Source: Dehalococcoidia bacterium (GTDB lineage Bacteria; Chloroflexota; Dehalococcoidia; Lucifugimonadales; VXLM01). Taken from it: 64,000 nucleotides of DNA. The notes under the pieces are model-generated. The model made no database searches. It saw nothing but the letters and a program-made list of their open reading frames with translations, and had not been told where the DNA came from. A program made the translations under genes and the position numbers. Positions 1 through 64,000 of the stretch are shown here, piece by piece; within the stretch, counting starts at the first letter, position 1; every line of letters starts with the position of its first letter. The DNA is taken from positions 1,843,531 through 1,907,530 of the forward strand of contig OZ251484.1 of NCBI GenBank assembly GCA_965242665.1, written 5' to 3'.

Positions 1-818
1 ATTATATCAAGGGTGCCCCTGAACTTCCCATCGTCACCACGAGACGACAATATCATATCATCCCACACAAACTGAGATGAAAGTGCTTTGCATCGTATCA
101 ATGGAATAAGTTTTCTAATCCTCCCTATACGGCTCCCCACCCCATTACATGGATTGTAGGTTGCAACTCTTTTGATTGTATCATCTTCAGTGAAAACAGA
201 GTTGATATCTGTGTCTCCTGTATTTTCCCCTCGTTGAACTATTAGAGTATAACCAGATACCAAATTCCAACCTGTATCTAGTGACTCAATAGTAAGTTGA
301 ATTTCAGAACGAGAGTACATGGAAATAATTGGAGATTCAGAATATATCGACTCATGGAATATCCAGTATCCTAATCTAGGATTGATTGTCTGTAGAGTTC
401 CCTCAAACAACCCATATGTACCACGCACTGCCGAAAGCCAACCACCGGCTACTCTCGCATCATATGTTATGACCACTTGGACACGAGGATTATCCTGAAA
501 CGCTGATTCAATAGTAGTGCACGGTTTGATATGATGTAGAGAAACTAATCTCCAACCAGGAGTCAGTCTACTACTCTTGTTGTTCAATGAATGGAATATA
601 TTATCGTTTACCCAATTCTGGAGTTCGACAATTCTATCCCGTACATATAAGGATGATACCGACGCTGTATTAGACACGCTGCGCCGTAAGGTCTCTAGAA
701 TTCCTAGACCGATCAAGATATTGAGACCTATAGTGAGCCACCTCCAATCATTGAGGATAGTCCAGTCATTGAAGATACTCCACATTTGATTCAGCACCTC
801 TCGAATTCTGTCCAGCAT
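1..818 (-). CDS. Hypothetical low-GC membrane-anchored protein, 3' end runs off the window (>272 aa)
   Basis: Hand translation from ATG 818 (MLDRIREVLNQMWSIFNDWTILNDWRWLTIGLNILIGLGILETLRR...RGTLDI) has no stop before base 1. One N-terminal hydrophobic segment. Missing from the ORF track because it lacks a stop. Confidence 0.8.
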   Translation of the reverse strand, partial: MLDRIREVLNQMWSIFNDWTILNDWRWLTIGLNILIGLGILETLRRSVSNTASVSSLYVRDRIVELQNWVNDNIFHSLNNKSSRLTPGWRLVSLHHIKPCTTIESAFQDNPRVQVVITYDARVAGGWLSAVRGTYGLFEGTLQTINPRLGYWIFHESIYSESPIISMYSRSEIQLTIESLDTGWNLVSGYTLIVQRGENTGDTDINSVFTEDDTIKRVATYNPCNGVGSRIGRIRKLIPLIRCKALSSQFVWDDMILSSRGDDGKFRGTLDI

Positions 819-903
819 CGTGGTTGTTCGTCGACCAATGAACGATTGTTGCGGATACTACCACTGCATCCTCTTTGCCCTTGATAGTACCACCATACAC
901 GAT

Positions 904-919
904 TGACAACCAGTTGTCA
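904..919. promoter_or_regulatory. Perfect 7-2-7 palindrome TGACAAC-CA-GTTGTCA, operator-like
   Basis: Seen directly about 85 bp upstream of the low-GC ORF start. Confidence 0.45.
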
Positions 920-1014
920 TGGGTTTCCTCAACATTCCGGGAAAATGCCAGAAAACCGAATCAACTATAACTAACCAGAACGCATCCACGCGCCCTCACC
1001 CTCGCAGCTATCTC

Positions 1015-2370
1015 TCACGCGGCCTGCGCCCCATCGTAGCCGGGGTGCCCCGGCGCGCCGAAGAGGGGGCAGCCGGTGCAGGAGCGTGCCTGTCCACATG
1101 GAGCGGTCGCCGCTGGAGCGACGGAGGAGGAGAGGGGCCGCTCGGATACGGTGCCGCTCGGCCGCTCCTTGAAGAAGTCGATCTTGAGTTGCCTGCTCAC
1201 CGCGGGAGCGGCACCAGGGAACGTCAAGAACGGCGCGGCGCGTCTTCGCACGACCCCCATGGCCTCGAGGTCGCGCCAAGTGTCGATCCTGTGGCGCTCG
1301 CGCTGTTGGACGATGCGCGCGGCCGAGGTCGGCCCGATGCCGGGCGTCCGCAGCAGATCGGCTTTGCTTGCGCCGTTGACGTCGAGCGGAAACTTGTCCG
1401 CGTTCGACAGCGCGATCACCGTCTTTGGATCGTCCTCCAGGGCGAGGAAACCTGCCGGGTCGTAGGCAAGCCGAATCTCGTCGTCGCCGTACCGATAGAT
1501 GCGCTTGAGCCAGTCGATCTGATAGAGGCGGTTCGTGCGCCACATCGGCGTCGGCTCGTGATCCTCCAACGGCGTATAGCGGATCGGTATGAACGGATTG
1601 TAGTAGACCCGCTTGAAATTCCACTCTCCGTAGAGCTGCGTCATCCGCTGGTAGATGTCCCAGTCCGATTCGTCCGCCGCGCCCACGACGAGCTGCGTCA
1701 CCTGTCCAACCGCCCCATCAGGGCTCCGCCGACGCAAGAGCGTATCCATCCAGCGCATCTGCGAGAGCATGTCCCGTTCCAAATCCTTCATTCTACTGAG
1801 ACGATTCATTCCCTCCACTGTCGGCGTCTCGAGGTTGACGGACAAGCGCGTGCCGAGCCGGTATGCCTGTTCGATGTACTGATACTCCGTGCCGGGCATT
1901 ACCTTGAGATGGATGTACCCTGGGAACTTGTATTTGTTGCGGATGAGATCGACGACCTTGATGAGCTTCTCCGTCGTCTTCGATCCTGACCCTGCGACCC
2001 CAGAGCTGAGGAACAGCCCGGCGACGGTGTGCCGACGCTCTAGATCGTGGAACGTGCGCGCGAGCTCGTCCACCTTGAAGCCGAACCGCTTGCGCGGAAC
2101 CCAATGGCTGTTCGGACAGAAGTGGCAATCCATCTTGCAGAAGTCTGTGAACATGACCCGGAACAGGTTGATCGTCTTGCCGTTCGGCATGGATGCCTTG
2201 TATACGCCGGGAGCGGGGTTCTTCTCGCGGCGCGAATAGGGCGCGCGGACAACCGTGTACTTCTCGTCCGTTCGCGGACGAGACAGAACGTCGTCCGTCG
2301 CCATCCCCGCCAAATTCTCCAACTTTTCGTATCTGCTTGGCTCGCTTTGAATGAGCATGACAACCTCCAA
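1015..2370 (-). CDS. Putative DNA modification/repair radical SAM protein (TIGR03916-like) with C-terminal helix-hairpin-helix
   Basis: CxxxCxxC motif (CKMDCHFC), GLFLSSG, YIHLK, RLYQIDWLKRIY, and HhH segment LLRTPGIGPTSAARIV. Confidence 0.9.
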   Translation of the reverse strand: MEVVMLIQSEPSRYEKLENLAGMATDDVLSRPRTDEKYTVVRAPYSRREKNPAPGVYKASMPNGKTINLFRVMFTDFCKMDCHFCPNSHWVPRKRFGFKVDELARTFHDLERRHTVAGLFLSSGVAGSGSKTTEKLIKVVDLIRNKYKFPGYIHLKVMPGTEYQYIEQAYRLGTRLSVNLETPTVEGMNRLSRMKDLERDMLSQMRWMDTLLRRRSPDGAVGQVTQLVVGAADESDWDIYQRMTQLYGEWNFKRVYYNPFIPIRYTPLEDHEPTPMWRTNRLYQIDWLKRIYRYGDDEIRLAYDPAGFLALEDDPKTVIALSNADKFPLDVNGASKADLLRTPGIGPTSAARIVQQRERHRIDTWRDLEAMGVVRRRAAPFLTFPGAAPAVSRQLKIDFFKERPSGTVSERPLSSSVAPAATAPCGQARSCTGCPLFGAPGHPGYDGAQAA

Positions 2371-2404
2371 GATGCGTTCGCACTTTGCGACCAGTCATTG
2401 TAAT

Positions 2405-2418
2405 AGTACTTATGTTCT
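2405..2418 (-). promoter_or_regulatory. LexA/SOS-box-like operator AGAAC-ATAA-GTACT
   Basis: 35 bp upstream of the radical SAM start. One mismatch to the GAAC-N4-GTTC LexA box of Firmicutes/Actinobacteria/Chloroflexi. Same format recurs at 2872, 3058 and 48452. Confidence 0.65.
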
Positions 2419-2436
2419 TTTACCACACAGCCATTG

Positions 2437-2820
2437 TCAACCCCCAAAAGTGCCCATGCGCCGAACCCGAGCGGAGCGCGGTCTCATATTGGTTCCGTTT
2501 GATTTATTGGCATGGCGGCTATGGGACGGCAACTCCAAAGCGATACGTCGAATCCAATCCATGCCGAGAGAAAGGAACGGAACGCCGTTGCCTCGCGCGC
2601 GTGCGCGCACACGAGTTCTGTAGAATCTTGTCGGATTCTGTCGGGTTTTGTCGAATTTTGTAGAAGGCGGGAGGGAGGCCGTCTCTTCGGGGGTTTGGAC
2701 GCAGGGGGGATTCCCGCCTTCGCGGGAATGACGTGAGTGGGTGCGGGAATGACAGGGGTGAGTGTGGTCATGCAGATGGCCGGCGGAGGAGGTGGTTGGG
2801 GGCTGGTATGGTTCACGCAT
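2437..2820 (-). CDS. Possible 127-aa ORF inside element A (coding status doubtful)
   Basis: AAGGAG RBS precedes ATG 2820. Shares GNGVPF and LELPSxxRHANxSNxT with ORF 48050-48400, but part of the shared DNA is read in different frames in the two copies. Confidence 0.3.
   Translation of the reverse strand: MREPYQPPTTSSAGHLHDHTHPCHSRTHSRHSREGGNPPCVQTPEETASLPPSTKFDKTRQNPTRFYRTRVRARARGNGVPFLSLGMDWIRRIALELPSHSRHANKSNGTNMRPRSARVRRMGTFGG
2710..2729. repeat. ATTCCC-N8-GGGAAT palindrome (dRS3/REP-like)
   Basis: Further copies at 2917-2936, 3103-3122, 30919-30938, 53646-53665 and 53706-53725. Confidence 0.9.
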
Positions 2821-3137
2821 GGGGGTATCTCCTTGGGTTGTGGTTTTGCGGAGTGGTCATAGTCCTATGGTAGTACGTGGGTTCTGTTTTGTCAAATGTG
2901 ATGCAGGGAGGTGGAGATTCCCGCCTACACGGGAATGACGTGGGTGTGTGCGGTCATACGGATGGCCGGCGTGGGAGGTGGTTGGGGGCTGGTATGGTTC
3001 ACGCATGGGGGTATCTCCTTGGGTTGTGGTTTTGCGGAGTGGTCATAGTCCTATGGTAGTACGTGGGTTCTGTTTTGTCAAATGTGATGCAGGGAGGTGG
3101 AGATTCCCGCCTACGCGGGAATGACGTGGGTATGTGG
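2766..3137. repeat. Tandem duplication, 2 x 186 bp, containing the element promoter and a dRS3-like palindrome
   Basis: Near-identical units start at 2766 and 2952 (e.g. GGTGGTTGGGGGCTGGTATGG at 2791 and 2977). Confidence 0.95.
2867..2895 (-). promoter_or_regulatory. sigma70-type promoter TTGACA-N17-TACCAT with AGAAC-CCAC-GTACT box in the spacer (duplicated at 3053-3081)
   Basis: Reverse complement reads TTGACA aaacAGAACCCACGTAC TACCAT. Confidence 0.75.
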
Positions 3138-3193
3138 GAATGACGGGGGAGAGTGTGCCAATGAATCGAACGGAACTCTGAGGGCGAGGGACG

Positions 3194-3222
3194 TTGACGT
3201 GAAAAGTTCGATATGATAGGAT
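3194..3222 (+). promoter_or_regulatory. Predicted sigma70 promoter TTGACG-N17-TAGGAT of the MarR-ABC operon
   Basis: Motif match. It overlaps ATG 3213, which implies the true MarR start is downstream (GTG 3234 or later). Confidence 0.5.
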
Positions 3223-3233
3223 ACTTCGAGTTA

Positions 3234-3746
3234 GTGGAACCAAAGGCGGCTCTCTTGCAACCAACGAGAAGAAAACTCATCGACCGCATTGTTGCCAGCA
3301 TGGATAGAATCGGGAGGCTCGGAAGGGCGCGCTACCGAGACGAGCTTGCGGGCTTCGACATGACCATGCCGCAAATCCGCACCCTCTACTTCCTGAGCCG
3401 CGGCCCTCAGCGCATGAGGGATATCTCCGACCACCTAATGCGCGGGATGCCCTCCGCAACGAGCATGATAGATCGACTCGTCGCCAAAGGATACGTCGAG
3501 CGCATCCCCAACCCCTCCGACCGTCGAGTCGTCCTCTGCCGGATAACCGACGCAGGACAAGAAGTGCTCGACCGCTTTTCGCGCATGGGCGCAATCCGCC
3601 TCGAATCCGTCGCCGACTCGTTGACCGACGAGGATCTGAATACCATCGCCCCGGCCCTGGACATCCTAGCCGCCGCGATGGCCGAGCAAATCACGTCTGA
3701 GGCGCACGCTTGCGACAATTCCGAGGCGAAGCCGCAATGCGGCTGA
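3234..3746 (+). CDS. MarR family transcriptional regulator (start uncertain)
   Basis: MTMPQIRTL...SATSMIDRLVAKGYVERIPNPSDRRVVLCRIT winged-helix pattern. Confidence 0.9.
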   Translation: MEPKAALLQPTRRKLIDRIVASMDRIGRLGRARYRDELAGFDMTMPQIRTLYFLSRGPQRMRDISDHLMRGMPSATSMIDRLVAKGYVERIPNPSDRRVVLCRITDAGQEVLDRFSRMGAIRLESVADSLTDEDLNTIAPALDILAAAMAEQITSEAHACDNSEAKPQCG

Positions 3747-3777
3747 CGACGCACCCCAACGACAGGAGGCCACTGCC

Positions 3778-5739
3778 ATGATGTCAGGCGGAATGGGCGG
3801 CGGAGGATACTACGGCGGGCGCGGCTATGGCGGACCCATGCGCCGCATGAACGAAGCAGAACTAGACCAAGACGAGGCAGGAAAGATCTACGACCATCGC
3901 ATCGTCACGCGATTGCTCTCCTACTTTCGACCGTATGCATCCATCGTCATCGTCGCCTTCATCGCTACCATGGCATATACCGCCACCGTCGTAGCCCTGC
4001 CGTTGATCGTAGCCAGAGTAATCGACGACTACATTCGACCAGGAGACCTCTCCGGCTTGAACTGGATCGTCGGAGTGTTCGTCGCCGTTGCCGCCGCACA
4101 GTTCATCGCAAGCTACCTCAACATGCGTCTCATGGCGCTCGCCGGACAAAACGTCCTCCGCACCCTCCGAGTAGAGCTGTTCAATCACATCCAACGCCTC
4201 TCCATGTCGTTCTTCGATAAGAACGAGGTCGGACGCATCATGTCCAGAGTCCAAAATGATGTGCGACAACTCCAAGAAGTCTTGTCCGTCTTCGTGAACA
4301 GCTTTGGACAAATACTCAGTCTCATCGGCATCGTCGGCGCGATGATGTTCTTGAACGTCCAGCTGGCGCTCATCACCCTGTCCGTCGTCCCCATTCTCTT
4401 CATCGCCTTGAACGTATGGCAGCGGTTCGCCCGCCGATCCTTCATGCGGGTCCGCACAGCCATCGCAGAGGTCAACTCCGGCCTCCAGGAAAACATCTCC
4501 GGCGTCAGGGTCGTTCAGAGCTTGAATCAGGAAGAGCGGAACATCCGCCGATTCGAGCAATCGAACGTTGCAAATCTCGAAGCCAACCTCCAAGCCAGCC
4601 GCCTCAGCGCCGCCCTCCTTCCCACCGTAGAGCTGCTAACATCCTTGGGTCTGGCGCTCGTCGTCTTCTTCGGCGGCTACATGGTCTTCGGCGGAGACGT
4701 CGAAGCAGGCGTGCTCGTCGCCTTCGCCCTCTACATCCAGCGCTTCTTCGAACCCGTCCGCACCCTCACGCAAGAATACGGCAGCTTGCAAAGAGCCATG
4801 GTCTCCGGAGAGCGCATCTTCGAAATACTCGACCGAACCCCGGACGTCGTAGAGCGGGACGACGCTCCCAACCTCCCTCCCATAAAGGGGAATATCGCCT
4901 ACCAAGACGTATCCTTCCACTACCAAGACGGCGAGCCAGTCCTGCAAAGCGTGAACCTCGACATCGCCGCCGGTCAGACGGTCGCCTTCGTCGGACCAAC
5001 CGGCGCAGGCAAGACGACCATGGTCTCCCTCCTCTTGCGACTCTACGACGTGACGGAAGGGCGTATCACCATCGACGGCGTCGACGTTCGAGATATTGCC
5101 CTCGACTCGCTCTACCACCAAGTCAGCGTCGTCCCCCAGGAGCCATACCTCTTCTCCGGCTCCACCATCGCAGACAACATCCGCTACAACCGCGCCGGGG
5201 TCTCAGACGAGCAGATCACCGCCGCGGCAAAGGCAGTGGGCGCGCACGAGTTCATCGCGAAACTCGAGCGCGGATACGATACCCCCCTGCAAGAGCGCGG
5301 AGGCAATCTGAGCATCGGGCAGCGCCAGCTCATTAGCTTCGCGCGCGCAGTCGTCGGAGAGCCCCGCGTCCTCATCCTCGACGAAGCGACCGCCAATATC
5401 GACACAAACTCCGAAATGCAGATACAGCGCGCGCTTACGGAGATGCTCGAACACCGAACCGCCGTCGTCATCGCACACCGCCTATCGACGATCCGAAACG
5501 CCGACGTAATCGCCGTCCTCGATGGCGGCAAGATAGTCGAGCAAGGCTCGCACGACGAGTTGACAGCGCTGAACGGCATGTATGCGCGGCTTCAATCGTT
5601 CGACAGCGCCGGACAAGAACACCTCCATCAACCCAAGCCCGGCCAACTCCCCCGGAGGCAAGCCGCCCAGTGGGCGCAGCGCGGTGGACATAGGCCCCGA
5701 CGCCCGGGGATGCGACCGCCCATGCGCGGCCGGGAGTGA
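3778..5739 (+). CDS. ABC exporter, fused TMD + ATPase (MdlB/Sav1866-like)
   Basis: Six TM segments, Walker A GPTGAGKTT, signature LSIGQ, Walker B ILDEATA, H-loop IAHRLST. Confidence 0.95.
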   Translation: MMSGGMGGGGYYGGRGYGGPMRRMNEAELDQDEAGKIYDHRIVTRLLSYFRPYASIVIVAFIATMAYTATVVALPLIVARVIDDYIRPGDLSGLNWIVGVFVAVAAAQFIASYLNMRLMALAGQNVLRTLRVELFNHIQRLSMSFFDKNEVGRIMSRVQNDVRQLQEVLSVFVNSFGQILSLIGIVGAMMFLNVQLALITLSVVPILFIALNVWQRFARRSFMRVRTAIAEVNSGLQENISGVRVVQSLNQEERNIRRFEQSNVANLEANLQASRLSAALLPTVELLTSLGLALVVFFGGYMVFGGDVEAGVLVAFALYIQRFFEPVRTLTQEYGSLQRAMVSGERIFEILDRTPDVVERDDAPNLPPIKGNIAYQDVSFHYQDGEPVLQSVNLDIAAGQTVAFVGPTGAGKTTMVSLLLRLYDVTEGRITIDGVDVRDIALDSLYHQVSVVPQEPYLFSGSTIADNIRYNRAGVSDEQITAAAKAVGAHEFIAKLERGYDTPLQERGGNLSIGQRQLISFARAVVGEPRVLILDEATANIDTNSEMQIQRALTEMLEHRTAVVIAHRLSTIRNADVIAVLDGGKIVEQGSHDELTALNGMYARLQSFDSAGQEHLHQPKPGQLPRRQAAQWAQRGGHRPRRPGMRPPMRGRE

Positions 5740-5799
5740 CCAGGGCCGCCGTCCTACCCGTCGCAAATCGAATTGACGCGCGCTACGATGCGCCCGCGG

Positions 5800-7551
5800 T
5801 CATAGATGACCCTCTGCCTTCCAAACTTCCCGCAGGACTCCAATCATACGGCGGTTCGTCTCCGCGTCCTTGACCGCAATCCGGATCGACCGGCTGCCAA
5901 GCCTCGGGGCCGTTGCCCCCGCATCCCGAAGGAACAAGCCGTACTCTCGACACCTCGCCATGAGGGCCGCAGCGTCGGGGCCGTACTCAGGCAGATGGCA
6001 GAGAAGATAGTTCGCCTCTCCTGGCACGACTGTGAAGTTCCCTATACCCTGCAAGTCCGCCGCCAACTGCGTTCGCAGTCGGTGCGTCTCCTGATACCGC
6101 TTGGCGTAGTATTCGGAGTCTTGCAATGCCATGACCGCCGCCATCTGCCCCGGCAAGCTCACTGCCCACGGGGGATTCAACGGCCTCAGCCGCTCGATCA
6201 CGCGGGGATGACCGCATAGGTATCCAACCCGCACGCCGCTGAGCGCATACGCCTTCGACATAGACTTGCAGACCACCACGTTCGGGCTATTCGCGGCGAA
6301 ATGCTCAAGCGATTCATGCTTCCCAACGTAGTCTACGTACGTCTCGTCGACCAAGACGATGCTATGCGGCGGGATGCCGCGCAGCAAATCTTCCAGAGCC
6401 GCCCGCGGGATGTGGCGTCCAGTCGGGTTGTTTGGGTTCACGATCACGGCCAGATCGTAACCCCTCATGAGCTCCTCTTCGAGCCGCCTTGGACTCACCG
6501 CATATCCGTCGCCGCGGCTCAATTCGAGCCGGCCTACTCTGCACCCAATGACGTTCTCGAAAACGTGCGTATACTCGCCGTACGTGGGGTCGAGAACAAG
6601 CACTCTCGAAGACGGCGAGAGCCATTGACGGAGGGCAAGGAAGATCAGGTTGGAAGAGCCCCCGCCCGGAAGCACGGACTCCTCGCGAACGCCGCGGCTC
6701 CGCGCTATCTGCGCAATCAGCCCCTCGCACCCCGTTGGAGGCGAGGTGCGAACCGCCCACGGCAGATACTCTCTCAGCGTGTCGATCACCTTCGGGGACG
6801 GTGGAAACCAAGCATCCAACACATCCGCGTTGATGATATGCGCGATGCTCCGCAGGTCTTCGAAGCCATGGCCAATGGCATCGAAAGAAGCGCCTCCGTG
6901 ATACGCTGTGGCCGACGCTCTCATTGGTATTTCAAGCTGCCAATCGAGCCTATTCAGCCTCTGATCGATGCTGCGTTTGGACGCCATCGTCTCCCCTAGG
7001 CGGTCCACGGAATCCCGCACGGCGTCGATCGTGCCGGTCAGGAGCTCGAACCGAACCGCCCCGGACGTCACTTGCCTGCCAGCCGGCCGGAGCCCTGCCT
7101 TCACATAGAGCCTCAGCAACTCCGCGCGGCCAATGGCAACGATGTTCCTGCCGCCCCTCGACTCGATCCATCGAAGGGCGGCGTACATGAGCACCGCAGC
7201 CGCCAAACTACCCCGAAACGCCCTCGCAACCGTGAGTAGGCGCAATTCGTACAAACCCTCGTCGAACGGCGCCGGCACGTCATCCCTGCGGAAATACTTG
7301 TCCACGGAATACGATCCATTGCCCGGCGGGGTAATGCTGATGAATCCAGCAATCAGACCGTTCGATTTGGCGACGATATACGAATTGAACTCGTCCAAAG
7401 GGTCGGTCAATCTGCCGTCGACGTTTTCCGGATGTTGGCCCAACTCCCTGGCATAGACCTCGTGGCGCAGCCTGAATATGTCGTTCATGTCGCAGGCAGT
7501 CGCCAGAGCGACCGTCAGGCCTTTCCGCGGTGATGGACCCGGCATTCTCAT
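5800..7551 (-). CDS. Fusion of GNAT-type N-acyltransferase and class I/II PLP enzyme (CobD/HisC-like)
   Basis: N-terminal FRLRHEVYARELG...YELRLLTV GNAT-like domain. C-terminal HGG, VNPNNPTG, VDETY and PLP-lysine motif SMSKAYALSGVRVGY. Confidence 0.85.
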   Translation of the reverse strand: MRMPGPSPRKGLTVALATACDMNDIFRLRHEVYARELGQHPENVDGRLTDPLDEFNSYIVAKSNGLIAGFISITPPGNGSYSVDKYFRRDDVPAPFDEGLYELRLLTVARAFRGSLAAAVLMYAALRWIESRGGRNIVAIGRAELLRLYVKAGLRPAGRQVTSGAVRFELLTGTIDAVRDSVDRLGETMASKRSIDQRLNRLDWQLEIPMRASATAYHGGASFDAIGHGFEDLRSIAHIINADVLDAWFPPSPKVIDTLREYLPWAVRTSPPTGCEGLIAQIARSRGVREESVLPGGGSSNLIFLALRQWLSPSSRVLVLDPTYGEYTHVFENVIGCRVGRLELSRGDGYAVSPRRLEEELMRGYDLAVIVNPNNPTGRHIPRAALEDLLRGIPPHSIVLVDETYVDYVGKHESLEHFAANSPNVVVCKSMSKAYALSGVRVGYLCGHPRVIERLRPLNPPWAVSLPGQMAAVMALQDSEYYAKRYQETHRLRTQLAADLQGIGNFTVVPGEANYLLCHLPEYGPDAAALMARCREYGLFLRDAGATAPRLGSRSIRIAVKDAETNRRMIGVLREVWKAEGHL

Positions 7552-7771
7552 CTCCCTCGATTATTGGTGCGTACCATTATGACAGACTCCCCGCACGAAG
7601 ACGATAGCGCGTCCCGAAGCAGCAGTTCCGCGTTTCCTCTACACTGCGCTTGGAGTGTCCCTACGTATACGCGGCGGCCGCAGACCACTGGATTTCTGAA
7701 TCCAGGACACACCGCACGCATAGAATAAACGGAACCGCGCCGACAGCGGTGAAGTCCGATGCAGGCCCATC

Positions 7772-8572
7772 CTAGCGCGGCCGCGCTGCCAACTCGATGG
7801 CGTCAGACGGAATCCACCCCTGAAGGTCGCCGCCGGGCAGCGCGATCCAACGCCATCCCTGACGAAATTCCACGATGCGTACTTGTGCGCCGCTGTGAAG
7901 TGTGAACTCCGTGGGATACTGCGCGCCCGGCCCGCTTAGGACATCGATCTCCTGTGCGGTTATGATGCCTGCATCGTCGTTGGGGTTCGCGTACAACATG
8001 CTCGACAGCAGCAGTAAAGAGAAGAACGCCGCTGTCATCCCCGCGACCGAACTCCCCTGCACGAGCGCCCTGAGTCGCATTGTCGGACGCAGCGCCGCCG
8101 CTCCCATCCCCAGAGCGCTGCACACCCACAGCGCGAGTGCTCCTATGCCAATCTCCTCCGCCGTGGCCAGTCTTCGCCCAAAAGCCGATATGCTTGCGAT
8201 GAGGGAGTCTTCTCCCTCGATCTGATCGATGGTCCGGCTGCGCGCCAGCTCGAGGTTTGCGCGGATGTCCGGGTCGCGGGGAGACAGATCCTGGGCGCGC
8301 AAATAGTTGAGGATGGCGCGGCCGAGATCCTCCATCTTGAAGTAGGCGTTCCCCGCGTTGTAATACAGCGCGGCATCCTCGTACCCCCGCTCGATGAGAT
8401 CCTCATACGCTTGTACGGCCCCTGCGAAATCCCCCCGTTCGTACCTATCGTTCGCATCGGACATCGTGTCCGCAGCCGAGCGTTCTTGCGCCAGCGCAGC
8501 GCCGCCGGCCGCCGCAAGGACCGCCGTGCCCCCCGCCAATAGACCGATCAATAGCCGCCAGAGACCCCTCAT
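7772..8572 (-). CDS. batE: BatE-like TPR + SH3 protein
   Basis: TPR (YYNAGNAYFKMEDLGRAILNY), TM helices, C-terminal SH3-like (FTLHSGAQV...GWI); operon context. Confidence 0.8.
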   Translation of the reverse strand: MRGLWRLLIGLLAGGTAVLAAAGGAALAQERSAADTMSDANDRYERGDFAGAVQAYEDLIERGYEDAALYYNAGNAYFKMEDLGRAILNYLRAQDLSPRDPDIRANLELARSRTIDQIEGEDSLIASISAFGRRLATAEEIGIGALALWVCSALGMGAAALRPTMRLRALVQGSSVAGMTAAFFSLLLLSSMLYANPNDDAGIITAQEIDVLSGPGAQYPTEFTLHSGAQVRIVEFRQGWRWIALPGGDLQGWIPSDAIELAARPR

Positions 8573-10425
8573 TCCGAAATCGCTCCGTCCAACTCATCCA
8601 AGAGACGTCCAACCATCTCATAATATCCAGTGAACTCTGCGGAGTCGCTCGACGCGCGTCCGTACTTTGCCACCTCTCCAGTGGATAGCACGTCCTCGAC
8701 GCGGCCCGCCAAGTCGGGACTCACTCCCGCTTCGAGCAGCTTCTGGGCAAGCGCCTCGTGCGTAAGCCCGCCCATCGGCGCGCCGAGCCGCGTGGAGAGG
8801 TACGTCAACAAGATATCCGCCATTACAGCCGCCGGATCCTCCGTCGCCGGAGCCGCCAGCGCAATTGCCGCGTGCGCCTCCGGCAGCGCATTCCGCCGCC
8901 GCGCCGCGGCCTCGTCGTACCTTGCCTTCCGACGACTCCACGCCGCGGCCAACGCCAGCGCCATCAAAGGCGCGCCCCACGCCGCCCAATATGCCGCGCT
9001 CCCAACGAACCCGCCGTCAGACTGCCGCGGCAGCGACGACGGCGCAGCCTTGATGTGCCGCACATCCGACCCCGCACGCTCCACGCCCCCAGCGCCGTCC
9101 GACGCAGGCACGGTCACTCCGTCCGGGTCTGCTATGGTCATCGGAATCGGATCCGTAGCCGCCGCTGTATATTCCCCCGTCTCCGTATTGAAGAACGGGT
9201 ACGTGATGCGTGGAATCTCCAACTCCCCTGCCCGCTGCGGCACTAAGATGACCTCGTAGTCCCGCGCGCCCACGAGACGCCCGTCTATCACGCGGCTCCG
9301 ATCCGTCGCCGGCGACTCGAACACCCGCCAATCCACGAACTCCGGCCACGCCGGATCCGGCAGAAACTCAATGTTCCCTTCCCCAGAGATCGACACCGTG
9401 AGCTGCACCGGCTCGTTGACTTTCCCCTCCGTGCTGTCCACCTCCGACGTCATGTCGAACCTGCCGACCGCCCCGGTGAAGCCCGCAGGTGCGTCCGCCG
9501 GCAGCGGACGCACCTGCATGAGTATCGGTTCGGTCTCCAGATAATTGGGCGGTGCGTAGAAGTCGATCGGCACCGACAACTCAGCCGGTTCGATCGTGAT
9601 CGTCCCGACCACGCTGGGAAAGAGCACCGTTTGTAGTTCGACCACCGTATACCGGTCGAAGCCGAACGCCTCGGTGTATTCCGTCTCATCGATCTCCTGG
9701 TTGTTCCAAAAGCCTGAAAAGTCCGGCGGCTGATACTGCGGCCTCCCGTACTGCCCAAACGATGAAAGCACAGACCGCCGATAGAACTGAAATGTATACG
9801 TGACCTGCTCCCCCAAGTACGGACGGTCGTCGTCCACCGACGCCCTAACGAATATCGCAGGATATCGCTGGTCCTCTTGCGCTCCGCTCTGAGGCGCGGA
9901 ATCTCCCGTACTAGGCGCCGCGCCCTCCGTCCCTAGGCCGCGGTACACCCGAACCTGGATATCCTCCGTGCGGTATGTCCGCCCGCCAATCGCAGCCTCA
10001 ATGGATGGAATCGTTATCGTTCCCTCGCGCGTCGCAACGAATGGGTAGCGGAAAGATACCAGTGTCGTAAGCGACCCATTCGTGAGGGTGGACTGTCGAA
10101 ACATCGACGGCTGCCCGGCGAGTCGCAGTCCGTCGATGTCTGGTAGTTCCGGCAACCTCGGGTTCAGCGGCCCTCCAGTCACCGTAACCGTCAGGTTCAA
10201 CCTCTCCCCAACCGCCACCTCCGACCGGTCTACCTCTGCGACGACCTCCGGCTCCTGTGCAGGCGGCTGCTGCGCGTGCGCGCCAGACCCACCCGCAACC
10301 GCAACCACGGCGACGGCAGCGCAAATCGCCCACGCGACGCGGACGGATCCCGCCGCCAGAACGCAGCGTGCGCGCCGCATCGTTTGGTTCAATACCATGA
10401 GACCACAACTACCAGTCGAATTCAC
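8569..10425 (-). CDS. batD: BatD family protein (start uncertain)
   Basis: Signal peptide, repeated Ig-like BatD segments (GAVGRFDM, GEGNI), one TM; operon context. Confidence 0.85.
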   Translation of the reverse strand: MNSTGSCGLMVLNQTMRRARCVLAAGSVRVAWAICAAVAVVAVAGGSGAHAQQPPAQEPEVVAEVDRSEVAVGERLNLTVTVTGGPLNPRLPELPDIDGLRLAGQPSMFRQSTLTNGSLTTLVSFRYPFVATREGTITIPSIEAAIGGRTYRTEDIQVRVYRGLGTEGAAPSTGDSAPQSGAQEDQRYPAIFVRASVDDDRPYLGEQVTYTFQFYRRSVLSSFGQYGRPQYQPPDFSGFWNNQEIDETEYTEAFGFDRYTVVELQTVLFPSVVGTITIEPAELSVPIDFYAPPNYLETEPILMQVRPLPADAPAGFTGAVGRFDMTSEVDSTEGKVNEPVQLTVSISGEGNIEFLPDPAWPEFVDWRVFESPATDRSRVIDGRLVGARDYEVILVPQRAGELEIPRITYPFFNTETGEYTAAATDPIPMTIADPDGVTVPASDGAGGVERAGSDVRHIKAAPSSLPRQSDGGFVGSAAYWAAWGAPLMALALAAAWSRRKARYDEAAARRRNALPEAHAAIALAAPATEDPAAVMADILLTYLSTRLGAPMGGLTHEALAQKLLEAGVSPDLAGRVEDVLSTGEVAKYGRASSDSAEFTGYYEMVGRLLDELDGAISE

Positions 10426-11218
10426 TTGGTGGATCGCGCGGGACGATCACCTGCTGTAGCCGCTCCTGAAGCGTCTGCGCATCATCGCTCATCGCCTCCA
10501 GCAGCTGCCGCGCCTGATCCTCCGTTATCGGCTCCGTCTGTGGACGCGACTCCATCTCCTGCTGATTCGGCTCCCCGTCCTGCTCCTGCGCGTCCTGTTG
10601 TTGCCCATCCTGCTCCTGCTGATCCCCTTCTTCCTGCGGTTCTTGTTCTTGGTCGTCCTGTTGTTGCCCCTGCTCGTTCGGTTGAGGCTCCTGCTCCTGC
10701 CCTTGCGGCCCTGGCTCCGGACTTTCATCCGGCTCCTGCCCCTGTTGAGGTTCCGGCGTCGGAAGCAGCCTCATCGCCAATTCCAAGTTATGCCGAGTCT
10801 CCTCGTTGTCCGGCTCCAACCGCAGAGCCTCCTTGAACGCAACGACCGCATCGGGGTACTCCTGCATTTGGAAGAATGCGTTGCCTCGGTTGAACTGCGC
10901 GTCAGCGCGCAGGGGATTCTCCTCCGCACGCTTGATAGCCTCGTCGTACTCTTGGATCGCTCCGCCGTAGTCCCCCGATCGATACAGCGCGTTCCCTGCA
11001 TTGTAGTACGGTTCGCCGGCGTCCGGTGCCAGTTCTTGCGCCGTTCGATACGCTTCTGCCGCCGCGCCGTAGTCCCCTGCATCGAGCAGCTCGTGTCCGG
11101 AGTCGTTCGCCCGTTCGGGGGCACCGCTGCACCCCAGCGCGGTCACCGCAAAGACGCCGGCCAGCAAGAATATCCGGAAGCCCCCGCCGATCGTGCAGAC
11201 TACGGCGTGCTCAAGCAT
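10409..11218 (-). CDS. batC: BatC-like TPR lipoprotein with Gln/Glu-rich linker
   Basis: TPRs YYNAGNALY and FNRGNAFF, HNLELA, Q/E-rich stretch, terminal DW. Confidence 0.8.
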   Translation of the reverse strand: MLEHAVVCTIGGGFRIFLLAGVFAVTALGCSGAPERANDSGHELLDAGDYGAAAEAYRTAQELAPDAGEPYYNAGNALYRSGDYGGAIQEYDEAIKRAEENPLRADAQFNRGNAFFQMQEYPDAVVAFKEALRLEPDNEETRHNLELAMRLLPTPEPQQGQEPDESPEPGPQGQEQEPQPNEQGQQQDDQEQEPQEEGDQQEQDGQQQDAQEQDGEPNQQEMESRPQTEPITEDQARQLLEAMSDDAQTLQERLQQVIVPRDPPSEFDW

Positions 11219-12257
11219 TGCCAGGCACCTCCCCGGATACGGACCGACGCCTTCCGACCCGAATCGAAAACCGATCCGTCATCACCTCCGCGGCCGCAAG
11301 CGCAAGAACTCCCGCAAGTAAGAATATCTGAAACCGCTCGATCTTCGTGCGGCTGAACTCGCTCTCCAACGTCTCATCTTCGAACGACTGGATCTCAACT
11401 GCAAGGTCGGAAATCGCGTCTGGATCCGCCGCACGGAAGTACCGCCCGCCTCCTGCTTCCGCCACGAGCACAAGCGTCTCTTCGTCCAACCGCGATATGA
11501 TTACGTCTCCTTGTGCGTCCTCTCTGAAGCCCGCGAGCGCGCCGCTCTCGTCGTATTCGGGCACCGGCTCCCCCTGTACGGAACCGAACCCAATCGTGTA
11601 CACCACCGCCCCCTCAGATGCTGCCCGACGCGCCTCCTCGACCGGATCCCCCTCGTGATTCTCCCCGTCAGTCATTACCACGATCACCTTCTGCCCCGTG
11701 CGCTGGTCGCTGAACCCTGTCATCGCCGTCTCGATCGCCTCTGCGATCACTGTGCCCTGCCGCGTGATGGCGTCAGGGTGTGCGTGGCTCAGGTACGTCC
11801 TCGCCGTCGCGTAATCGAATGTTATCGGAAATTGGATGAAGCTTGCCCCAGAAAACAAGACGATGCCGATCTCGTCGCCAGTGAGCCTTGACATCAAGTC
11901 CGATATCTCCAGCTTGGCGCGGTCGAGTCGACTCGGCTTCACGTCTTGCGCTAGCATACTCCGCGATATGTCCAATGCTACCATCACTTGCACCCCTCGA
12001 TGCTCCACGACCTCCACGTCGCTTCCCCACTGCGGACGCGCCAAGGCCGCGATCACCAGCCCCGCGCCGACGAACCACAATACCGCTCGCCGCAGCCGCG
12101 CGCCCCGGTTGATCGACGCGCTCAAACGCTCGATCAACGCAGGATCCCCGATGCGCAGGACCGACGCCCGACGCCGCGCAGACATCCACCACACGAAGCC
12201 GACCAGCACCGGCAGCGCAGCCAACGCCCATAAATACTGCGGAGCCCCAAACGTCAT
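11211..12257 (-). CDS. batB: VWA domain protein BatB
   Basis: ALARPQWG, MIDAS DISRSM, TDGENHEG. Confidence 0.88.
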   Translation of the reverse strand: MTFGAPQYLWALAALPVLVGFVWWMSARRRASVLRIGDPALIERLSASINRGARLRRAVLWFVGAGLVIAALARPQWGSDVEVVEHRGVQVMVALDISRSMLAQDVKPSRLDRAKLEISDLMSRLTGDEIGIVLFSGASFIQFPITFDYATARTYLSHAHPDAITRQGTVIAEAIETAMTGFSDQRTGQKVIVVMTDGENHEGDPVEEARRAASEGAVVYTIGFGSVQGEPVPEYDESGALAGFREDAQGDVIISRLDEETLVLVAEAGGGRYFRAADPDAISDLAVEIQSFEDETLESEFSRTKIERFQIFLLAGVLALAAAEVMTDRFSIRVGRRRSVSGEVPGNA

Positions 12258-12267
12258 TCCAACCCCC

Positions 12268-13272
12268 TCACGGTATCTTCCTGAATACGGTATGCGATAG
12301 AACCAGCTCGACTAGCAGCAGCGCAAGCGCCGGAATCAAGAACCATCCCGCCAACTCGCGGTACCGCGTAAAATGCAGCACCTCCACCTCCGACTTCTCC
12401 AACGCGTCGATCTCGGTGTAGATGCCGCGCAGTCCAGCCTCGTCTGTGGCGCGGTAGAACTTTGCGCTCGTGATCTCCGCGATCTCTCGCAGCGTCTCCT
12501 CGTCCAACGGGCTCTCACGCACCGTGACTCCAGAACCAAACGGACCGAGCTGCTGTCGAAACGCGCCGGCCCTCCGGCCCACCCCAATCGTATACACCTT
12601 GATCCCCAATGCCTCCGCGGCTCGCGCGACTGTGATCGGGTCGATCTCGCCCGCGTTGTTCACTCCGTCCGTTATCAGAGTCACCAACTTGTTCTCGGCC
12701 GTCGAGTCCTTCAGCATATTCGCCGCCGTCGCGAGCCCGCTGCCGATCGCCGTCCCGTCCTGAATCCGCAGCTCCTCCGCAAGCCGAACGTCTTCCAGCA
12801 AACGCTGCAAGACCCCATGATCCAACGTTGGAGGACTCTGCGTGAACGCCTCCCGCGAAAAGACTACCAAGCCGATCCGGTCGTACTTTCGCTCCGAGAT
12901 GAAGTCCGAAATGATCCGCTTCGCCGCATCCAACCGGTGTGGACGAAAGTCCGTCGCCCCCATGCTCCCAGAGATGTCCAATGCGACCGCAATGTCCACC
13001 CCCTCCCCTCGGATCACCTCCCTCGCCTCCCCCGACTGCGGCCTCGCAACAGCGATGATGACCAGCGCCAGCGCCAGGAACCGCAGACTGGGAACGAACG
13101 GCATCGCCCGCAGCCGCAAGGACTTTCCCATTCCAGAAACTAGCCTAGTGTCCGCGTATCTCATACCCGCCGGACCCATCCCCCGCTTCCACCAGTACGG
13201 AAGCAGCGCCAAGACAGGCGCAGCCGGCAGCAGCGCGAGCAGCCACGGAGAGCCAAAGCTCAAATCGCTCAC
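12268..13272 (-). CDS. batA: VWA domain protein BatA
   Basis: AVARPQ, MIDAS DISGSM, DGTAIG, TDGVNNAG, KVYTIGVG. Confidence 0.9.
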   Translation of the reverse strand: MSDLSFGSPWLLALLPAAPVLALLPYWWKRGMGPAGMRYADTRLVSGMGKSLRLRAMPFVPSLRFLALALVIIAVARPQSGEAREVIRGEGVDIAVALDISGSMGATDFRPHRLDAAKRIISDFISERKYDRIGLVVFSREAFTQSPPTLDHGVLQRLLEDVRLAEELRIQDGTAIGSGLATAANMLKDSTAENKLVTLITDGVNNAGEIDPITVARAAEALGIKVYTIGVGRRAGAFRQQLGPFGSGVTVRESPLDEETLREIAEITSAKFYRATDEAGLRGIYTEIDALEKSEVEVLHFTRYRELAGWFLIPALALLLVELVLSHTVFRKIP

Positions 13273-14384
13273 ACGGTCACCTCCCGTCTGGCATCCGCCC
13301 CGTACTCCAACCGTCCATTGGCGGGGGCCGGCCGAGTCACTTCCACGATGTGCCGGGCCTGGCCCGATGCCTCATACGCGCTCGAAACGGACGGTGTGTA
13401 CTTGGCGAACTTCACCAAGTCGCACTCGTTCAACAGATCGAGGATCAATCGAACCCGCTCGACATCCAGCGCCGACCTCCGCAGCGCGCTTGCGATCTCG
13501 TCCGTCGTCATGTCGATGGCATCGACCGGGCTTACATCGGTTAAATACATCGCATGAATGTACATCCGCACGGCGTCCGCGACGAGCGTGTAATGCTGCT
13601 TGAAATGACCGTCCTCGGGCAGATCGAGCCGCTCGATGCGGTCGAGCTCGTCGATCGCCGCCTCCCACGGTGTGCGTGTGTCGACGACCGGAAGCGGCAG
13701 ATCCCCGGGCATCCGCCTTCGACGATAGAGGTAGTACGCGCCTGCCGCGGCCGCGGCCAGCACAGCAGCTGCCAATACCGCTGCGGCGGCCCGCACGGCG
13801 GGCTGCTCCAACAATGGCGTCGAAAGATCGGCCTGGGGTTGGATGTCCTCCGGTGGATCGTCTGGACCGGACAACACCGAGTGCACGACCACCTCCAGCG
13901 GAAAAGGATATACTTCCTCCTCGCTCCCATCCGGATGGCGGACGGTTATTGGGATGTCCGGCGTCTGCAGCTTCCCCGTGCCTAGCGCCGCCGCTTCGAT
14001 ATCCTGCCTCGTGGTCACCGTCCCGTCATCGTTTGCCGTCCTCCGCCCCGGCGTCTGATTGCGTACCTCGAACGGCCCCCATTGACGATACCGAGGCAGC
14101 CACCCCACGACCACCGTTTGATCCGGCGAATGCGTTATCTCCAAGACGAGCGGAACTACATCGCCAAACTGCAACTCCGCCCCCTCTTCCACGTCCGCCT
14201 TGAACGTGATGCGTACAGGCGGCTCGGATTCCTGCGCCCAGGCGACCACCGATCCCGCCGCGCTTACGATTGCCGCCCCTCCCGCAGCCAACAGCAGCCA
14301 TCGCGCGCACGCATCGAAGCCCAGCCTGCCCGGCCAGCCGATCCCGCCGCGGGCGGCCCGACGCCTGTGCATCCCTCCATTCAT
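13269..14384 (-). CDS. Bat operon membrane protein (DUF4381-like)
   Basis: ATG 14384 overlaps the DUF58 stop. Signal/TM segments, C-terminal CDLVKFAKY pattern. Confidence 0.7.
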   Translation of the reverse strand: MNGGMHRRRAARGGIGWPGRLGFDACARWLLLAAGGAAIVSAAGSVVAWAQESEPPVRITFKADVEEGAELQFGDVVPLVLEITHSPDQTVVVGWLPRYRQWGPFEVRNQTPGRRTANDDGTVTTRQDIEAAALGTGKLQTPDIPITVRHPDGSEEEVYPFPLEVVVHSVLSGPDDPPEDIQPQADLSTPLLEQPAVRAAAAVLAAAVLAAAAAGAYYLYRRRRMPGDLPLPVVDTRTPWEAAIDELDRIERLDLPEDGHFKQHYTLVADAVRMYIHAMYLTDVSPVDAIDMTTDEIASALRRSALDVERVRLILDLLNECDLVKFAKYTPSVSSAYEASGQARHIVEVTRPAPANGRLEYGADARREVTV

Positions 14385-15268
14385 CGCGATGGCCTTCGCA
14401 GCCGATTCCTGAAGAACGCCCCGACCTCCGCGACGTAATCCTCGTCCGTCCGAACCTTGACCCGGTCCACGCCGGCCGAGGAGAAGACATCCTTCTTGTC
14501 TCGGTCGAACTGCGCGGCTCTCTCGGAAAACTCCCGCCTCCACGAGCGGCTTCCAGTATCGACCCAGCGCAACTCCCCACTCTCCGCATCCTCCAGAGCG
14601 ACAATCCCCACGTTCGCCATCTCGTGCTCCAAGGGATCGCTCATGTCGAACGCTACAACGTCATGGCGGCGGCTCGTTACCGAAAGCGCCTGCCGGTACG
14701 TCCCGGGATCGACCAAGAAATCGGAAACGACGAACACGATGCTGCGCCGCTTCAAGAGCAAGTTGACGGTGTTCAAAGCCAGCTCGATGTCGGTCATCGT
14801 GCCTTCTGGCTGGAACACCAGCAGATCGCGCACCATGCGGAGGACGTGGCTCCGCCCCTTGCGCGGCGGGACGAGCAGCTCTACTCTGTCGCTGAAGATC
14901 AGCAGCCCCACCTTGTCGTTGTTCGTAGTAGCAGCAAAGGACATGACTGCAGCCAGCTCCGCCGCCAACTCGCGCTTGAACCGATTCCGAGTGCCGAATT
15001 CTCCAGACCCGCTGGCATCAACCACCAGCATGACCGTCAACTCGCGCTCTTCGGCGTAGTTCTTCACATGCGGTTCGCCGGTGCGGGCCGTTACGTTCCA
15101 ATCGATCGTTCGCACATCGTCCCCGGGATAGTACTGGCGCACCTCGTGAAACTCCATGCCTCGGCCCTTGAACACCGAGTTATACTCGCCGGCCAAGCTA
15201 TCGGTGACGAGCTTGCGAGTCGTAATCTCAATCCGCCGAATCTTGCGGATCAACTCGTTCGTCAGCAT
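14381..15268 (-). CDS. DUF58 domain protein
   Basis: GRGMEFHEVRQYYPGDDVRTIDWNVTAR, EEREL, DASGS. Confidence 0.92.
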   Translation of the reverse strand: MLTNELIRKIRRIEITTRKLVTDSLAGEYNSVFKGRGMEFHEVRQYYPGDDVRTIDWNVTARTGEPHVKNYAEERELTVMLVVDASGSGEFGTRNRFKRELAAELAAVMSFAATTNNDKVGLLIFSDRVELLVPPRKGRSHVLRMVRDLLVFQPEGTMTDIELALNTVNLLLKRRSIVFVVSDFLVDPGTYRQALSVTSRRHDVVAFDMSDPLEHEMANVGIVALEDAESGELRWVDTGSRSWRREFSERAAQFDRDKKDVFSSAGVDRVKVRTDEDYVAEVGAFFRNRLRRPSR

Positions 15269-15269
15269 C

Positions 15270-16265
15270 TTACGGAACTTCGACGTTGTCCAGGATGCGC
15301 TGGACGATCTGGGTGGACGTGACCTCTTGAGCCTCCGCCTCGAACGTCGTGATGACACGGTGCCTGAGAATATCCGGCGCGAGCTGCTTGACGTCTTCCG
15401 GCGTGACGTATCCCCGCCCTTTTAGAAACGCATGGGCCCGCGCCGCAGTAATCAAGAAGATGCCCGCCCGCGGCGACGCTCCATACGAGATCAGCGTGCG
15501 CAGATTGTCGAGTCCGGCCTCCCCGGGATCCCGCGTCGCCACCACCAAGCTCAGGACATAGTCCTTTATCTTGTCGTCGACGTACACCTGACGCACCACC
15601 TCCCGCGCGTCCAAAATGTACTGTGGCTCGATGACTGGGTGCACCTCCGCAGTCGGCCCCCCGGTCATCCGGTCGATGATCTCCCGCTCCTCCGAACGAT
15701 CCGGATACTCCACGACCACCTTGAGCATGAACCGGTCGACCTGTGCCTCCGGGAGCGGATACGTTCCCTCCTGCTCTATCGGATTCTGCGTCGCCAAGAC
15801 CAAGAACGGAGACTCGATCCGATGCGTCGCGTCACCGATCGTGACCTGCCCCTCCTGCATCGCCTCCAACAAAGCGCTCTGCACCTTGGCAGGGGCTCGA
15901 TTCACTTCGTCCGCAAGAATGAGATTCGCGAAGACCGGCCCCTTCCGCACGCTGAACTCACTCGTTCGCGGATTGTATATCTGCGTGCCGATGAGGTCCC
16001 CGGGCAGAAGATCCGGCGTAAACTGAATGCGGGAGAATTCCCCATTCATGGCCTGTCCGATCGTCTTGACGAGGAGGGTCTTCGCCAACCCAGGAACGCC
16101 TTCCAAGAGGATGTGCCCATCAGCCAAGAGACCCACCAAGACCCGCTCGACGAGCTTGTCTTGCCCGATGATCGTCTTCCGAATCTCTGCCGTCAAGCTG
16201 TGGACGAACGGCGCCTCCTTCTCTACCATCTCGTTGATCTGCCGAACGTCTGCAAGGTCCATCAT
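15270..16265 (-). CDS. moxR: MoxR family AAA ATPase
   Basis: LLEGVPGLAKT, RIQFTPDLLPGD, DEVNRAPAKVQSALLEAM, NPIEQEGTYPLPEAQVDRF. Confidence 0.96.
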   Translation of the reverse strand: MMDLADVRQINEMVEKEAPFVHSLTAEIRKTIIGQDKLVERVLVGLLADGHILLEGVPGLAKTLLVKTIGQAMNGEFSRIQFTPDLLPGDLIGTQIYNPRTSEFSVRKGPVFANLILADEVNRAPAKVQSALLEAMQEGQVTIGDATHRIESPFLVLATQNPIEQEGTYPLPEAQVDRFMLKVVVEYPDRSEEREIIDRMTGGPTAEVHPVIEPQYILDAREVVRQVYVDDKIKDYVLSLVVATRDPGEAGLDNLRTLISYGASPRAGIFLITAARAHAFLKGRGYVTPEDVKQLAPDILRHRVITTFEAEAQEVTSTQIVQRILDNVEVP

Positions 16266-16477
16266 GATGATTCGGATGCTCCTACAGTTCCACAATTTGG
16301 GTCATTCCTCGCTCTCGCGTGCAATAACCCAGCCCTTCCTATAGAGTAAACGTCAAAACGACCAGTTCGGTTAGGTTTCGCCCAGGCCCCGCTGTCGAGC
16401 GCCCCTCGAACCAGCGTCCCAATTCTCTATTCTACCGTCGACTCCCACTGATTTGAACCTGCCGCCATCGACTCTCA

Positions 16478-17746
16478 ATGACCGAGCGAATCAAAACTGC
16501 CGCGTCCATCATCGGAATAACCATCGTCCTCCTCGTCGCAGTCGATCTGCTCGGACGCGCGGCCGCAGCCGTCGACCGCCGGTTCTTCAACCCTCCCTCC
16601 CTCGACAGCGCGGACGCTGTCCTCGACGCGCGGCAGTTCGCCGCGGCCTACGACAGTGCAGACTACGACCCGGCCATGCTCTTCCGCGAATTCTCCGCCA
16701 CCGAGCGCATCGTCTACGAACCCTACACGATATGGGACAGGCGCTTCTACCGCGGCGAACTCATAAACATCGATATCCAGGGCTTCCGAATCACCGTGAA
16801 CAACTCCAACGCTCCAGACGCTCTGTCTGTTTGGGTATTCGGGGGCTCGTCCGTCTGGGGAGAAGCAGCGCCCGACCGCGAGACCATACCCAGCTTCCTC
16901 TCGGAGTACCTGAACGACTGGGGCGTCGACTCCACGGTCAAGAACCTTGGCGAACGCGGCTTCGTCTCCACTCAAGAAGTCGTCTTCCTCTATCGGGAAT
17001 TGCAGGCGGGAGGACGCCCGGACGTCGCGCTCTTCTACGACGGAATCAACGACGCGGCCGCCGCCTCGAACTGGCCGGAGATCCCAGGATCGCACCTGAG
17101 CCTCCACCGCATTCGAGACCGCTTCGAATTCGGAGAGATTCCGTCCGAACGGCGGCGAGACCTCATACGTTCACTTGGCGTCTACCAGGCCGCGCGCATC
17201 GTTCTCAATAGACTGGAAGCAAGGAACCGCGCCGCCGCCGAACGTCAACCTGACGTCATCCAACTCCAACCCCGCTTCCTGGACGCCAACTTCGACTATC
17301 TGGCGAATCATGCCGTAGACGTCTGGCTGGCGAACCGGGAGACCGTCTCCGCCCTCGCCGACGAATTCGGGTTCATACCCATCTTCGTCCTGCAGCCCAG
17401 CCTGTGGACGGAGGGCAAGCCGCTCCACGCCTCGGAAGGGCGCATCCTATCCGACCACCTCGAGTCGCGCGCGATGACCCACATCATGGCGGTGCGTGTA
17501 GAGATGTCCTCCGTCCTCCAATCCCGTCGAAACGCCGGCTCCTTGCCTCCCAACATTTACGACTTCTCCGACATATTCGCCTCCATCGAGGCCCCCCTCT
17601 ACATCGACTACGTCCATACCGCCGGGCCGGGAAACCGAATCGCCGCCCAGGCGCTGTTCGAGATACTCACCACAAGGCTTTGTCGAGCCGCCCCCTCGAG
17701 CGCCGCGCCCAGAATCGCCGCCGCGATCTCCGACGCATGCTCCTAA
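16478..17746 (+). CDS. Membrane-anchored SGNH/GDSL-like hydrolase
   Basis: FGGSS (block I), YDGIND (block III), DYVH (block V), N-terminal TM. Confidence 0.75.
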   Translation: MTERIKTAASIIGITIVLLVAVDLLGRAAAAVDRRFFNPPSLDSADAVLDARQFAAAYDSADYDPAMLFREFSATERIVYEPYTIWDRRFYRGELINIDIQGFRITVNNSNAPDALSVWVFGGSSVWGEAAPDRETIPSFLSEYLNDWGVDSTVKNLGERGFVSTQEVVFLYRELQAGGRPDVALFYDGINDAAAASNWPEIPGSHLSLHRIRDRFEFGEIPSERRRDLIRSLGVYQAARIVLNRLEARNRAAAERQPDVIQLQPRFLDANFDYLANHAVDVWLANRETVSALADEFGFIPIFVLQPSLWTEGKPLHASEGRILSDHLESRAMTHIMAVRVEMSSVLQSRRNAGSLPPNIYDFSDIFASIEAPLYIDYVHTAGPGNRIAAQALFEILTTRLCRAAPSSAAPRIAAAISDACS

Positions 17747-17810
17747 TCATGCTTCGAACCCAACCAAATACGGTATAATGTACCTCAGAGCCCCATTCCC
17801 CTCCCACAAT

Positions 17811-18569
17811 ATGTCCTCTACTCAATCCGTCGAATTCGTCATCCCCGTCTTGAACGAAGAGCGCGCCCTGCCCGCCTCCGTTGGCAATCTGCACGGGTTT
17901 CTCCAAGAGAATATGCGTGACTACGATTGGCGGATCGTCGTGGCGGACAACGGTTCCACCGACCGAACCCCCTTGGTGTCTCAAGAGCTCGCACAGAAGT
18001 ATGGAACCGTGCGCTATCTCCGTCTGGAAGAACGCGGGCGGGGCAGAGCCTTACGGACCGCATGGCTTGCCAGCGACGCAGAGTATCTCTGCTTCATGGA
18101 CGTCGACCTCTCGACCCACCTCGATGCCATACCCCCCCTCATCGGTTCGCTCGCGACAGGAGAATACGACCTCGCCATAGGTTCTCGCCTCAAGAACGGC
18201 GCGACCGTCATCGGACGGTCGCTCAAACGCGAATTCATCTCGCGGACATACAACGTCATCGTGCGATCCATGTTCTTCGTGCGCTTCCGAGACGCCCAAT
18301 GCGGCTTCAAGGCGATCACCCGGGCGGCCGCGCGCGAATTGACCCCCCTGGTCCTCGACCACTCATGGTTCTTCGACACGGAGTTGTTGATCCTTGCGGA
18401 GAAGAACGGCTACCGCATCAACGAAATACCCGTCCAATGGACGGACGACCCGGACAGCCGCGTCAAGATCGTCAAAACCGCCTACGACGACCTCAGGGGA
18501 CTCATGCGGCTCCGATTTGGAGGGTTGCGGAGCGCGTCGAAACGCATCCAAAACCGTGAACCCGCATAG
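17811..18569 (+). CDS. GT2 glycosyltransferase (polyprenol-phosphate glycosyltransferase-like)
   Basis: VIPVLNEE, ADNGSTD, GRGRAL, FMDVDLS, DAQCGFKA. Confidence 0.9.
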   Translation: MSSTQSVEFVIPVLNEERALPASVGNLHGFLQENMRDYDWRIVVADNGSTDRTPLVSQELAQKYGTVRYLRLEERGRGRALRTAWLASDAEYLCFMDVDLSTHLDAIPPLIGSLATGEYDLAIGSRLKNGATVIGRSLKREFISRTYNVIVRSMFFVRFRDAQCGFKAITRAAARELTPLVLDHSWFFDTELLILAEKNGYRINEIPVQWTDDPDSRVKIVKTAYDDLRGLMRLRFGGLRSASKRIQNREPA

Positions 18570-18624
18570 ACGAGCGGTGCACTCCCGTCCGATTCGAGCG
18601 TGCATCCGCTCCGCTCCGCGCTTC

Positions 18625-19527
18625 CTATTCGATCGCGAATCCCGCGCGCACTGTCAGGGAAAGCCCGAGCGATCCCCCGACGACCGTAGTAGGAGGAACA
18701 GGCGCGGCCGCCGCAAAGGCGGCCTGACGTTCGAGTCCCGCATCCTCCAAGACCGGCCCCCCGCTTCCAACCTCCGAGATATACGCGAGCTTGCCCAGCG
18801 TCACGCCCGTCAGAGACGCGAAATGCCGCGCGTTCTCCATCGCAGACTTCACGGCCGCTTCTCGGAGTTGTGCGGCGAACGCCCGCCGATCCTCAATCGA
18901 AAAATCTATCCCATCGACCCTCGCGGCGTCTCCCCCTGCGTTCACCACGTCGTCGATGATCGCCCCAACCGCATCAAGGTCGCGGATCGTAATGACCACC
19001 GTGTTCCTCACCCGGTAGCCGGTGAGCACCCGGGTGTTCGTCCGGACTCCATTTACTAGCATGTCCTGGTAGTCGTACTCCGGAAGGATGTTGAACGATG
19101 TCGTTTGGATGTCCTGGTCCGTCAAGTTGTTGCGCCTGAGCGACGCTGTGACTGCATCCATGGCTGTTGCAGCCTGGTTGCGGGACTCCGTAACCGTCGG
19201 TGCAATCGTCTCCACGCCAAGCCGCACGATCGCAATGTCCGGCGACAAGTTCACCTCGCCGGTGCCGGTGACCCAGATGCCGGCCTGCGTCGAGCCAGAC
19301 GCATATTGCTGTGGAGGCGACTGCCCCCCCGAACCCTCGGTCTCCATAGACGCAGCCGCACTTGCGGATCCGCCCCCTCCGTCCGCCCCGCTCCGCACAT
19401 CGCTCGTTCCTGCCGCAGTACCGCTCGTTGTATCGTTCGCAGCAGTCTCTCCATTTCCGCATCCGACCGCGGCGAACGCAATCGCGCACGCCGATACCGT
19501 CCACACCGCAACCTTCCAGTAACTCAT
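18625..19527 (-). CDS. SIMPL (DUF541) domain lipoprotein
   Basis: Lipobox AVGC, VTGTGEVNLSPDIA, DIQTTSFNILPEY, LREAAVKSA. Confidence 0.88.
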   Translation of the reverse strand: MSYWKVAVWTVSACAIAFAAVGCGNGETAANDTTSGTAAGTSDVRSGADGGGGSASAAASMETEGSGGQSPPQQYASGSTQAGIWVTGTGEVNLSPDIAIVRLGVETIAPTVTESRNQAATAMDAVTASLRRNNLTDQDIQTTSFNILPEYDYQDMLVNGVRTNTRVLTGYRVRNTVVITIRDLDAVGAIIDDVVNAGGDAARVDGIDFSIEDRRAFAAQLREAAVKSAMENARHFASLTGVTLGKLAYISEVGSGGPVLEDAGLERQAAFAAAAPVPPTTVVGGSLGLSLTVRAGFAIE

Positions 19528-19690
19528 CTTGGCAGTCTCCTTCCCTCGCTGTCCGTCCGCAGGGGTCGCACCATCAGGATAGACGCCGAACCGCATCGGC
19601 CTTTGCCGCGCCTCCGCGGCGAACCACCCAACGACTCCCCTATGAATTCATCATATCACAGAGTCCGCAGACAACGATTCTACGACCCGA

Positions 19691-20359
19691 ATGTCTGGTA
19701 TGATAGATGTAGGAATTGCCTCTATGTCCACCCTCGCCTGGTTCAGTTCATCCACACGTATCCGCGTACTCGTTCGAGAGATCTTCGAAACGGTCATCCT
19801 CGCCCTCCTGATCTTCCTGTCCCTCCACGCCAGCATCCAAAACTACCGAGTGCACGGGCCGAGTATGCAGCCGACCCTGATAGAGAACGAATACCTCATC
19901 GTAAACAAGCTCGTGTACATCCGCTTCAATCTGGCCGAGGCCGCCAGCATCCTCCCGTTCTACGACCGCGAGGAAGAGCCAGACCGCTTCGTCTTCCATC
20001 CTCCCCGCCGCGGTTCGGTCATCGTCTTTCGGTCCCCGAGCGATCCATCGCGCGACTTCGTCAAGCGCGTGATCGGGGTTCCAGGCGACGTGGTCGAAAT
20101 CGTCGAAGGCGACGTCTACCTCAACGGTTCTCTCCTCATCGAGCCATACGTCACTCGCAAAGACAACACCTCCATGGGCCCGGTCACCGTCGGTCCGGGC
20201 GCGCTGTTCGTGCTTGGTGACAACCGATCCGCCAGCAACGACTCCCGTGCCTGGGGGATCCTGCCAACCGAAAACATCATCGGCCGGGTGTGGCTGCGGT
20301 TCTGGCCGATCGACCGGTTGGGAACCCTCGCGGCCGGCATCCGGCCGCTCTCCCCATAG
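19691..20359 (+). CDS. lepB: Signal peptidase I
   Basis: GPSMQPTL (Ser), FVKRVIG (Lys), GDNRSASNDSR. Confidence 0.95.
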   Translation: MSGMIDVGIASMSTLAWFSSSTRIRVLVREIFETVILALLIFLSLHASIQNYRVHGPSMQPTLIENEYLIVNKLVYIRFNLAEAASILPFYDREEEPDRFVFHPPRRGSVIVFRSPSDPSRDFVKRVIGVPGDVVEIVEGDVYLNGSLLIEPYVTRKDNTSMGPVTVGPGALFVLGDNRSASNDSRAWGILPTENIIGRVWLRFWPIDRLGTLAAGIRPLSP

Positions 20360-20490
20360 CCGAACCGCCGGCAAGCGGCCGCCCCCGCTTCCATCGTTGC
20401 CGCTCGAACCTCAGCGCCGGGGTGCACCGGGACTGGGCGGCGCTTCCCCCGTGCGGTGCGCTTGCTCGGAGGCCAAGATCGACCGCACGA

Positions 20491-21249
20491 CTAGAGAATC
20501 TGCGACAGGAAGAGCTTGGTGCGCTCCTGCTGCGGGTTGTTGAATATCTGGTCGGGCGCGCCCTCTTCTACGATGTTCCCTTGATCGAACATGATCATGC
20601 GGTCCGATACCTCCGTGGCGAACCCCAACTCGTGAGTGACTACGATCATGGTCATCCCGGACGCCGCGAGCTCGCGCATCACATCCAGCACCTCCTTGAT
20701 CATCTCCGGATCCAGAGCCGATGTCGGTTCGTCGAAGAGCATGATCTTGGGCTGCATCGCCAGGGCCCGCGCGATCGCCACCCGCTGCTGCTGCCCCCCT
20801 GAAAGCTGCGCGGGATACTTGGCCGCCTGCTCCGGAATGCCCACCCGCTCGAGCAATCCCATGGCGGCGTCTTCCGCCTCGTGCCGAGGCCGATGGCGAA
20901 CTCTAATCGGCGCCAACGTGATGTTGTCCAGCACGGTCAGGTGTGGAAAGAGGTTGAACGACTGGAAGACCATGCCGACCTCACGGCGGATCGACTCGAT
21001 GTTCCGGATATCCTTCGTGAGCTCTATCCCGTCCACGATGATGTCGCCACGCTGATGCTCCTCCAGCCGGTTAATCGTCTTGATGAACGTGGATTTCCCC
21101 GACCCCGACGGGCCAAAGATCACCACTACCTCCCCTCTCTTCACCGTGGTCGTCACCCCCCGCAGCGCATGGTACGAGCCGAACCACTGGTGCACGTCCC
21201 GGCAAATGATCATGTCATCCGTCGTCGTCTCGTTCTCGCTGATAGCCAC
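20491..21249 (-). CDS. aapP: General L-amino acid ABC transporter ATP-binding subunit
   Basis: [28 protein letters not shown]. Confidence 0.93.
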
Positions 21250-21312
21250 AAGAGCCTCCCTGTCTATATCTCCGCCGCCTCGGCGGGCGCTGTGTCCAGC
21301 CGGCCGGCGGCG

Positions 21313-22569
21313 TTACCGCTTGCCGACGCCCATATGCTCCTCGACGCGTCTACTGATGTACGACATGCTGTAGGTGAATATCCAAAACACGATCCCGACG
21401 AAGACGAAGAGCTCCCGCGCGCTCTCCAGATATTCCGGATTCCCTAAGATGAATGCGCGCCCAATTTCCACCACGTCCAACATCCCAATGATGTACACCA
21501 AGCTCGTATCCTTGAAGAGCCCGATGAACTGCCCTGCAATGGCGGGGATGACGTTTCGCAGCGCCTGCGGCAGAGATATGAGGAGTGTAATCTGCCAGCC
21601 GTGAAGCCCCAGGGCCCGCGCAGCCTCCGCCTGCCCAGGGTGCAGCGCCTGCAACCCCCCCCGCACATTCTCCGCCATATACGCCGAACTGAACAAGGTG
21701 ATGATGATCGCCGCGCGGAACACCGAGTTCAAGGGGAAATCCTGCGGGAACGCCAGCGGCACAACCACCTGAGACATGAACAACAAGGTTATTAGGGGAA
21801 CGCCCCGGAACACCTCGATGAAGGCGACGCACAGCATCTTCACTACCGGTAGGTGGCTCCGTCGCCCCAAGGCCAACGCAATTCCCAGAGGCAGGCTCAG
21901 GGTGATGCCGCACGTCGCCAGCAGCAAGTTCAGCATCAAGCCGCCCCAAGAAGTAACCGATACCGGCTGCAACCCAGGAACCCTGGGCAACCCGCTGATG
22001 AGCACCAGCGTCAGCACGAAAGACGCCACGCCGACGATTGCGATCCAACGCGGAGTTCCCAACGGTGTGTACCGCCCCAACGCCATCCCCCCGAACACCG
22101 CAGGCACGTTCGCAACCAGCAGCAGACGCACGTCCATCCCCATCCGGTCGAGTCCGTACGGCAGCAGGGCCATGGCGGCGGAGACTCCCGCGACGACCAG
22201 GGCCGCGCGCTTCACGACGCCCCCGCCCGCGTATCCCCACGCCATCCCAAACAACATAGTGGCCAGCAGCAAGCCTACCTGCGGCCTCCAGAAGCAGTTC
22301 TGCCCGGGACAAGCGCCCTCGGTGTTGTACTGTCCGATGATGAAGCGGCCGCCTAGCTCCCCGATGACCGACCAGTTTGCTGTGCCGAATACCCATCCCG
22401 CACCGAACCACAGCGCCAAACCGATCGCAATGATCGACGCAACCGTGAGGGCTCCGTTGTGCCAGCTGCCGAACAGGTTGCCGCGAACCCATCCGGCCAC
22501 TCCCACGCTCATGGGTGGAGGAGGCAGCGCGTCGAATCGCGAGGACGCCTGGTCGCCGAGTGTGGCCAT
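21313..22569 (-). CDS. aapM: Amino acid ABC transporter permease (AapM-like)
   Basis: LFGSWHNG, FRGVPLIT, EAA-like loop GQAEAARALG; TGATG coupling to upstream permease. Confidence 0.88.
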   Translation of the reverse strand: MATLGDQASSRFDALPPPPMSVGVAGWVRGNLFGSWHNGALTVASIIAIGLALWFGAGWVFGTANWSVIGELGGRFIIGQYNTEGACPGQNCFWRPQVGLLLATMLFGMAWGYAGGGVVKRAALVVAGVSAAMALLPYGLDRMGMDVRLLLVANVPAVFGGMALGRYTPLGTPRWIAIVGVASFVLTLVLISGLPRVPGLQPVSVTSWGGLMLNLLLATCGITLSLPLGIALALGRRSHLPVVKMLCVAFIEVFRGVPLITLLFMSQVVVPLAFPQDFPLNSVFRAAIIITLFSSAYMAENVRGGLQALHPGQAEAARALGLHGWQITLLISLPQALRNVIPAIAGQFIGLFKDTSLVYIIGMLDVVEIGRAFILGNPEYLESARELFVFVGIVFWIFTYSMSYISRRVEEHMGVGKR

Positions 22570-23759
22570 CACCGCTCTCCTGCGAACCGAGTGCGGCGGT
22601 TGTACAGGTTGCCGATGAGCGACCACGTCAAGCTCATCAGCAGATACGCAAGCATGATGATCAAGAAGATGGAAATCGCCGGGGCCGTCTGCGTCATGGT
22701 TATGCCTACGCTCGTCATGTCCGCGTAGCCGACCGCGCCCCCAAGGCTGCTGTTCTTCGTCAAGTTCAGATATTGGCTAATCAGCGGAGGGATGATGACC
22801 CGCAGCGCCTGCGGAAACGTTACGTGCCGGAGCGCCCCCATGGGGGACAACCCCAGCGCCCGCGCAGCCTCGATCTGCCCCCGTCCAACCGACTGAATCC
22901 CCGCACGTACGATCTCCGCGATGAACGCCGCCGTATACATCACCAACCCAATCAGCAGCACCAACAGCCCCGCACGGAACGTGAAGCCTCCGTCGATCCG
23001 TCCGAACCTCCCCGCGGGCTCCGGAATCGAAACTACGAATGGCGACGCCCCGGCGCTTGCCCACACAACCACCCACGCCGCCGACCCAATCACGACCGCC
23101 GTGCCGACGCCAGCCAGCAGCGGATACGACGACTGCCCAGTCTCCACCTCGCGCCGCGTCAACAACCGATGAACGACCACCCCTGCGATACCCCCCCCAG
23201 CCGCAACTACAAGCCACGTGAGCGACGCCCCTGCACCGGTGCCAGACAGCCACGGTACCGACAGACCGGCGTTGTCCAAGTATATCCAGTCCGCGATGAC
23301 GTATGCTTCCCGCACCGTCGGCAGCGTCAATATGATGTAGAACCAAAACAGCAGCTGCACCAGCAGCGGCACGTTGCGGAAGAACTCGACGTAGACCAAC
23401 GCCAGCTTCGATACGATCCAATTCCCTGACAACCGCGCCACGCCAATCACGACCCCCAGCAGCGTCGCGAGGATTACTCCCCCAATCGCTACTACGATCG
23501 TGTTGGTGGCGGCGACGACGAGAGCGTAGCGGAACGAATCCGACGATTCGTATGGGATGATCGCGTCCCCAATGGGAGTCTGGTACTCCCGATCGAGGAA
23601 GCTGAAGCCGAATGGGATTTCCCGTGCGTCTATCGCCGTGCCAATGTTGAAGAAGAACCATACGACCAGCGCAACCACTACGACGGCGGATATGATCTGC
23701 GCCGCCCATTCGATGACGCCGACATGCCGCCATACGGGGATCCCTTGGTAGGTTAGCAT
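22569..23759 (-). CDS. aapQ: Amino acid ABC transporter permease (AapQ-like)
   Basis: FRNVPLLVQL, GQIEAARALG, YLNLTKNSSL. Confidence 0.88.
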   Translation of the reverse strand: MLTYQGIPVWRHVGVIEWAAQIISAVVVVALVVWFFFNIGTAIDAREIPFGFSFLDREYQTPIGDAIIPYESSDSFRYALVVAATNTIVVAIGGVILATLLGVVIGVARLSGNWIVSKLALVYVEFFRNVPLLVQLLFWFYIILTLPTVREAYVIADWIYLDNAGLSVPWLSGTGAGASLTWLVVAAGGGIAGVVVHRLLTRREVETGQSSYPLLAGVGTAVVIGSAAWVVVWASAGASPFVVSIPEPAGRFGRIDGGFTFRAGLLVLLIGLVMYTAAFIAEIVRAGIQSVGRGQIEAARALGLSPMGALRHVTFPQALRVIIPPLISQYLNLTKNSSLGGAVGYADMTSVGITMTQTAPAISIFLIIMLAYLLMSLTWSLIGNLYNRRTRFAGER

Positions 23760-24100
23760 TTGCTGCGCCCCGCAACGCGCCGGAGTCCGTGCCGGATGCG
23801 TCTCATCCCTCCAACGTATCTCCCTGGCTCCATGCCTGTGTCGGTTCCCCTCGTCATTCCGCGCGACACGCTGGTTCTCCGTATCCCCTCGTTCCGTCGG
23901 TAGCCCTGCCGCTCATCAGAGAGACCGACGGGCCGACCTGGGGCAGCGGCGGCCGGAAGATCCTCGCCGCGAGAACTGCCCGCGCTCGTCGAGAATGTTT
24001 GGGAGAGGGGCCGCCGGCTCGCGGCCTGGCAGCCCCTCTCCAGAGAATTGCCTAGGTGTCAAGGCGCCGATTCTCGCCTCGACCCGTCTCGTGTTGCCCG

Positions 24101-25228
24101 CTACCGCAGCGGAGCCGCGTAGACCTGTCCGCCCTTCGGGCAGTCCGTGCACGACGCAGCCGACCACAACGCGTTGCGGCTGCCTTCTCGAAGCAGACCC
24201 AGCGGCGTAAGATGCCGGTCGTAGATCTCCCCGTAGTTACCCACTGCGCGGATTACGGCCTGAGCGACGGTGTCGCTGAGTCCCATGCTCTCCTGGCCGA
24301 ACGACCCTTCCAGCCCAAACAACCGATCCACCTTCGTGTCCCCAGTTACGCCTGTAGGCACGGTAGCGGATGTTACTCCGTATGCCTCCGAGTAGATGAT
24401 GATGGCCATCACCGTCTTCACGATGTCGTACCACTGCTCGTCGCCGTGCGGAACCACCGGCCCCAACGGCTCCTCGGAGATCGTGCCGGGCAAGATCACA
24501 TGGTCGTCTGAATTCGGGAAGCTATCACGGGTGGAAACCAACCCGGAGCGGTCCGTCGTGAGCGCGTCGCACTGTCCGCTCTGGTACGCATCCCTCGCAG
24601 TAGTGTTATCCGGGAACACTATCACGTCGATGCCCAAGTTGTTCTGGTTGTTGAAGTCCTGTAGGTTCAACTCGGTGGTGGTGCCCTGTTGCACGCACAC
24701 CGAAGCGCCTTGGAGTTCCATCGAACTGGAAACGCCGGACTCCTTCAGTACCATGAAGCCTTGACCGTCGTAGAACATCGTCTGGGCGAAGTTGCCCCAT
24801 TGCGCGTCGCGGGAGCTGGTCCATGTCGTATTGCGCGACATGATGTCCACTTCCCCGCTCTGCATCGTCGGCCCTCTCTCTGCCGCCGTAGTCGGGCGAA
24901 CCTCTATCGCGTTGGCGTCGCCGAGTACTGCTGCGGCCACGGCGCGGCAAAGGTCGATGTCGAACCCAACGTTGTTCCCGCTGCTGTCGATCGACCCGAA
25001 CCCGGCCAGGGAGTTGTTCCCCGCGCACACGACGCTCCCCCGTTCCTTCACCCGATCCAAGCGGGACGCATCGTCAGTCACCGCGGCGCTCGTCATCGCC
25101 GAATCGACGGTATCGGTCGTGGCGCTGTCGTCCGTGTCGCTATCGGAAGAATCGCTCCCGCACGCCGCCGCAAACAAGACCACGGCGATCAGCAACCCAA
25201 CACCTATGATAGGCTTGAATATCTTCAT
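24101..25228 (-). CDS. aapJ: Amino acid ABC transporter substrate-binding lipoprotein (AapJ-like)
   Basis: Lipobox AAAC, GFDIDLCRAVAAA, RNTTWT, FYDGQGF, ISEEPLGP, AVGNYGEIY. Confidence 0.9.
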   Translation of the reverse strand: MKIFKPIIGVGLLIAVVLFAAACGSDSSDSDTDDSATTDTVDSAMTSAAVTDDASRLDRVKERGSVVCAGNNSLAGFGSIDSSGNNVGFDIDLCRAVAAAVLGDANAIEVRPTTAAERGPTMQSGEVDIMSRNTTWTSSRDAQWGNFAQTMFYDGQGFMVLKESGVSSSMELQGASVCVQQGTTTELNLQDFNNQNNLGIDVIVFPDNTTARDAYQSGQCDALTTDRSGLVSTRDSFPNSDDHVILPGTISEEPLGPVVPHGDEQWYDIVKTVMAIIIYSEAYGVTSATVPTGVTGDTKVDRLFGLEGSFGQESMGLSDTVAQAVIRAVGNYGEIYDRHLTPLGLLREGSRNALWSAASCTDCPKGGQVYAAPLR

Positions 25229-25606
25229 CGTGAGTTCCCCTATTCTCTGAAAAGTACTCCGACCTGTCCCAGCGCGCCAACCATCCGGCCCGCATTCGGC
25301 GGAGGCAATACATACTAATACCAGAAAAGATCCCGTCAAGTCAAGTACTCTTTCGGTTGTCTTGCATAATAGTTGATGGGTTTTCTGCGCTTGAAAGTGC
25401 AGCCATGCTGCCACGGCGAGACGACGCGCTCTTGTAGATCTTTGGGTGGACTCCGCTTGGCCGACAGCTTCACGCCGTCCGCCCAGCTTTCCATGGGTGG
25501 GTCGATACCCTGCGCGTCGAGTGTGTGGGGTGTCAAGTATTATAGAAGGGAACTAGCTGGCGGGGGTATAGACGCGGCCACCGTGGGCTGGTATGCTAGA
25601 GAGCGT

Positions 25607-25683
25607 GCGGGAGTAACTCAGTCTGGTAGAGTTCCTGCCTTCCAAGCAGGCTGTCGCGGGTTCGAGTCCCGTCTCCCGCCCCA
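25607..25683 (+). tRNA. tRNA-Gly(TCC)
   Basis: GCGGGAG/CTCCCGC acceptor stem, anticodon arm CCTGC-CTTCCAA-GCAGG, GGTTCGAG T-loop, encoded CCA. Upstream TAGACG-N17-TATGCT promoter. Confidence 0.96.
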
Positions 25684-25947
25684 CAGGCGCTAGTGGCAGC
25701 GGATGCTGCCCCCCAAAGTGGATATACAGGCAAACCCGTCTCGGTCGTCCGTATTTCCGCGTTGCGCCGTTCGTCCGACGAGCACTAGCGGCGCACAGCC
25801 GCCTGCCAGCCGCGGCGTGCGGTTGCATGTTGCCATGGCCGTCCCGTGCCACTGCGTTGGCTCCGTGGGCGGCTCCGTCGTCCGATGAATTCTCCGCAGA
25901 CGAGCCGGAGAGGGTAGTCTCGATGCCGAGGTCTGAGAGGTTGCGGT

Positions 25948-26012
25948 GACTTGGACTGCCGGCGGCCCTGTCCGTCCGCTTCTGCCTAGCGGGCCGGACG
26001 GCAGTCCAAGTC
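25948..26012. terminator. Long hairpin (14-bp perfect outer stem) downstream of the RRM gene
   Basis: GACTTGGACTGCCG at 25948 and CGGCAGTCCAAGTC at 25999. Confidence 0.55.
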
Positions 26013-26025
26013 GTTTCCGGTTAGC

Positions 26026-26346
26026 CTACCAGCGGCCTCCGCCGCCTCCACCACCGCCGCCGTATCCTCCACCACCGCCGCCTCCACCGCCACGGCGTCC
26101 TCCCTCTCGGGGCTTGGACTCGTTGACCGTCAACGTTCGGCCTCCGAGGTCGGTTCCGTTGAGGGCTGCGATGGCTGCCTCTGCCTCTTCCTTGTTGGGC
26201 ATCTCCACGAAGCCGAAGCCGCGCGAGCGGCCGGAGTAGCGGTCGGTGATTACCCTAGCGGAATCCACCTCACCGTGTGCCTCGAAGGCCTCTTGGAGGG
26301 TATCGTCGGTTTCATCGAATGACAGGTTGCCTACATAGATGTTCAT
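26026..26346 (-). CDS. RRM RNA-binding protein with Gly-rich tail
   Basis: RNP2 IYVGNL, RNP1 RGFGFVEM. Confidence 0.95.
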   Translation of the reverse strand: MNIYVGNLSFDETDDTLQEAFEAHGEVDSARVITDRYSGRSRGFGFVEMPNKEEAEAAIAALNGTDLGGRTLTVNESKPREGGRRGGGGGGGGGYGGGGGGGGGRW

Positions 26347-26551
26347 GCGGCGCTCCTTCTGTACTGAAATCTCCTCATCGTAGCAAGCGTCACATTCGGT
26401 CCTGAGGCTATGTAGCTTGGGAAAACGCGGAAGCGGAACATGTTGCGTCTGATTATTGGAGTCAATACCTATTATATCACAAGCAAACGGCGATGTGTGT
26501 AGATATTGCGGGAATTTTATTTTCGTTTTTCGAGGGGCGGGCGTGTGGGTG

Positions 26552-27481
26552 TCAAGTTGCTTCGAATAGGGCGGATACGAAGGCGTGTGGATCGAATGCT
26601 GCGATGTCGTCGGGTTGTTCGCCTGTGCCGACGTAGAGGACTGGGAGTCCGAGTTCCTTGGTGACAGCGAGGACGATGCCGCCCTTTGCTGTGCCGTCGA
26701 GCTTGGAGAGGATGACGCCGTGGCATTGGAGCGCTTCGGTGAAGGCGCGCGCTTGGTAGAGTCCGTTTTGGCCGACGGATGCGTCGAGTGCGAGGAGGAC
26801 GCGCACGCTGGACTTCGGCGCTTGCTGTCCGACGACGCGGTGGATCTTCTTCAGTTCTTCCATGAGGTTGGTCTTGGTGTGGAGCCGGCCGGCAGTGTCG
26901 ATGATGACGATGTCGGCACTGCGGCTCTTCGCGGCCGTGACGGCGTCGAAGGCGACAGCGGCGGGATCCGCCCCTGCTTGATGGGCGATCACGTCCACGC
27001 CGAGCCGCCGCCCCCACGCCTGGAGTTGCTCCGCGGCCGCCGCGCGGTAGGTGTCCGCTGCGCCGACGATGACCTTCATTCCCTGCCGCGTGTACAGGTT
27101 GGAGAGCTTGGCGATGCTGGTCGTCTTCCCGACGCCGTTGACTCCGACGACGAGGAGCGCCAGAGGCGTTTCGTCCACGTCGAGCAGGCTCTCCGCGCCG
27201 TCGACGCGGAGCATTTCGATCATGCCGCGCCTGAGAGTATCGAACGCTTCTTCGGACGTAGAGACGCGGCGCGAACGGAGCTCGTCGACGAGCTCCATGG
27301 TGGACTCGACTCCAACGTCGGCCGAGATCAGGACCTCTTCCACCTGCTCCCATAGTTCCTCGCCGGCATTGGAGCCTCGGAACAGGGATGTCATGCGCCC
27401 GAGCAGGCCGCGCCGGGTGCTTTGGGCGGCCTGCCTCGTCTTCTCCGTGTCAGCGCCGCGCAGACGGAAGAGTCTCATCAT
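26552..27481 (-). CDS. ftsY: Signal recognition particle receptor FtsY
   Basis: [30 protein letters not shown]. Confidence 0.97.
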
Positions 27482-27503
27482 TCACCCCCGTGCACTCTCC
27501 GCC

Positions 27504-28142
27504 TCAGCTATCTGCTAAGCCCACGGCAGCGGCAAAGACAACGGTGTACACGGCGACTACCACGATCACGAAGACTGTGAATGCGGCGATGGGTATAAGC
27601 ACTGCCGCGGACGCGCGTCCGGTGGAGAACTGGTTGCACTCTCGAACGACTATCACGGCCAGGAAGATCATCCAAACGCCTATGCCGAGCTGAAGAATTC
27701 CGATTAGGGCATCGGCGCCGCCAAGGTCACCAAGCGGGATGGCAAGGAAGCCAATCAGGGATCGGAGGATGGATGGCGCAGATGCGAAACTGATTCCGGC
27801 GAACATCGCGCCGTACTCCCCGCTGCCTCCAAGTATTCGACTCATGAGCCAGAAGAACCCTGTGATGAGGGCCGTGAAGCCGATACCGAAGAGCGGAGAC
27901 GAGAGAATGGTGAATCCTTGGATCCATGCAGCTAGTTCCTCTGCATCGCCTAGGCTAGCCGGGTCGCGCGATACCGCCTGCACCAGGCCTTCCGCGATGG
28001 ATAGGACGATGATGACGATGAACGCGTTGGCGATCGGGCGCCTGCGGACTACGCCGCTCAGAGTGGGAACTGGGTTGGTGAAGACGCCAATGATCGTGTC
28101 GAGAAACCTCTCTTCCGGCTGCTCCTGTCGTGGTGCGTTCAT
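27504..28142 (-). CDS. Yip1 domain membrane protein, paralog 1
   Basis: Five TM segments; near-identical DNA to two adjacent paralogs. Confidence 0.8.
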   Translation of the reverse strand: MNAPRQEQPEERFLDTIIGVFTNPVPTLSGVVRRRPIANAFIVIIVLSIAEGLVQAVSRDPASLGDAEELAAWIQGFTILSSPLFGIGFTALITGFFWLMSRILGGSGEYGAMFAGISFASAPSILRSLIGFLAIPLGDLGGADALIGILQLGIGVWMIFLAVIVVRECNQFSTGRASAAVLIPIAAFTVFVIVVVAVYTVVFAAAVGLADS

Positions 28143-28253
28143 GTCGAATACCTCATGGAGTTTGGACTATGGTACACGGTTGCGCGTCGAAGTCAACCGC
28201 ACGGGATCGAGTGGTTGTGCTTGATTTGCCGCCGCGCAGACGGAGGAGTTTCA

Positions 28254-28901
28254 TCATGGTCGATGCGTGATGACAGTTGCAAACGCGTCCGCCAGGAGTA
28301 CCGCGTACAAGACTATGGAGGCAGCGATGGGTATAAGCACTGCCGCGGACGCGCGTCCGGTGGAGAACTGGTTGCACTCTCGAACGACTATCACGGATAG
28401 GATGATCGTCCAGGCAACTACGCCGATCTGAAGAAATCCGATTATGGCAACGGCGCCGACGAGGTCACCAAGCAGGATGGCGAGGAAGCCTCTCAGGGAC
28501 TGGAGGATGGATGGCGCCGATGCGAACCCGATTCCGGCGAACATCGCGCCGTACCCTCCCCTGCCGCCGAGTATTCGACTCATGAGCCAGAAGACTCCCG
28601 CGGCGAGGGCTACGACGACGATGCCGACGACCGGAGACGAGAGAATGGCGAATCCTTGGACCCATGCAGCTAGTTCCTCTGCGTCGCCTAGGCCAGCCGG
28701 GTCGATCGATACCGCCTGCACCAGGCCTTCCGCGATGGATAGGACGATGATGACGATGAACGCGTTGGCGATCGGACGCCTACGGACTACGCCGCTCAGA
28801 GTGGGAACTGGGTTGATGAAGACGCCGACGAGCGTGCCGAGGAACTTCTCTTCGGCCTGCTCTCGTTTGGGCGCGGTTATGTCAAATTGGGGTGCAGTCA
28901 T
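28254..28901 (-). CDS. Yip1 domain membrane protein, paralog 2
   Basis: As paralog 1; ATG 28901 matches the paralog 3 start. Confidence 0.8.
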   Translation of the reverse strand: MTAPQFDITAPKREQAEEKFLGTLVGVFINPVPTLSGVVRRRPIANAFIVIIVLSIAEGLVQAVSIDPAGLGDAEELAAWVQGFAILSSPVVGIVVVALAAGVFWLMSRILGGRGGYGAMFAGIGFASAPSILQSLRGFLAILLGDLVGAVAIIGFLQIGVVAWTIILSVIVVRECNQFSTGRASAAVLIPIAASIVLYAVLLADAFATVITHRP

Positions 28902-29010
28902 GTCAATTGAGTTTGCATTATAGTACACGGTTGCGCGTCGAAGTCAACCGCAGGGGGCGAGTGGTCGACTTCGGTTTGCCCCCGCGCAGGCGGAGAAGTC
29001 GCATCATGTG

Positions 29011-29676
29011 CTAAGACACTGTGGAGGAGGCGCTCAAGGCAACGATGACCACCACGACTGCCGCGAACGCGAAGACTACGAATGCGGCGGCGGGTATCAG
29101 CACGGCTGCTGCTGCGCGCTCGGTGGAGAAGTGGTTGCTCTCTCGAACGACTATCACCGATAGGATGATCGTCCATGCGACTACGCCGAGCCAAACGAGT
29201 TGGGATACGGCTGCAGCCGGGCCGAGGGGAATCGTGATGAGACCGGCGAGAGACGAGAGGATGTATGGCGCCGATGCGAACCCGATTCCGGCGAACATCG
29301 CACCGTACTCTCCGCTGCCTCCGAGTATTCGACTCATGAGCCAGAAGACTCCCGCGGCGAGGGCTGCGACGACGATGCCGACGACCGGAGAAGCGAGAAT
29401 GATGATTCCTTGGCCCACTCTAACCAAGTCCTCCCTATCCTCTAGCTCCACTACTAGGGCAGACAGGGGGGACGAGTCGATGGACAGCGCCTGCGCTAGG
29501 CCTTCTGCGATGGATACGACGATGATGACGATGGCCGCATTGGCGATTGGACGCCTGCGGATCACGCCAACCAGTGCGGGAACGGGGTTGTCGAAGACGC
29601 CGATGAGCGTGCCGAGGAACTTCTCTTCCGGCTGCTCTCGTTCGGGCGCGGTTATGTCAACTTGGGGTGTGGTCAT
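29011..29676 (-). CDS. Yip1 domain membrane protein, paralog 3
   Basis: As paralog 1. Each copy is preceded by the same TTGACTTCGWCGCGCAACCGTGTAC promoter block. Confidence 0.8.
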   Translation of the reverse strand: MTTPQVDITAPEREQPEEKFLGTLIGVFDNPVPALVGVIRRRPIANAAIVIIVVSIAEGLAQALSIDSSPLSALVVELEDREDLVRVGQGIIILASPVVGIVVAALAAGVFWLMSRILGGSGEYGAMFAGIGFASAPYILSSLAGLITIPLGPAAAVSQLVWLGVVAWTIILSVIVVRESNHFSTERAAAAVLIPAAAFVVFAFAAVVVVIVALSASSTVS

Positions 29677-29882
29677 GTCAGTGAGTTTGGACTATGGTAC
29701 ACGGTTGCGCGACGAAGTCAACCGCGCGGGATCGAGTGATTCCGTTCGATTTGCCGCGGCGGGGGTATGCCTATGAATACGCATCGGACACAGGCCGACG
29801 AGACCCACCAAGCCAGACCCTCAAAAAAGCTGTGGTACAATAGATTACATCCTGCATCGCGACACCCCAACGGTATGCCCCC

Positions 29883-30785
29883 ATGAAACAGGCCGTCGAA
29901 CAATTCCTCCACTACATGGCAGCCGAACGCGGCGTCTCCCCGAACACCATCTCCGCCTACCGCAGCGACCTCTTGCAGTTCGTCGACTTCCTCCAAAGCA
30001 ACGACCCCTCCATGAACGGCGCAGCGTCGTGGGCAAACGTCGATGGGGACGCCGTATCCTCCTTCGTCCTCGACCTCAACGACCGCGGATACTCCGACTC
30101 CACCAAAGCCCGGAAGGTCGCCGCCGCAAAATCCCTGTTCGGATTCCTCCTCGACGAAAGGATGATCGACACCAACCCCATGTCCGACTTCTCCTCACCC
30201 CGCGTCGGACGATCCCTCCCAAAGACACTTACCATGGACGAGGTCGACTCCCTCCTGTCCGTATCCATCGGCTCCACTGCCCAATCGATCCGCGACCGCG
30301 CGATCCTCGAACTCATGTACGCCACCGGAGTGCGCGCCAGCGAACTCATCTCCCTCGACGTCGAGGACGTCGACCTCCATCAACACTTCATCCGCTGCAT
30401 GGGCAAAGGCTCGAAAGAACGTCTCATACCCATCTACCCGCAAGCGGTCGATGCCGTCCGCGAATATCTGGAAGGCGCGAGGCCGCACCTCGCCGGCTCA
30501 AGTCCGCAACCCGCATTGTTCCTGAGCCAGAAAGGACATCGGCTCACCCGGCAGGGCATCTGGTTCATCCTCAAAGCCCTAGTACGAGCCGCTGGCATCC
30601 AACGGCAGGTCACCCCCCACACCCTCCGACACAGCTTCGCCACTCACCTGCTCATCGGAGGAGCCCCCATCCGCCACGTCCAAGAACTCCTGGGACACTC
30701 CAGCATCACCACCACGCAGGTATACACCCACCTAACGAGCGAACACATCAGATCCCAATACGTGAAATCACACCCGCGCGCCTGA
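29883..30785 (+). CDS. xerD: Tyrosine recombinase XerD
   Basis: RDRAILELMYATGVRASEL, GKGSKER, HTLRHSFATHLL, LGH, TTQVYT; N-terminal SAM-like domain (SPNTISAYRSDL). Confidence 0.92.
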   Translation: MKQAVEQFLHYMAAERGVSPNTISAYRSDLLQFVDFLQSNDPSMNGAASWANVDGDAVSSFVLDLNDRGYSDSTKARKVAAAKSLFGFLLDERMIDTNPMSDFSSPRVGRSLPKTLTMDEVDSLLSVSIGSTAQSIRDRAILELMYATGVRASELISLDVEDVDLHQHFIRCMGKGSKERLIPIYPQAVDAVREYLEGARPHLAGSSPQPALFLSQKGHRLTRQGIWFILKALVRAAGIQRQVTPHTLRHSFATHLLIGGAPIRHVQELLGHSSITTTQVYTHLTSEHIRSQYVKSHPRA

Positions 30786-30801
30786 GCAGACCTTTGCATA
30801 C

Positions 30802-31001
30802 GGCTCCATTTACTCTATGGGCATGGGCTGCCCAGACTGCTTCACAAGTACGCACCTCAGTGGAACATGACTCCATTTACTCCATGCGTATAGGCTGCCC
30901 CCAGATTGTACGTCCGTCATTCCCGCGAAGGCGGGAATCTCGCAGCCCACCCCCGCCGCATATCCATATGGACGCCTCCCGCGCAAAATCAAACCAGAAC
31001 C
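30802..31001. repeat. Degenerate MITE-like element downstream of xerD
   Basis: Left end GGCTCCATTTACTCTATGGGCATG (18/24 identical to the end at 53568). Right end reverse complement GGTTCTGGTTTGATTTTGCGC. Internal direct repeat at 30804/30871 and a dRS3-like palindrome. Confidence 0.55.
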
Positions 31002-31099
31002 CAGCATCTCCAATGCTTGCACATCAGGCGCCCGGCGTTAGACAATAAGACGAGACACCATTCCCAGATCCCTGCACAATCCCAACCGGAGGACCGCCC

Positions 31100-31447
31100 A
31101 TGCCGAGCAAAGGTCAAAAGGTCGCAAAGAGACAAAACCAAATGCGAAGCCGCAAGCGGCGCGGCCCCTCTCGCTCATCGACCCAAAAATTCGAGGTAGG
31201 CCCGGCCGTGTCGTCGACGAACGTCGACACTCGTGAAGCAACCCGGCCTGCCCCCGACTCTCCCGAGCCTGTCCTCGAAACTGCCGCCGCCCCGTCTAGA
31301 ACGCGCAGAACCAAGCAAACCGTCGAGGACGCCGGCCTTACCATGCCCCCCTATCTCGTGGGAGAACTCAGACACATCGGACTGATCGCCCTCGTTACTC
31401 TCGCCGCCCTCGCCGCAGCAACCGTAACGCTCGGCAGAATCGTGTAG
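31100..31447 (+). CDS. Small basic protein with C-terminal TM helix, hypothetical
   Basis: GGAGG RBS, basic N-terminus, ELRHIGLIALVTLAALAAATV TM. Confidence 0.75.
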   Translation: MPSKGQKVAKRQNQMRSRKRRGPSRSSTQKFEVGPAVSSTNVDTREATRPAPDSPEPVLETAAAPSRTRRTKQTVEDAGLTMPPYLVGELRHIGLIALVTLAALAAATVTLGRIV

Positions 31448-31575
31448 ACGCGCCCTCGGCAGCCGATGGAAGATCCTCCTCGTTCCTCCCGCCGGTGACG
31501 GCAGGGATGTTCCCAGTCCCGCACCCGGGGGCATAGACCAACCCGCTCGAGGGGAAGCAAACGGACCACCCGAAG

Positions 31576-33465
31576 ATGCCAACCACGTCCACCGCAGCGG
31601 CCTCTCGCGCAGACTTCTCCGAACGCCTGCGCGCCGCCCCAGCCAAGCCAGGCGTATACATCATGCGCTCCCGCTCCGGAGCCATGCTCTACGTCGGCAA
31701 AGCGTCCAAGATCCGCAACCGCCTCCGTTCGTACTTCGCAAAGAGCGCAGCCCACCCCCCCAAGATTCGCGAAATGATGGCACGCGTTGCAGAATTCGAG
31801 TACATCGTCACAGAGTCCGAGCAGGAAGCCCTCCTCCTCGAGTCCAACCTGATAAAGCAAAACAAACCCCAGTACAACGCCCGCCTCAAGGACGATAAGA
31901 GCTATCCCTTCATCAAAGTCGACCTAACCGAAGACTTCCCCCAAGTCTACATCACCCGAACGACCAAACTCGACGGGGCCCGCTACTTTGGGCCGTTCGC
32001 AAGCGCGCGCAGCATCCGACGCACGCTCGCGCTCCTCAAGAAACTCTTCCCTTACCGATCCTGCACCAAGACCATAACAGGCAAAGACGCCAGGCCATGC
32101 CTCGACTTCCACATCAACCGATGCGTCGGACCCTGCATCGGCGCAGTGGACAAAGACCAATACCGCGAGGTCATCGAACAAGTTTTCCTGTTCCTAGACG
32201 GCAAAGCCGACCGCATACTCGAATCTCTCGAAGCGACGATGCTCCGCGCTTCCGAGAACCTCGAATTCGAAAAGGCCGCCAGCCTGCGCGACCAAATTCG
32301 AGCCATCGAAAAAGTGCACGAAGGACAAAAAGTCCTCCACGTCTCCTCCGAGACTCTCGACCTCATCGCCCTCTCCACAGCCGACGACGAAGCCTGGATG
32401 GAAGTCTTCTTCGTCCGACAAGGAAAACTCGTCGGCCGCGATCACTTCATCATGACGGGCGCGCAAGACAACTCCCCCAGCCAAATACTCAGCGCCTTCG
32501 TCAAGCAATTCTACGAAGTCAACCCATATGTGCCGCCGCGCATCCTCGTACAAGCGGATCTCGAAGACGCAGACGCCATCACCAACTGGCTCGCGGACAA
32601 GCGGCGCAGCAAAGTGCGCGTCTACACGCCCCAACGAGGCGAAAAACGCCGCCTCATGCAGATGGTCGCAGAAAACGCCGCCGAAGGTATGGAGCAACGC
32701 CGACTCCAAACCGCCGCATCGGACGACGCCCTAGAACAAGCAATGCTCGAACTCCAAGAAGCGCTCAACCTCCCAAACCCCCCTACGCGCATGGAGTGCT
32801 ACGACATCTCGAACACCCAAGGATCCAACCCCGTCGGCAGCATGGTCGTCTTCGACGACGGCAGACCCAGATCATCCGACTACCGCAAGTTCAAAATCAA
32901 ATCCGTCGACGGAGTGGACGACTACTCCATGATGCGCGAAATGCTCATCCGCAGGTTCCGACGGCTCGCAGACCCCAACGCGCGCATCGTCGACGCGGAC
33001 GAGACGAACCGCGCCGCCAGCTCCCAAGCGACTTGGCAGAAAGCCCCCGACCTCGTCCTCATCGACGGCGGCAAAGGACACCTCGGCGCAGCCCTCCAAG
33101 TATTCCTCGAACTCGGAATCACCTCCATCCCCCTCGCAAGCATCGCCAAGGAAAACGAAGAGATCTTCGTCCCCCAAACCCCAGAACCCATCGTCCTCCC
33201 GCGGTCTTCCCCAGCGCTCTTCCTCGTGCAGCGCCTCCGCGACGAAGCGCACCGGTTCGCCATCACCTACCACAGACAGCGCCGCTCCAAGGCCGGCGCA
33301 ACCTCCGCGCTCGACCAAGTCCCCGGAATCGGACCAAAGCGGCGCAAGATGCTCATCCGCCAGTTCGGCTCCGCGCAAGGCGTCCGCGACGCGACACTCG
33401 AAGACGTCGCAGCCGCCCCGGGCATGACCCTAACCCTCGCAGCCAAAGTCAAAGAGTGGCTCTAG
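31576..33465 (+). CDS. uvrC: Excinuclease ABC subunit C
   Basis: GIY-YIG (PGVY...LYVGKA), UVR domain, ECYDISN, DLVLIDGGKG, HhH (VPGIGPKR). Confidence 0.97.
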   Translation: MPTTSTAAASRADFSERLRAAPAKPGVYIMRSRSGAMLYVGKASKIRNRLRSYFAKSAAHPPKIREMMARVAEFEYIVTESEQEALLLESNLIKQNKPQYNARLKDDKSYPFIKVDLTEDFPQVYITRTTKLDGARYFGPFASARSIRRTLALLKKLFPYRSCTKTITGKDARPCLDFHINRCVGPCIGAVDKDQYREVIEQVFLFLDGKADRILESLEATMLRASENLEFEKAASLRDQIRAIEKVHEGQKVLHVSSETLDLIALSTADDEAWMEVFFVRQGKLVGRDHFIMTGAQDNSPSQILSAFVKQFYEVNPYVPPRILVQADLEDADAITNWLADKRRSKVRVYTPQRGEKRRLMQMVAENAAEGMEQRRLQTAASDDALEQAMLELQEALNLPNPPTRMECYDISNTQGSNPVGSMVVFDDGRPRSSDYRKFKIKSVDGVDDYSMMREMLIRRFRRLADPNARIVDADETNRAASSQATWQKAPDLVLIDGGKGHLGAALQVFLELGITSIPLASIAKENEEIFVPQTPEPIVLPRSSPALFLVQRLRDEAHRFAITYHRQRRSKAGATSALDQVPGIGPKRRKMLIRQFGSAQGVRDATLEDVAAAPGMTLTLAAKVKEWL

Positions 33466-33543
33466 CCCCGGGGCTTTGCGTCCTTGCGCCGCAACGGCAT
33501 TCCCCCTCCCTTCGAGAGAAAGAGAGGGGGAACGCTCCCAAAC

Positions 33544-34389
33544 CTACTCCTCGCCGCTCTTCCCCATGCCCATGAACGGCTTCAGCAAGTTCGTGAACTC
33601 CATCGGGAAGATGAACTTCGTCGACGCCCCTGCGCCCAGCTGCTTCAGCGTCTCGAAGTACTGCAAGCTCATCGTATTCGGATCCACGTTCTGCGCCACG
33701 CCGTAGATTCGGTCCAGCGCCGTCGCGAACCCGTCCGCGCGCAGGATCGCCGCCTGCTGGTCGCCCTCGGCCGTCAGGATCTCCGCCTGCCGCTTCCCCT
33801 CGGCCGTCAAGATCGCCGCCTGCTTCTCCCCCTCCGCAACCGTCACCGCAGCCTCCCGCGTACCCTCTGCCTCACGCACGACCGCACGCCGGATACGCTC
33901 CGCGGACATCTGCCGATTCATCGCGTCCTGAATGTCGCGCGGCGGCTCGATCTCCCGAATCTCCACATTCGTAACCTTGATCCCCCATCGCTCCGTCTCC
34001 GCGTCCAGCCGCTCGCGCAAGACCGTGTTGATCCGCTCCCTCTGTGAAAGCACGTCGTCCAAGTCGATATCCCCGACCACCGCGCGCAGCGTCGTCGTCG
34101 CCAACCCAATCACCGCCGCCTCGTAGTTCTCCACCTCCAGCACCGATCGATCCGCGTACTCTGCGATGACCCGCATGTACACCAGGAAGTCGATGTCGAT
34201 CGGCGCATTGTCCTTCGTGATGTTCCTCTGCCGCGGAATGTCGATCACTTCCGTCCGCAGATCGACCCGCCTCCCCGAGTGCATGATGGGAATGAGCGCC
34301 ACCGGGCCCGGCCCCCTCATACCTTGGAAGACGCCCCACTTGAACCGCGCCATCCGCTCGTAGTTCTTCAAGAAGTTGATGATAGCCAT
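33544..34389 (-). CDS. SPFH/band 7 domain protein lacking an N-terminal TM anchor
   Basis: VDLRTEVIDIP, ITKDN, TTLRAVVG, WGIKVTNVEI, QMSAER, AEG repeats. Confidence 0.92.
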   Translation of the reverse strand: MAIINFLKNYERMARFKWGVFQGMRGPGPVALIPIMHSGRRVDLRTEVIDIPRQRNITKDNAPIDIDFLVYMRVIAEYADRSVLEVENYEAAVIGLATTTLRAVVGDIDLDDVLSQRERINTVLRERLDAETERWGIKVTNVEIREIEPPRDIQDAMNRQMSAERIRRAVVREAEGTREAAVTVAEGEKQAAILTAEGKRQAEILTAEGDQQAAILRADGFATALDRIYGVAQNVDPNTMSLQYFETLKQLGAGASTKFIFPMEFTNLLKPFMGMGKSGEE

Positions 34390-34459
34390 TCTTGCCTCCT
34401 GTTCCTCAATTTTCGATTCGCCATTTCGCATTTCGCCGCAGCGAAATGAGCCAGATCGC

Positions 34460-34927
34460 TCACTCGTCCGCCTTGGACACCCGCAAGGTCAGCCCATCGA
34501 CATCAAGCACCACTACCTCCGCATCCTTCTCGATCGTCTCTCCCGTGTCGCTTACCGCGTTCCAATACTCGCCGTTTACGTGAATCTCGCCCCTGGGCGA
34601 CAGTTCCTCGCTGACAAGGCCGGACAATCCATGCAGCCTATGATCGGTCGTAGGTTTTTCCCTCGACCACCATTCGGACAAGCCGCTCGCCATCTTTCTC
34701 CTTTGGAGATTCCACGCTATCAGCAGTGCGGCCGTGACCATCAGGAGAGCCAGCACCGCGGTTGCGCTGACAAGAGGGCCGAAGATATTCCACGCGACGA
34801 ATAGGAGGATCGATACCGCGGTTGCACCGATGAGGGGACCGTAGATATCCCACTCGACATACAGGAGGGTCAGCACGACAATCGCCACGATGAGGTTTAC
34901 GATGATGATGAGACCAATGATGTCCAT
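34460..34927 (-). CDS. Short NfeD-like protein (TM helices + OB-fold)
   Basis: PRGEIHVNGEYWNAVS...VLDVDGLTLRV. Confidence 0.85.
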   Translation of the reverse strand: MDIIGLIIIVNLIVAIVVLTLLYVEWDIYGPLIGATAVSILLFVAWNIFGPLVSATAVLALLMVTAALLIAWNLQRRKMASGLSEWWSREKPTTDHRLHGLSGLVSEELSPRGEIHVNGEYWNAVSDTGETIEKDAEVVVLDVDGLTLRVSKADE

Positions 34928-34977
34928 CGTCTTCTCCTTCGCAAATCATAGAACCGGATTCAGATACGCGCGGCAGA

Positions 34978-36336
34978 TTACTGCGTGTCACGTGTCACCT
35001 TCAAGGTCAAGCCGTCGACTTGGAGCACCACAACCTCCGCGTCCTTCTCGATCGTCTCTCCCGTGTCGCTTTCCGCGCTCCATTCCTCGCCCTCCACCTG
35101 CACCATCCCAGTGGGGGCAAGATCGGTGGTCGCAATACCGTTCGCGCCCAGTATACTCGGCGGCGTGGTGATCCCCTTCCGGCTTCCCATCGCTGCAATC
35201 CTCTGCGTGGCGCGGATGTCCCTCGCAACGAACACCAGCAATCCAGACACTGCCACGGTTACCGCGCCAACCAGCCAGTAGTTGACTCGGAAGTCGACGC
35301 CCTCGAACGGCGGAGGCGTGAATCCCTCGAAGAATCCCCCAAACAAGAATATGGAACCGAGAACCAAACTCACCGCGCCCCCGATGCCAAAGACGCCGAA
35401 TCCGGGCGTCTGCGTCTCCACGTACATCAATACCATCGCCAACGCGATCAATCCCACTCCCGCCCAGTTCACTGGCAGGTTGCCGAATGCGACGAACGCC
35501 AGCGCGAGGCAGATGACCCCAAGGATGCCAGGCCCGATCAACCCAGGCGACCAGAACTCGATGAATATTCCCACGGCGCCCGCAATCAACAGCAAGAACG
35601 TAATGTTTGGGTTCGATATGATGCCCAGGAACCGCTCGAGCAAGTTCTGTTCGACCTCTCGGATCTCGACGCCCGCGCTTTCGATGACATACGCGCCACC
35701 GGAAAGATCGACCTCCCTGCCGTCGATGTCCGCCAGGAGCTGCTCGAGATCCTTCGCCACGATGTCGATGACGTTCTGCGTCAGCGCTTCCGACGCAGAA
35801 TACGCCTGCGCTCGCGTGACCGTGTCCTCCAACGCCTGCACGTTGCGTCCGCGCTCCTCCGCGATGCTCCGCAGAAACGCCGCCGCGTCGTTCGTCGCCT
35901 TCGATTCTATCGTGTCCGGAAGATCCTCCCCCGTCACATCCACCGGAGACGCCGCCCCGATGTTCGTGCCGTTCGCCATCGCCGCGATGTGCCCCGCCGC
36001 CGCGATGAACGTCCCCGCAGACGCCGCATGAGCCCCCGACGGCGAAATGTACACGATGACGGGGATCGGAGAATCCAAGATTGTCTCCACCATGCTCCGA
36101 GTCGCGTCGTACAGCCCACCCGGCGTATCCAACCGTATCACGACGAACCGCGCGCCTCCCGCCGACGCCTCATCCACGACCCGCTCCAAGAAGCCAGCAG
36201 TAGACGGCTGAATCGCCTCGCGAATCTCTATCACGACGGCGTGATGCCCGTCGGCGTTCACGACAGACGCCCAATGCCCTGCCGCTGCCCCTCCGAACCC
36301 GACGGCTATGAGCGCAAACGCCAAGATTCTCCGCAT
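34978..36336 (-). CDS. nfeD: Full-length NfeD membrane-bound serine protease
   Basis: LDTPGG, AASAG (Ser), TNIGAASP, SK dyad region, TM bundle, C-terminal OB-fold. Confidence 0.92.
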   Translation of the reverse strand: MRRILAFALIAVGFGGAAAGHWASVVNADGHHAVVIEIREAIQPSTAGFLERVVDEASAGGARFVVIRLDTPGGLYDATRSMVETILDSPIPVIVYISPSGAHAASAGTFIAAAGHIAAMANGTNIGAASPVDVTGEDLPDTIESKATNDAAAFLRSIAEERGRNVQALEDTVTRAQAYSASEALTQNVIDIVAKDLEQLLADIDGREVDLSGGAYVIESAGVEIREVEQNLLERFLGIISNPNITFLLLIAGAVGIFIEFWSPGLIGPGILGVICLALAFVAFGNLPVNWAGVGLIALAMVLMYVETQTPGFGVFGIGGAVSLVLGSIFLFGGFFEGFTPPPFEGVDFRVNYWLVGAVTVAVSGLLVFVARDIRATQRIAAMGSRKGITTPPSILGANGIATTDLAPTGMVQVEGEEWSAESDTGETIEKDAEVVVLQVDGLTLKVTRDTQ

Positions 36337-36515
36337 GACCTGCCCTCGACCTTCTCCCGCGGCGCGCAGTCTCGATTCGACCGTTCCCTCGAAACCCCCC
36401 AGCGCCGCAGCGATCCGATAGTGTGATACTACCCAATACCGCGCCGCAATTCAACACCGCGCGCCGGGCGGTTCCGTTCTACGACATACGGCGCATATGA
36501 TACGATGCTCACGCA

Positions 36516-38054
36516 ATGTCCACGGAATACCCCTCTGAGAATGCGAACGAGCGGATGCGCTGCCCATCCTGCGGTGTTGAATTGTCGTCCCAAAGCGCGT
36601 ACTGCTCCAAGTGCGGCGCCCGGACAGGGCCGCAGTCGCACCGTTGCGTCTCGTGCGGCGCCGAGCTGCAACCCCCAGACGTGTACTGCTCCACATGCGG
36701 CGCGCCCACAAGCGTGAAGCCGCACCACTGCGCCTCTTGCGGTGCTGAGATGCCGCCCCGAGACGCATCCTGCAACAAGTGCGGCGCGCGGAATGAGCGG
36801 CGGGTCAGATACTCCCTCTGGCGCGTCGGCATCCTCACGTTCCTGACAGTCGGCCTCTACTACTACTATTGGATGTACGTCTCTTGGAAGCATCTATCCG
36901 AGGGAGGAGAGATGCCGGGCAAGGAATTCCACCCAGTATGGCACGCCCTGAGCCAGTTCTTGCCAATCTACAACTTCGTCGTCATCTACCAACACTTCCG
37001 CACGATCAAAGATGCGCAAGAGCGGGAGAGAGTAAAGTCCAACCTCGTTCCCGGTCTTGCGCTCGCACTTTCGATCATACTCCCCGTCATTTTATACATT
37101 GGCGTATGGATCCTAGTAGGGATCCTAGTAGGGTTGTCTGGCGTTCCTGCTGTGGCTATACCCTGGGACGTAATCTCGAATCTGGTGCTCATCGGGGCGT
37201 TTGCCGGTACTTTCCTGACCCTAGCCCTTCGGGGCCAGCGGAACCTGAACAGGTATTGGGAAAGGCCTGGCGCGCGCCCTGCGCGCTCGGCCCGCACAGG
37301 CCCAGGAGAGATCATCATCTCCGCGGCCGGCGGATTGTTTGCTGCGCTGATCATCATGGACGGCATAGGGTTGGTCGTTTCGTCCCAGCCGGCCCCTATC
37401 GACATAGATTCGGAACGTCGGGGAACGATTGAGAGTCATACACAGGTAGATTATTATCGCTTCGAAGTTCGGGCAGGCACCACTCAGTATACGGTCAGTG
37501 TCAGTCCTACTACCCTGGGGCTGGGGGGCGACCCCCTGGAGGCCGCGATAGTCGCCTTGTGGGATTCGGATGGGTCCCTCCGTACAAGGAACGCCGACAC
37601 TCCCATTGTGATACGCTGGACGGCGTCATCGAGCGGCACGAGGTACGCCACGATCGAGAGCGACGGAGCGGCTCTGGGGGATTACGTGCTTCGGGTGGAC
37701 GCGACATCGTCGGTCTATGAAGCGGATTCGTTCGCGCCGATTCAGACGTCGGTAGGTTATCGAGGAACGATTGCTCGTCATCTGCAAGTAGATTCCTATG
37801 GCCTTCCGGTGCGGGAAGGCGCTGGGTACGTGATATATGTCAGTCCTATTACCCAGGGCCTGGGTGGCGACCCCTTGGAGGCCGCAATAGTCGCCTTGTG
37901 GGATTCGGATGGGTTGACCATTCTACATGTAGAAAACGCCGACACCCCCATTGTGATACCCTGGACGGCGTCATCGAGCGGCACGAGGTACGTCACGATC
38001 GAGAGCGGTGGAGCGGCTCTGGGGGATTACGTGCTTCGGGTAGACGCGCGGTGA
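36516..38054 (+). CDS. Zinc-ribbon x3 + multi-TM (DUF4234-like) + two PPC-like beta domains
   Basis: Three CxxCG-x8-CxxCG units, GLYYYYW TM motif, two ~100-aa repeats (GTIESHTQVDYY...GDYVLRVDA). Confidence 0.8.
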   Translation: MSTEYPSENANERMRCPSCGVELSSQSAYCSKCGARTGPQSHRCVSCGAELQPPDVYCSTCGAPTSVKPHHCASCGAEMPPRDASCNKCGARNERRVRYSLWRVGILTFLTVGLYYYYWMYVSWKHLSEGGEMPGKEFHPVWHALSQFLPIYNFVVIYQHFRTIKDAQERERVKSNLVPGLALALSIILPVILYIGVWILVGILVGLSGVPAVAIPWDVISNLVLIGAFAGTFLTLALRGQRNLNRYWERPGARPARSARTGPGEIIISAAGGLFAALIIMDGIGLVVSSQPAPIDIDSERRGTIESHTQVDYYRFEVRAGTTQYTVSVSPTTLGLGGDPLEAAIVALWDSDGSLRTRNADTPIVIRWTASSSGTRYATIESDGAALGDYVLRVDATSSVYEADSFAPIQTSVGYRGTIARHLQVDSYGLPVREGAGYVIYVSPITQGLGGDPLEAAIVALWDSDGLTILHVENADTPIVIPWTASSSGTRYVTIESGGAALGDYVLRVDAR

Positions 38055-38080
38055 ACTCGCAGGCTATGGGGGGCTCCATC

Positions 38081-39265
38081 GTGAAGATCGATAGCGAGTG
38101 GATGCGCTGCGCCTCCTGCGGGGCCGAGCTGCCGTCCCAAAGCGCGTACTGCTCCAAGTGCGGCGCGCGGACAGGGGTGCAGCCGCAACGGTGCGCCTCC
38201 TGCGGCGCTGAGGTGTCGTCCCCTAGCGCGTATTGCTCCACATGCGGCGCGCGGACAGGAGCGCGGGTGCACCACTGCGTCTCCTGCGGCGCCGAGATGC
38301 CGCCCCAAGACGCATCCTGCCCCAAGTGCGGCGCGCGGAATGAGCGCCGGGTCAGATACTCCCTCTGGCGGGTCGGCATCCTCACGTTCCTGTCTTTCGG
38401 CCTCTACTACTACTATTGGATGTACGTCTCTTGGAAGCATCTGGCCGAGGAGATGCCGGGCAAGGAATTCCACCCTGGCTGGCACGCCCTGAGCCAGCTT
38501 GTGCCGATCTACAACTCCGTCGTCATCTACCAGCACTTCCGCACGGTCAAAGACGTGCAAGAGCGCGGGAGGGTAGTGTCCAACCTCGTTCCCGGTCTTG
38601 CGCTCGCACTTTCGATCGTACTCCCCTACATTTTATTCATTGTCATATGGATCCTAGCATTTGCCTTGCTATGGGCCCTGCAGAGCTTCTCTGTCGCTCC
38701 TGCTGTGGCTGTACTCTGGGTCGTAATCTCGATTCTGATGCTCATCGCGGCGGTTGCCGGTACTTTCCTGACCCTAGTCCTCTGGGGTCAGAGGAACCTG
38801 AACAAGTATTGGGAAAGGCCTGGCGCGCGCCCTGCGCGCTCGGCCCGGACAGGGCCGGGAGAGATCATCATCTCCGCGGTCGGCGGATTATTTACTGCGC
38901 TGATCATCATGGGCGGCATAGGGTTGGTCATTTCGTCCCTGCCGACCCCTATCGACATAGATTCGGAACGTCGGGGAACGATTGAGAGTCATACACAGGT
39001 AGATGATTATCGCCTCACGGTTCGAGCAGGCACTCGGTATACGATCCGTGTCAGTCTTACTACCCTGGGGCTGAGGGGCGACCCCCTGGAGGCCGCGATA
39101 GTCGCCTTGTGGGATTCGGATGGGGCGACCATCCTACAGGTAGAAAACGCCGTCACCCCCATTGTGATACGCTGGACGGCGTCATCGAGCGGCACGAGGT
39201 ACGTCACAATCGAGAGCGACGGATACTATCTGGGGGATTACGTGCTCCGAGTGGACGCGCGGTGA
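38081..39265 (+). CDS. Paralog: zinc-ribbon x3 + multi-TM + one PPC-like domain
   Basis: High DNA identity with 36516-38054; GTG start copied from the menC 5' end. Confidence 0.78.
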   Translation: MKIDSEWMRCASCGAELPSQSAYCSKCGARTGVQPQRCASCGAEVSSPSAYCSTCGARTGARVHHCVSCGAEMPPQDASCPKCGARNERRVRYSLWRVGILTFLSFGLYYYYWMYVSWKHLAEEMPGKEFHPGWHALSQLVPIYNSVVIYQHFRTVKDVQERGRVVSNLVPGLALALSIVLPYILFIVIWILAFALLWALQSFSVAPAVAVLWVVISILMLIAAVAGTFLTLVLWGQRNLNKYWERPGARPARSARTGPGEIIISAVGGLFTALIIMGGIGLVISSLPTPIDIDSERRGTIESHTQVDDYRLTVRAGTRYTIRVSLTTLGLRGDPLEAAIVALWDSDGATILQVENAVTPIVIRWTASSSGTRYVTIESDGYYLGDYVLRVDAR

Positions 39266-39290
39266 ACTCGCAGGCTATGGGGGCTCCAAC

Positions 39291-40397
39291 GTGAAGATCG
39301 AACGACTCGACGTCTACTATGTGAAGATGCCGCTCATCTACCCGTGGCGGACTGCCTACGGCGTAGACTACGACATCCACAGCGTTCTCGTGCGCGCGAC
39401 GGGGAATGGGCATACGTCCTGGTCGGAGTCGACGCCGTTCTTCGCGCCGACGTATCTCCCGGAGAGCGCGGGATCCGTCTTCTATCACGTCACCGAGGTG
39501 TTCGGTCCGCACGTGGTTGGGCGAGAGTACGAAACCGCCCAGGAACTGAACGACCGTCTCTCCGTCTTCAAGGGCAACTCCTTCGCCAAGGCGGCCATCG
39601 AGATACTCTGGTGGACTTTGCAGAGCGCCGTCACGGGAACTCCCGTCCATCGCCTATTGGGCGGCGAGACGCGGGAAGTTGCCGCGGGCGCCGATTTCGG
39701 CATCCAAGATTCGTTCGACATGCTCTTGGGCAACATCCAACAGGCCGTCGACGCCGGATTCCCGCGAATCAAGCTCAAGGTCGCCCCTGGATGGGACCTC
39801 GAAATGCTCGAGGTCGTTACCTCCACATTCCCAACTACTACCTTTCATATCGACTGCAACTCCGGCTACACCCTCGACGATCTGCCGTTCTTCAAGGCCA
39901 TCGACGATATGGGCCTGGCGTTCATCGAGCAGCCTCTGCATTATGCGGACGTGCTCGACCACGCCGAGCTTGCAAAGCGCATCCGCACTCCCATTTGCTT
40001 GGACGAGACCATCGTCAGCGTTCGAGCTGCAGAGCAAGCCCTCCGCGTCGGCGCGGCGCAATACATGAACATCAAGCCTGGACGCATTGGGGGGCTGAGC
40101 AACGCCCTCGCCGTCCACGACCTCTGCCGCGATGCCGGCGTCCCCGTTTGGGTGGGGGGGATGCTGGAGAGCGCCTTGGGCGGCGCTCTGTGCGTCGAGG
40201 TTGCGACGCTGCCAAACTTCACGTATCCGGGTGACCTGTTTCCGTCGTCGCGCTTCTACGAACGCGACCTCGCCGATCCGCCGATGGAATTGACCGAACG
40301 ATTGACATTTCGCCCCTTCACCGACGGACTCCCCCGACCCGACCCCGACCGGCTCGGCGCGCAAACAGTCCACTCCAAGACGATCCTCCCAGAATGA
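39291..40397 (+). CDS. menC: o-Succinylbenzoate synthase / N-succinylamino acid racemase (enolase superfamily, NSAR/OSBS type)
   Basis: RIKLK, HIDCN, FIEQP, CLDE, NIKPGRIGG, WVGGMLES, PGD. Confidence 0.85.
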   Translation: MKIERLDVYYVKMPLIYPWRTAYGVDYDIHSVLVRATGNGHTSWSESTPFFAPTYLPESAGSVFYHVTEVFGPHVVGREYETAQELNDRLSVFKGNSFAKAAIEILWWTLQSAVTGTPVHRLLGGETREVAAGADFGIQDSFDMLLGNIQQAVDAGFPRIKLKVAPGWDLEMLEVVTSTFPTTTFHIDCNSGYTLDDLPFFKAIDDMGLAFIEQPLHYADVLDHAELAKRIRTPICLDETIVSVRAAEQALRVGAAQYMNIKPGRIGGLSNALAVHDLCRDAGVPVWVGGMLESALGGALCVEVATLPNFTYPGDLFPSSRFYERDLADPPMELTERLTFRPFTDGLPRPDPDRLGAQTVHSKTILPE

Positions 40398-40458
40398 CGG
40401 ACGATGCGTCTTGGTATACTATGGGAGACGAGACTCCGCGGCCCCATAGGGAGGTGAC

Positions 40459-41535
40459 ATGATAGATCGAGACCGGTTGGTGAAGACGTTCTGCGACCTC
40501 GTGCAGATTGGCAGCGAGTCTGGCAACGAGGACGCCAAAGCGGCCGACATGGCTCGCCGGCTTGGTGAGCTCGGCTTCGACGTGGAAACGGACGGCTACG
40601 GCAATCTCATCGCGCACGAAGACGGCGACGACCCATTCATGCTCTCCGGACATCTCGATACGGTGTCTCCAGGCAATGGAATCCGGCCCGTAGTGGACGG
40701 AGACCGGATCACGTCCGACGGGATGACCATCGGCGGCGGCGACGACAACGCAGGACTGGCGATCATCCTCGAAACCCTCGCCTCCATGGCGGAGGATGGA
40801 ACCCGCAGGCGCCCCGTCGAAGTAGTCCTCACTCGGGAAGAAGAGCCCGGCTTGGTCGGCGCTCACAAGCTGGATTTCACGAAGATTAGGTCGAAGGAGT
40901 CGATCGTCTTCGACCGAGAAGGCCCCGTCAATCGCATCACCTTGGCAAGTCCGACCTACGTCGCCTATGACATCACGGTTACCGGCCGTGCCGCACACGC
41001 GGGCATCGAGCCCGAAAATGGCATATCCGCAATTCGCATCGCATCCGAAATCGTCGTGCGTCTGCCGCAGGGCCGACTCGACGAGGAAACGACCTTCAGC
41101 GTTGGAACGATCGAGGGCGGATCCACCAGAAACACGGTGCCCCAGATCGCCACCCTCACCGGAGAGTTTCGCACCATCAATATGGAGACCCTCGACAACC
41201 TACTCCTCGAAATCGAGAACGTATTGGCGGATGTAAGCGCCCAGCATCCGGACGCCTCTGTTAGCAGCGACGTCTATCCGAAGTTCAAGACATTCCGCAT
41301 CGACGAGAACCATCCAACGACCAAGCGCGTCGTAGCCGCGCTCGACGCCATCGGACTCGAACCTGACTTTCGCCTGTCCGGAGGAGGAAGCGATGCCAAC
41401 GTCTTCTGGCAGCGCGGCATCGCCGCGATCGTGTGTGGCATGGCAGACTACAATATGCACACCCTGCAGGAGTACGTGGTGATCCCCGAGCTGGTACAGT
41501 GCGTCGAGTTCTGCAGGGAGCTCGTCAAGGCCTAG
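40459..41535 (+). CDS. M20/M25/M40 family metallopeptidase (PepT-like)
   Basis: HLDTV, GGDDNAG, EEE, GRAAHAG, GGSDAN, H near C-terminus. Confidence 0.88.
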   Translation: MIDRDRLVKTFCDLVQIGSESGNEDAKAADMARRLGELGFDVETDGYGNLIAHEDGDDPFMLSGHLDTVSPGNGIRPVVDGDRITSDGMTIGGGDDNAGLAIILETLASMAEDGTRRRPVEVVLTREEEPGLVGAHKLDFTKIRSKESIVFDREGPVNRITLASPTYVAYDITVTGRAAHAGIEPENGISAIRIASEIVVRLPQGRLDEETTFSVGTIEGGSTRNTVPQIATLTGEFRTINMETLDNLLLEIENVLADVSAQHPDASVSSDVYPKFKTFRIDENHPTTKRVVAALDAIGLEPDFRLSGGGSDANVFWQRGIAAIVCGMADYNMHTLQEYVVIPELVQCVEFCRELVKA

Positions 41536-41537
41536 CC

Positions 41538-42851
41538 ATGCTAGTGCGCCTCGCGTATGGACGCAGCGGACTCACGGTCGATCTGCCAGACGACCGCACC
41601 ACCATCGTAGAGCCGACGTATGTGCCCGGGCTGCCAGACCCGCAGAGTGCGATCCGCAACGCCCTGCGCAATCCCTTGGGAGGCGGGCCCAGCCTGAGGC
41701 GCTTGGTGAAGGCGGGGCAGACCGTAGCGGTCTCCGTGTGCGACGGCACCCGCCCAATGCCGTCGAAGGTCGTCCTTCCGGCGCTCATGCGCGAGCTGGC
41801 GCACGTGCGCGCAGACCATATCACGATACTCGTTGCCGCCGGGACTCACCGCCCCAATACCCCCGATGAGCTCGAAGAGATGCTCGGGGCAGACATCACG
41901 AGCAACTACCGAGTCGTCAATCACGACGCATTCGACGCTCGGACGCTGGAGCGCGCGGGCGAGTCCTCGGAAGGAATTCCGATCTGGCTCAACCGCCGGT
42001 GGCTGGCGGCAGATGTCCGGATCACCACGGGATTCGTCGAGCCCCATTTCTTCGCAGGATTTAGCGGCGGCCCGAAGATGGTCGCGCCCGGTCTCGCGGG
42101 ATTCGAAACGACCATGCACTTGCACAACGCGGAACGGATCGGGCATCCGATGGCCGTGTGGGGCGTAACCCTCGGCAATCCCGTCCACGACTCGATCCGC
42201 GAAATCGCTTCCACTACCGGCGTCGACTTCAGCGTCGATGTGACCATCAACCGCGACGGCAAGATCACCAGTGTCTACGCGGGGGATCTGTTTCGAGTTC
42301 ACGCCGCAGCGTGCCGCTCCGCCAAGAACACGGCAATGCAGAAGGTAGATGGGCGGTTCGACGTGGTCGTGACGACGAACAGCGGATATCCTCTCGACCA
42401 AAACCTCTATCAGGCCGTCAAGGGAATGTCCGCGGCCGCGCAGATCGTCGAGGATGGAGGAACGATCGTCTGCGCCGCAGAATGCAGAGACGGCATCCCA
42501 GAGCATGGGCAGTACCAGAAGCTGCTAGGGATGCGGGACTCGCCCGAAGAGTTGTTGCAGATGATTACCGCCCCGGGACATGCCGTCCACGATCAATGGC
42601 AAGTGCAGCTGCAAGCACAGATACAGATGAGGGCGCGCGTGTGCCTGAAGTCCGAATACCTAACGCGCGAGCAGGTCACGCAGGCGCATCTAACGCCGGT
42701 CGAGAGTATCGAGGATGCCGTTGCAGAAGCCCTGCGGTCGAGCGGCGAAGACGGGCGGGTCTGCGTCCTTCCGGAAGGGCCGCAGACGATCCCATACGCG
42801 GTAGAAGGGACCGCGGAGCCCCGCGGCCCCTTCTACCCAATCTTCGGCTAG
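41538..42851 (+). CDS. LarA (nickel-dependent lactate racemase) family protein
   Basis: [30 protein letters not shown]-x-N-x-YQ-x-x-K motif, GTIV. Confidence 0.88.
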
Positions 42852-43240
42852 GTGATGGCGACGGTCGCGCCGGCCTCTTCCAAAGCCGACTTGGACTCCT
42901 CCGCCTCCTCCTTGCTCACACCCTCCTTGATATTGGAGGGCAGGTTCTCGACCACCTCTTTCGCTTCCTTGAGGCCGAGTGACGTCATGGCGCGAACCGC
43001 CTTGATGACGTTGATCTTCTTTTCTCCGAAGTCTTTGAGGACGACGGTGAACTCCGTTTGTTCCTCTTCCTCGGCCGCTGCCGCCCCGTTCGAGCCGTCG
43101 GCGGCAACAGGCGCTGCCGCTACCGCCATGGGCGCAGCCGCACTCACGCCAAAAGTCTCCTCGAGCTCTTTGACGAGGTCGGCCAACTCAACCACCGTCA
43201 TCCCTTTGATAGCTTCCAGTATTTCCTCTTTCGTTGCCAT
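42848..43240 (-). CDS. rplL: 50S ribosomal protein L7/L12
   Basis: KINVIKAVR...LGLKEAK. Confidence 0.98.
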
Positions 43241-43319
43241 GAGAATTCGCTCCTTGCTGATTTCCGTAGTTTGGGTTGTTCTGCTTGCCCTACTAGGGGT
43301 GAATTTGAATGGCGCCGTT

Positions 43320-43883
43320 TTATTCGGATGCGCCGGCCTTCTGATCTGCGATTGCCTTCAACGCGGTCACCAAGCCGACTTGCGGAGCGTTCAGCACGTA
43401 TGCCAAATTCCGCATGGGAGCTTGCAGCGTCCCTAACAGTCCCGTGATGGGGAATTGGAGTTGCCCCAGTAGCTGGGACAATACCACTTCCTTGGATGGC
43501 AGAGTGGTGAGATGGTCGACTTCCTCGGCCGTTAGCGTCTTGCCGCCCAATACGGCGCCGGTGATGACCATGCGCGCGCGCGTCGCGGCGAGGTGATCCG
43601 TCAATATCTTTGCCGCCGTGGACGGCTCCCCGAACCCGAAGACGATGCCGGTCGGGCCCTTGACGATATCCTTGATCTCAGGCGCCCCGGCTTGATCGGC
43701 AGCGATGTACGCAAGAGTGTTCTTCACGACGCGCAAGCGTATCCCATTCTCTCGTAGGACGCGCCGGAGATCGGTCATGTCCGGTACGGACATGCCGTTG
43801 TTGTACGCGCCGATGGCGATAGTCGCCGCATCGATCAACTCTCGTATCTCGCGTATCTGTTCTTCTTTTGCGGGTGTTGGCAC
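43320..43883 (-). CDS. rplJ: 50S ribosomal protein L10
   Basis: [13 protein letters not shown]; GTG start after GGAAAGG. Confidence 0.95.
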
Positions 43884-43934
43884 TGTATTCACCTTTCCGT
43901 TTTCGTTCGACCCGTCGTCAGACGGAAGGCCAAA

Positions 43935-44073
43935 CAAAAATCCTCGAGCCGGAGACTCGAGGCGTCGGAATGTGAAACCGGCCGCGTTTCGCCTGCGGCA
44001 AGTTTCCTATCTCGGCAACCTCGGCGGGCCTCGAAGAGTTTACTCCGCCAGAGGCGGAACCCACTGTCTACGG
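43935..44073 (-). ncRNA. Ribosomal protein L10 leader (autoregulatory 5' UTR)
   Basis: Located between rplA and rplJ; begins CCGTAGACAG, as L10 leaders typically do; multi-hairpin. 3' boundary approximate. Confidence 0.55.
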
Positions 44074-44084
44074 CACTGCGTGTT

Positions 44085-44798
44085 CTATTCTACTGTAATG
44101 GTCGTTAGGGCCGCAACATCCAAAGCGATGCTCGGCCCCATCGTGCTGGCAAGATATGCGGCGATGACGAACTGTCCCTTGACCCCGCTCGGGCGCGAGC
44201 GGGTGATGTTGTCCATGATCGACGACAAATTCTCCAGAAGATGGGTCTCGTCGAAACTCGCCTTGCCAATGGCCAGGTGCATCAGCCCCGTGCGGTCGAG
44301 GCGGTACTCGACGCGCCCTTTCTTGGACTCGCTGATGACGCGCGGAAGATCGTCGGCTTGGACGACGGTTCCCGTCCTCGGGTTGGGCATAAGGCCGCGC
44401 CGACCCAAGTACCGCCCCAGCCGTCCTATCCTGCTCATCATGTCCGGAGTCGCAATGGCAACGTCGAAATCGACCCAGCCGTCCTCGACTCGCTTGACTA
44501 GGTCGTCGCTCCCAACGAAATCCGCTCCGGACTGCTCGGCTACCGCGGCGGCCTCGCCCTCCGTGAAGACCGTTACCCTCACCGGCTTGCCGATGCCGTG
44601 CGGAAGGACGGCCACACCGCGCACGACCTGATCCGCGCGCTGCGGATCCGCTCCAGTGCGGAGATGGAGCTCCACCGTCTCGTCGAATCCCGCAGTCGCA
44701 GTCTGCTTGACGAGGCGAACTGCTTCCTCCGGCCGGTAGATTCTCCCCGGGTCGACGAGTTCCTTTGCGGCTGCGTATCGCTTGGTTGCTGTTGTCAT
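44085..44798 (-). CDS. rplA: 50S ribosomal protein L1
   Basis: FDETVE, LPHGIGK, GLMPNPRTGTV, STMGPS. Confidence 0.98.
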   Translation of the reverse strand: MTTATKRYAAAKELVDPGRIYRPEEAVRLVKQTATAGFDETVELHLRTGADPQRADQVVRGVAVLPHGIGKPVRVTVFTEGEAAAVAEQSGADFVGSDDLVKRVEDGWVDFDVAIATPDMMSRIGRLGRYLGRRGLMPNPRTGTVVQADDLPRVISESKKGRVEYRLDRTGLMHLAIGKASFDETHLLENLSSIMDNITRSRPSGVKGQFVIAAYLASTMGPSIALDVAALTTITVE

Positions 44799-44840
44799 GG
44801 GTTCATCCTCGTCATGTCTGCGTGGAGTAGGCTCCGAAAG

Positions 44841-45266
44841 TTAGCGTTGGACCTGGATGCCGATGCTCCGCGCCGTTCCTTCGATGATCTTCATGGCGCC
44901 GTCGATGTCGGCGGCGTTCAGGTCTTGCATCTTCGTCTGTGCAATCTGCCGCACCTGTTCGGATGTCACGGTTCCCCTCTTCTCGGCCAAGGGGTTCCCG
45001 CTGCCCTTTTCGATCCCCGCGGCTTGTAAGAGCAAAGACGCGGCCGGAGGAGACTTGAGGATGAACGTAAACGAACTATCCTCGAATATCGTCAGCTCCA
45101 CCGGTACGATCATCCCCATCTGTTGCGCTGTGCGCGCGTTGTACTCTTTGACGAACGCCATGATGTTCAAGCCGTGCTGCCCAAGAGCAGGGCCCACAGG
45201 GGGAGCCGGAGTTGCCTTCCCCGCTTCGATTTGCAGCTTGATGACGGCCCTGACCTTCTTAGCCAA
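44841..45266 (-). CDS. rplK: 50S ribosomal protein L11
   Basis: [16 protein letters not shown]. Confidence 0.98.
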
Positions 45267-45316
45267 TGTGATCTCCTGACTGTAGTGCGTTTAGGGATAG
45301 ACTGGGGACCTTGCGG

Positions 45317-45877
45317 TCAGCTCTTTTCCACCTGCAGGAAGTCTAGCTCCACAGGCGTTTCTCGCCCGAAGAACGATACGAGCACCTTGAGCTTGGATCG
45401 TTCCGGGTAGACCTCGTCGACGGATCCCATGAAGTCCATGAACGGGCCGTCGACGATTCTCACCATCTGACCCTTCTCGAATCCCACGCGCACGCGGGGT
45501 TGTGCGGACTTCATGTGGTTCAGGATGGAGTCGACCTCGCTTTGCTCCAACGGCACCGGTTTCGGGCGTTTCTCGAGTTCGTCTTCTACCGAAATGAACC
45601 CAGTCACGCCGGGAGTGTTCCGCACGACGTACCAGCTCTCGTCGTTCATTTCCATTTCGACGAGGATGTAACCGGGGAACACGCGGCGAGCAACAGACGT
45701 CCGCTTGCCTTCCTTGATCTCGATCTCTTCCTCCGTCGGAACGACAACTTGGAATATCTTGTCGCCAACGTCCATGGACTCTATTCGCAGGGTGAGGTTC
45801 TTCTGGACGCGGTCTTCCTGTCCTGAGTACGTGTGGACGATGTACCAGCGGCGGTCTGTCGTTTCTGTCGTGCTCAT
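45317..45877 (-). CDS. nusG: Transcription termination/antitermination factor NusG
   Basis: WYIVHTYSGQE, FPGYILVEM, KOW GPFMDF, FFGRETPVEL. Confidence 0.98.
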   Translation of the reverse strand: MSTTETTDRRWYIVHTYSGQEDRVQKNLTLRIESMDVGDKIFQVVVPTEEEIEIKEGKRTSVARRVFPGYILVEMEMNDESWYVVRNTPGVTGFISVEDELEKRPKPVPLEQSEVDSILNHMKSAQPRVRVGFEKGQMVRIVDGPFMDFMGSVDEVYPERSKLKVLVSFFGRETPVELDFLQVEKS

Positions 45878-45878
45878 T

Positions 45879-46115
45879 TCATATCCCCAAGATCACGTCC
45901 ATCAGCCGCGCGAACAGCAGATCCACAGCACTCAGAAATGCCCCGATAGCAGCCGAAACTGCGATCACCATCAAGGTCAGGCGCATCGTCTCTTCCCGCG
46001 ATGGCCACGTAACCCGCTTCAACTCCTGATACGACTCGGAGATGAAGCGGAGGCTCAATCCTCTCCTTGCTTGTCCTGCGCCTGATTGTCTTCCTGCCAA
46101 TGGGTTGCGGGCCAT
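45879..46115 (-). CDS. secE: Preprotein translocase subunit SecE
   Basis: ELKRVTWPS plus one TM; canonical position. Confidence 0.95.
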   Translation of the reverse strand: MARNPLAGRQSGAGQARRGLSLRFISESYQELKRVTWPSREETMRLTLMVIAVSAAIGAFLSAVDLLFARLMDVILGI

Positions 46116-46118
46116 GGG

Positions 46119-46286
46119 CTACCTCACCTCCCGGTGCGGTGTGTGCTTGCGGCAGCGCGGGCAGAACTTTTTGAGCTCCAACCGCTCCGGGTCGTTGCGC
46201 CGGTTCTTGCTCGAGTGGTACGTCCGCTCTCGACAGTCGACGCAGCCCAAGTTTATCAGGATGCGGGTGTCTCCTCTGCGGGGCAT
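46119..46286 (-). CDS. rpmG: 50S ribosomal protein L33 (Zn-binding C+ type, 55 aa)
   Basis: Hand translation [55 protein letters not shown]. Confidence 0.96.
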
Positions 46287-46358
46287 GGCTTCCTCTTTCG
46301 GGTGCGGAATTGGCGGGCGGGCCGCAGATGCGTCTGCCCGCCAATTCTCCGCTGGTCG

Positions 46359-47558
46359 CTATTCCTTGATCGCCGTGAAGACTCCGGATCCGACGGTGCG
46401 TCCGCCTTCGCGGACGGCGAACCGCAGCTGATCCGTCATGGCCACCGGCGTCGTGAGATTGATGTCCATCTCGATGTTGTCCCCGGGCATGACCATCTCC
46501 ACGCCGTCGGGGAGCTTGATCTCGCCAGTGACGTCGGTTGTGCGGATATAGAACTGAGGCTTGTATCCGCTGAAGAACGGCGTGTGCCGCCCGCCTTCTT
46601 CCTTCGTCAAGACGTACACTTGGGCGCTGGCGCTCGTATGGGGGGTTACGCTCCCAGGCGCCGCGAGAACTTGCCCGCGCTCGACCTCGTCCCGATCGAC
46701 ACCGCGAAGGAGGAGCCCAACGGCATCGCCCGGCTCGGCCTCGTCGAGCATCTTGTGGAACATCTCGACTCCAGTCACGACAGTGCTGCTGGTCTCCTTG
46801 ATGCCTACGACGTCGACGGTGTCACCTACCTTGATGACCCCCTGCTCGACACGGCCGGTGACCACAGTGCCGCGCCCCTTGATGCTGAACACGTCCTCGA
46901 CGGGCATCAAGAACGGCTGGTCCCTGGGGCGGTCCGGAACGGGGACGTAGCTGTCGACGGCATCCATCAACTCCCAAATGCCGCTGCCCCATTCGGAATC
47001 TCTGGACATGTCGTTCGCTTCGAGCGCATTGAGCGCGCTGACCCGGACGAAGGGAATGTCATCTCCTGGGAAACCGTATTCCGTGAGCAGTTCGCGCATC
47101 TCTATCTCGACCAGCTCGAGCAGCTCCTCGTCGTCCATCATGTCCACTTTGTTCAGGGCGACGACGATGGCGGGCACCTCCACCTGCCGCGCAAGCAGGA
47201 TGTGCTCGCGGGTCTGCGGCATCGGGCCGTCAGGCGCGCTCACGACGAGGATTGCGCCGTCCATCTGCGCGGCGCCGGTGATCATGTTCTTGATGTAGTC
47301 CGCGTGGCCAGGACAGTCGACGTGGGCGTAGTGCCGCCCCTCCGTCGCATACTCCACATGCGTAATCGCGATGGTCACGCCGCGCTCTTTCTCTTCCGGC
47401 GCGTTGTCGATGCTGTCGAACTCGCGGAAGTCGGCAAGCCCGGCGTTCGCCAGAGTCTTGGTGATGGCCGCGGTCAGTGTGGTCTTCCCATGGTCGACGT
47501 GACCAATCGTGCCCACGTTCAAGTGCGGCTTATCCCGTACGAATCGTTCCTTCGCCAT
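46359..47558 (-). CDS. tuf: Elongation factor Tu
   Basis: [24 protein letters not shown]. Confidence 0.99.
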
Positions 47559-47609
47559 TTCCTGTCTCCTGTATTTGTGCTCTCTGTTGCGCCCGCAGTC
47601 GAAAGTTTG

Positions 47610-47685
47610 TGGAGCCCTCAAGCAGACTCGAACTGCTGACCTCGTTCTTACCAAGAACGCGCTCTGCCTCCTGAGCTATGAGGGC
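47610..47685 (-). tRNA. tRNA-Thr(GGT)
   Basis: GCCCTCA...CGTTC-TTGGTAA-GAACG...GAGGGCTCCA. Confidence 0.96.
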
Positions 47686-47720
47686 GCGGCACCTTCCTTT
47701 CAGAACGGACTACGGCTCTT

Positions 47721-47807
47721 TGGTGCAGGGAGTAGGATTCGAACCTACGTAGCCCTTCGGGCGCCAGATTTACAGTCTGGTGGATTTAACCACTCTCCCA
47801 TCCCTGC
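47721..47807 (-). tRNA. tRNA-Tyr(GTA)
   Basis: CCAGA-CTGTAAA-TCTGG anticodon arm, long variable arm, encoded CCA. Confidence 0.96.
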
Positions 47808-47921
47808 ACAAGGCCAACAACCATTTTAGTCTAGCATAGCGAGGTTTTCATTCTCAAGGTATCCCAAGCCTCGGTTTCCCTCAAAGCGCAGCGGCTTTCC
47901 TTTTTCGGTATAGTACAGAAG

Positions 47922-47995
47922 AGCCCCAGGGGGGACTCGAACCCTCCAACCTGCCGATTACAAATCGGCTGCGCTGCCGATTGCGCCACTGGGGC
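47922..47995 (-). tRNA. tRNA-Thr(TGT)
   Basis: GCCCCAG...GCCGA-TTTGTAA-TCGGC...CTGGGGCT; CCA not encoded. Confidence 0.95.
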
Positions 47996-48091
47996 CCGGC
48001 GGATTCTGTCAACAAGAAGGGCTAGCGTCAAACCAGCCCGTATCTCATTCTAATACATGAGAAGGAACTCGGTCAACGGTTTTGCTCCAGA

Positions 48092-48480
48092 GGTTTCGTT
48101 CGATCTATTGGCATGACGGATCGGGGACGGCAACTCCAAAAATCCGATGCGACCTGGGCGCAGTCCGTGCCGAGGGAAAGGAAACGGAACGCCGTTGCCT
48201 CTCACGCGCGCGTGCGCACGCGCGGGCACGAGTTTTCGTTGCGCCCTGTCGTATCCTGTTGCATTGTGTCGAATTCTGTCGGATTCTGCCGATCGCGAGT
48301 TTGGCATCGTCTCTTGATGTATGTTGCGATTGGGGGTGGAGGACGGGTGACGGTTTGGGGCGCGGAGTGACGCGGTCGGCAGTTTGCATGTCTCGGGCAT
48401 GGGTCGGCCTCCTCGGGGTCTGGTTTCGCATAGCGGTCATAATCCCAGAATAGTACACAAGTTCTGTTCTGTCAAATGTG
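48092..48480 (-). repeat. Dispersed element copy B (promoter TTGACA-N17-TATTCT, box AGAAC-TTGT-GTACT, RBS/ATG 48400, 10-bp repeats, hairpin)
   Basis: Collinear with 2491-2900. -35 at 48470-48475, -10 at 48447-48452, box at 48452-48465, hairpin at 48092-48191. Confidence 0.8.
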
Positions 48481-48689
48481 AATCGGTTGGTTCGATTTGT
48501 CTGTGCGGGTATGGCGTGCTGGTCGGTGGAGATGGTTGGGTGGTCGATGGAAATGGCGGGGAGGCGATTTGCCGTCTGTGAACAACCCGCCGAGATGGAG
48601 TAGGTGCTGGCGTGTGGTCTACATGCGGGAGGTCGGACGGTTTACGCGGGGGCAGCGCGAGGAGGCGTGAGCGCCCGGCACGGCGCGGC

Positions 48690-50138
48690 CTATCGTTCCT
48701 GGCTCGACTCGCCGCAGAATGGCAGATCGGATTCGGAGAAGTCGTTGGTCTGTACGAAGCGCAAACTGTTGGGTATACAGCCGGTCAGTTGATTCCCCTC
48801 CAGCCAAAACGCTCGAAGGTTGTAGAGGTTGCCGAGTCCAGGGGGTATTGCGCCGGTGATCTGGTTGCCTGATATGTCCAGCGTTCGCAGGTTGTAGAGG
48901 TTCTCGAGTTCGGCGGGAACCGAGCCGGTCAGCTGATTTTCCTCTAGCCACAGCGCTTGCAGTCTGTCGAGATTGCCCAGTTCTGGGGGTATCACGCCGG
49001 TCAACTGGTTCCACGAGGGGTCTAGCACTTGGAGGTTTTCGAGGTTTCCGAGTTCTGTGGGTATCTCGCCGGCTAGCTGGTTGCGCTGGAGTTCTAGCCG
49101 CTCCAGGTTGTAGAGGTTGCCGAGTTCGGTGGGGATTGATCCGGTCAGCAGGTTATCCGAGAGCAGCAGCGCTTGCAGATTGACGAGGTTTCCGAGTTCT
49201 GTGGGTATCTCGCCGGTTAGCTGGTTGCGTCGGAGTTCTAGCCATTGCAGGTTGTTGAGGTTGCCAAGTTCAACGGGGATGTGTCCAATCAACCGGTTGT
49301 GCCGGAGTTCCAGCCGCTCCAGGCTGCTGAGGTTGCCGAGTTCTGGGGGTATTGTGCCGATCAACTGATTGTCCGAGAGTAGCAGCGCTCTCAGATTGAC
49401 GAGGCTGCTGAGTTCGACGGGCAGTGCGCCAGTCAGCTGGTTGCCCGAGAGTCCCAGTCCTCGCAGGTTGTTGAGGTTTCCGAGTTCTGGGGGTATCGCG
49501 CCGGTCAGCTGGTTATTCGAGAGGGACAGTACTTCCAGATTGACGAGGGTAGTGAGTTCTGTGGGTATTGTGCCGGTCAACTGGTTGTCGTCGATGTACA
49601 GCGCTCTTAGATTGACGAGTCTGCTGAGTTCGGTAGGTATCGTGCCGGTCAGCTGATTGTTATCGAGCCACAACCGTTCCAAGTTGGCGAGGGTAGTGAG
49701 TTCTGTGGGTATTGTGCCGGTCAGCTGGTTGCCGTCGAGATGCAGCTCTTCCAGATTGACGAGGGTAGTGAGTTCGGTGGGTATCTCCCCGGTCAACTGA
49801 TTGTCCGAGATGGTCAGGCTTTCCAAGTTGACGAGGGTAGTGAGTTCGGTCGGTATCTCTCCGGTCAACTGGTTATTGGAGAGATTCAAGTGAGTGACGC
49901 GCCCGGTGTCGTCGGTAGTTACACCGTGCCACTCGCCTATTGGTCGGTTGCTGAGCCAGTGAGTATCGTTCCGCCAGTTCGGCCCGTACGTAGCATAGTA
50001 GAAGCGAGAGAGGGCTTCTATCTCTCCCTTGATATCGGCTGCTTCCTCTTCTTCCGCGGCTGTTGGCGCCGGAGGGTCGCTACACGCGACAAAGAAGAGT
50101 ATCAATGCGGCGCATGTCAAGACGACCTGGGCGGCCAT
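48690..50138 (-). CDS. Leucine-rich repeat lipoprotein, 16 x 24-aa plant-type LRR
   Basis: Lipobox FVAC; N-cap (YYATYGPNW...GEWHGVTTD); repeats LxLxxNQLTGxIPxELGNLxNL; C-cap CIP...LPFC. Confidence 0.92.
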   Translation of the reverse strand: MAAQVVLTCAALILFFVACSDPPAPTAAEEEEAADIKGEIEALSRFYYATYGPNWRNDTHWLSNRPIGEWHGVTTDDTGRVTHLNLSNNQLTGEIPTELTTLVNLESLTISDNQLTGEIPTELTTLVNLEELHLDGNQLTGTIPTELTTLANLERLWLDNNQLTGTIPTELSRLVNLRALYIDDNQLTGTIPTELTTLVNLEVLSLSNNQLTGAIPPELGNLNNLRGLGLSGNQLTGALPVELSSLVNLRALLLSDNQLIGTIPPELGNLSSLERLELRHNRLIGHIPVELGNLNNLQWLELRRNQLTGEIPTELGNLVNLQALLLSDNLLTGSIPTELGNLYNLERLELQRNQLAGEIPTELGNLENLQVLDPSWNQLTGVIPPELGNLDRLQALWLEENQLTGSVPAELENLYNLRTLDISGNQITGAIPPGLGNLYNLRAFWLEGNQLTGCIPNSLRFVQTNDFSESDLPFCGESSQER

Positions 50139-50334
50139 ACGTTCGGGTGAGGGGGTAGAAGAGAGCATCTTGCAATGGTTGCTACGGTCGCGGTTATTGG
50201 GAGATGAGTAACGATTGGCGACGTTCCACCTTCCTGGTTTTCGGATGTGTAATTATACGCGGAGCGTTTGGATATGGTCAACCCAATGGAGTGAGTCATG
50301 GACATGGACGAACAGCAGAATCTCGTGGACGAAA

Positions 50335-51465
50335 CTAGGCTCTCCGCAGCAGCGCTTCCCGCAGTCGGTCTGCGGTGATGCGGGTTTCCTCGTCGGTCAT
50401 GCAGTTGACGACGACGCGCAGGGAGCCGCTCTCGGCGTCGACCCAGATGCGGGGATTGCCGGAGTCGAGCTCCGCGCGGACATCCTCCGCGCTCTTTCCG
50501 ATGATGGACTCGTCGATATCGATGACCATCACGTACGGAACGTAGTGATGTATCTCCGTGCGGCGTACAGCGACGCCGTCCAGGTCGCGGACGGCTTCCT
50601 CGATGTCCGCGAACCGCGCCTCATATTCGAGGATGCGTTCTTCGTGGTACATGGTGAACCAATCTTCGATGGCGGTGACGACGCCGATGATCTCGTGTCG
50701 GTCGATCTTCATGGCGCGCCCGACCGCCTTGCCGCCGTCATAGTGATAGGAGACGAAGCTCTGCGCGGAAACGGCGTCTATCAGATCGCGTTTGCCGCAC
50801 ACGAAACCGGCAGAATGCGGCGCGCCCATGTACTTCGCCCCGAACGTTACGAGATCGGCCGACTGCGCGCACCGGCGGAAGTAGTCCAGGGGGTATATCT
50901 GAGAGCATGCGTCCGCGACCGCAGGGACGCCGTGCGAGCGCGCGATGGCGACCGTGTCTTCCAACGAAACGATGGCGTCGTCGATGGGCGGCTGGATGTA
51001 GTAGGCCACCGCCGCCGTGCGCGGGCCGATGGCGTCGTGCAGATCAGACTCGGACGTTCCCCTACTGTCGCCAGCCTCGACGAGCGCGGCGCCCGTCAGA
51101 GTGTAGCAACGGTCGAACATATAGCGGTTTCGTGCCTGGATGACGACCTGGTCCTTCATGCCGGCGGTATCGGGAAGGCGTGCGATCTTGGCTGGGTCCG
51201 CGCCTGCCATGCACGCCGCAATGCCAAGGGCCTGCGCGGCCGCTCCGCCGGAAGTGACATAGGCAGCCTCGACACCCAATAGGTCGGCGATGAAATCCCC
51301 CGACTTTTGGAGAAGCTCCTGCATCTCGACCGTAGCCTCGTTCGCCTGCTCCATCGCTTGCATTACCTTGCGGCTCGGCGTCCAACCGCCCAGCTCCGTC
51401 GCGACCCCCCAGGCGTTGATGACGCGCCGCACTCCCAGCCGCTCGTATACGTCGATGTTGTTCAT
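50335..51465 (-). CDS. SelA-like PLP-dependent enzyme (DgaE-like)
   Basis: VRRVINAWG, VTSGGAAA, TFGAKYMGAPHSAG, GRAMKIDRHEI. Confidence 0.82.
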   Translation of the reverse strand: MNNIDVYERLGVRRVINAWGVATELGGWTPSRKVMQAMEQANEATVEMQELLQKSGDFIADLLGVEAAYVTSGGAAAQALGIAACMAGADPAKIARLPDTAGMKDQVVIQARNRYMFDRCYTLTGAALVEAGDSRGTSESDLHDAIGPRTAAVAYYIQPPIDDAIVSLEDTVAIARSHGVPAVADACSQIYPLDYFRRCAQSADLVTFGAKYMGAPHSAGFVCGKRDLIDAVSAQSFVSYHYDGGKAVGRAMKIDRHEIIGVVTAIEDWFTMYHEERILEYEARFADIEEAVRDLDGVAVRRTEIHHYVPYVMVIDIDESIIGKSAEDVRAELDSGNPRIWVDAESGSLRVVVNCMTDEETRITADRLREALLRRA

Positions 51466-51568
51466 GATTCTCGAAAACACTCGCGTAGGATGATGGAGTG
51501 GATTGTAGCGGGGGCACGGTCACGTTGTCAACGCAGATGCGCGGCGTATCGACTGCATCCGTCCTGCG

Positions 51569-51630
51569 TTGACTTGTGCGGTCGAGCGGCGCACAATGCT
51601 TCTTGCAGATCCGCTGCGCCGCTCGACCGC
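51569..51630 (+). promoter_or_regulatory. MTase promoter TTGACT-N17-CACAAT with a perfect 16-bp inverted repeat
   Basis: GCGGTCGAGCGGCGCA at 51578-51593 and TGCGCCGCTCGACCGC at 51615-51630; degenerate copy upstream of MTase 2. Confidence 0.6.
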
Positions 51631-51672
51631 TGCATGAAGACCCAACGGCGGCTGCGCTCACTCCCGGCGCCC

Positions 51673-53499
51673 ATGACGGCGGAAGACGAATTCATGCCAG
51701 ATCTCAATACAACCGAACTGGACGGCACCATATTCATCAGCGACAACCTGCCGTTCCTCAAGGCGCTGGACACGGAGAGCGTCGATCTCATCTGCATCGA
51801 TCCTCCTTTCGACAAGAACGAGACGTTTAGCGACGAACTGCGTCCCCCGCTCAGCGAAGAGGAGCAGCGCATCGAGCAGGAGTTGATGGCCGAATGGGGC
51901 GCTTTCGATGAAGAATCCGCATACAAGGCTGGCATCGAGTACCCGGATCAAGACGGTTCGACGGCCAAGTTCGAGGACATATTCCGCTTCGATCAGGACG
52001 TTCACGAGGATTGGATGCAGTCTATCGGGGAGCGGAATCCTGGGTTGGCGCTGCTCATAGAGTCGACGCGCTACACGCACAGCGACAGCAGGGCAGCCTA
52101 TATTGCGTTCATGGCGGAACGGATGCTCGAGATCAGGCGGATCTTGAAGCCGACGGGGAGCGTGTATCTGCACTGCGACGATGCCGCCAACGGATATCTG
52201 CGTCAACTCATGGATGCAGTATTCGGAAAGGATAATTTCCGGAATGAGATAGCATGGAAGCGGACGAACGCCCCGACGGCGTCGGAATATCAGTTCGGGC
52301 GTGTCCATGACACGATATTCATGTATGCCAAGAGCGACCAGACGAGAGTGAATCCGGTGTACATCCCATACGCCAAGGAATACGTTGACGAGCATTTCAA
52401 ATTTGAAGATGAGGGCGGGCGGTTCCAAGTGACCCCGCTGACGGCACAGGGGACAAGACGCGGGGACTCGGGGCGTCCGTGGCGGGGGGTAGACGTCACT
52501 GCCAGGGGGCTGCATTGGGCAAGTCCAAGCGCACTGCCCGAGGGCGTAGAGAAGCCAAGAGAGTATGAGGGAATGACGTCTCAAGAGAAGCTGGATTGGC
52601 TCGACGAACGCGGACTCATCTACTGGCCCAAGCAGGGAAGGATGCCGCGGTTCAAGCGTTACTTGTCTACGAGCCGGGGGACGCGGGCATCGGACTTCAT
52701 AACGGATATTCCGGGGCTGCAAGGGGCGTCGATAGAACGCACCGGCTACCCGACGCAAAAGCCCCAGGCCCTCGCTCTACGCATCATCGAAGCGAGCACC
52801 AATCCCGGCGACATCGTCTTGGACTGCTTCGCCGGCTGCGCCTACGTTCCCGTGGCCGCGCAGGTCACAGGGAGACGGTGGGTCGCCTGCGATATGTCCC
52901 CGCGTGCTTGGACGGTCGTCCGCCGCCAATTTCACAAGCATCAGGACTTGGGAATCGTTACGGAGGGGGAGATCGCCGCAGACGGGGACGGCATGAAGGT
53001 GAACCCCAAGCTGGAAACCGCCAACCGAATCATCAAGGTTCGCGGCCCCCATCAACTGCCGATACGTACTACGCCGGATGAACAAGACGCCGTGCCGGTA
53101 CGGATGCTTTCGCGTCCGCGGTACAAGGTCCGCCCGCACGAAAGCGACCAGAAGATTTGGGATGCGTTCGTAGAGCATTGGGGTTCGGCGTGCTGGTACT
53201 GCGGTGCAGAAACGAGGAGAGACCGCAGGGATCTCCAGATCGATCACGTCGAAGCGAACAAGCGCGACGGCACGAACGACGATTGCTGGAACCGCGCGCT
53301 CGCGTGCATTGCGTGCAACAGCGACAAGAGCAACAAGCTCACGCCAGCCGAGACGATCGCAGTCGCGCTGAAGCAGGGGCGCATCTCGACGTTGGCGCGG
53401 AGCAAAGAAGTGAAGGCGACGTTCGCCGCTCGCCGTCAGTGGGCGAAAGACCGATGGGAGAGGGTCAGGCCAAGGGCAGGTGGAGAGGACGAGGGCTGA
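51673..53499 (+). CDS. Beta-class N4/N6 DNA methyltransferase fused to C-terminal HNH domain, copy 1
   Basis: Motif IV DPPF near the N-terminus, GYPTQKP, motif I DCFAGC, then CWYCG...IDHV...N...CIACNSDK. Start by analogy to copy 2 (alternative ATG 51694). Confidence 0.9.
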   Translation: MTAEDEFMPDLNTTELDGTIFISDNLPFLKALDTESVDLICIDPPFDKNETFSDELRPPLSEEEQRIEQELMAEWGAFDEESAYKAGIEYPDQDGSTAKFEDIFRFDQDVHEDWMQSIGERNPGLALLIESTRYTHSDSRAAYIAFMAERMLEIRRILKPTGSVYLHCDDAANGYLRQLMDAVFGKDNFRNEIAWKRTNAPTASEYQFGRVHDTIFMYAKSDQTRVNPVYIPYAKEYVDEHFKFEDEGGRFQVTPLTAQGTRRGDSGRPWRGVDVTARGLHWASPSALPEGVEKPREYEGMTSQEKLDWLDERGLIYWPKQGRMPRFKRYLSTSRGTRASDFITDIPGLQGASIERTGYPTQKPQALALRIIEASTNPGDIVLDCFAGCAYVPVAAQVTGRRWVACDMSPRAWTVVRRQFHKHQDLGIVTEGEIAADGDGMKVNPKLETANRIIKVRGPHQLPIRTTPDEQDAVPVRMLSRPRYKVRPHESDQKIWDAFVEHWGSACWYCGAETRRDRRDLQIDHVEANKRDGTNDDCWNRALACIACNSDKSNKLTPAETIAVALKQGRISTLARSKEVKATFAARRQWAKDRWERVRPRAGGEDEG

Positions 53500-53567
53500 C
53501 TGACGCGGCGGCAATGCTTCTGGGTATACATCCGCCAGCCGCAACCCGTGAACGCAAGGTGAGGCTG

Positions 53568-53786
53568 GGTTCCGTTTACTTTTGCGGCATGACGGCTGGG
53601 GGACGGCAACTCTCCAAAGCGGTGCGTCCAATCGCGCAACGGGAGATTCCCGCCTACGCGGGAATGACCGAGCTCCGCTTCTTGTTCTTCTTGGCGTTCC
53701 GGGAGATTCCCGCCTACGCGGGAATGACGGAGAGTCCAACCTTTTGCGGCCTGGGCGCAATCCATGCCGCAAAAGTAAACGGTAAG
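53568..53786. mobile_element. MITE-like insertion with 20-bp perfect inverted repeats and 8-9 bp target-site duplication
   Basis: CCGTTTACTTTTGCGGCATG at 53572-53591 and its reverse complement at 53763-53782. (G)TGAGGCTG at 53559-53567 and 53786-53794. Two internal dRS3-like palindromes 60 bp apart. Confidence 0.8.
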
Positions 53787-53912
53787 TGAGGCTGCATCCG
53801 TCCTGCGTTGACTTGTGCGGTCGAGCGGTGCACAATACTTCTTGCAGATCCGTTGCGGCCGCTCGAACGCTGCATGAAGACCCAATAGCGGCTTCGCGCA
53901 CTCCCTGCGCCC

Positions 53913-55700
53913 ATGACGGTGGAAGGCGAAATCATGCCAGAGCTCAATACAACCGAACTGGACGGCACCATATTCATCAGCGACAACCTGCCGTTCCTCA
54001 AGGCGCTGGACACGGAGAGCGTCGATCTCATCTGCATCGACCCGCCGTTCGGGAAGAAGCAGACGTTCGTCGGAAATTTGAATCCGCCTCTGTCCCAAGA
54101 AGAGATCCTGATCGAACGAGAGTTGATGGACTCGTGGGGGGCATACGACCCTCAGAGCGCATACGAGATTGGCTTAGAGTATCCCGACCAGTCGGGTAGG
54201 ACGGCCAACTTCGAGGATATCTGGGATTTCAGGGTGCGCGTCTATAAAGACTGGTTCGAGAGTCTTCAAGACATATGTCCCAGCGCGTACTGGTTGATAC
54301 AGGCGACGCGCCATACGCACAGCGAGGGCATTGCCGCGTACATCGCATTTATGGTCGAGCGTGTGTTGGAAATGCGGCGAATCCTGAAGCCGACGGGGAG
54401 TATCTATGTACACTGCGACCACACCGCCAACGCATATCTGCGGCAGATGATGGACGCAGTATTTGGCCTGGATAACTTCTTGAACGAAATCACTTGGCAG
54501 CGCGTGGCGACGAAGAAAGGCAACTTGACCAGGGGGCTTGCCAACGATACGGATACGATTCTCCGATACGGCAAGAACGCCAGCAAGGTCGTTTGGAACG
54601 CCGACGCCGTTACTGCCCCCTACGCCCCGGACAACCTGCCTGAGACGATTGCGAAGAAATACACGCACAGCGATCCCGACGGCAGGCTATGGAGATTGAC
54701 TGAGATAACCTCCCCGTCTCAAAATTCCGATCCTTCGAAGACGTTCGAGGTCATGGGGGTTACTCGCACGTGGCGATGGAAACGGGAGAGAATAGAGCAG
54801 GAGATAGCCAACGGACGGATCATCCAGATGAGGCCCGGCGCTGTCCCGCGCTACAAGAGATACTTGGATGAGCAAAGAGGATTGACGATCAACAACCTCT
54901 GGACCGACATCAACAACCTCAACTCCATGGCGAGGGAGCGCACCGGTTATCCCACACAGAAGCCCCAGGCCCTCGCCCGGCGCATCATCGAGATGAGCAC
55001 CAACCCCGGCGACATCGTCTTGGACTGCTTCGCCGGCTGCGCCTACGTTCCTGTGGCCGCGCAGATCACAGGGCGGCGATGGATCGCCTGCGATATGTCC
55101 CCGCGCGCTTGGACGATCGTCCGCCGCCAATTTCACAAGCATCAGGACTTGGGCATCGTTACGGAGGGGGAAATCGCCGCAGACGAGAAGGGCGTGAAAG
55201 TGAGTCCCAAGCTGGAAACCGCCAACCGAATCATCAAGGTTCGCGGACCGAATCAGCTGCCCGTGAGAACCACCGAAGACGTACAGGAACCTCTACCGGC
55301 ACGGAGGCTTCCTCGGCCTCAATACAAGGTGCGCCCCTATGAGACCGATCAGGAGATATGGGACGCCTTCGTGGATCAGTACGGTACGTCCTGTTGGTAC
55401 TGCGGCGCCGAGACGAGAAGAGACCGCAGGGAGCTTCACCTCGATCACATCGAGCCAAACAGCCGTGACGGCACGAACAATGACTGTTGGAACCGCGCGC
55501 TTGCCTGCTCGCCGTGCAACAGCGACAAGAGCAACAAGCTCACGCCAACCGAGACGACCGCATTCGCGCTGAAGCAGGGGCGCATCTCGACGCTGGCGCG
55601 GAGCAAAGAGGTGAAGGCGACGTTCGCCGCTCGCCATCAGTGGGCGAAAGACCGATGGGAGAGGATCAGGCCGAGGACAGGCGGAGATGACGAGGACTGA
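53913..55700 (+). CDS. Beta-class N4/N6 DNA methyltransferase fused to C-terminal HNH domain, copy 2
   Basis: Same motifs as copy 1 (DPPF, GYPTQKP, DCFAGC, CWYCG...LDHI...CSPCNSDK); central region unrelated. Confidence 0.9.
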   Translation: MTVEGEIMPELNTTELDGTIFISDNLPFLKALDTESVDLICIDPPFGKKQTFVGNLNPPLSQEEILIERELMDSWGAYDPQSAYEIGLEYPDQSGRTANFEDIWDFRVRVYKDWFESLQDICPSAYWLIQATRHTHSEGIAAYIAFMVERVLEMRRILKPTGSIYVHCDHTANAYLRQMMDAVFGLDNFLNEITWQRVATKKGNLTRGLANDTDTILRYGKNASKVVWNADAVTAPYAPDNLPETIAKKYTHSDPDGRLWRLTEITSPSQNSDPSKTFEVMGVTRTWRWKRERIEQEIANGRIIQMRPGAVPRYKRYLDEQRGLTINNLWTDINNLNSMARERTGYPTQKPQALARRIIEMSTNPGDIVLDCFAGCAYVPVAAQITGRRWIACDMSPRAWTIVRRQFHKHQDLGIVTEGEIAADEKGVKVSPKLETANRIIKVRGPNQLPVRTTEDVQEPLPARRLPRPQYKVRPYETDQEIWDAFVDQYGTSCWYCGAETRRDRRELHLDHIEPNSRDGTNNDCWNRALACSPCNSDKSNKLTPTETTAFALKQGRISTLARSKEVKATFAARHQWAKDRWERIRPRTGGDDED

Positions 55701-55823
55701 CTGACGCCGCGGCAATGCTTCTGGTACACATCCGCCAGCCGCAGCCCGTGAACGCAGGGCGAGGCTGTGCATCCGACGAATTGAGACAATACGCGCGTCC
55801 TCGCGCCGACGGCGAGGACCGCC

Positions 55824-56453
55824 ATGGAAGGAACGAGAATGATCCAACTCGACGAAAAGGGACTCGTGGCCGCCATCGTACAGGATGACGCCACGGGCAA
55901 GGTGCTGATGCTCGGTTACATGAACCCCGAGGCCGTGGAGCGCACCCTCGGCGGCGAGAACGTCTGGTTCTACAGCCGCAGCCGCGCGACGTTGTGGCTC
56001 AAGGGCGAGACGTCCGGCAACTTCCTGAAGGTCAAGTCGCTCCACCTCGATTGCGATGGAGACGCCATCTTGGTCAAGGCGGATCCCCAGGGTCCGACTT
56101 GCCACACGGGAGAATCGTCTTGCTTCTTCACGCCGTTGGACGGCCGGCAGGAATTCTCCGCGCACGATCGCGGCCCGGGCATCACAGACGAGTTGTTCGC
56201 GGTCATCACATCGCGAATGGACGAGATGCCGGAGGGCAGCTATACGGCCGAGTTGTTCGAGCGCGGCGTCAACCACGTTGCCAAGAAGGTCATCGAGGAA
56301 GCAGGAGAGGCGGCCATCGCCGGAGTCACGAGGGATACTGAAGCGCTGGCGTCCGAAGCAGCCGACTTGATATACCATACCCTGGCGCTCCTCGCGGCGT
56401 CTGGCGTGACGCCCGAGGACGTATGGACGAAGCTCCGGGAGCGGAGGAAGTAG
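55824..56453 (+). CDS. hisIE: Bifunctional phosphoribosyl-AMP cyclohydrolase / phosphoribosyl-ATP pyrophosphatase
   Basis: [18 protein letters not shown]...[21 protein letters not shown]. Confidence 0.95.
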
Positions 56454-56477
56454 ACGAGAGGAACTCGTCTACGCTGC

Positions 56478-57518
56478 ATGACAGAGAAGCAATTGTCTCA
56501 AGATATTGTCCTGAGCGCCGTCGACCAGTCGCCCCGGCGGAAAGGGGATCCGGCGTCGGAGTCGCTGCGCGATACGGTTGCGCTGGCGCAGGCCGCGGAG
56601 GAGTTTGGATACGCGCGGTACTGGGTCGCGGAGCATCATAACTCGACGTCGTCCACTGGCAACGCGCCGGAGATACTCATTGGGCAGATCGCGGCGAACA
56701 CGTCCACGATACGGGTTGGAAGCGGCGGCGTGATGCTGCCGCACTACTCCGCGCTGAAAGTGGCGGAGCAGTTTCGTACCCTCAACGCCTTCTATCCAGG
56801 ACGCATCGACCTTGGAGTCGGACGCGCGCCGGGCAGCGACCAACGCACCGCGCTGGCGCTGACCTACCCCCGTCCCCCCGCGGATGTCAACCGATTTCCT
56901 CAGATGGTCTCCGACCTCATCGCCTTCCTCGAGGACGGTTTGTCCGAGGATCATCCCTTCGCCGGAATAAAGGCGCAGTCCGGACCAACGCCTCCAGACC
57001 TGCCGAAGGTATGGCTGCTTGGATCGAGCGATTTCTCCGCGCGGCTTGCGGGGCTGCTCGGGCTGCCCTTCGCCTTTGCGGACTTCTTCGGCACGACCGG
57101 CGAGTACGGCCCAGCCGTGGCTCATCTATACCGAGAGCAGTTCAAGCCATCGAAGTATCTCGACGAGCCGATGCTAAACGTTACCGTGCAGGCGCTCTGC
57201 GCGCCAACGGACGAGGAGGCGAGCTTCATCGCTTCCAGCCGCAACCTCGCCAAGGCCGCCCAACACCTCGGACTCAATGACGGACTGTTGCCCCCGGAGG
57301 AAGCGGTCGATTACCCTCTAACCGAGGTAGCCAAGCAGTACATCGAAAGCCTCACTCCGGCCTACGTCGACGGATCGCCCGAGCGGGTTCGGAGCCGCAT
57401 CGTCCAACTTGCCGCGGACTACGGCGCTTCCGACGTTGGGATAGTCACCAACTGCTATCACCGCGAACACCGCATCCGCTCATACCGACTGATCGCGGAT
57501 GCATTCCGATCGGCGTGA
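56478..57518 (+). CDS. Luciferase-like (LLM class) flavin-dependent oxidoreductase
   Basis: RYWVAEHH, RVGSGGVMLPHY, RIDLGVGRAPG, WLLGSS. Confidence 0.93.
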   Translation: MTEKQLSQDIVLSAVDQSPRRKGDPASESLRDTVALAQAAEEFGYARYWVAEHHNSTSSTGNAPEILIGQIAANTSTIRVGSGGVMLPHYSALKVAEQFRTLNAFYPGRIDLGVGRAPGSDQRTALALTYPRPPADVNRFPQMVSDLIAFLEDGLSEDHPFAGIKAQSGPTPPDLPKVWLLGSSDFSARLAGLLGLPFAFADFFGTTGEYGPAVAHLYREQFKPSKYLDEPMLNVTVQALCAPTDEEASFIASSRNLAKAAQHLGLNDGLLPPEEAVDYPLTEVAKQYIESLTPAYVDGSPERVRSRIVQLAADYGASDVGIVTNCYHREHRIRSYRLIADAFRSA

Positions 57519-57537
57519 TGTACATTCCATCACGGCG

Positions 57538-57777
57538 CTATGCCCCGTCGCCGGGGAGGGTGGTCGAGGACGGCACGTCCACTGCCAGGAAGATGACGAA
57601 CAGCACAGCCAGAATGACGATGACGGCGGCCGTCGCCCACAACCAGCGTCGTGAGCGGAAGCCGATTGCGCGCCGATGCCTCGCGTTTTCCTCCGCCCGT
57701 TCCAGGTCCTCCAATCGACGCCCGTGTTGCTTGGCGCCCTCTTCGACACGCCCTCTGATGTCAGGTATGTACGCCAT
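57538..57777 (-). CDS. Small single-pass membrane protein, hypothetical
   Basis: AAGGAGGT RBS; TM WLWATAAVIVILAVLFVIFLAV. Confidence 0.7.
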   Translation of the reverse strand: MAYIPDIRGRVEEGAKQHGRRLEDLERAEENARHRRAIGFRSRRWLWATAAVIVILAVLFVIFLAVDVPSSTTLPGDGA

Positions 57778-58015
57778 CGCTGCACCTCCTTACTGGACTC
57801 TCAGCGAATTGGAACGGTTCTCGATGGTGGTTGCTGCTATTCTCCTGCTTTCGTCTGCGCGTTCGTAGATGCGGGTACTGCCGATTCCTCGCGAATTACT
57901 CGCGGGGCGTCCCCTCTCATGCCGATGATAGCACAGGACGACGCGGAGTGCAACTTGCAACGGGGCAGAGAACGCTGCCTCTCCCCAAAGGTCGTGCAGC
58001 CCCGCCGTCCTGCAG

Positions 58016-58741
58016 CTACCTCGGAGGCTGGAGGCGGCCTTCCTCGAGCGCGTGGACGGCGTCGATGATGAGATTGGTGGCGTACTCGATGCTCATCTCG
58101 CTGGTATTGATGACGAAGTGGTAGAGGTTTGGATCATCCGGATCGTCGATGCCGAAGTAACGTTTGTAGTAGTACGCCCTGGCCTTGTCGCGTGCGACGA
58201 TCGTCCTCTCTGCGTCGCTCCGCGCCATGCGGTCGATGTCCATTACCCTAGCGACTCGGTCTTCCCATCGAGCGACCGTTCCCACGCGCAGGGCGGCGGT
58301 TGCGTCCTTGAGGATCACCGGACTTCCCCTCCCGATGATGACCACGTTGCCTGTATCGGCGAGGTCGTGGATGACCTTGGACATGGCGTCATGGTATTTC
58401 TCATCCTCGATCTCGTGCCCTCTGGTGATCGTGGGCTGCGGCAGTTCCTCGAACTCGTCCGTAAGGAGGGATACGACGCCGGATCCGAGGTACGGGTCGC
58501 CTGCGGCGCCGGATACCGCCGCTCGTTCGAGTATGCGCTGCAACATTCCGGAGAACCGTTCGCCGCGCGACGGAGGACGCTCCTCGCGTTCGTGGAGCGC
58601 GGCGACCGTAGCGCCGACTTGTCGAGCGGCGTTGGTGAGAATGAGACGGTCTACATAGTCCGCGCCCAGTCGCTGGGCGATGCCAGGGCCCAGTCTCCGC
58701 GCGCCTCCGCCGGTGAGTCCGCTGAGCGTCACGATCGACAT
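58016..58741 (-). CDS. Cytidylate kinase-like family protein
   Basis: N-terminal P-loop-like VTLSGLTGGG, VIIGRG, DPNLYHFVINT. Confidence 0.85.
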   Translation of the reverse strand: MSIVTLSGLTGGGARRLGPGIAQRLGADYVDRLILTNAARQVGATVAALHEREERPPSRGERFSGMLQRILERAAVSGAAGDPYLGSGVVSLLTDEFEELPQPTITRGHEIEDEKYHDAMSKVIHDLADTGNVVIIGRGSPVILKDATAALRVGTVARWEDRVARVMDIDRMARSDAERTIVARDKARAYYYKRYFGIDDPDDPNLYHFVINTSEMSIEYATNLIIDAVHALEEGRLQPPR

Positions 58742-58877
58742 GTGTCACCTCCCGAACCCCAAATGGTTGCCTTTCGCTGCCTTGCCCATGGTATCAAATA
58801 TCGAGAGTGCAAGAGAACCGAATGGAACCTCACTCCGCCTTGGCGCAGGGGTCGAGACCAAGGCCCCATGCACGGCG

Positions 58878-60440
58878 CTATGGCCTGGCGAGCCGTCTGC
58901 GTATACCCAGTATTGCGATCCCGACGACGAACGCCGCGCTCGTGAGGTCGACTGCCCCGGTTGGGTGGAGCGGGGCAAAGCAGCTCGAGCCTGGCGCGGG
59001 CGCAGTCGTGTCTTCCGTGTCGTCCATCCCTTGGGCTGGATCGGGCATGGGTGACGGAGCATCGTCGACGTTGGACGAGAGCTCTATCGGCGTTGGGGTT
59101 GGAGCCGGTTCGGGAGTTGCGGTCGGAGTCGACTCTGCTTGTTGGCTTCCGACGGTTTGGACGCCGGCTTGCGGGGTCAGGCTGAAGAGGCCGAGAGTCG
59201 GCTGCGACACGGCGGTCGGCCTTGCTTGGTCGTTCGACGGCGGCGCATATTCCTTGGCTCCGATGGCGTTTCTCCAGAGATTCGTCATCACTACCCGGTC
59301 GCCTTCGTAGGCGTTCGTAAACGCTTGGTCGAGGTCGTCGCCGCGCTTGATGTAGGAAAGGAACTCCGTCAGCCTGTTCGGTCCATACCTGCGCACCAGC
59401 CATCGGACGATGCTGCGCGCCTGCCCGTAGAAGATGATGATGTCTTCGCCCTTGCCCGGTTGGCCGCGCATGAACATTATCGGCAGGACGCGGTCTGTCT
59501 GCACGGCGAACTCCAGGGCGATGTCGTACCCGACGGTGGCGTGACCTGCCCGCAGGTTTCCGAACTCTGCAAGACCTTCGTTGAGCCATGAGGGCATGTT
59601 CTGAGCCGTCGGGTTGTACGTCGCGCGGTGAATGATTATGTGGGCGATTTCATGCGCCGTCGTGCCGAGCGCGTCGCGGCCGCCCGCCTCCACCATGACC
59701 ACGCCTTCTTGGACGTGCGCTTGACCGTCTATGATGACCCCGTGTCCGATCGCGCCGTATCGCGGGGGGTATGCGTCCACAAGCTCGGCTGCGTTGTTGT
59801 ACATCGTCACTCGAACGGGGTCTTCGTGGACTGCGCCGTAGATTGGGCTGATGATGTCGATCGTGCGCTTCGATGTGTCCAGCACGTCCATCGCCCGCTT
59901 CTCCACCGGGCCGTGGTACGATACCGTGACGATGCCGTCGGTTATATCTTCCCACTCGTACCGCACGTCGACGTAGACGAGCTCCTGCGGGTCGGTCTCG
60001 ATCAGGTTCCCCTCCGAGTCGGTGATCTCAAATCGGTACGTGATGATCGTGCCCGGAGGGATATAGTTGGACGAGGTGTTCGTGCGCCAGTAGAGCTCCG
60101 CTCTGACTTGCTTCCCCGGCGTCAGATCAGGGGTTCTCCCCCTGCCGCCGATGAATTCTCCGCCTTCATCGCCCATGTATTCGTACACTCCCCGCACGCG
60201 TTGTCCGATCCTCATGCGGAGGGCGATCTGAGTAATGTCGTACTCGCCGCGCGCCTCGATCTTCACGCGGAATCCGTCTGGAAACTCGCTCGCCGCGCTG
60301 GATTCCACTACCTCGATGGGAGAAGACGTAGATTCCTGTGCGGACAAGGGAGCGGATGAGAGCATGAGGGCTCCTCCCGCAATCAGGAGAAGCAGGGTCG
60401 TCCGCCCGATCCATGAGAAGTGAACATTCATTGGAGTCAT
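58878..60440 (-). CDS. Secreted gluzincin-type (peptidase MA-like) metallopeptidase with C-terminal membrane anchor
   Basis: Signal peptide, HEIAH plus WLNEGLAE, P/T-rich linker, GSSC + TM + RRR tail. Confidence 0.82.
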   Translation of the reverse strand: MTPMNVHFSWIGRTTLLLLIAGGALMLSSAPLSAQESTSSPIEVVESSAASEFPDGFRVKIEARGEYDITQIALRMRIGQRVRGVYEYMGDEGGEFIGGRGRTPDLTPGKQVRAELYWRTNTSSNYIPPGTIITYRFEITDSEGNLIETDPQELVYVDVRYEWEDITDGIVTVSYHGPVEKRAMDVLDTSKRTIDIISPIYGAVHEDPVRVTMYNNAAELVDAYPPRYGAIGHGVIIDGQAHVQEGVVMVEAGGRDALGTTAHEIAHIIIHRATYNPTAQNMPSWLNEGLAEFGNLRAGHATVGYDIALEFAVQTDRVLPIMFMRGQPGKGEDIIIFYGQARSIVRWLVRRYGPNRLTEFLSYIKRGDDLDQAFTNAYEGDRVVMTNLWRNAIGAKEYAPPSNDQARPTAVSQPTLGLFSLTPQAGVQTVGSQQAESTPTATPEPAPTPTPIELSSNVDDAPSPMPDPAQGMDDTEDTTAPAPGSSCFAPLHPTGAVDLTSAAFVVGIAILGIRRRLARP

Positions 60441-60557
60441 CCTCGCGTTCGTCCATGCGAGCGCCTCCTGGCTCCGCGCTCGCAGCGTCTATGGTTCAAG
60501 AAACGTTTCGCGGCTGTTTCGGGTTGTCGCGCGCTTCCTCGGGATATACAGGTCGCA

Positions 60558-61289
60558 TCACAGATTCAGTTGAGTCATCTGGTCGGAATAGTCCACGATC
60601 TGCTCCGATCCGGACTGGACTTCACCAATAGCTCGGAGCGTCTGCCTCAGGAGCGCAGCCTCATTCAGCAGTCCAGTAAATTGCACCCGTCCGTTTATCA
60701 CTGTCTTGGGCACGCCTCGGATCTTTTGCAAGTCTACCATATCCGGGAAGGAACCGACCTCGATCACGTCGGCCGAAACCCTCTCGGACTCCCGCGCCAT
60801 CGCCGCGGCCGCGCTTGCCGTCTCGTCGCAGTATGGGCTGTTTGCGCTAACGAACACTTGGATGTGGACGTCCTCGGACAGCCGGCGCAACCGGCGTCGA
60901 GTCTCCAACTGGAACGGCGATCCCCTTGCAGAAGCTCCGAGAAGTATAGAGAGCAGTGTCGGCAAGAGGCGGCCGGCGGGCAGCCCGTAGAATCGAGCTC
61001 TGCTCGAACCGTCGCGGCTGATCGTGAAGCAGGGTATGCGGGTGACGCCCTGCCGTTGTGCGGCGATCGGGTTGGCGTAGTAGTCGATCGTCTCTATCGT
61101 CACCTTGCCAGAAAGCCCGGCGACCTCCTCGAGCAGGTCTTGGACCGGGCGGCACGCCGCGCATTCGCGGCCCGGGACGATTATCCCTCCGCTCGACGAC
61201 GTGAAGAATCGTATCACCACGTCTCGACGTACCTCGTTCTCGACGTACCGGCGCACGACTTGCATCTCTTCAAACGACAGAACCGGCAT
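60558..61289 (-). CDS. Two-domain thioredoxin-fold protein (PDO / AhpF N-terminal-like)
   Basis: CAAC first site, SPYC second site, FYGLPAG, RGVPKTVIN. Confidence 0.82.
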   Translation of the reverse strand: MPVLSFEEMQVVRRYVENEVRRDVVIRFFTSSSGGIIVPGRECAACRPVQDLLEEVAGLSGKVTIETIDYYANPIAAQRQGVTRIPCFTISRDGSSRARFYGLPAGRLLPTLLSILLGASARGSPFQLETRRRLRRLSEDVHIQVFVSANSPYCDETASAAAAMARESERVSADVIEVGSFPDMVDLQKIRGVPKTVINGRVQFTGLLNEAALLRQTLRAIGEVQSGSEQIVDYSDQMTQLNL

Positions 61290-61351
61290 TCCCAACTCCC
61301 AAGTTCACCGCTTTGTCTGTATTGTATCAGGCCGTGCGGCGTCGACGGCGG

Positions 61352-61942
61352 TCATGAGTCCGCAGCCGCCCTGGCGACGTGGATGATGCGCTGCGCCGTG
61401 GTGAAGATCGTCAGAGAAGCGATGACTCCCAGCACGATCAAGACGGCCGGCTCCCACCACTCGCCGATGATGAGGCCTGCACCAAGCGCCGCCACCCGTT
61501 CGGGGCGCTGCATCAAGCCGTGTGTGCATTCGATTCCCAGCCCCTCCGCGCGCGCGCGCACGTAGCTTACCATGATGGACCCGCAGACCGCAGCGTAGAC
61601 GAGGACGACGCCCAAGATAGACCCATCGTCTGCATAGAACCATAGCAGACCCAACAGCGCCGCCGCTTCCGATACGCGGTCCATCACCGAGTCGAACAGC
61701 GCCCCGAATTTCGTCGCGCGGCCAGTCAGACGGGCGACTGCGCCGTCGAACATATCGAATAGCCCGGCCAACAGTACTACGAGCCCTCCGGCCGCGAGCA
61801 TGTCGAGCGCAATCAGGGCCGCCGCCGCTCCGGACAGCAGAACGCCAATCATCGTTAGGACGTTGGGCGAAAGGCCGACCTTGACCATTGCGCCCGCTAT
61901 GGAGTCGAGAATCGGAGAGAGGAGATTTCTGGCTCGGTGCAT
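61352..61942 (-). CDS. CDP-alcohol phosphatidyltransferase (PI/PIP synthase-like)
   Basis: PNVLT, DMFDGAVAR...GALFDSVMDR, SYVRARAEGLG, RPER. Confidence 0.9.
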   Translation of the reverse strand: MHRARNLLSPILDSIAGAMVKVGLSPNVLTMIGVLLSGAAAALIALDMLAAGGLVVLLAGLFDMFDGAVARLTGRATKFGALFDSVMDRVSEAAALLGLLWFYADDGSILGVVLVYAAVCGSIMVSYVRARAEGLGIECTHGLMQRPERVAALGAGLIIGEWWEPAVLIVLGVIASLTIFTTAQRIIHVARAAADS

Positions 61943-61945
61943 CGT

Positions 61946-63241
61946 TCAGGATAGTCTCTCGCTCTCGTGTTCGTTGGTCGCGGCGTGTGGAGGCCGCGCG
62001 ACGCCGAGGGAATTCGGCCCGAGTGCGTTCTCGTTGGAAGGGTGGACGGTGTCGTAACACTCGGCGTAGTAGTCCATCACCTGCCGCGCTACGCGCTCCC
62101 AGCGAAAGACTTCCGCGCGCCTCTGCGCGTTCTCCCCAAGGCGCTGCCGGAGAGCTTGATCCGTCAAGATGCGGCCCAAGGATTCCTCCAGCGCGCGCAC
62201 GTCCTCCGGCGGGAAGGTGAGACCGTCGACCCCATCGCGGAGCACGGTCTCGTAGCCGGGAATTGCGCTGGCAACCACCGGCAACCCCGCGGCCATCGCC
62301 TCGACGAGTACGAGGCCAAAGCTCTCCCCGCCCGTTGCGGGAGAGCAGTACACGTCTGCGGTCCTCAAGTAGCGGAACTTGTCCTCGTCCGATACTCCGC
62401 CGACGAACAGCACATCCCGCAGGCTCCGCTCGCCCGCGATCCGTTGGCACTCGGCGTCTGGGTTGCCGGGGCCAATGACGATGAGCCGCAGATTCGGCCA
62501 GTCCCATTTCAACTTGCTGTATGCAAGGAGTAGGTATTTCAATCCCTTGCGCTTGTCGCCGCGGCCAAGGAACAACAGATTGATCATCCCGTCCTGAAGA
62601 CGCCGAAATGGCTTGATGTCCCCCTGATACTGATCGACCCGCACTCCGTTGGGAATGAGCGCGTAGTCGCCCGGGAATATGCTGCTAATGAACTCTTTCG
62701 CGGGTTGGGAGACGGCAATCCGTCCGTGAAGCATGTTGAAATACGGCTGAGCGATGCGCGCGCCGCCAAAGCTGTACACTCGAGAGCCCGGGAATGCGTG
62801 GAATGTGCCGATGTTGACGGACGTGGATTGCCCCAGCATTCCAACGCAGACGTAGCTGGAGAACGGTTCGTGCATGTGGATGATGTCGAACTGCTCCTCG
62901 TCGAGCATCCGCTTGATCCGCCTACGCAGCCATACCGAGATGGAGATTCGACCGACCGATCCTCTGCTCGGCAGAGGGACGGGTTTCCCCATCGGGATGA
63001 ACCCGGCATCATCGACCCTGCCCTCGTCCGAGCACGGCCCTATGATTCGGACGTCGTGCCCCCATGCGCGGAGTTGGCGCGCGAGCTCGCGGACGTGAGT
63101 TTGGACACCGCCTCTCGATGCGAGGTCGTAGGCCGAGGCGAGGGCAATCTTGAATGTCCGGCCGCACCCTCCAGGAGCGGCGCTCTCGGCCGATGGTCCA
63201 TCCGTCGCGGCGGTTCCTTGGTTTGGATGCGCGTAGGTCAC
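61946..63241 (-). CDS. GT4 glycosyltransferase, PimA-like
   Basis: GGVQTHV, HMHEP, IPNGV, RKG, DVYCSPATGGESFGLVLVEAMAAG. Confidence 0.88.
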   Translation of the reverse strand: MTYAHPNQGTAATDGPSAESAAPGGCGRTFKIALASAYDLASRGGVQTHVRELARQLRAWGHDVRIIGPCSDEGRVDDAGFIPMGKPVPLPSRGSVGRISISVWLRRRIKRMLDEEQFDIIHMHEPFSSYVCVGMLGQSTSVNIGTFHAFPGSRVYSFGGARIAQPYFNMLHGRIAVSQPAKEFISSIFPGDYALIPNGVRVDQYQGDIKPFRRLQDGMINLLFLGRGDKRKGLKYLLLAYSKLKWDWPNLRLIVIGPGNPDAECQRIAGERSLRDVLFVGGVSDEDKFRYLRTADVYCSPATGGESFGLVLVEAMAAGLPVVASAIPGYETVLRDGVDGLTFPPEDVRALEESLGRILTDQALRQRLGENAQRRAEVFRWERVARQVMDYYAECYDTVHPSNENALGPNSLGVARPPHAATNEHESERLS

Positions 63242-63356
63242 GGTTACTCTCCGAGTCGGTTAGTCCGAGCCGTTCCTCTTTCCTTTCTCGCGCTGCCGTG
63301 CCGCCCTACTCGTATAGTGGCAGCCGCAGCGATCGCCGCAAACACGGATACCCCAA

Positions 63357-64000
63357 TTACCCATTGCAGCCATCATTGGTTCTCACGTTAGTTCGTCTTT
63401 GACTTCCTCCGGACTTCTTCCCGTTGCATGGACGACACAGCAGTTACCCGATTCGTGATGTAGTTCTCGCCGCCATCCTTCTCCGGCAAGATATGGTCGA
63501 TCTCCATGTATTCACTCTCCATCTCCCGACCGCATCCGGCACACGTGACGAGACCAGTCGCCGTACCCTGCGCTTCCGCAGGATAGTCGAACATCTCATG
63601 CCGAAACAGCCGCTGCCCCTTCTCCGGCTGCCGCTGCCACTCGAGCCTGAGGTCCGGAGTGGCAACCTCCCCATCGTCCGTCCGCTCCGGCGGCGTCTGA
63701 GTTACCGTCAGATGCTCCAAAGCGAACATCCGCTTCTCCGCCTCCAAGCGGCTGACGGTAAGGTCTTTCGTTTCTTCCCAAAGGTCGATGGCGACCCACT
63801 GACGGTTCAATCGCTCCGCCGCCACAGCCGTCGTGGCGCACCCGGCGAACGGGTCGAGCACAAGATCGCCTTCGTTGGACGATGCCCTGATGATGCGTTC
63901 GTACAAGGCGAGAGGTTTCTGGGTTGGGTAGCCGACCATTTCCTTGATCAACCGTTGTACTGGTGTTATGTCTGACCACCAATCCATTACTACTTTGCCC
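63357..64000 (-). pseudogene. 3' part of a third DNA methyltransferase-HNH fusion, frameshifted within the HNH (5' end outside window)
   Basis: GYPTQKP, DPFAGC, CAGCG...IDHILP...NRV. An extra A at 63444/63445 diverts the frame; the shifted frame reads LLCRPCNGKK to a stop at 63357. Frame is open to base 64000. Confidence 0.75.

Follow-up and report, generated by a model that had tools for sequence, protein, structure and literature searches.

Two copies of a modular element lie beside native promoters

The window analyzed here, a 64,000-nt stretch of the genome of an uncultured Dehalococcoidia bacterium, contains two minus-strand copies of a modular element, which we designate A and B (Table 1). 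Copy A lies upstream of a gene for a repair-type radical SAM protein and adjoins a divergent marR-type gene, and copy B is located beside a tRNA cluster. An earlier note on this DNA had described the position, strand and order of parts of both loci, together with a duplicate of the copy A promoter, and all of these are confirmed. Each of the three promoters contains an AGAAC-N4-GTACT box within its spacer and abutting the −10 hexamer; downstream at both loci follow AAGGAG or GAGGAG with an ATG, five 10-bp repeats, a GC-alternating palindrome and an inverted-repeat module of 94–100 nt. The box of the same type that had been noticed before the radical SAM gene is likewise present. The architecture described for copy A was correct, but its extent had been given too short, because the left terminal inverted repeat (TIR) had been missed. 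The unit is complete between its two TIRs and has no recognizable target-site duplication. No left TIR is detectable in copy B, whose 5′ side has thus been truncated or has decayed. The outer end of the copy A left TIR lies 16 nt from the −35 hexamer of the marR-type gene promoter, and the outer right end of copy B lies 15 nt upstream of the −35 hexamer of the tRNA-Thr promoter. A third, related element in the window, of a subtype that we term H2, lies between the two copies of a perfect 8-bp duplication, GTGAGGCT.

Table 1 Features of the two element copies, the H2-subtype element and their neighbors, in window coordinates
Feature	Coordinates	Strand	Details
Radical SAM protein gene, downstream of copy A	1015..2358	−	Best match TIGR03916 (putative DNA modification/repair radical SAM) plus HhH
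Native LexA-type box	2405..2418	−	AGAACATAAGTACT; promoter of the radical SAM gene, outside the element
Copy A	2491..3177	−	TIR-L, R, P, R, P, R, T, H/TIR-R
H module, copy A	2491..2584	−	Inner TIR-like arm (GTTCCGTT...GGCATGG), core, right TIR (CCATGCCAATAAATCAAACGGAACC)
T module, copy A	2592..2668	−	10-bp repeats 2668-2619 (CGACAnAAT type), then palindrome 2615-2592
R unit, copy A	2709..2732	−	REP-like palindrome GTCATTCCCGCGAAGGCGGGAATC
P module, downstream, copy A	2818..2905	−	Core TTGACA-N17-TACCAT, 2895-2867; −35 2895-2890; LexA-type box 2885-2872; −10 2872-2867; AAGGAG; ATG 2820-2818
Further R units, copy A	2916-2939, 3102-3125		
P module, upstream duplicate, copy A	3053..3081	−	TTGACA-N17-TACCAT, 3081-3053; box AGAAC-CCAC-GTACT 3071-3058
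Left TIR, copy A	3154..3177	−	AGTTCCGTTCGATTCATTGGCACA
Promoter-like site of MarR-family gene (3213-3746)	3194..3222	+	TTGACG-N17-TAGGAT; adjoins left end of copy A
Native promoter-like site, tRNA-Thr/Tyr/Thr cluster	48047..48076	−	TTGACC-N18-TAGAAT; tRNA-Thr 47921-47995
Copy B	48092..48510	−	Part of left arm, then P, T, H/TIR-R
H module and right TIR, copy B	48092..48191	−	
T module, copy B	48201..48296	−	10-bp repeats 48296-48247, GC-rich palindrome 48232-48201
P core promoter, copy B	48447..48475	−	TTGACA-N17-TATTCT; box AGAAC-TTGT-GTACT 48465-48452; ATG 48400-48398
Related element, H2 subtype	53568..53786	−	Same-kind TIRs (GGTTCCGTTTACTTTTGCGGCAT), R units inside, no P or T

The element is a miniature inverted-repeat transposon

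The family proposed from the two loci is real and its pattern far exceeds chance, although its size had been underestimated: a genome-wide profile count gives ~84 copies rather than two. Searches of the 3.49-Mb genome with nhmmer returned 84 P modules (the promoter), 84 T modules, 111 H modules and ~728 R modules, which are fixed in order and co-oriented throughout the genome as (R)n-P-(R)n-T-(R)n-H. A full copy comprises a left 24-bp TIR, an arm of ~50 nt, P, T and H, with the right TIR closing H and REP-like R palindromes in variable number sitting between the modules. The TIR, GGTTCCGTTYGATTYATTGGCAT, recurs as its complement at the opposite end, bounding elements that can be written as GGTTCCGTTT...AAACGGAACC; we found 188 such ends, as against 0 in a reversed-genome control, and inverted ends bracket many of the arrays. 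Among 46 TIR pairs, 16 are flanked by perfect 8-bp target-site duplications (five of them P-bearing copies) and a further 6 match at 7 of 8 positions, compared with 1 in a shifted control. The elements measure 100–1,200 bp and enclose no transposase, and the 84 P-bearing copies are accompanied by P-less copies of H or H2 type with common TIRs. These data show that the TIR-bounded unit was inserted in one piece, generating 8-bp target-site duplications. By its TIRs, its target-site duplications, its small size and its many copies devoid of transposase, the cassette is a non-autonomous miniature inverted-repeat transposable element (MITE).

Assembly of a NIME/BIME-type mosaic by recombination at REP-like palindromes, rather than transposition of a unit, would account for several features of the family: every module is flanked and separated by R palindromes, R numbers differ between copies, P can be duplicated within an element as R-P-R-P, and R is the sole module common to relatives. 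We nevertheless consider this origin improbable, given the TIRs and perfect 8-bp duplications on whole P-bearing units and a genome in which a search for Y1/RAYT transposases (PF01797) gave no match while controls matched. Recombination or slippage at R probably accounts for the internal variation of the MITE, not for its dispersal.

The genome yielded no transposase with these TIRs. TIR pairs 0.7–3.5 kb apart were rejected as autonomous parents because nothing but cargo lies between them (a methylase-HNH gene, a CoiA-like gene or a nested IS5-family copy), and the IS5-family copies themselves were rejected as nested insertions. None of 60 relatives contains the TIR motif, and a scan of all species genomes for H2-type TIRs yielded two lone matches only, one in a Dehalococcoidia metagenome-assembled genome and one in an unrelated gut metagenome-assembled genome.

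The P module combines a core promoter with a LexA-type operator

GAAC-N4-GTTC is the LexA box of Gram-positive bacteria and Chloroflexi and occurs in recA-type promoters. The P consensus, TTGACA-N5-GAAC-N4-GTAC-TAnnnT, describes a sigma-70-type promoter with a 17-nt spacer, in which a LexA-type box occupies spacer positions 6–17 and abuts the −10 hexamer, such that the operator overlaps the core promoter. The GAAC half-site, the 4-nt core and the location of the operator between −35 and −10 agree with the established box, whereas the second half-site in this genus is usually GTAC rather than GTTC. The lexA promoter of this genome contains GAAC-GTTA-GTAC, and of the 15 genomes of the genus that possess a full-length lexA gene, 14 have GAAC-N4-GTAC upstream of it. 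The recA promoter, TTGCAT-TCATA-GAAC-GTTT-ATGC-TATCGT, has its box in the same register as P; because its second half-site is ATGC, the tolerated motif is loose. Upstream of the radical SAM gene, boxes of the form GAAC-N4-GT(T/A/G)C are kept in relatives.

Metagenomic sequences extend this correspondence. The exact string TTGACARAACAGAAC-N4-GTACTA occurs in 52 contigs, at 40 of which an open reading frame (ORF) of at least 50 aa is called downstream; these include 16 RecA, 7 TetR-like and 1 repair radical SAM protein, and P is identical to the metagenomic recA promoters over 21 specified bases. The lexA and recA promoters had been put forward as a test of the box, and the outcome favors it. 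By its sequence and its recA-promoter register, GAAC-N4-GTAC in P is the LexA-type site of this genus, to which LexA is predicted to bind. One of the interpretations offered in the earlier note, a mobile SOS-promoter cassette, thereby finds support in the 24-bp TIRs and 8-bp duplications, in a box like that of the lexA promoter and in a register like that of recA promoters. Literature searches retrieved no paper on a Dehalococcoides LexA site and none linking MITEs with LexA boxes.

Promoters of this type are strongly enriched in the genome, with 75 recA-style promoters of P type compared with 0–5 per congener, and 74 of the 77 exact matches to TTGACA-N5-GAAC-N4-GTAC are transposon-borne. Outside P, GAAC-N4-GTAC occurs ~93 times, which equals the chance expectation, and the motif by itself therefore does not define the regulon. 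The N4 core in P is C-rich (CCAC or TCAC), unlike the more A/T-rich native sites, a difference that counts against the operator reading.

P and T derive from the 5′ end of an HTH gene

When P, T and H were searched by BLAST against 40 relatives, the only match was a 28-nt one to a promoter, and it led to the homologous HTH-gene promoters. Sequence homology connects P and T with a small HTH gene that occurs in multiple copies and throughout the genus, matching its promoter, leader and first codons; both modules derive from the promoter and 5′ end of this gene. The 10-bp repeats, of the CGACAnAAT type here, read AATGCAACAR in congeners, and the HTH protein measures 150–170 aa. The HTH ORF (168–261 aa) is kept in 2 copies in the genome, both outside the two loci described here, and is absent from the other 82 of 84. 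The ORF following the ATG ranges from none to >205 aa across copies, and 30 copies lack the RBS-ATG pattern. The proteins of 116–127 aa envisaged from the two loci are accordingly not supported, and we rejected a conserved small protein because ORF length varies across copies.

It had also been suggested that the loci encode damage-inducible structured small RNAs of ~400 nt, with T as a protein- or RNA-binding repeat and H as a structured 3′ domain. A conserved promoter followed by conserved non-coding modules would suit such genes, and H does form a long hairpin in single-sequence folding. Rfam at gathering thresholds, however, matched tRNAs only; RNAalifold on 29 H copies returned no consensus pairs; and the named TIR pairing is 89.0% paired (88.7% in shuffles) and shows no covariation beyond theirs. 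The unit is broken up by R arrays that differ in length, and H also occurs by itself or accompanied by other cargo, forming the end of a transposon that has target-site duplications; the module previously read as a terminal hairpin thus exists, but as the end of the transposon. We found no convincing terminator in T or H, and the weak terminator-like hairpin at the T/H junction of copy A is equally frequent in shuffles. These results largely refute the structured RNA reading, which we regard as highly improbable.

Elements are positioned relative to host promoters and oriented relative to host genes

The spacing seen at copies A and B recurs across the family. TTGAC occurs 14–17 nt outside 31 of the 188 ends, where ~1 is expected, and TAnnnT follows at the right spacing in 25 of these 31, as compared with 7% genome-wide, showing that element ends lie 15–16 nt upstream of genuine −35/−10 promoters far more often than by chance. 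We know of no other bacterial element with such a sharp target preference for sites 15–16 nt upstream of −35 hexamers. In 63 of 77 cases P points the same way as the downstream gene, and the bias persists in tandem gene contexts (28 versus 6, p = 2e-4). This bias could reflect insertion preference and not selection. The downstream genes are functionally mixed (gyrA, trmD, RNase Y, SDR, ABC ATPase, amino-acid kinase) and show no repair theme.

These observations bear on whether P acts on its host at all. The LexA-type promoter might be a selfish relic, inherited from the parent HTH gene and either silent or not LexA-controlled in the decayed copies, with no regulatory effect on the host. The descent of P and T from a gene 5′ end, the 82 copies that have lost the ORF, the mixed downstream genes and an overall conservation that is broadly similar across modules are all compatible with this account, which we hold to be rather doubtful. 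Position-specific conservation fits a promoter plus operator exactly: across the 84 copies, the −35 hexamer, the half-sites and −10 positions 1, 2 and 6 score 0.992, as against 0.81 for other positions (Mann-Whitney p = 5e-8), while N4 (0.73, with 17 variants) and the middle of the −10 hexamer (0.61) vary freely. Because all modules are fairly well conserved, a share of the conservation of P may stem from recent amplification. The strong orientation bias is, in addition, most easily explained if the promoters fire. As an overall explanation we prefer, with moderate confidence, a MITE that carries a LexA-type, putatively damage-inducible upstream promoter.

Discussion

Small, non-coding, intergenic repeats in dozens to hundreds of copies are familiar from the Correia elements and NIMEs of neisseriae and from pneumococcal BOX elements, which are modular with REP-like palindromes, can bear functional promoters and affect how neighboring genes are expressed. 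The MITE described here resembles them as a small, non-coding, intergenic, multicopy and promoter-bearing mosaic, but it differs in having a LexA-type repressor operator in its promoter, 24-bp TIRs with 8-bp target-site duplications, ends fixed 15–16 nt from resident −35 hexamers, and internal modules drawn from a recognizable HTH gene. Control of a mobile element by LexA also has precedents. The transposase promoters of ISCR1, ISCR2 and ISCR8 are bound and repressed by LexA and induced by DNA damage; these elements are autonomous, of the HUH/rolling-circle type, and reside in Proteobacteria with an E. coli-type SOS box (PMC13393415). The MITE would share with them a promoter of its own under LexA, with binding here predicted, but it is non-autonomous, and the gene driven is that of an HTH protein and is mostly deleted. 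In Mycobacterium tuberculosis, 13E12 repeats account for 6 of 25 LexA ChIP-seq peaks (PMC3381160). There, too, a repeated, insertion-element-like family holds a large share of LexA sites, which in our case are predicted; the 13E12 repeats, however, are protein-coding units of ~1.3 kb in fewer than 12 copies (PMC3381160), as compared with ~84 mostly non-coding copies here and ~25-fold more such promoters than in congeners.

In the mechanism that we propose, LexA would occupy the P spacer and block RNA polymerase until DNA damage elicits RecA-stimulated LexA self-cleavage, freeing ~80 extra promoters. Transcripts from P would read through T and H and leave the right end across the neighbor's promoter. 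Most copies would then act as portable damage-inducible upstream promoters and additional LexA sites, not as RNA or protein genes, and would have been moved by a transposase supplied in trans.

A further possibility, which we advance tentatively, is that the MITE, by targeting the DNA ~15 bp in front of sigma-70-type promoters and bringing a LexA-repressed promoter to these sites, has rewired the stress regulon. Some 50–60 unrelated genes, including gyrA, trmD, RNase Y, tRNAs, restriction-modification genes and others, would gain damage-inducible read-in, and the ~80 operators would buffer free LexA. The fixed spacing of 15–16 nt would imply a transposase that recognizes promoter DNA or promoter-bound RNA polymerase. 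If true, this would parallel, in a prokaryote, the expansion of regulons by transposons known from eukaryotes.

For genome annotation, the family accounts for hundreds of spurious ORFs and ‘orphan promoters’ in this sponge-symbiont-like lineage. If LexA controls the copies, more than nine-tenths of the recA-style LexA-operator promoters in this genome would be transposon-borne, at ~25 times the number in sister species, and the family would be a clear example, in bacteria, of a promoter and a transcription-factor site being spread jointly by a mobile element.

Genomic census and anatomy of the cassette

The two look-alike minus-strand loci, copies A and B, align over three segments (2430-2910, 48080-48490 and the duplicate 2900-3095) and share the single ordered architecture described in the earlier note, which runs from promoter, box and RBS/ATG through the 10-bp repeats and GC palindrome to a terminal hairpin. 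The same alignment bears out that hexamers and box half-sites are identical between the loci and that the N4 core is different; a consensus promoter scan returned TTGACA-N17-TACCAT twice at locus A and TTGACA-N17-TATTCT at locus B. An iterated, genome-wide nhmmer census with four modules taken from copy A found 84 copies of P (promoter to ATG), 84 of T (repeats plus GC palindrome), 111 of H (hairpin) and about 728 of the REP-like palindrome R (GTCATTCCCGCGnAGGCGGGAATC) in this genome of 3.49 Mb and 60% G+C, whose closest public relatives are Dehalococcoidia MAGs. The cassette is a many-membered family, more than a pair of loci. Modules are co-oriented in all arrays, as (R)n-P-(R)n-T-(R)n-H, with differing numbers of R units. 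R is the sole module detected in related genomes, where P, T and H were not found except for one 28-nt promoter match in one congener (BLAST). The R palindrome, whose core is that of the neisserial dRS3 repeat, is shared across the genus and lies, in opposite orientation, in one relative's orthologous radical SAM/marR intergenic region.

Anatomy and mobility identify the cassette as a MITE. H is bordered by inverted repeats, and the related subtype H2, which lacks P and T, has perfect 24-bp inverted repeats (GGTTCCGTTTACTTTTGCGGCATG) with R arrays in between. A search with the terminal 24-mer returned 188 ends in the genome versus 0 in the reversed genome, and its inverted copy stands at the far left of many P-bearing arrays, from where a conserved arm about 50 nt long runs into P. 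Around 46 end pairs, 8-bp direct repeats were perfect in 16 cases and matched at 7/8 in 6, versus 1 in a control shifted by 12 nt. Because P lies inside 5 of the elements with perfect duplications, the entire cassette has transposed as one unit. One H2 element instead has about 40 bp of its flanking sequence directly repeated on either side, and it may have inserted into a tandem duplication or have undergone unusual repair.

Our search for a transposase bearing these ends was negative in this genome; the TIR (terminal inverted repeat) motif was absent from 60 relatives, an all-species-genome scan for the H2-type TIR gave two isolated matches, and this genome has no Y1/RAYT gene. We considered as parent an IS5-family element (roughly 1.3 kb, about 8 copies, about 94% identical, with DUF772 and DDE_Tnp_1) and rejected it as nested within R/H2 arrays and unrelated to the MITE. 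Its repeated insertion inside R arrays or H2 elements suggests that it targets REP-like palindromes.

Positions of cassette copies and associated features (C1, genome coordinates; others, window positions)
Feature	Position	Remarks
Copy A	2491-3177 (-)	both ends present; 8-bp duplication absent
Copy B	48092-48510 (-)	left end absent
H2 element, third family member in window	53568-53786	duplication GTGAGGCT; between two tandem methylase-HNH genes
R palindromes	2709-2732; 2916-2939; 3102-3125	core ATTCCC-N8-GGGAAT
H2 end	C1:1446176-1446260	native promoter 15 nt downstream
H2 element	C1:2553148-2553362	long flanking direct repeat
IS5-family copies (examples)	C1:1229857-1231149; C1:2004953-2006154; C1:2484736-2486050	
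Retained HTH ORF	C1:2486294-2486800	168 aa
Retained HTH ORF	near C1:813541	longer than 168 aa
Bracketed methylase-HNH genes	51553-55775; C1:156256-158216; C1:826663 to about 828450	
CoiA-like gene, likewise bracketed	C1:2797143-2798323	355 aa

Structured RNAs or small proteins had also been proposed as the product, and neither reading is supported. No Rfam family matches the cassette, RNAalifold predicted no structure on the H copies, and pairing in H equals that in shuffles (89.0% versus 88.7% of cells paired). Pairing is kept as sequence, without compensation, so H is a DNA-level transposon end rather than an RNA fold kept by selection. Across copies, the reading frame that follows the ATG varies between none at all and one of more than 205 aa.

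P as a predicted LexA target

The lexA promoter of this genome reads ...GTTCGGAACGTTAGTACA. In 13 congeners, the corresponding segment, GCTAC(G/T)TTTGTTCGGAACAT(C/T/G)(A/C)GTAC, is nearly invariant and comprises GAAC-N4-GTAC and an overlapping GAAC-AAAC-GTAG on the opposite strand; in one more divergent genome, the second half-site is GTGC. Across these lexA upstream regions (L001, L011-L024), the two overlapping boxes both use GTTCGGAAC and lie 3' of the -10, near-invariant genus-wide. The recA promoter is TTGCAT-TCATA-GAAC-GTTT-ATGC-TATCGT, and P is TTGACA-AAACA-GAAC-CCAC-GTAC-TACCCT, with its box in the same register. The earlier note's refuting condition, that the lexA and recA promoters use a different box, is not borne out; the second half-site in recA is ATGC. 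As the earlier note had stated, the same box type precedes the radical SAM gene that follows copy A (AGAACATAAGTACT), whose best match is TIGR03916, a putative DNA modification/repair radical SAM; relatives have one or two GAAC-N4-GT(T/A/G)C boxes there. A native LexA-in-spacer promoter, TTGACG-GCACG-GAAC-TTCT-GTAC-TATCAT, also adjoins one H2 end (table).

As independent support, 52 metagenome contigs (soil, sediment and gut) contain the exact string TTGACARAACAGAAC-N4-GTACTA. At 40 of these, gene calling placed an ORF of 50 aa or more downstream, including 16 RecA, 7 TetR-family, 2 GyrI-like and 1 repair radical SAM homologue; with recA and other promoters carrying the identical string, P is therefore built on the archetypal plan of promoters repressed by LexA. 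This design is identical with that of the recA, lexA and radical SAM promoters, and P is, as judged from sequence, a predicted LexA target. TTGACA-N5-GAAC-N4-GTACTA-N3-T occurs 75 times here versus 0-5 times per congener, and 0 times in a backwards control.

Conservation among P copies is highest at the -35 hexamer (mean 1.00), 9 of the 10 half-site positions (AGAAC, GTAC; 0.99) and -10 positions 1, 2 and 6 (0.99), and lower in the N4 core (0.73), the middle three -10 positions (0.61) and the remaining positions (0.83). Taken together, the promoter and operator positions average 0.992 and all the other unassigned ones 0.81 (Mann-Whitney p = 5e-8), and 17 different N4 cores occur with half-sites intact. 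Selection for a functional promoter and operator would leave this pattern, with recent amplification adding to overall similarity.

Origin of P and T

Following up the 28-nt match uncovered homologous promoters in several congeners. There, the LexA-box promoter precedes a conserved leader and 3 or 4 10-bp repeats (AATGCAACAR) that surround the start codon of a gene for a 152-aa HTH protein. Matches to this protein are PF13022 HTH_Tnp_1_2 and small-terminase-like phage PHROGs, and each congener has 2-18 copies of its gene in differing genomic contexts. At least 7 of 12 inspected copies have a TTGACA-N5-GAAC-N4-GT(A/C)(C/T) promoter; in the others, the promoter lies beyond an inserted repeat. 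By sequence, P-T is homologous to the 5' end of the HTH gene. Given this homology and the retention of a homologous ORF after P-T at only two units in this genome, P-T is the decapitated 5' end of an HTH gene family with an SOS-type promoter, which in this species travels within the TIR-bounded vehicle. The congener repeats (L191-L202) carry an ATG in each AATGCAACAR unit, so successive units offer starts in different frames; the CGACAnAAT units here have no ATG. The HTH protein may bind the 10-bp repeats.

Placement beside promoters and genes

The cassettes tend to lie close to promoters and with a bias in orientation. TTGAC starts 14-17 nt outside 31 of 188 element ends versus about 1 expected, followed by TAnnnT at 16-18 nt spacing in 25 of the 31 versus 7% of all genomic TTGAC; the flanking gene is directed away from the element in 23 of the 31. 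Both loci in the window follow this pattern: copy A adjoins the divergent marR-type promoter at its left end, and copy B adjoins a tRNA-Thr promoter at its right. On the crude gene map used for orientation counts, 63 of the 77 intergenic copies of P are aimed at the start of the gene that follows, co-oriented placements in tandem contexts number 28 versus 6 (p = 2e-4), and 35 copies of P lie in divergent regions versus 8 in convergent ones. Functions are mixed among the 47 downstream genes that lie close by in the same orientation (GyrA, TrmD, RNase Y, amino-acid kinase, SDR, ABC ATPase and others), with no repair theme.

Besides P-T, restriction and nuclease genes seem to be cargo of the TIR vehicle, because methylase-HNH fusion genes and a CoiA-like gene are bracketed by like inverted repeats (GGTTCCGTT..GGCA / TGCC..AACGGAACC).

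Known relatives and predicted mechanism

In form, the nearest known systems are promoter-carrying MITEs together with mosaic repeats (Correia, NIME and BOX); in logic, they are LexA-controlled mobile-element promoters, such control being predicted here. ISCR transposases have LexA-controlled promoters (PMC13393415), and the 13E12 repeats of M. tuberculosis are LexA-bound (PMC3381160). Our literature search found no paper linking MITEs with LexA boxes.

With TIRs, 8-bp duplications and a LexA-type box in the recA register, the proposal of a mobile SOS-promoter cassette holds, its LexA control being predicted. LexA would sit on the P spacer and block transcription, and DNA damage would derepress about 80 promoters. 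Transcripts from P would pass through T and H, where a terminator-like site is weak and no more frequent than in shuffles, into the neighbour's promoter and gene, and the additional operators would compete for LexA.

Follow-up and report, generated by a model that had tools for sequence, protein, structure and literature searches.

The window analysed here is a stretch of 64,000 nucleotides from a Dehalococcoidia genome. Its minus strand encodes a fusion protein in which a helical linker joins a LuxI/FeeM-like GNAT domain to a PLP domain of the CobD/HisC superfamily. The gene is a single intact ORF of 583 codons, counted from the first ATG. Coordinates are given in Table 1.

Table 1. Coordinates of the fusion gene, its domains and motifs, and nearby sequence signals.
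Feature	Position	Strand	Details
Whole ORF	5800..7551	-	583 codons plus stop codon (5800-5802); probable start Met3 at 7545
Shine-Dalgarno-like box, GAGGGAG	7552..7558	-	read from sequence
GNAT-fold N-acyltransferase domain, LuxI/FeeM branch	7027..7518	-	residues about 12-175; Pfam, alignments, model
E102-L-R104, strand beta4	7240..7248	-	family-invariant in alignments
Two-helix linker	6910..7026	-	residues about 176-214; pLDDT about 62-91, weakly conserved sequence
Fold-type I PLP domain, CobD/HisC superfamily	5803..6909	-	residues 215-583
H218-G-G220	6892..6900	-	invariant in family alignment
Lys433, Schiff-base lysine (SMSK motif)	6253..6255	-	alignment with CobD/HisC
Arg542 and Arg557	5881..5928	-	aligned with CobD Arg323/Arg337 and E. 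coli HisC Arg322/Arg335
Weak terminator-like hairpin	7734..7750	-	after upstream TPR/SH3 gene, in 220-bp gap

A homologue search with the encoded protein matched more than 3850 database proteins. The best 120 were all full length, with 55-98% identity. Hence, the gene is real and a chance ORF is ruled out. The GAGGGAG box abuts the first ATG (7551; spacing 0 nt) and lies 6 nt from the second (7545, Met3). Relatives with 94-98% identity are annotated as 581 aa proteins with the N-terminus MPGPS. Given this spacing and these N-termini, translation probably begins at Met3 to give a 581 aa protein. A preliminary description of the locus had reported a 583-aa ORF with two domains and no cobalamin or histidine genes nearby. 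The ORF is as described, apart from the corrected start. The second observation was also borne out; no histidine or cobalamin gene was seen in the neighbourhood.

A MoxR/DUF58/BatA-D operon (7772-16295) lies upstream of the gene and shares its strand. Downstream, genes for a MarR protein and an ABC exporter (3213-5739) are in convergent orientation. The hairpin in the upstream gap hints that the fusion gene is its own transcription unit, with the proviso that terminator-like sites are no more numerous than in shuffled sequence. The MoxR/Bat operon was considered as a functional partner and rejected. A MoxR/DUF58 set also lies beside the closest relative but is divergent there, and such a set is absent from other Dehalococcoidia loci. 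We treat the proximity of MoxR/DUF58 genes in the closest relative as coincidence. DNA of this genome, including the present stretch, is also found in sponge metagenomes.

Folds and conserved residues of the two halves

The preliminary description had named structure prediction and domain phylogeny as checks. The AlphaFold2 model is of high confidence in each half (pLDDT 92.4 and pTM 0.78 for the whole protein; pLDDT 92.8 for the GNAT half). In Pfam searches, residues 24-163 matched Acetyltransf_1 (24.6 bits, cut-off 20.7). Matches to FeeM (PF21926; 24.5 bits, cut-off 27) and Acetyltransf_5 (PF13444; 22.3 bits, cut-off 22.4) fell just below threshold. The best structural matches of the GNAT half were the acyl-homoserine-lactone synthases BjaI, LasI, RpaI and TofI (TM 0.66-0.72), while FeeM ranked 19th. 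Both CoA-dependent and ACP-dependent synthases were among the top matches.

Conservation was assessed in alignments of 52 full-length and 36 GNAT-half sequences. Residues R29, E36, Q39, T74, E102, R104 and L121 were invariant in both. The position of E102 and R104 resembles, we assume, that of the conserved Glu/Arg pair of LuxI-type synthases. The GNAT half is like LuxI-type enzymes in fold, in an R-x-R-x-x-V-Y...EL start motif and, presumably, in a conserved Glu/Arg pair on strand beta4. Conversely, a Pfam search of this protein found no match to PF00765 (Autoind_synth, LuxI-type) at E <= 0.01. The acceptors also differ. LuxI-type synthases and FeeM use SAM or a free amino acid, whereas the amine here would presumably come from the fused PLP domain.

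The PLP half matched Aminotran_1_2 at residues 275-571 (146 bits, cut-off 19.7). Fold-type I PLP enzymes use a lysine to form the Schiff base, an aspartate that contacts the pyridine nitrogen and an arginine that contacts the PLP phosphate. All three are present and invariant. Briefly, K433, D402 and R441 equate to K216, D185 and R224 of Salmonella CobD, and Lys433 falls in the same column as the lysine of the E. coli HisC LSKAF motif (CobD and HisC residue numbers were counted off the printed alignment). R557 is also invariant, and R542 occurs in 51 of the 52 sequences. In CobD and HisC, paired arginines grip the substrate phosphate or carboxylate. The HGG motif is common to the fusion and to Chloroflexota CobD-like proteins (H in 25 of 30) and is absent from HisC. 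That R542 and R557 align with these anchoring arginines, and that HGG is kept, suggests a pocket for a phosphate substrate.

Salmonella enterica CobD (1lc5/1lc8) and SMUL_1544 (6oux) are the best sequence and structure matches of the PLP half. CobD is 25% identical, with TM 0.89-0.90 and equivalents of its HGG, Lys216, Arg224, Arg323 and Arg337 all present. HisC proteins follow in the structure search. However, the pocket differs. We tested the CobD motifs F-S-x-N-x-N-P, Y-P-D and S-x-T-K. Relative to both CobD-like and HisC proteins, N-x-N-P is replaced by L-D-A-W and Y-P-D by S-P-P. The motif S-x-T-K reads S-x-S-K, and the only CobD features kept are HGG, E326 and W462. Tyr405 was considered as a transaminase marker; the column is Phe in Salmonella CobD and SMUL_1544 and Tyr in HisC and Rv3772. 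It was dropped as a discriminator because Tyr is found in 28 of 30 CobD-like proteins from Chloroflexota as well.

Curated NCBIfam models assign the PLP half to neither family. It scored 211-213 bits with the CobD model (TIGR01140, cut-off 290.55), whereas probable CobDs of the same phylum scored 250-287 bits over the whole model. With the HisC model (TIGR01141, cut-off 276.55) it scored 191-192.5 bits. In the PLP-domain tree, the fusion set formed its own clade (SH-aLRT 100) beside the CobD-like set (95) and the HisC set; the tree is unrooted, with no outgroup, and is read as three mutually exclusive clades from which the sister of the fusion set, CobD or HisC, is not readable. Overall, diagnostic columns are slightly nearer to CobD-like decarboxylases than to HisC, and we count this against the scheme favoured below. 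The CobD-leaning features are HGG, E326, W462, the model scores and the best structural match.

The genome encodes its own HisC as a separate gene (G000:C1:992952-994001; 325.5 bits). CbiB and CobS belong to the cobamide nucleotide-loop genes, which use the product of CobD. A profile search of the 94%-complete genome for CbiB (PF03186) and CobS (PF02654) gave no match. One part of the refuting test named in the preliminary description was complementation of hisC or cobD by the PLP domain; these searches are its in silico counterpart, with a negative outcome. From the scores below cut-off, the separate clade, the two replaced motifs, the separate HisC gene and the searches for CbiB and CobS, we conclude on sequence grounds that the protein is neither HisC nor CobD. 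Database names imply instead an isozyme of HisC or CobD to which an acetyltransferase has been added at the N-terminus, since relatives are publicly annotated as histidinol-phosphate transaminase. Against the evidence just listed, including the changed pocket motifs, that reading is scarcely credible. Compared with CobD in particular, the protein also differs in being linked to a GNAT domain.

Relatives and their partner genes

Thousands of full-length relatives with 40-70% identity occur in many phyla. Those with up to 55-70% identity are from Verrucomicrobiota, Planctomycetota, Acidobacteriota, Nitrospirota, Omnitrophota and Dehalococcoidia. Carriers include culturable Streptomyces, Verrucomicrobium, Muriicola and Carboxylicivirga. 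Longer forms of 623-701 aa are high-GC, and one adjoins a PCNA gene. Within Chloroflexota the distribution is patchy; 201 genomes yielded one full-length and one PLP-only match. No member from Bacillota was found when the window protein and two divergent AT-rich members served as queries for homologue searches, or by a genome scan or a plasmid search; cluster look-ups and the ESM Atlas also gave no named Bacillota protein. We found no description of this GNAT-PLP fusion in the literature searched. On sequence evidence, the family is widely conserved, and the present gene is a solitary Dehalococcoidia member that adds no new principle to it.

Clustering the neighbours of 80 loci revealed no conserved operon and no universal partner; the commonest neighbour occurred at 10. 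No partner gene lies beside the fusion in this window, or in most of the 80 nearest loci. Where partners occur, they differ from lineage to lineage. Both observations count against the scheme favoured below. In four of five Streptomyces plasmid loci, a CdsA-family gene overlaps the fusion stop codon. PlsC-type acyltransferases are encoded at 8 of the 80 loci, and one PlsC-GNAT fusion also exists. A PlsY gene adjoins the fusion in Dehalococcoidia locus L012 and is about 4 kb away in L044. In locus L091, a DUF3419 gene overlaps the end of the fusion. The present genome has three extra PlsY paralogues. The partners seen in relatives are of lipid type, and such enzymes need a product with either a phosphate or a free hydroxyl.

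The GNAT domain also has relatives outside the fusion. One stand-alone relative adjoins a class-III aminotransferase gene, and another is joined to a class-III aminotransferase in a read-through protein. A further stand-alone relative, P0181, overlaps the start of a hybrid histidine kinase gene.

Proposed chemistry and rival readings

It is fairly probable, in our analysis, that the protein is a two-step synthase on a single chain. The PLP half would make an amine and the GNAT half would N-acylate it. More tentatively, and with less than even confidence, we suggest that the amine is serinol phosphate specifically. We infer the substrates, the step order and what becomes of the product as follows. 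The PLP domain would convert a three-carbon phospho-metabolite to a small, phosphorylated amine of the primary type. The likeliest reaction would be glutamate-dependent transamination of dihydroxyacetone phosphate (DHAP) to serinol phosphate. The GNAT domain would then move an acyl chain from acyl-ACP or acyl-CoA onto the amine. This would yield N-acyl serinol phosphate, an amide-linked look-alike of lysophosphatidic acid. The product may be dephosphorylated to N-acyl serinol, or handed over to PlsY-, PlsC- or CdsA-type enzymes.

The preliminary description had proposed amine formation followed by N-acylation. The core of that proposal gains support; the fusion is strictly conserved, catalytic residues are present in both halves and both folds are found. 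It had also taken the PLP domain for a decarboxylase. That claim is not supported. The PLP half forms a third clade with distinct pocket motifs, and the only functional data, those for look-alike enzymes, point to serinol (PMC9605164; bioRxiv 10.1101/2025.04.11.648385; PMC11800397). Making serinol requires a ketone to be transaminated. We favour transamination because human-microbiome N-acyl synthases (hm-NAS), when expressed, make N-acyl serinol, because the GNAT type is also paired with class-III aminotransferases and because neighbours of relatives are of the PlsY, PlsC and CdsA types.

Cohen et al. in 2017 reportedly described an hm-NAS enzyme that also had an aminotransferase domain, with the proposed role of making serinol. 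Two reports that cite this work state that E. coli makes N-palmitoyl serinol or N-oleoyl serinol when it expresses one hm-NAS gene from Gemella haemolysans, Desulfitobacterium hafniense DP7 or Bacillus sp. 2_A_57_CT2 (PMC9605164; bioRxiv 10.1101/2025.04.11.648385). The likeness is to the scheme proposed here, in which one gene would similarly give a long-chain N-acyl amine. The acylating part of those enzymes is a PF13444/FeeM-type N-acyl synthase, a likeness seen at the level of description. By contrast, those genes come from Bacillota that live on the human body and this one from a Dehalococcoidia genome, and the product reported for them is a dephosphorylated amide.

Both rival reactions, transamination and decarboxylation, occur in nature, as the enzymes of the Campylobacter jejuni capsule show. 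Cj1437 is a transaminase that converts DHAP to (S)-serinol phosphate, and Cj1436 is an L-serine phosphate decarboxylase (PMC11800397). The RtxA N-domain is a further DHAP-to-serinol-phosphate transaminase (PMC3222319). By description, all three are PLP enzymes that make small phosphorylated amino alcohols, later joined to a carboxyl by an amide; the present PLP half would resemble them in the kind of amine made. Unlike the fusion, they are stand-alone proteins. Their amide partner is a polysaccharide glucuronate, joined by an ATP-dependent ligase rather than by a GNAT enzyme.

Decarboxylation would convert O-phospho-L-serine or O-phospho-L-threonine to ethanolamine or aminopropanol phosphate, for N-acylation by the GNAT domain. 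The best matches, CobD (1lc5) and SMUL_1544 (6oux), agree with this route, as do the higher score with the CobD than the HisC model (213 versus 192 bits) and the HGG, E326 and W462 shared with the CobD-like set. In addition, Cj1436 can feed its amine into amide formation (PMC11800397). However, the domain does not fall within the CobD-like clade, and it has neither of the motifs N-x-N-P and Y-P-D common to CobD-like proteins and HisC. N-acyl ethanolamine or aminopropanol phosphate would offer no free hydroxyl to the PlsC/PlsY-type partners of relatives. The same GNAT type is paired with class-III aminotransferases, and the reported hm-NAS products are serinol amides (PMC9605164). We consider the decarboxylase route unlikely. 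It is very unlikely that the aminotransferase half supplies an unusual amino acid. The sub-threshold FeeM and Acetyltransf_5 matches speak for such a role, and PlsC-type neighbours and the PlsC-GNAT fusion recall OlsB/OlsA and the bifunctional OlsF of aminolipid synthesis (PMC11631085). In those systems too, a PF13444-branch N-acyltransferase works with a PlsC-type O-acyltransferase. Yet the partner fused here is a PLP enzyme rather than an O-acyltransferase, and the acceptor is probably no amino acid. The HisC/CobD arginine pair and the HGG of CobD, which hold phosphate esters in those enzymes, are kept. In Streptomyces, moreover, the CdsA-like partner suggests that the product is a phosphomonoester.

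The same chemistry could serve another end. The N-acyl amine might be released as a signal, either quorum-sensing-like or directed at a host, instead of forming a building block of membrane lipid. Among solved structures, autoinducer synthases are closest in fold to the GNAT half, and P0181 overlaps a hybrid histidine kinase gene. The fusion gene is solitary in most loci and patchy in its phylum, with the two matches noted among 201 Chloroflexota genomes. N-acyl serinols are active on host receptors (PMC9605164), and the same DNA is present in sponge metagenomes. Against this, no sensor or regulator gene was seen adjoining the fusion in this window. Elsewhere, the recurrent partners are phospholipid-type enzymes (CdsA-like, PlsC and PlsY) and not receptors, and signal synthases are not usually conserved at 55-60% from phylum to phylum. 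We regard release as a signal as improbable.

Implications for lipid biology

A wider reading of the favoured scheme, which we advance as somewhat unlikely, is that the fusion is the entry to an undescribed glycerol-free phospholipid pathway making amide-linked 'serinol phospholipids'. In this pathway, DHAP would be aminated rather than reduced, and the resulting serinol phosphate would be N-acylated. Later steps would be O-acylation by PlsY/PlsC paralogues and CTP activation by CdsA-like enzymes. Such lipids would occur in Verrucomicrobiota, Planctomycetota, Acidobacteriota, some Dehalococcoidia and Streptomyces. Given its three extra PlsY paralogues, the present genome would carry out these steps from genes that are not linked.

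In thousands of genomes this gene is misnamed 'histidinol-phosphate transaminase'. Should the proposed chemistry hold, DHAP and an acyl thioester, both central metabolites, would be turned into an amide lipid by a single protein. The lipid might be an N-acyl serinol that acts on receptors, or it might form the backbone of membrane phospholipids of a class not yet recognised. Either outcome would mean a large-scale correction of annotation.

The fusion gene and its surroundings

The preliminary description had reported a single intact ORF with two domains, and no neighbouring cobalamin or histidine genes. Both observations held. The ORF, on the minus strand at window positions 5800-7551, has 583 codons. 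Pfam placed Aminotran_1_2 at residues 275-571 (146 bits). GNAT-type matches clustered at residues 24-163: FeeM (24.5 bits, cut-off 27), Acetyltransf_1 (24.6 bits, cut-off 20.7) and Acetyltransf_5 (22.3 bits, cut-off 22.4). No histidine or cobalamin genes were found near the fusion gene in the window. A GAGGGAG box abuts the first ATG (0 nt) and lies 6 nt from the second (Met3, 7545). Relatives at 94-98% identity are called as 581-aa proteins starting MPGPS. This spacing, together with the calls, suggests that the fusion protein is probably 581 aa long.

Directly upstream is a complete operon (see table) ordered MoxR, DUF58, an unknown 424-aa gene, BatA, BatB, TPR (BatC-like), BatD and TPR/SH3. 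The intervening 220-bp gap contains a weak terminator-like hairpin; the count of such hairpins was not above that in shuffled sequence. At L001, the closest relative's locus, MoxR, DUF58 and DUF4129 also adjoin the fusion, but in divergent orientation. The ABC exporter beside the fusion gene's 3' end is a 653-aa protein with ABC_membrane and ABC_tran encoded in one gene. An ABC ATPase gene is likewise convergent, downstream of the fusion, in Dehalococcoidia locus L029. Window positions 1-1000 have a GC content of 0.43, versus about 0.60-0.65 elsewhere in the window, and may be foreign DNA. The ORF at 3-818 (minus strand) had no Pfam match.

Features around the fusion gene, in the host genome (G000, contig C1) and at loci of relatives (L-numbers)
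Feature	Position	Strand	Context
MoxR-DUF58-BatA-BatB-TPR-BatD-TPR/SH3 operon, complete	window 7772-16295	-	directly upstream of fusion, same strand
MoxR	window 15270-16295	-	in upstream operon
DUF58	window 14381-15358	-	in upstream operon
MarR regulator gene, then fused ABC exporter gene	window 3213-5739	+	converge on fusion gene's 3' end
PlsY, canonical copy	G000:C1:274107-274649		der-plsY-gpsA
PlsY paralogue	G000:C1 2707785-2708288		solitary
PlsY paralogue	G000:C1 3359820-3360326		solitary
PlsY paralogue	G000:C1 2539211-2539633		solitary
CTP_transf_1	L092 10794-11597		beside fusion
CTP_transf_1	L093 10773-11576		beside fusion
CTP_transf_1	L158 5749-6552		beside fusion
CTP_transf_1	L159 about 5770-6534		beside fusion

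Relationship to CobD and HisC

An AlphaFold2 model built from a 52-sequence alignment (pLDDT 92.4, pTM 0.78) comprises a GNAT fold (residues ~12-175), two linker helices (~176-214) and a fold-type I PLP domain. The best structural match of the PLP half was Salmonella CobD (TM 0.89-0.90, 25% identity), with many HisCs ranking next. Modelled separately (pLDDT 92.8), the GNAT half best matched the acyl-homoserine-lactone synthases BjaI, LasI, RpaI and TofI (TM 0.66-0.72); FeeM ranked 19. Family-invariant residues include R29, E36, Q39, E102 and R104 in the GNAT half, and H218-G-G, D402, K433, R441 and R557 in the PLP half. R542 is retained by 51 of the 52 aligned sequences. Counted along printed alignments, K433, D402 and R441 equate to K216, D185 and R224 of CobD. 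Similarly, R542 equates to R323 of CobD and R322 of E. coli HisC, and R557 to R337 and R335, respectively. In CobD and HisC, this arginine pair holds the phosphate group of the substrate. The correspondence suggests that the PLP-half substrate is probably a phosphate ester.

From Chloroflexota genomes we gathered 30 probable CobDs (250-287 bits, full model) and 27 true HisCs, and compared them with PLP domains of fusions. In a maximum-likelihood tree of the aligned sequences, each set formed one side of a branch (SH-aLRT 100 for fusions, 95 for CobD-like proteins and 100 for HisCs). HGG, E326 and W462 are common to the fusions and the CobD-like set, and S432 to the fusions and HisC. N-x-N-P and Y-P-D, present in both comparison sets, are replaced in the fusions alone, by L245-D-A-W248 and S270-P-P272 respectively. 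The fusion protein scored 213 bits against the NCBIfam CobD model (cut-off 290.55) and 192 bits against HisC (cut-off 276.55). A separate true HisC (325.5 bits) is encoded elsewhere in the host genome, and neither CbiB nor CobS was found in this 94% complete assembly. Because of these sub-cut-off scores, the separate clade, the host's own HisC and the lack of detected CbiB and CobS, the fusion is very unlikely to be a housekeeping enzyme of histidine or cobamide synthesis.

Partner genes, reaction and product

No universal partner gene occurs among the 80 nearest loci. Hence, the enzyme can apparently act on central metabolites by itself. On Streptomyces plasmids, a CTP_transf_1 gene (CdsA-family, 'phosphatidate cytidylyltransferase') overlaps the fusion stop codon by 4 nt at 4 of 5 loci; none was found at the fifth, L160. 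PlsC-type acyltransferases occur at 8 of the 80 loci, and one PlsC-GNAT fusion is known among relatives. PlsY adjoins the fusion in Dehalococcoidia locus L012 and lies ~4 kb away in L044. These partner genes of relatives need a product retaining its phosphate and a free hydroxyl. In the host genome, the fusion gene is single-copy with no lipid gene next to it. Four PlsY (G3P_acyltransf) homologues are encoded there. The extra copies are compatible with an unlinked downstream step, rather than evidence for one.

The commonest neighbour, at 10 of 80 loci (Verrucomicrobiota, Planctomycetota), encodes a B12-binding radical-SAM/DUF4070 protein that may tailor the acyl chain. Such loci include L019, L024, L034, L053, L071 and L002 (6530-7924); in several the gene is immediately upstream. 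C45/AAT-TPR genes occur at 6 of 80 loci. The 80 loci also contain scattered thioesterase, FabG-like, AMP-binding, FabD-like and MBOAT genes. In an environmental MAG (L091 3842-7942), an MFS transporter, a 75-aa ORF, the fusion and DUF3419 form one same-strand block, with DUF3419 overlapping the fusion gene's end. BtaA, an enzyme of betaine-lipid synthesis, belongs to DUF3419.

The preliminary description proposed that the PLP half makes an amine by CobD-type decarboxylation. Sequence alone does not decide between transaminase and decarboxylase, and the PLP half is slightly nearer decarboxylases in score, motifs and structure. Tyr405 was rejected as a transaminase marker (versus Phe188 of CobD and SMUL_1544) since Tyr also occupies this position in most CobD-like proteins of Chloroflexota. 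[quoted passage not shown] According to PMC9605164 and bioRxiv 10.1101/2025.04.11.648385, hm-NAS genes from Gemella haemolysans, Desulfitobacterium hafniense and Bacillus sp., each expressed singly in E. coli, yield N-palmitoyl or N-oleoyl serinol. Serinol derives from dihydroxyacetone phosphate via transamination, as demonstrated for Cj1437 (PMC11800397) and the RtxA N-domain (PMC3222319). At L161 784-2696, P0185, a stand-alone 199-aa GNAT relative, divergently adjoins a class-III aminotransferase gene. P0219, an 858-aa read-through protein, joins IspD, PAC2 and Aminotran_3 to the same GNAT type. The hm-NAS products, this class-III pairing and the partner genes' product needs indirectly lean away from decarboxylation and towards transamination.

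The putative N-acyl product would fit two roles. The autoinducer-synthase-like fold of the GNAT half, the solitary gene position, the patchy distribution and the coupling of a stand-alone GNAT relative to a hybrid histidine kinase fit a signal. Phospholipid-type partner genes fit a membrane-lipid precursor. At L156 888-4429, the gene for the 207-aa relative P0181 overlaps the kinase gene (973 aa, HisKA-HATPase-REC-Hpt) at its start by 4 nt, as in pairs of a signal synthase and its sensor.

Distribution of the family

Searched against 5.8 billion proteins, the fusion protein had >3850 matches. The best 120 were all full length (55-98% identity) and spanned Dehalococcoidia, Nitrospirota, Verrucomicrobiota, Planctomycetota, Acidobacteriota and Omnitrophota. 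Scanning one genome per species, at least 579 species carry a relative, the nearest being other Dehalococcoidia MAGs (62-66% identity). Full-length copies on Streptomyces plasmids (47-49% identity) are labelled 'histidinol-phosphate transaminase'. Additional homologue searches found relatives in Bacteroidota (Muriicola, Carboxylicivirga), Spirochaetota and one cyanobacterium. The Atlas holds archaeal clusters of the family, Thermoplasmatota among them. A 701-aa form with an N-terminal extension of ~130 aa (L155 5236-7341) shares its contig with a PCNA gene; hence, the family reaches archaea or eukaryotes.

Within Chloroflexota the fusion is rare, occurring in 1 of 201 sampled genomes (the host only). 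This count and the probable-CobD collection include the unpublished genomes G038, G145 and G173, which lack the fusion and entered no alignment. One other of the 201, the 100% complete Dehalococcoidia genome G045, encodes a 382-aa PLP-only homologue (L157 1483-2631), 57% identical to fusion residues 215-575; a search across all of G045 found no GNAT relative. Several sponge-metagenome runs contain the same DNA as the window. The fusion gene introduces no new principle. It is genuine and intact, carries a wrong annotation, and belongs to a widespread family of bifunctional enzymes that has received little biochemical study.

Follow-up and report, generated by a model that had tools for sequence, protein, structure and literature searches.

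Two adjacent genes in an uncultured Dehalococcoidia bacterium, here called A and B, probably encode single-chain restriction-modification (R-M) enzymes and belong to a module-shuffled family that has expanded to 46 copies in the same genome. The window that we analysed is a 64,000-nt stretch of this Dehalococcoidia bacterium (GCA_965242665.1, contig OZ251484.1, positions 1,843,531-1,907,530, forward strand), and coordinates are given within it unless marked otherwise.

Gene A (51673-53499, plus strand, 608 aa, starting MTAEDEF in a stop-to-stop frame that opens at 51307) and gene B (53913-55700, plus strand, 595 aa) are tandem paralogs with 62% overall amino acid identity, as expected from the initial annotation, which had described two proteins of about 600 aa. 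Each combines a PF01555 N6_N4_Mtase match (E = 5e-36 and 4e-39 for A and B) with a PF01844 HNH match scoring above the gathering cut-off, so that methyltransferase and endonuclease domains lie in a single polypeptide. NCBIfam and PADLOC profiles also matched both genes, the PADLOC MTase_III models with E-values of 1e-33 to 1e-35. In gene A, motif IV DPPF (51799-51810, aa 43-46) and the end of motif VIII (52243-52263) are followed by TRD_A (about 52264-52743), motif X GYPTQKP (52744-52764), motif I DCFAGC (52822-52839) and the HNH (53191-53328). The corresponding elements of gene B, likewise on the plus strand, are DPPF (54039-54050), TRD_B (about 54504-54944), GYPTQKP (54945-54965), DCFAGC (55023-55040) and the HNH (55392-55529). 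The motif order IV...X-I is that of the beta class, with the HNH at the C-terminus. Between NEI(A/T)W and GYPTQKP (aa 198-345 of A, aa 198-332 of B) identity fell to 18-25% with many gaps, matching the unalignable mid-region of about 150 aa that had been noted earlier.

Both HNH motifs had been thought intact, and the CWYCG...DH...N...CxxCN..K zinc-HNH motif was indeed unbroken in A and B, including the D-H...N...N beta-beta-alpha-metal signature and the CxxC...CxxC zinc ligands. Among 80 family members C494, C497, D511, H512, N527, C532 and C535 were invariant, as were DPPF and FxGxG, and N536 and K539 were conserved in at least 90%. The dN/dS of the HNH between A and B was about 0.1. In an AF2 model of gene B (pLDDT 86.4) the best PDB fold matches by Foldseek were 4zcf and 6k0w (E = 5e-18, over 435-477 aligned columns), which makes Type III Mod subunits the nearest match to the predicted fold. 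Near A and B we found no gene for Res, S or a helicase, in agreement with the initial annotation, which had reported no separate Res or S gene; the neighbours were a SelA-like gene and hisIE.

This architecture suggests that the product of each gene is a self-sufficient Mod-like enzyme composed of a beta-class amino-methyltransferase, a mid-chain TRD and a C-terminal zinc-stabilised HNH. Motif IV has the DPPF form, and the methylated base would probably be N6-adenine. The TRD would recognise a short DNA word, whose host copies the methylase would mark; where the word is unmarked, as in foreign DNA, the tethered HNH would cleave at or close to it. By analogy with Type III enzymes, MmeI and FokI, cleavage probably requires two protomers or two sites. 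Since one TRD would serve both methylase and HNH, it would set protection and attack alike, and a swap would retarget both together. If a Mod-like enzyme modifies a single strand, replication yields one daughter duplex that carries no mark, so restriction would be safe only under an additional rule, which we assume to be a two-site requirement. We would expect A and B to restrict DNA in host defence and to differ in the motifs that they read; the HNH could also nick DNA or have another role.

The MTase-HNH fusions occupied 46 loci and 2.0% of the DNA of the 3.5-Mb genome, where tblastn recovered 67 segments versus 0-10 across 15 congeners. The copies were dispersed across unrelated loci and DNA homology among paralogs ended at the ORF boundaries; around the 46 loci we found no recurrent neighbour gene and no Res near any copy. 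They carried 32 TRD types on 19 backbones. In 56 pairs the N and C parts were at least 80% identical with TRDs below 40%, and TRDs that were 60-80% identical occurred on backbones less than 45% identical. Judged from these comparisons, members of the family do exchange TRDs between conserved flanks, and the A-B pair is probably one node of a 46-member repertoire arising by the same module shuffling. Proteins of the family ranged from 430 to 610 aa, and sister fusions of a beta-MTase with Mrr_cat were present in the same genome. The MTase-HNH architecture overall has thousands of members. A search with the A/B-type linker, HNH and tail module at E<=1e-30 returned no more than 13 cluster representatives, which indicates that this C-terminal module defines a narrow Dehalococcoidia subfamily. 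Source annotations of the relatives were blank or read 'DNA modification methylase/McrA', and one relative, in L050, was flanked by IS-type transposases.

The HNH was disabled in about 8 of the 46 copies, five by frameshift and three by substitution (DH>DY, CN>CG, CN>CD), and none of the 46 had lost DPPF or motif I. Loss confined to the HNH, with the methylase always kept, is what one would expect of a nuclease that is harmful unless the methylase is present. One further paralog lies within the window on the minus strand (63388-64000; genome C1:1906921-1908249) and runs past its end; a one-base frameshift after YITNRV cuts its HNH, and its methylase motifs are whole. Four paralogs were split out of frame at a poly-G tract in the MTase/HNH linker (G9, G9, G9 and G7), as were three metagenome relatives (G9, G9 and G6); neither A nor B contained a homopolymer of 7 nt or more. 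Rather than a switch, these frameshifts could reflect homopolymer errors of sequencing or assembly, or simple gene decay.

Retention of the methylase in many copies with a disabled HNH would also be expected of orphan or regulatory methylases forming a phasevarion-like repertoire, with the HNH acting outside defence as a DNA clamp or as a repair or recombination nickase. Such a role would fit the simple-sequence tracts of some copies, the absence of a partner gene at the loci, and their housekeeping neighbours and host-like GC. We nevertheless consider it unlikely, because the catalytic and zinc residues of the HNH are invariant in the 80 members with dN/dS about 0.1, because a different nuclease, Mrr_cat, replaces the HNH in the sister fusions, and because the nuclease alone decays and the methylase never does. 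Counting against restriction itself, 41 intact nucleases of this kind would burden a 3.5-Mb genome with heavy potential self-toxicity.

The A-B locus preserves traces of how the pair was assembled. The 5' flanks of unit 1 (51553-51672, plus strand) and unit 2 (53792-53912, plus strand) each begin with CTGCATCCG (51553-51561 and 53792-53800), and a promoter scan placed a promoter-like TTGACT-17-CACAAT in both (51569-51597 and 53808-53836, plus strand). The 3' flank of unit 1 (53500-53567, plus strand) has GTGAGGCTG as its last bases, and that of unit 2 (55701-55775, plus strand) ends GAGGCTG followed by TGCATCCG (55768-55775), the right-hand microhomology. Co-duplication of promoter and 3' flanks, as originally proposed, was evident from 95% identity between 51553-51618 and 53792-53857, promoter-like site included, and 91% identity between 53523-53567 and 55723-55767. 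The same proposal had placed microhomology at the unit ends, and TGCATCCG was found at all three (51554, 53793 and 55768), out of four occurrences in the 64-kb window. A genome search found neither the 5' nor the 3' flanks of A and B elsewhere.

Inserted between A and B is a 218-bp element (53568-53785, no strand assigned) that is a MITE by its perfect 20-nt TIRs (53572-53591 and 53763-53782), its 9-bp target duplication, GTGAGGCTG, at 53559-53567 and 53786-53794, its hundreds of copies or fragments in the genome, and an empty site in a related metagenome strain (L045), whose A-B junction has the sequence GAGGCTGCATCC without the element. Its interior holds two 33-nt REP-like repeats.

At the SelA-like/hisIE locus of the related metagenome strains L043-L046 we found alternative alleles between the same flanks, a check that the initial annotation had proposed. 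The locus carried an A-type gene alone in L044 (ortholog P0001, 90% identical to A), a B/A chimera alone in L043, the A-B tandem in L045, and a B/A chimera with a further unit behind it in L046. Gene B orthologs in L043, L045 and L046 were 94-96% identical across the N-core and TRD, and in the natural recombinants MTase+TRD and HNH are exchanged as separate modules. We also considered whether TGCATCCG could be the target duplication of a cassette insertion. Its left copy was absent from the single-copy strain L043. In five congeners the interval between the SelA-like gene and hisIE contained genes for an SDR protein and a lipoprotein, with or without a PIN gene, and none of the five offered a clean empty site.

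Polymorphism in presence, allele and copy number, together with microhomology at the unit ends, paralog homology that stops at ORF boundaries, scattered copies and the L050 relative between IS-type transposases, could reflect a selfish homing or addiction cassette. Its HNH would cut genomes or alleles lacking the matching methylation, so that the gene is copied in or segregants are killed, and the 46 copies would be the product of self-spread. This seems improbable as a separate explanation, since the A/B flanks are unique, terminal repeats and a transposase are absent, and the congeners have SDR and lipoprotein genes in place of an empty site; it also overlaps with our preferred reading rather than excluding it, selfishness being known for ordinary R-M systems. 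A mobile cassette with conserved ends was rejected, the flanks being unique in the genome and no transposase or other gene recurring beside the 46 copies. An assembly artefact, in which a single-copy gene differed between two strains and the metagenome assembler misplaced both alleles in tandem, might be suspected from the A-only and B-type-only single-copy loci in other samples but is very improbable, because an independent assembly from another sample (L045) has the same A-B junction at GAGGCTGCATCC, the junction MITE has its own target duplication in this genome, and L046 has a further unit after its B-type gene.

Divergence along the pair was mosaic. An exact 98-nt run from 51703 (= 53943) accounts for the roughly 100 identical 5' bases noted initially. 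Near-identity had been claimed from TGYPTQKP through the HNH; this held for the motif X-I block (52730-53030, 87-100% identical) but not for the HNH block (53030-53270), where DNA identity was 70-80% and dS 1-1.9. The final ~230 nt were again 90-97% identical. The dS profile was saturated in the N-terminal core (aa 41-200), the TRD and the HNH, and by this measure the divergence of the catalytic core and of the HNH is as ancient as that of the TRD, the three patches alone being recent. A fresh duplication followed by a simple TRD swap between A and B is ruled out by the dS profile, because core and HNH are as old as the TRD. The original proposal of diversification by TRD swapping thus stands for the family, on the 56 pairs, but not for this pair.

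We propose that A-type and B-type are two old alleles segregating at the SelA-like/hisIE locus in the population, and that unequal or illegitimate recombination at the 9-11-bp CTG(TG)CATCCG microhomology brought them into head-to-tail order. Gene conversion would later have homogenised three patches, one covering the promoter and codons 1-40, one the motif X-I block, and one the final ~75 codons with the 3' flank. These patches probably act as crossover points, giving natural chimeras of B MTase+TRD with A HNH, and the MITE would have entered the junction after the pair had formed.

More tentatively, and with less confidence than in R-M function itself, this symbiont may deploy one-protein R-M enzymes as a combinatorial immune repertoire that spans the genome. 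Some 46 Mod-like genes of MTase-TRD-HNH layout, with their MTase-Mrr sisters, would recombine at conserved patches and so place TRDs and nuclease modules on different backbones. Alleles and copy number would vary among strains at individual loci, and in one subfamily a linker poly-G switch would shed the nuclease and retain the protective methylase. If true, this would represent a new minimal class of R-M enzyme and a new escape from the lethality of specificity change.

By structure and by sequence profile A and B best match Type III Mod subunits (EcoP15I Mod, 4zcf; H. pylori Mod, 6k0w; Mbo45V Mod, 7dsu), with which they share the beta motif order and a TRD between motifs VIII and X. Unlike Type III systems, the 46 copies have no nearby Res (SF2 ATPase + PD-(D/E)XK) and carry a C-terminally fused HNH instead. 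In mod genes, exchange of TRD cassettes is known, as is phase variation through simple sequences. As in phasevarions, a coding-region homopolymer tract alters the product of some paralogs and relatives; unlike in phasevarions, the tract lies in the inter-domain linker, where a change in length would drop the nuclease and keep the methylase, a candidate switch seen in four paralogs and in neither A nor B. The best PDB sequence match was M.MboIIA (1g60), a beta-class methylase. R.MboII is classed as an HNH enzyme (PMC4081073), but the R and M of the Type IIS MboII system are two proteins that each have a recognition module, whereas A and B have one chain and one TRD.

[quoted passage not shown] Enzymes of this group are reported to vary in their TRDs between alleles (Furuta et al. 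2010, PMC2853133). Like MmeI, Eco57I, BpuSI and TstI, A and B carry methylase, recognition and nuclease in one chain, with one recognition module for both activities. They differ in the beta-class methylase, the mid-chain TRD, the C-terminal HNH and the family length of 430-610 aa, so that the layout departs from the Type IIC/IIG norm as first suspected: one chain holds beta MTase, TRD and HNH, and a partner gene is absent. In the full-text literature, beyond which a characterised member may exist, we found no description of a beta-MTase-HNH fusion and no enzymatic or methylome data on any member, in line with the initial view of a little-studied family.

We take the relatives of this genome to include sponge- and coral-derived bins. 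R-M functions are reported to be enriched in sponge symbionts (PMC5649159, PMC5099237), and a 46-copy expansion in one uncultured Dehalococcoidia genome would give that enrichment a gene-level basis. If the proteins restrict DNA, they would form a compact R-M class of 430-610 aa that tethers an HNH to a Type III Mod scaffold and is absent among characterised Type IIC/IIG enzymes. Because a single TRD would direct both methylation and cutting, and because natural crossover points exist at 52730-53000 and A/B chimeras occur in nature, the family may offer ready exchangeable specificities for enzyme engineering. It would also provide a concrete system for how bacteria alter restriction specificity without self-killing.

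Genes A (51673-53499, + strand; 608 aa) and B (53913-55700, + strand; 595 aa) are full-length tandem open reading frames with a PF01555 N6_N4_Mtase match (aa 37-412 in A, 37-401 in B) that contains a large mid-match insertion, and a PF01844 HNH match near the C-terminus of both (Pfam), as the initial annotation had described. For the pair, the only NCBIfam and PADLOC matches were generic HNH models and models of beta-class methylases of Type II or Type III. The proteins are 62% identical overall. The roughly 100 identical bases reported at the 5' end correspond to a 98-nt exact match beginning at 51703, and the ~150 aa from NEI(A/T)W to GYPTQKP, where the target-recognition domain (TRD) lies, are unalignable as claimed, with 18-25% identity and many gaps. 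Co-duplication of the flanks was likewise borne out: the upstream blocks (51553-51618 vs 53792-53857, + strand), each with a promoter-like TTGACT-17-CACAAT, are 95% identical and the 3' blocks (53523-53567 vs 55723-55767, + strand) 91% identical, with the microhomology TGCATCCG at the unit ends (51554, 53793 and 55768). That description is confirmed apart from one overstatement, the near-identity from GYPTQKP through the HNH, which holds for the motif X-I patch but not for the HNH block, where DNA identity is 70-80%.

A codon-wise dS/dN comparison of A and B (regions in A residues) gave a mosaic profile. dS is ~0 over aa 1-40 plus promoter (dN low), 1.4-3 and saturated in the catalytic core, aa 41-200 (dN 0.13-0.6), unalignable with no dN value in the TRD, 0.21-0.25 over motifs X-I, aa 350-440 (dN low), 1-1.9 across the linker and HNH, aa 450-530 (dN 0.13-0.2), and 0.07-0.3 over the last ~75 codons plus 3' flank (dN low). 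This profile indicates that A and B are old lineages kept under purifying selection, in which gene conversion has recently homogenised patches. It thereby rules out that one gene is a young copy of the other with its TRD exchanged, and the duplication plus TRD swap that had been proposed for the pair does not fit the old divergence of the core and of the linker and HNH.

The pair lies downstream of a SelA-like gene and is followed by hisIE and then a luciferase-like gene. Also in the window, 48690-50168 (- strand) encodes a 492-aa secreted or lipoprotein-like protein with ~16 plant-type leucine-rich repeats (LxxLxLxxNxLTGxIP); eukaryote-like proteins of this kind are typical of host-associated symbionts. 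Related metagenome strains carry alternatives between the SelA-like gene and hisIE, a check that the initial annotation had suggested: a single A-type gene (L044; P0001, 90% identity to A), a single B-type gene (L043), an A-B tandem (L045), and a B-type gene after which a further unit begins (L046). The L043 and L046 genes are 93-100% B-like to ~52900 (A coordinates) and then 94-98% A-like through the HNH; they are natural recombinants that switch from one type to the other within the homogenised motif X-I patch, and such chimeras suggest that HNH_A and HNH_B are interchangeable. At the A/B locus two old alleles stand in tandem, and the arrangement is polymorphic. Its left unit end reads CGA-CTGCATCCG-TCCTGCG, its right end GAGG-CTGTGCATCCG-ACG and its middle junction GAGG-CTGCATCCG-TCCTGCG, the last being what unequal exchange within the 9-11-bp microhomology would produce. 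A 218-bp MITE (53568-53785) separates the two units. Its TIRs are perfect over 20 nt, a 9-bp target duplication (GTGAGGCTG) accompanies it, and inside it are two REP-like repeats of 33 nt (CGGGAGATTCCCGCCTACGCGGGAATGAC); the genome has hundreds of occurrences of this element and of its 33-nt core. Since L045, an independent metagenome assembly, has the same A-B junction as an empty site lacking the MITE, the tandem is real and the insertion came later than its formation. That junction, together with the MITE at the window's own junction, excludes an assembly artefact.

The A/B tandem is embedded in a 46-copy module-shuffling repertoire. Six-frame searches of the genome (3.49 Mb, two contigs) found 46 MTase-HNH loci, amounting to 2.0% of its length, with a single intact ORF in 41 and a frameshift in 5; it yields 67 tblastn segments vs 0-10 in each of 15 congeners, and the A/B-type C-terminal module occurs in only 15 of 151 genomes sampled from the class. 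The genome's relatives are all Dehalococcoidia MAGs. No recurrent neighbour gene was found beside the 46 copies. DNA homology between paralogs consists of two coding blocks that leave a gap at the TRD and end at the ORF ends, and the 41 intact copies form 32 TRD clusters (≥50% identity) vs only 19 backbone clusters (≥80% identity). When the genome's own paralogs were compared together with 120 relatives from databases, 56 pairs combined N and C parts of ≥80% identity with TRDs of <40% identity. In one such pair, C1:2755350 and C1:826753 (genome positions on the contig bearing the window), identity is 94% in the N part, 20% in the TRD and 97% in the C part. TRDs 60-80% identical are also found on backbones <45% identical. 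Together these two patterns make TRD shuffling in the family well supported, so that the proposed exchange between conserved flanks stands for the family. Three further head-to-tail pairs (C1:452939/454715, 1810171/1812107 and 2798382/2799887) show that the tandem arrangement is recurrent in the genome, which also holds near-identical dispersed duplicates (2160280/2408802, 100% over 1700 nt; 3038794/3287006, 99.8% over 1540 nt).

Both predicted active sites are conserved: across 80 members DPPF, FxGxG and the HNH residues C, C, D-H, N, N, C and C are invariant or nearly so. Loss is one-sided, the HNH being frame-broken in 5 copies and catalytically substituted in 3 while DPPF and motif I are kept in 46/46, as would be expected if the nuclease were harmful without its methylase. 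A third paralog in the window (63388-64000, continuing to C1:1908249, - strand) has intact methylase motifs and an HNH cut by one additional base, with GTAACTG at the place of V-L-L-C in relatives. An AF2 model (pLDDT 86.4) lay closest to structures of Mod, the Type III methylase subunit (4zcf and 6k0w, 435-477 columns), and the nearest solved proteins by sequence were M.MboIIA, M.RsrI, CcrM and Mod. Elsewhere in the genome the same beta-class chassis is fused to a C-terminal Mrr_cat (PD-(D/E)XK) in place of HNH (C1:584443-586071, 1196800-1198476, 530450-532015 and probably also 2305874-2307295). Beside the SelA-like gene of a congener (G004, contig L058, 4196-6132), a 480-aa beta-class methylase precedes a 130-aa ORF for a DUF559/Vsr-like small endonuclease; the two may represent the MTase-nuclease design in split form.

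In one subfamily, four copies outside the window (C1:2160280-2161885, 2408802-2410407, 3038794-3040231 and 3287006-3288441) are split exactly at a poly-G tract in the MTase-HNH linker (G9, G9, G9 and G7, at C1:2160750, 2409272, 3039264 and 3287476) into separate methylase and HNH ORFs. Intact paralogs read GCG GGN GGG GTG here, a frame that a G8 tract would preserve. A pair of 99.8%-identical copies differs in length (G9 vs G7), and relatives from other metagenomes (L050, L051 and L052) carry G9, G9 and G6 at the same position in genes likewise split. The tract may be a phase-variable switch shedding only the nuclease; the same splits may instead reflect a mutational or decay hotspot with that effect, or the frameshifts may be homopolymer error. 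Two further tracts are candidates for phase variation: paralog 1158127 has a C17 at its 5' end (C1:1158136), and a Type III-like mod gene (1920463-1922187) directly downstream of paralog 1918476 has a G12 in its 5' part (C1:1920620).

We propose that A and B would each act as a one-chain restriction-modification (R-M) enzyme, in which the TRD would recognise a DNA word, the Mod-like domain would methylate that word and the HNH would cut DNA left unmethylated. Mod-type enzymes usually mark one strand, so safe operation would need a two-site or dimer requirement, which we assume by analogy with Type III enzymes and MmeI. A regulatory methylase carrying an HNH with a non-defence role seems unlikely, and we give only a small chance to a selfish homing or addiction cassette. 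The initial reading of A and B as a one-polypeptide R-M family diversifying by TRD swapping is partly supported.

The family is large: with at most 8,000 candidates scored per search, at least 3,986 proteins were returned at E≤1e-3 and, in another search, at least 6,443 at E≤1e-60, nearly all members among the matches listed having both domains. Full-text literature searches found no description of a beta-MTase-HNH fusion, and neither PMC4081073 nor the 2025 review PMC12707154 mentions a C-terminal HNH on a beta-class methylase. Allelic TRD diversity is known in Type IIG genes (PMC2853133). As the initial annotation had stated for single-chain enzymes, Type IIC members mostly join an N-terminal PD-(D/E)XK nuclease to a gamma-class methylase, the noted exception being BtgZI (alpha-class, C-terminal PD-(D/Q)XK) (Pingoud et al. 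2014, PMC4081073). In contrast to this norm, A and B join a beta-class methylase, on a chassis closest in fold to Type III Mod (4zcf, 6k0w), to a C-terminal HNH, and would represent a single-chain MTase-TRD-HNH variant of single-polypeptide R-M, a function we put forward as a proposal.
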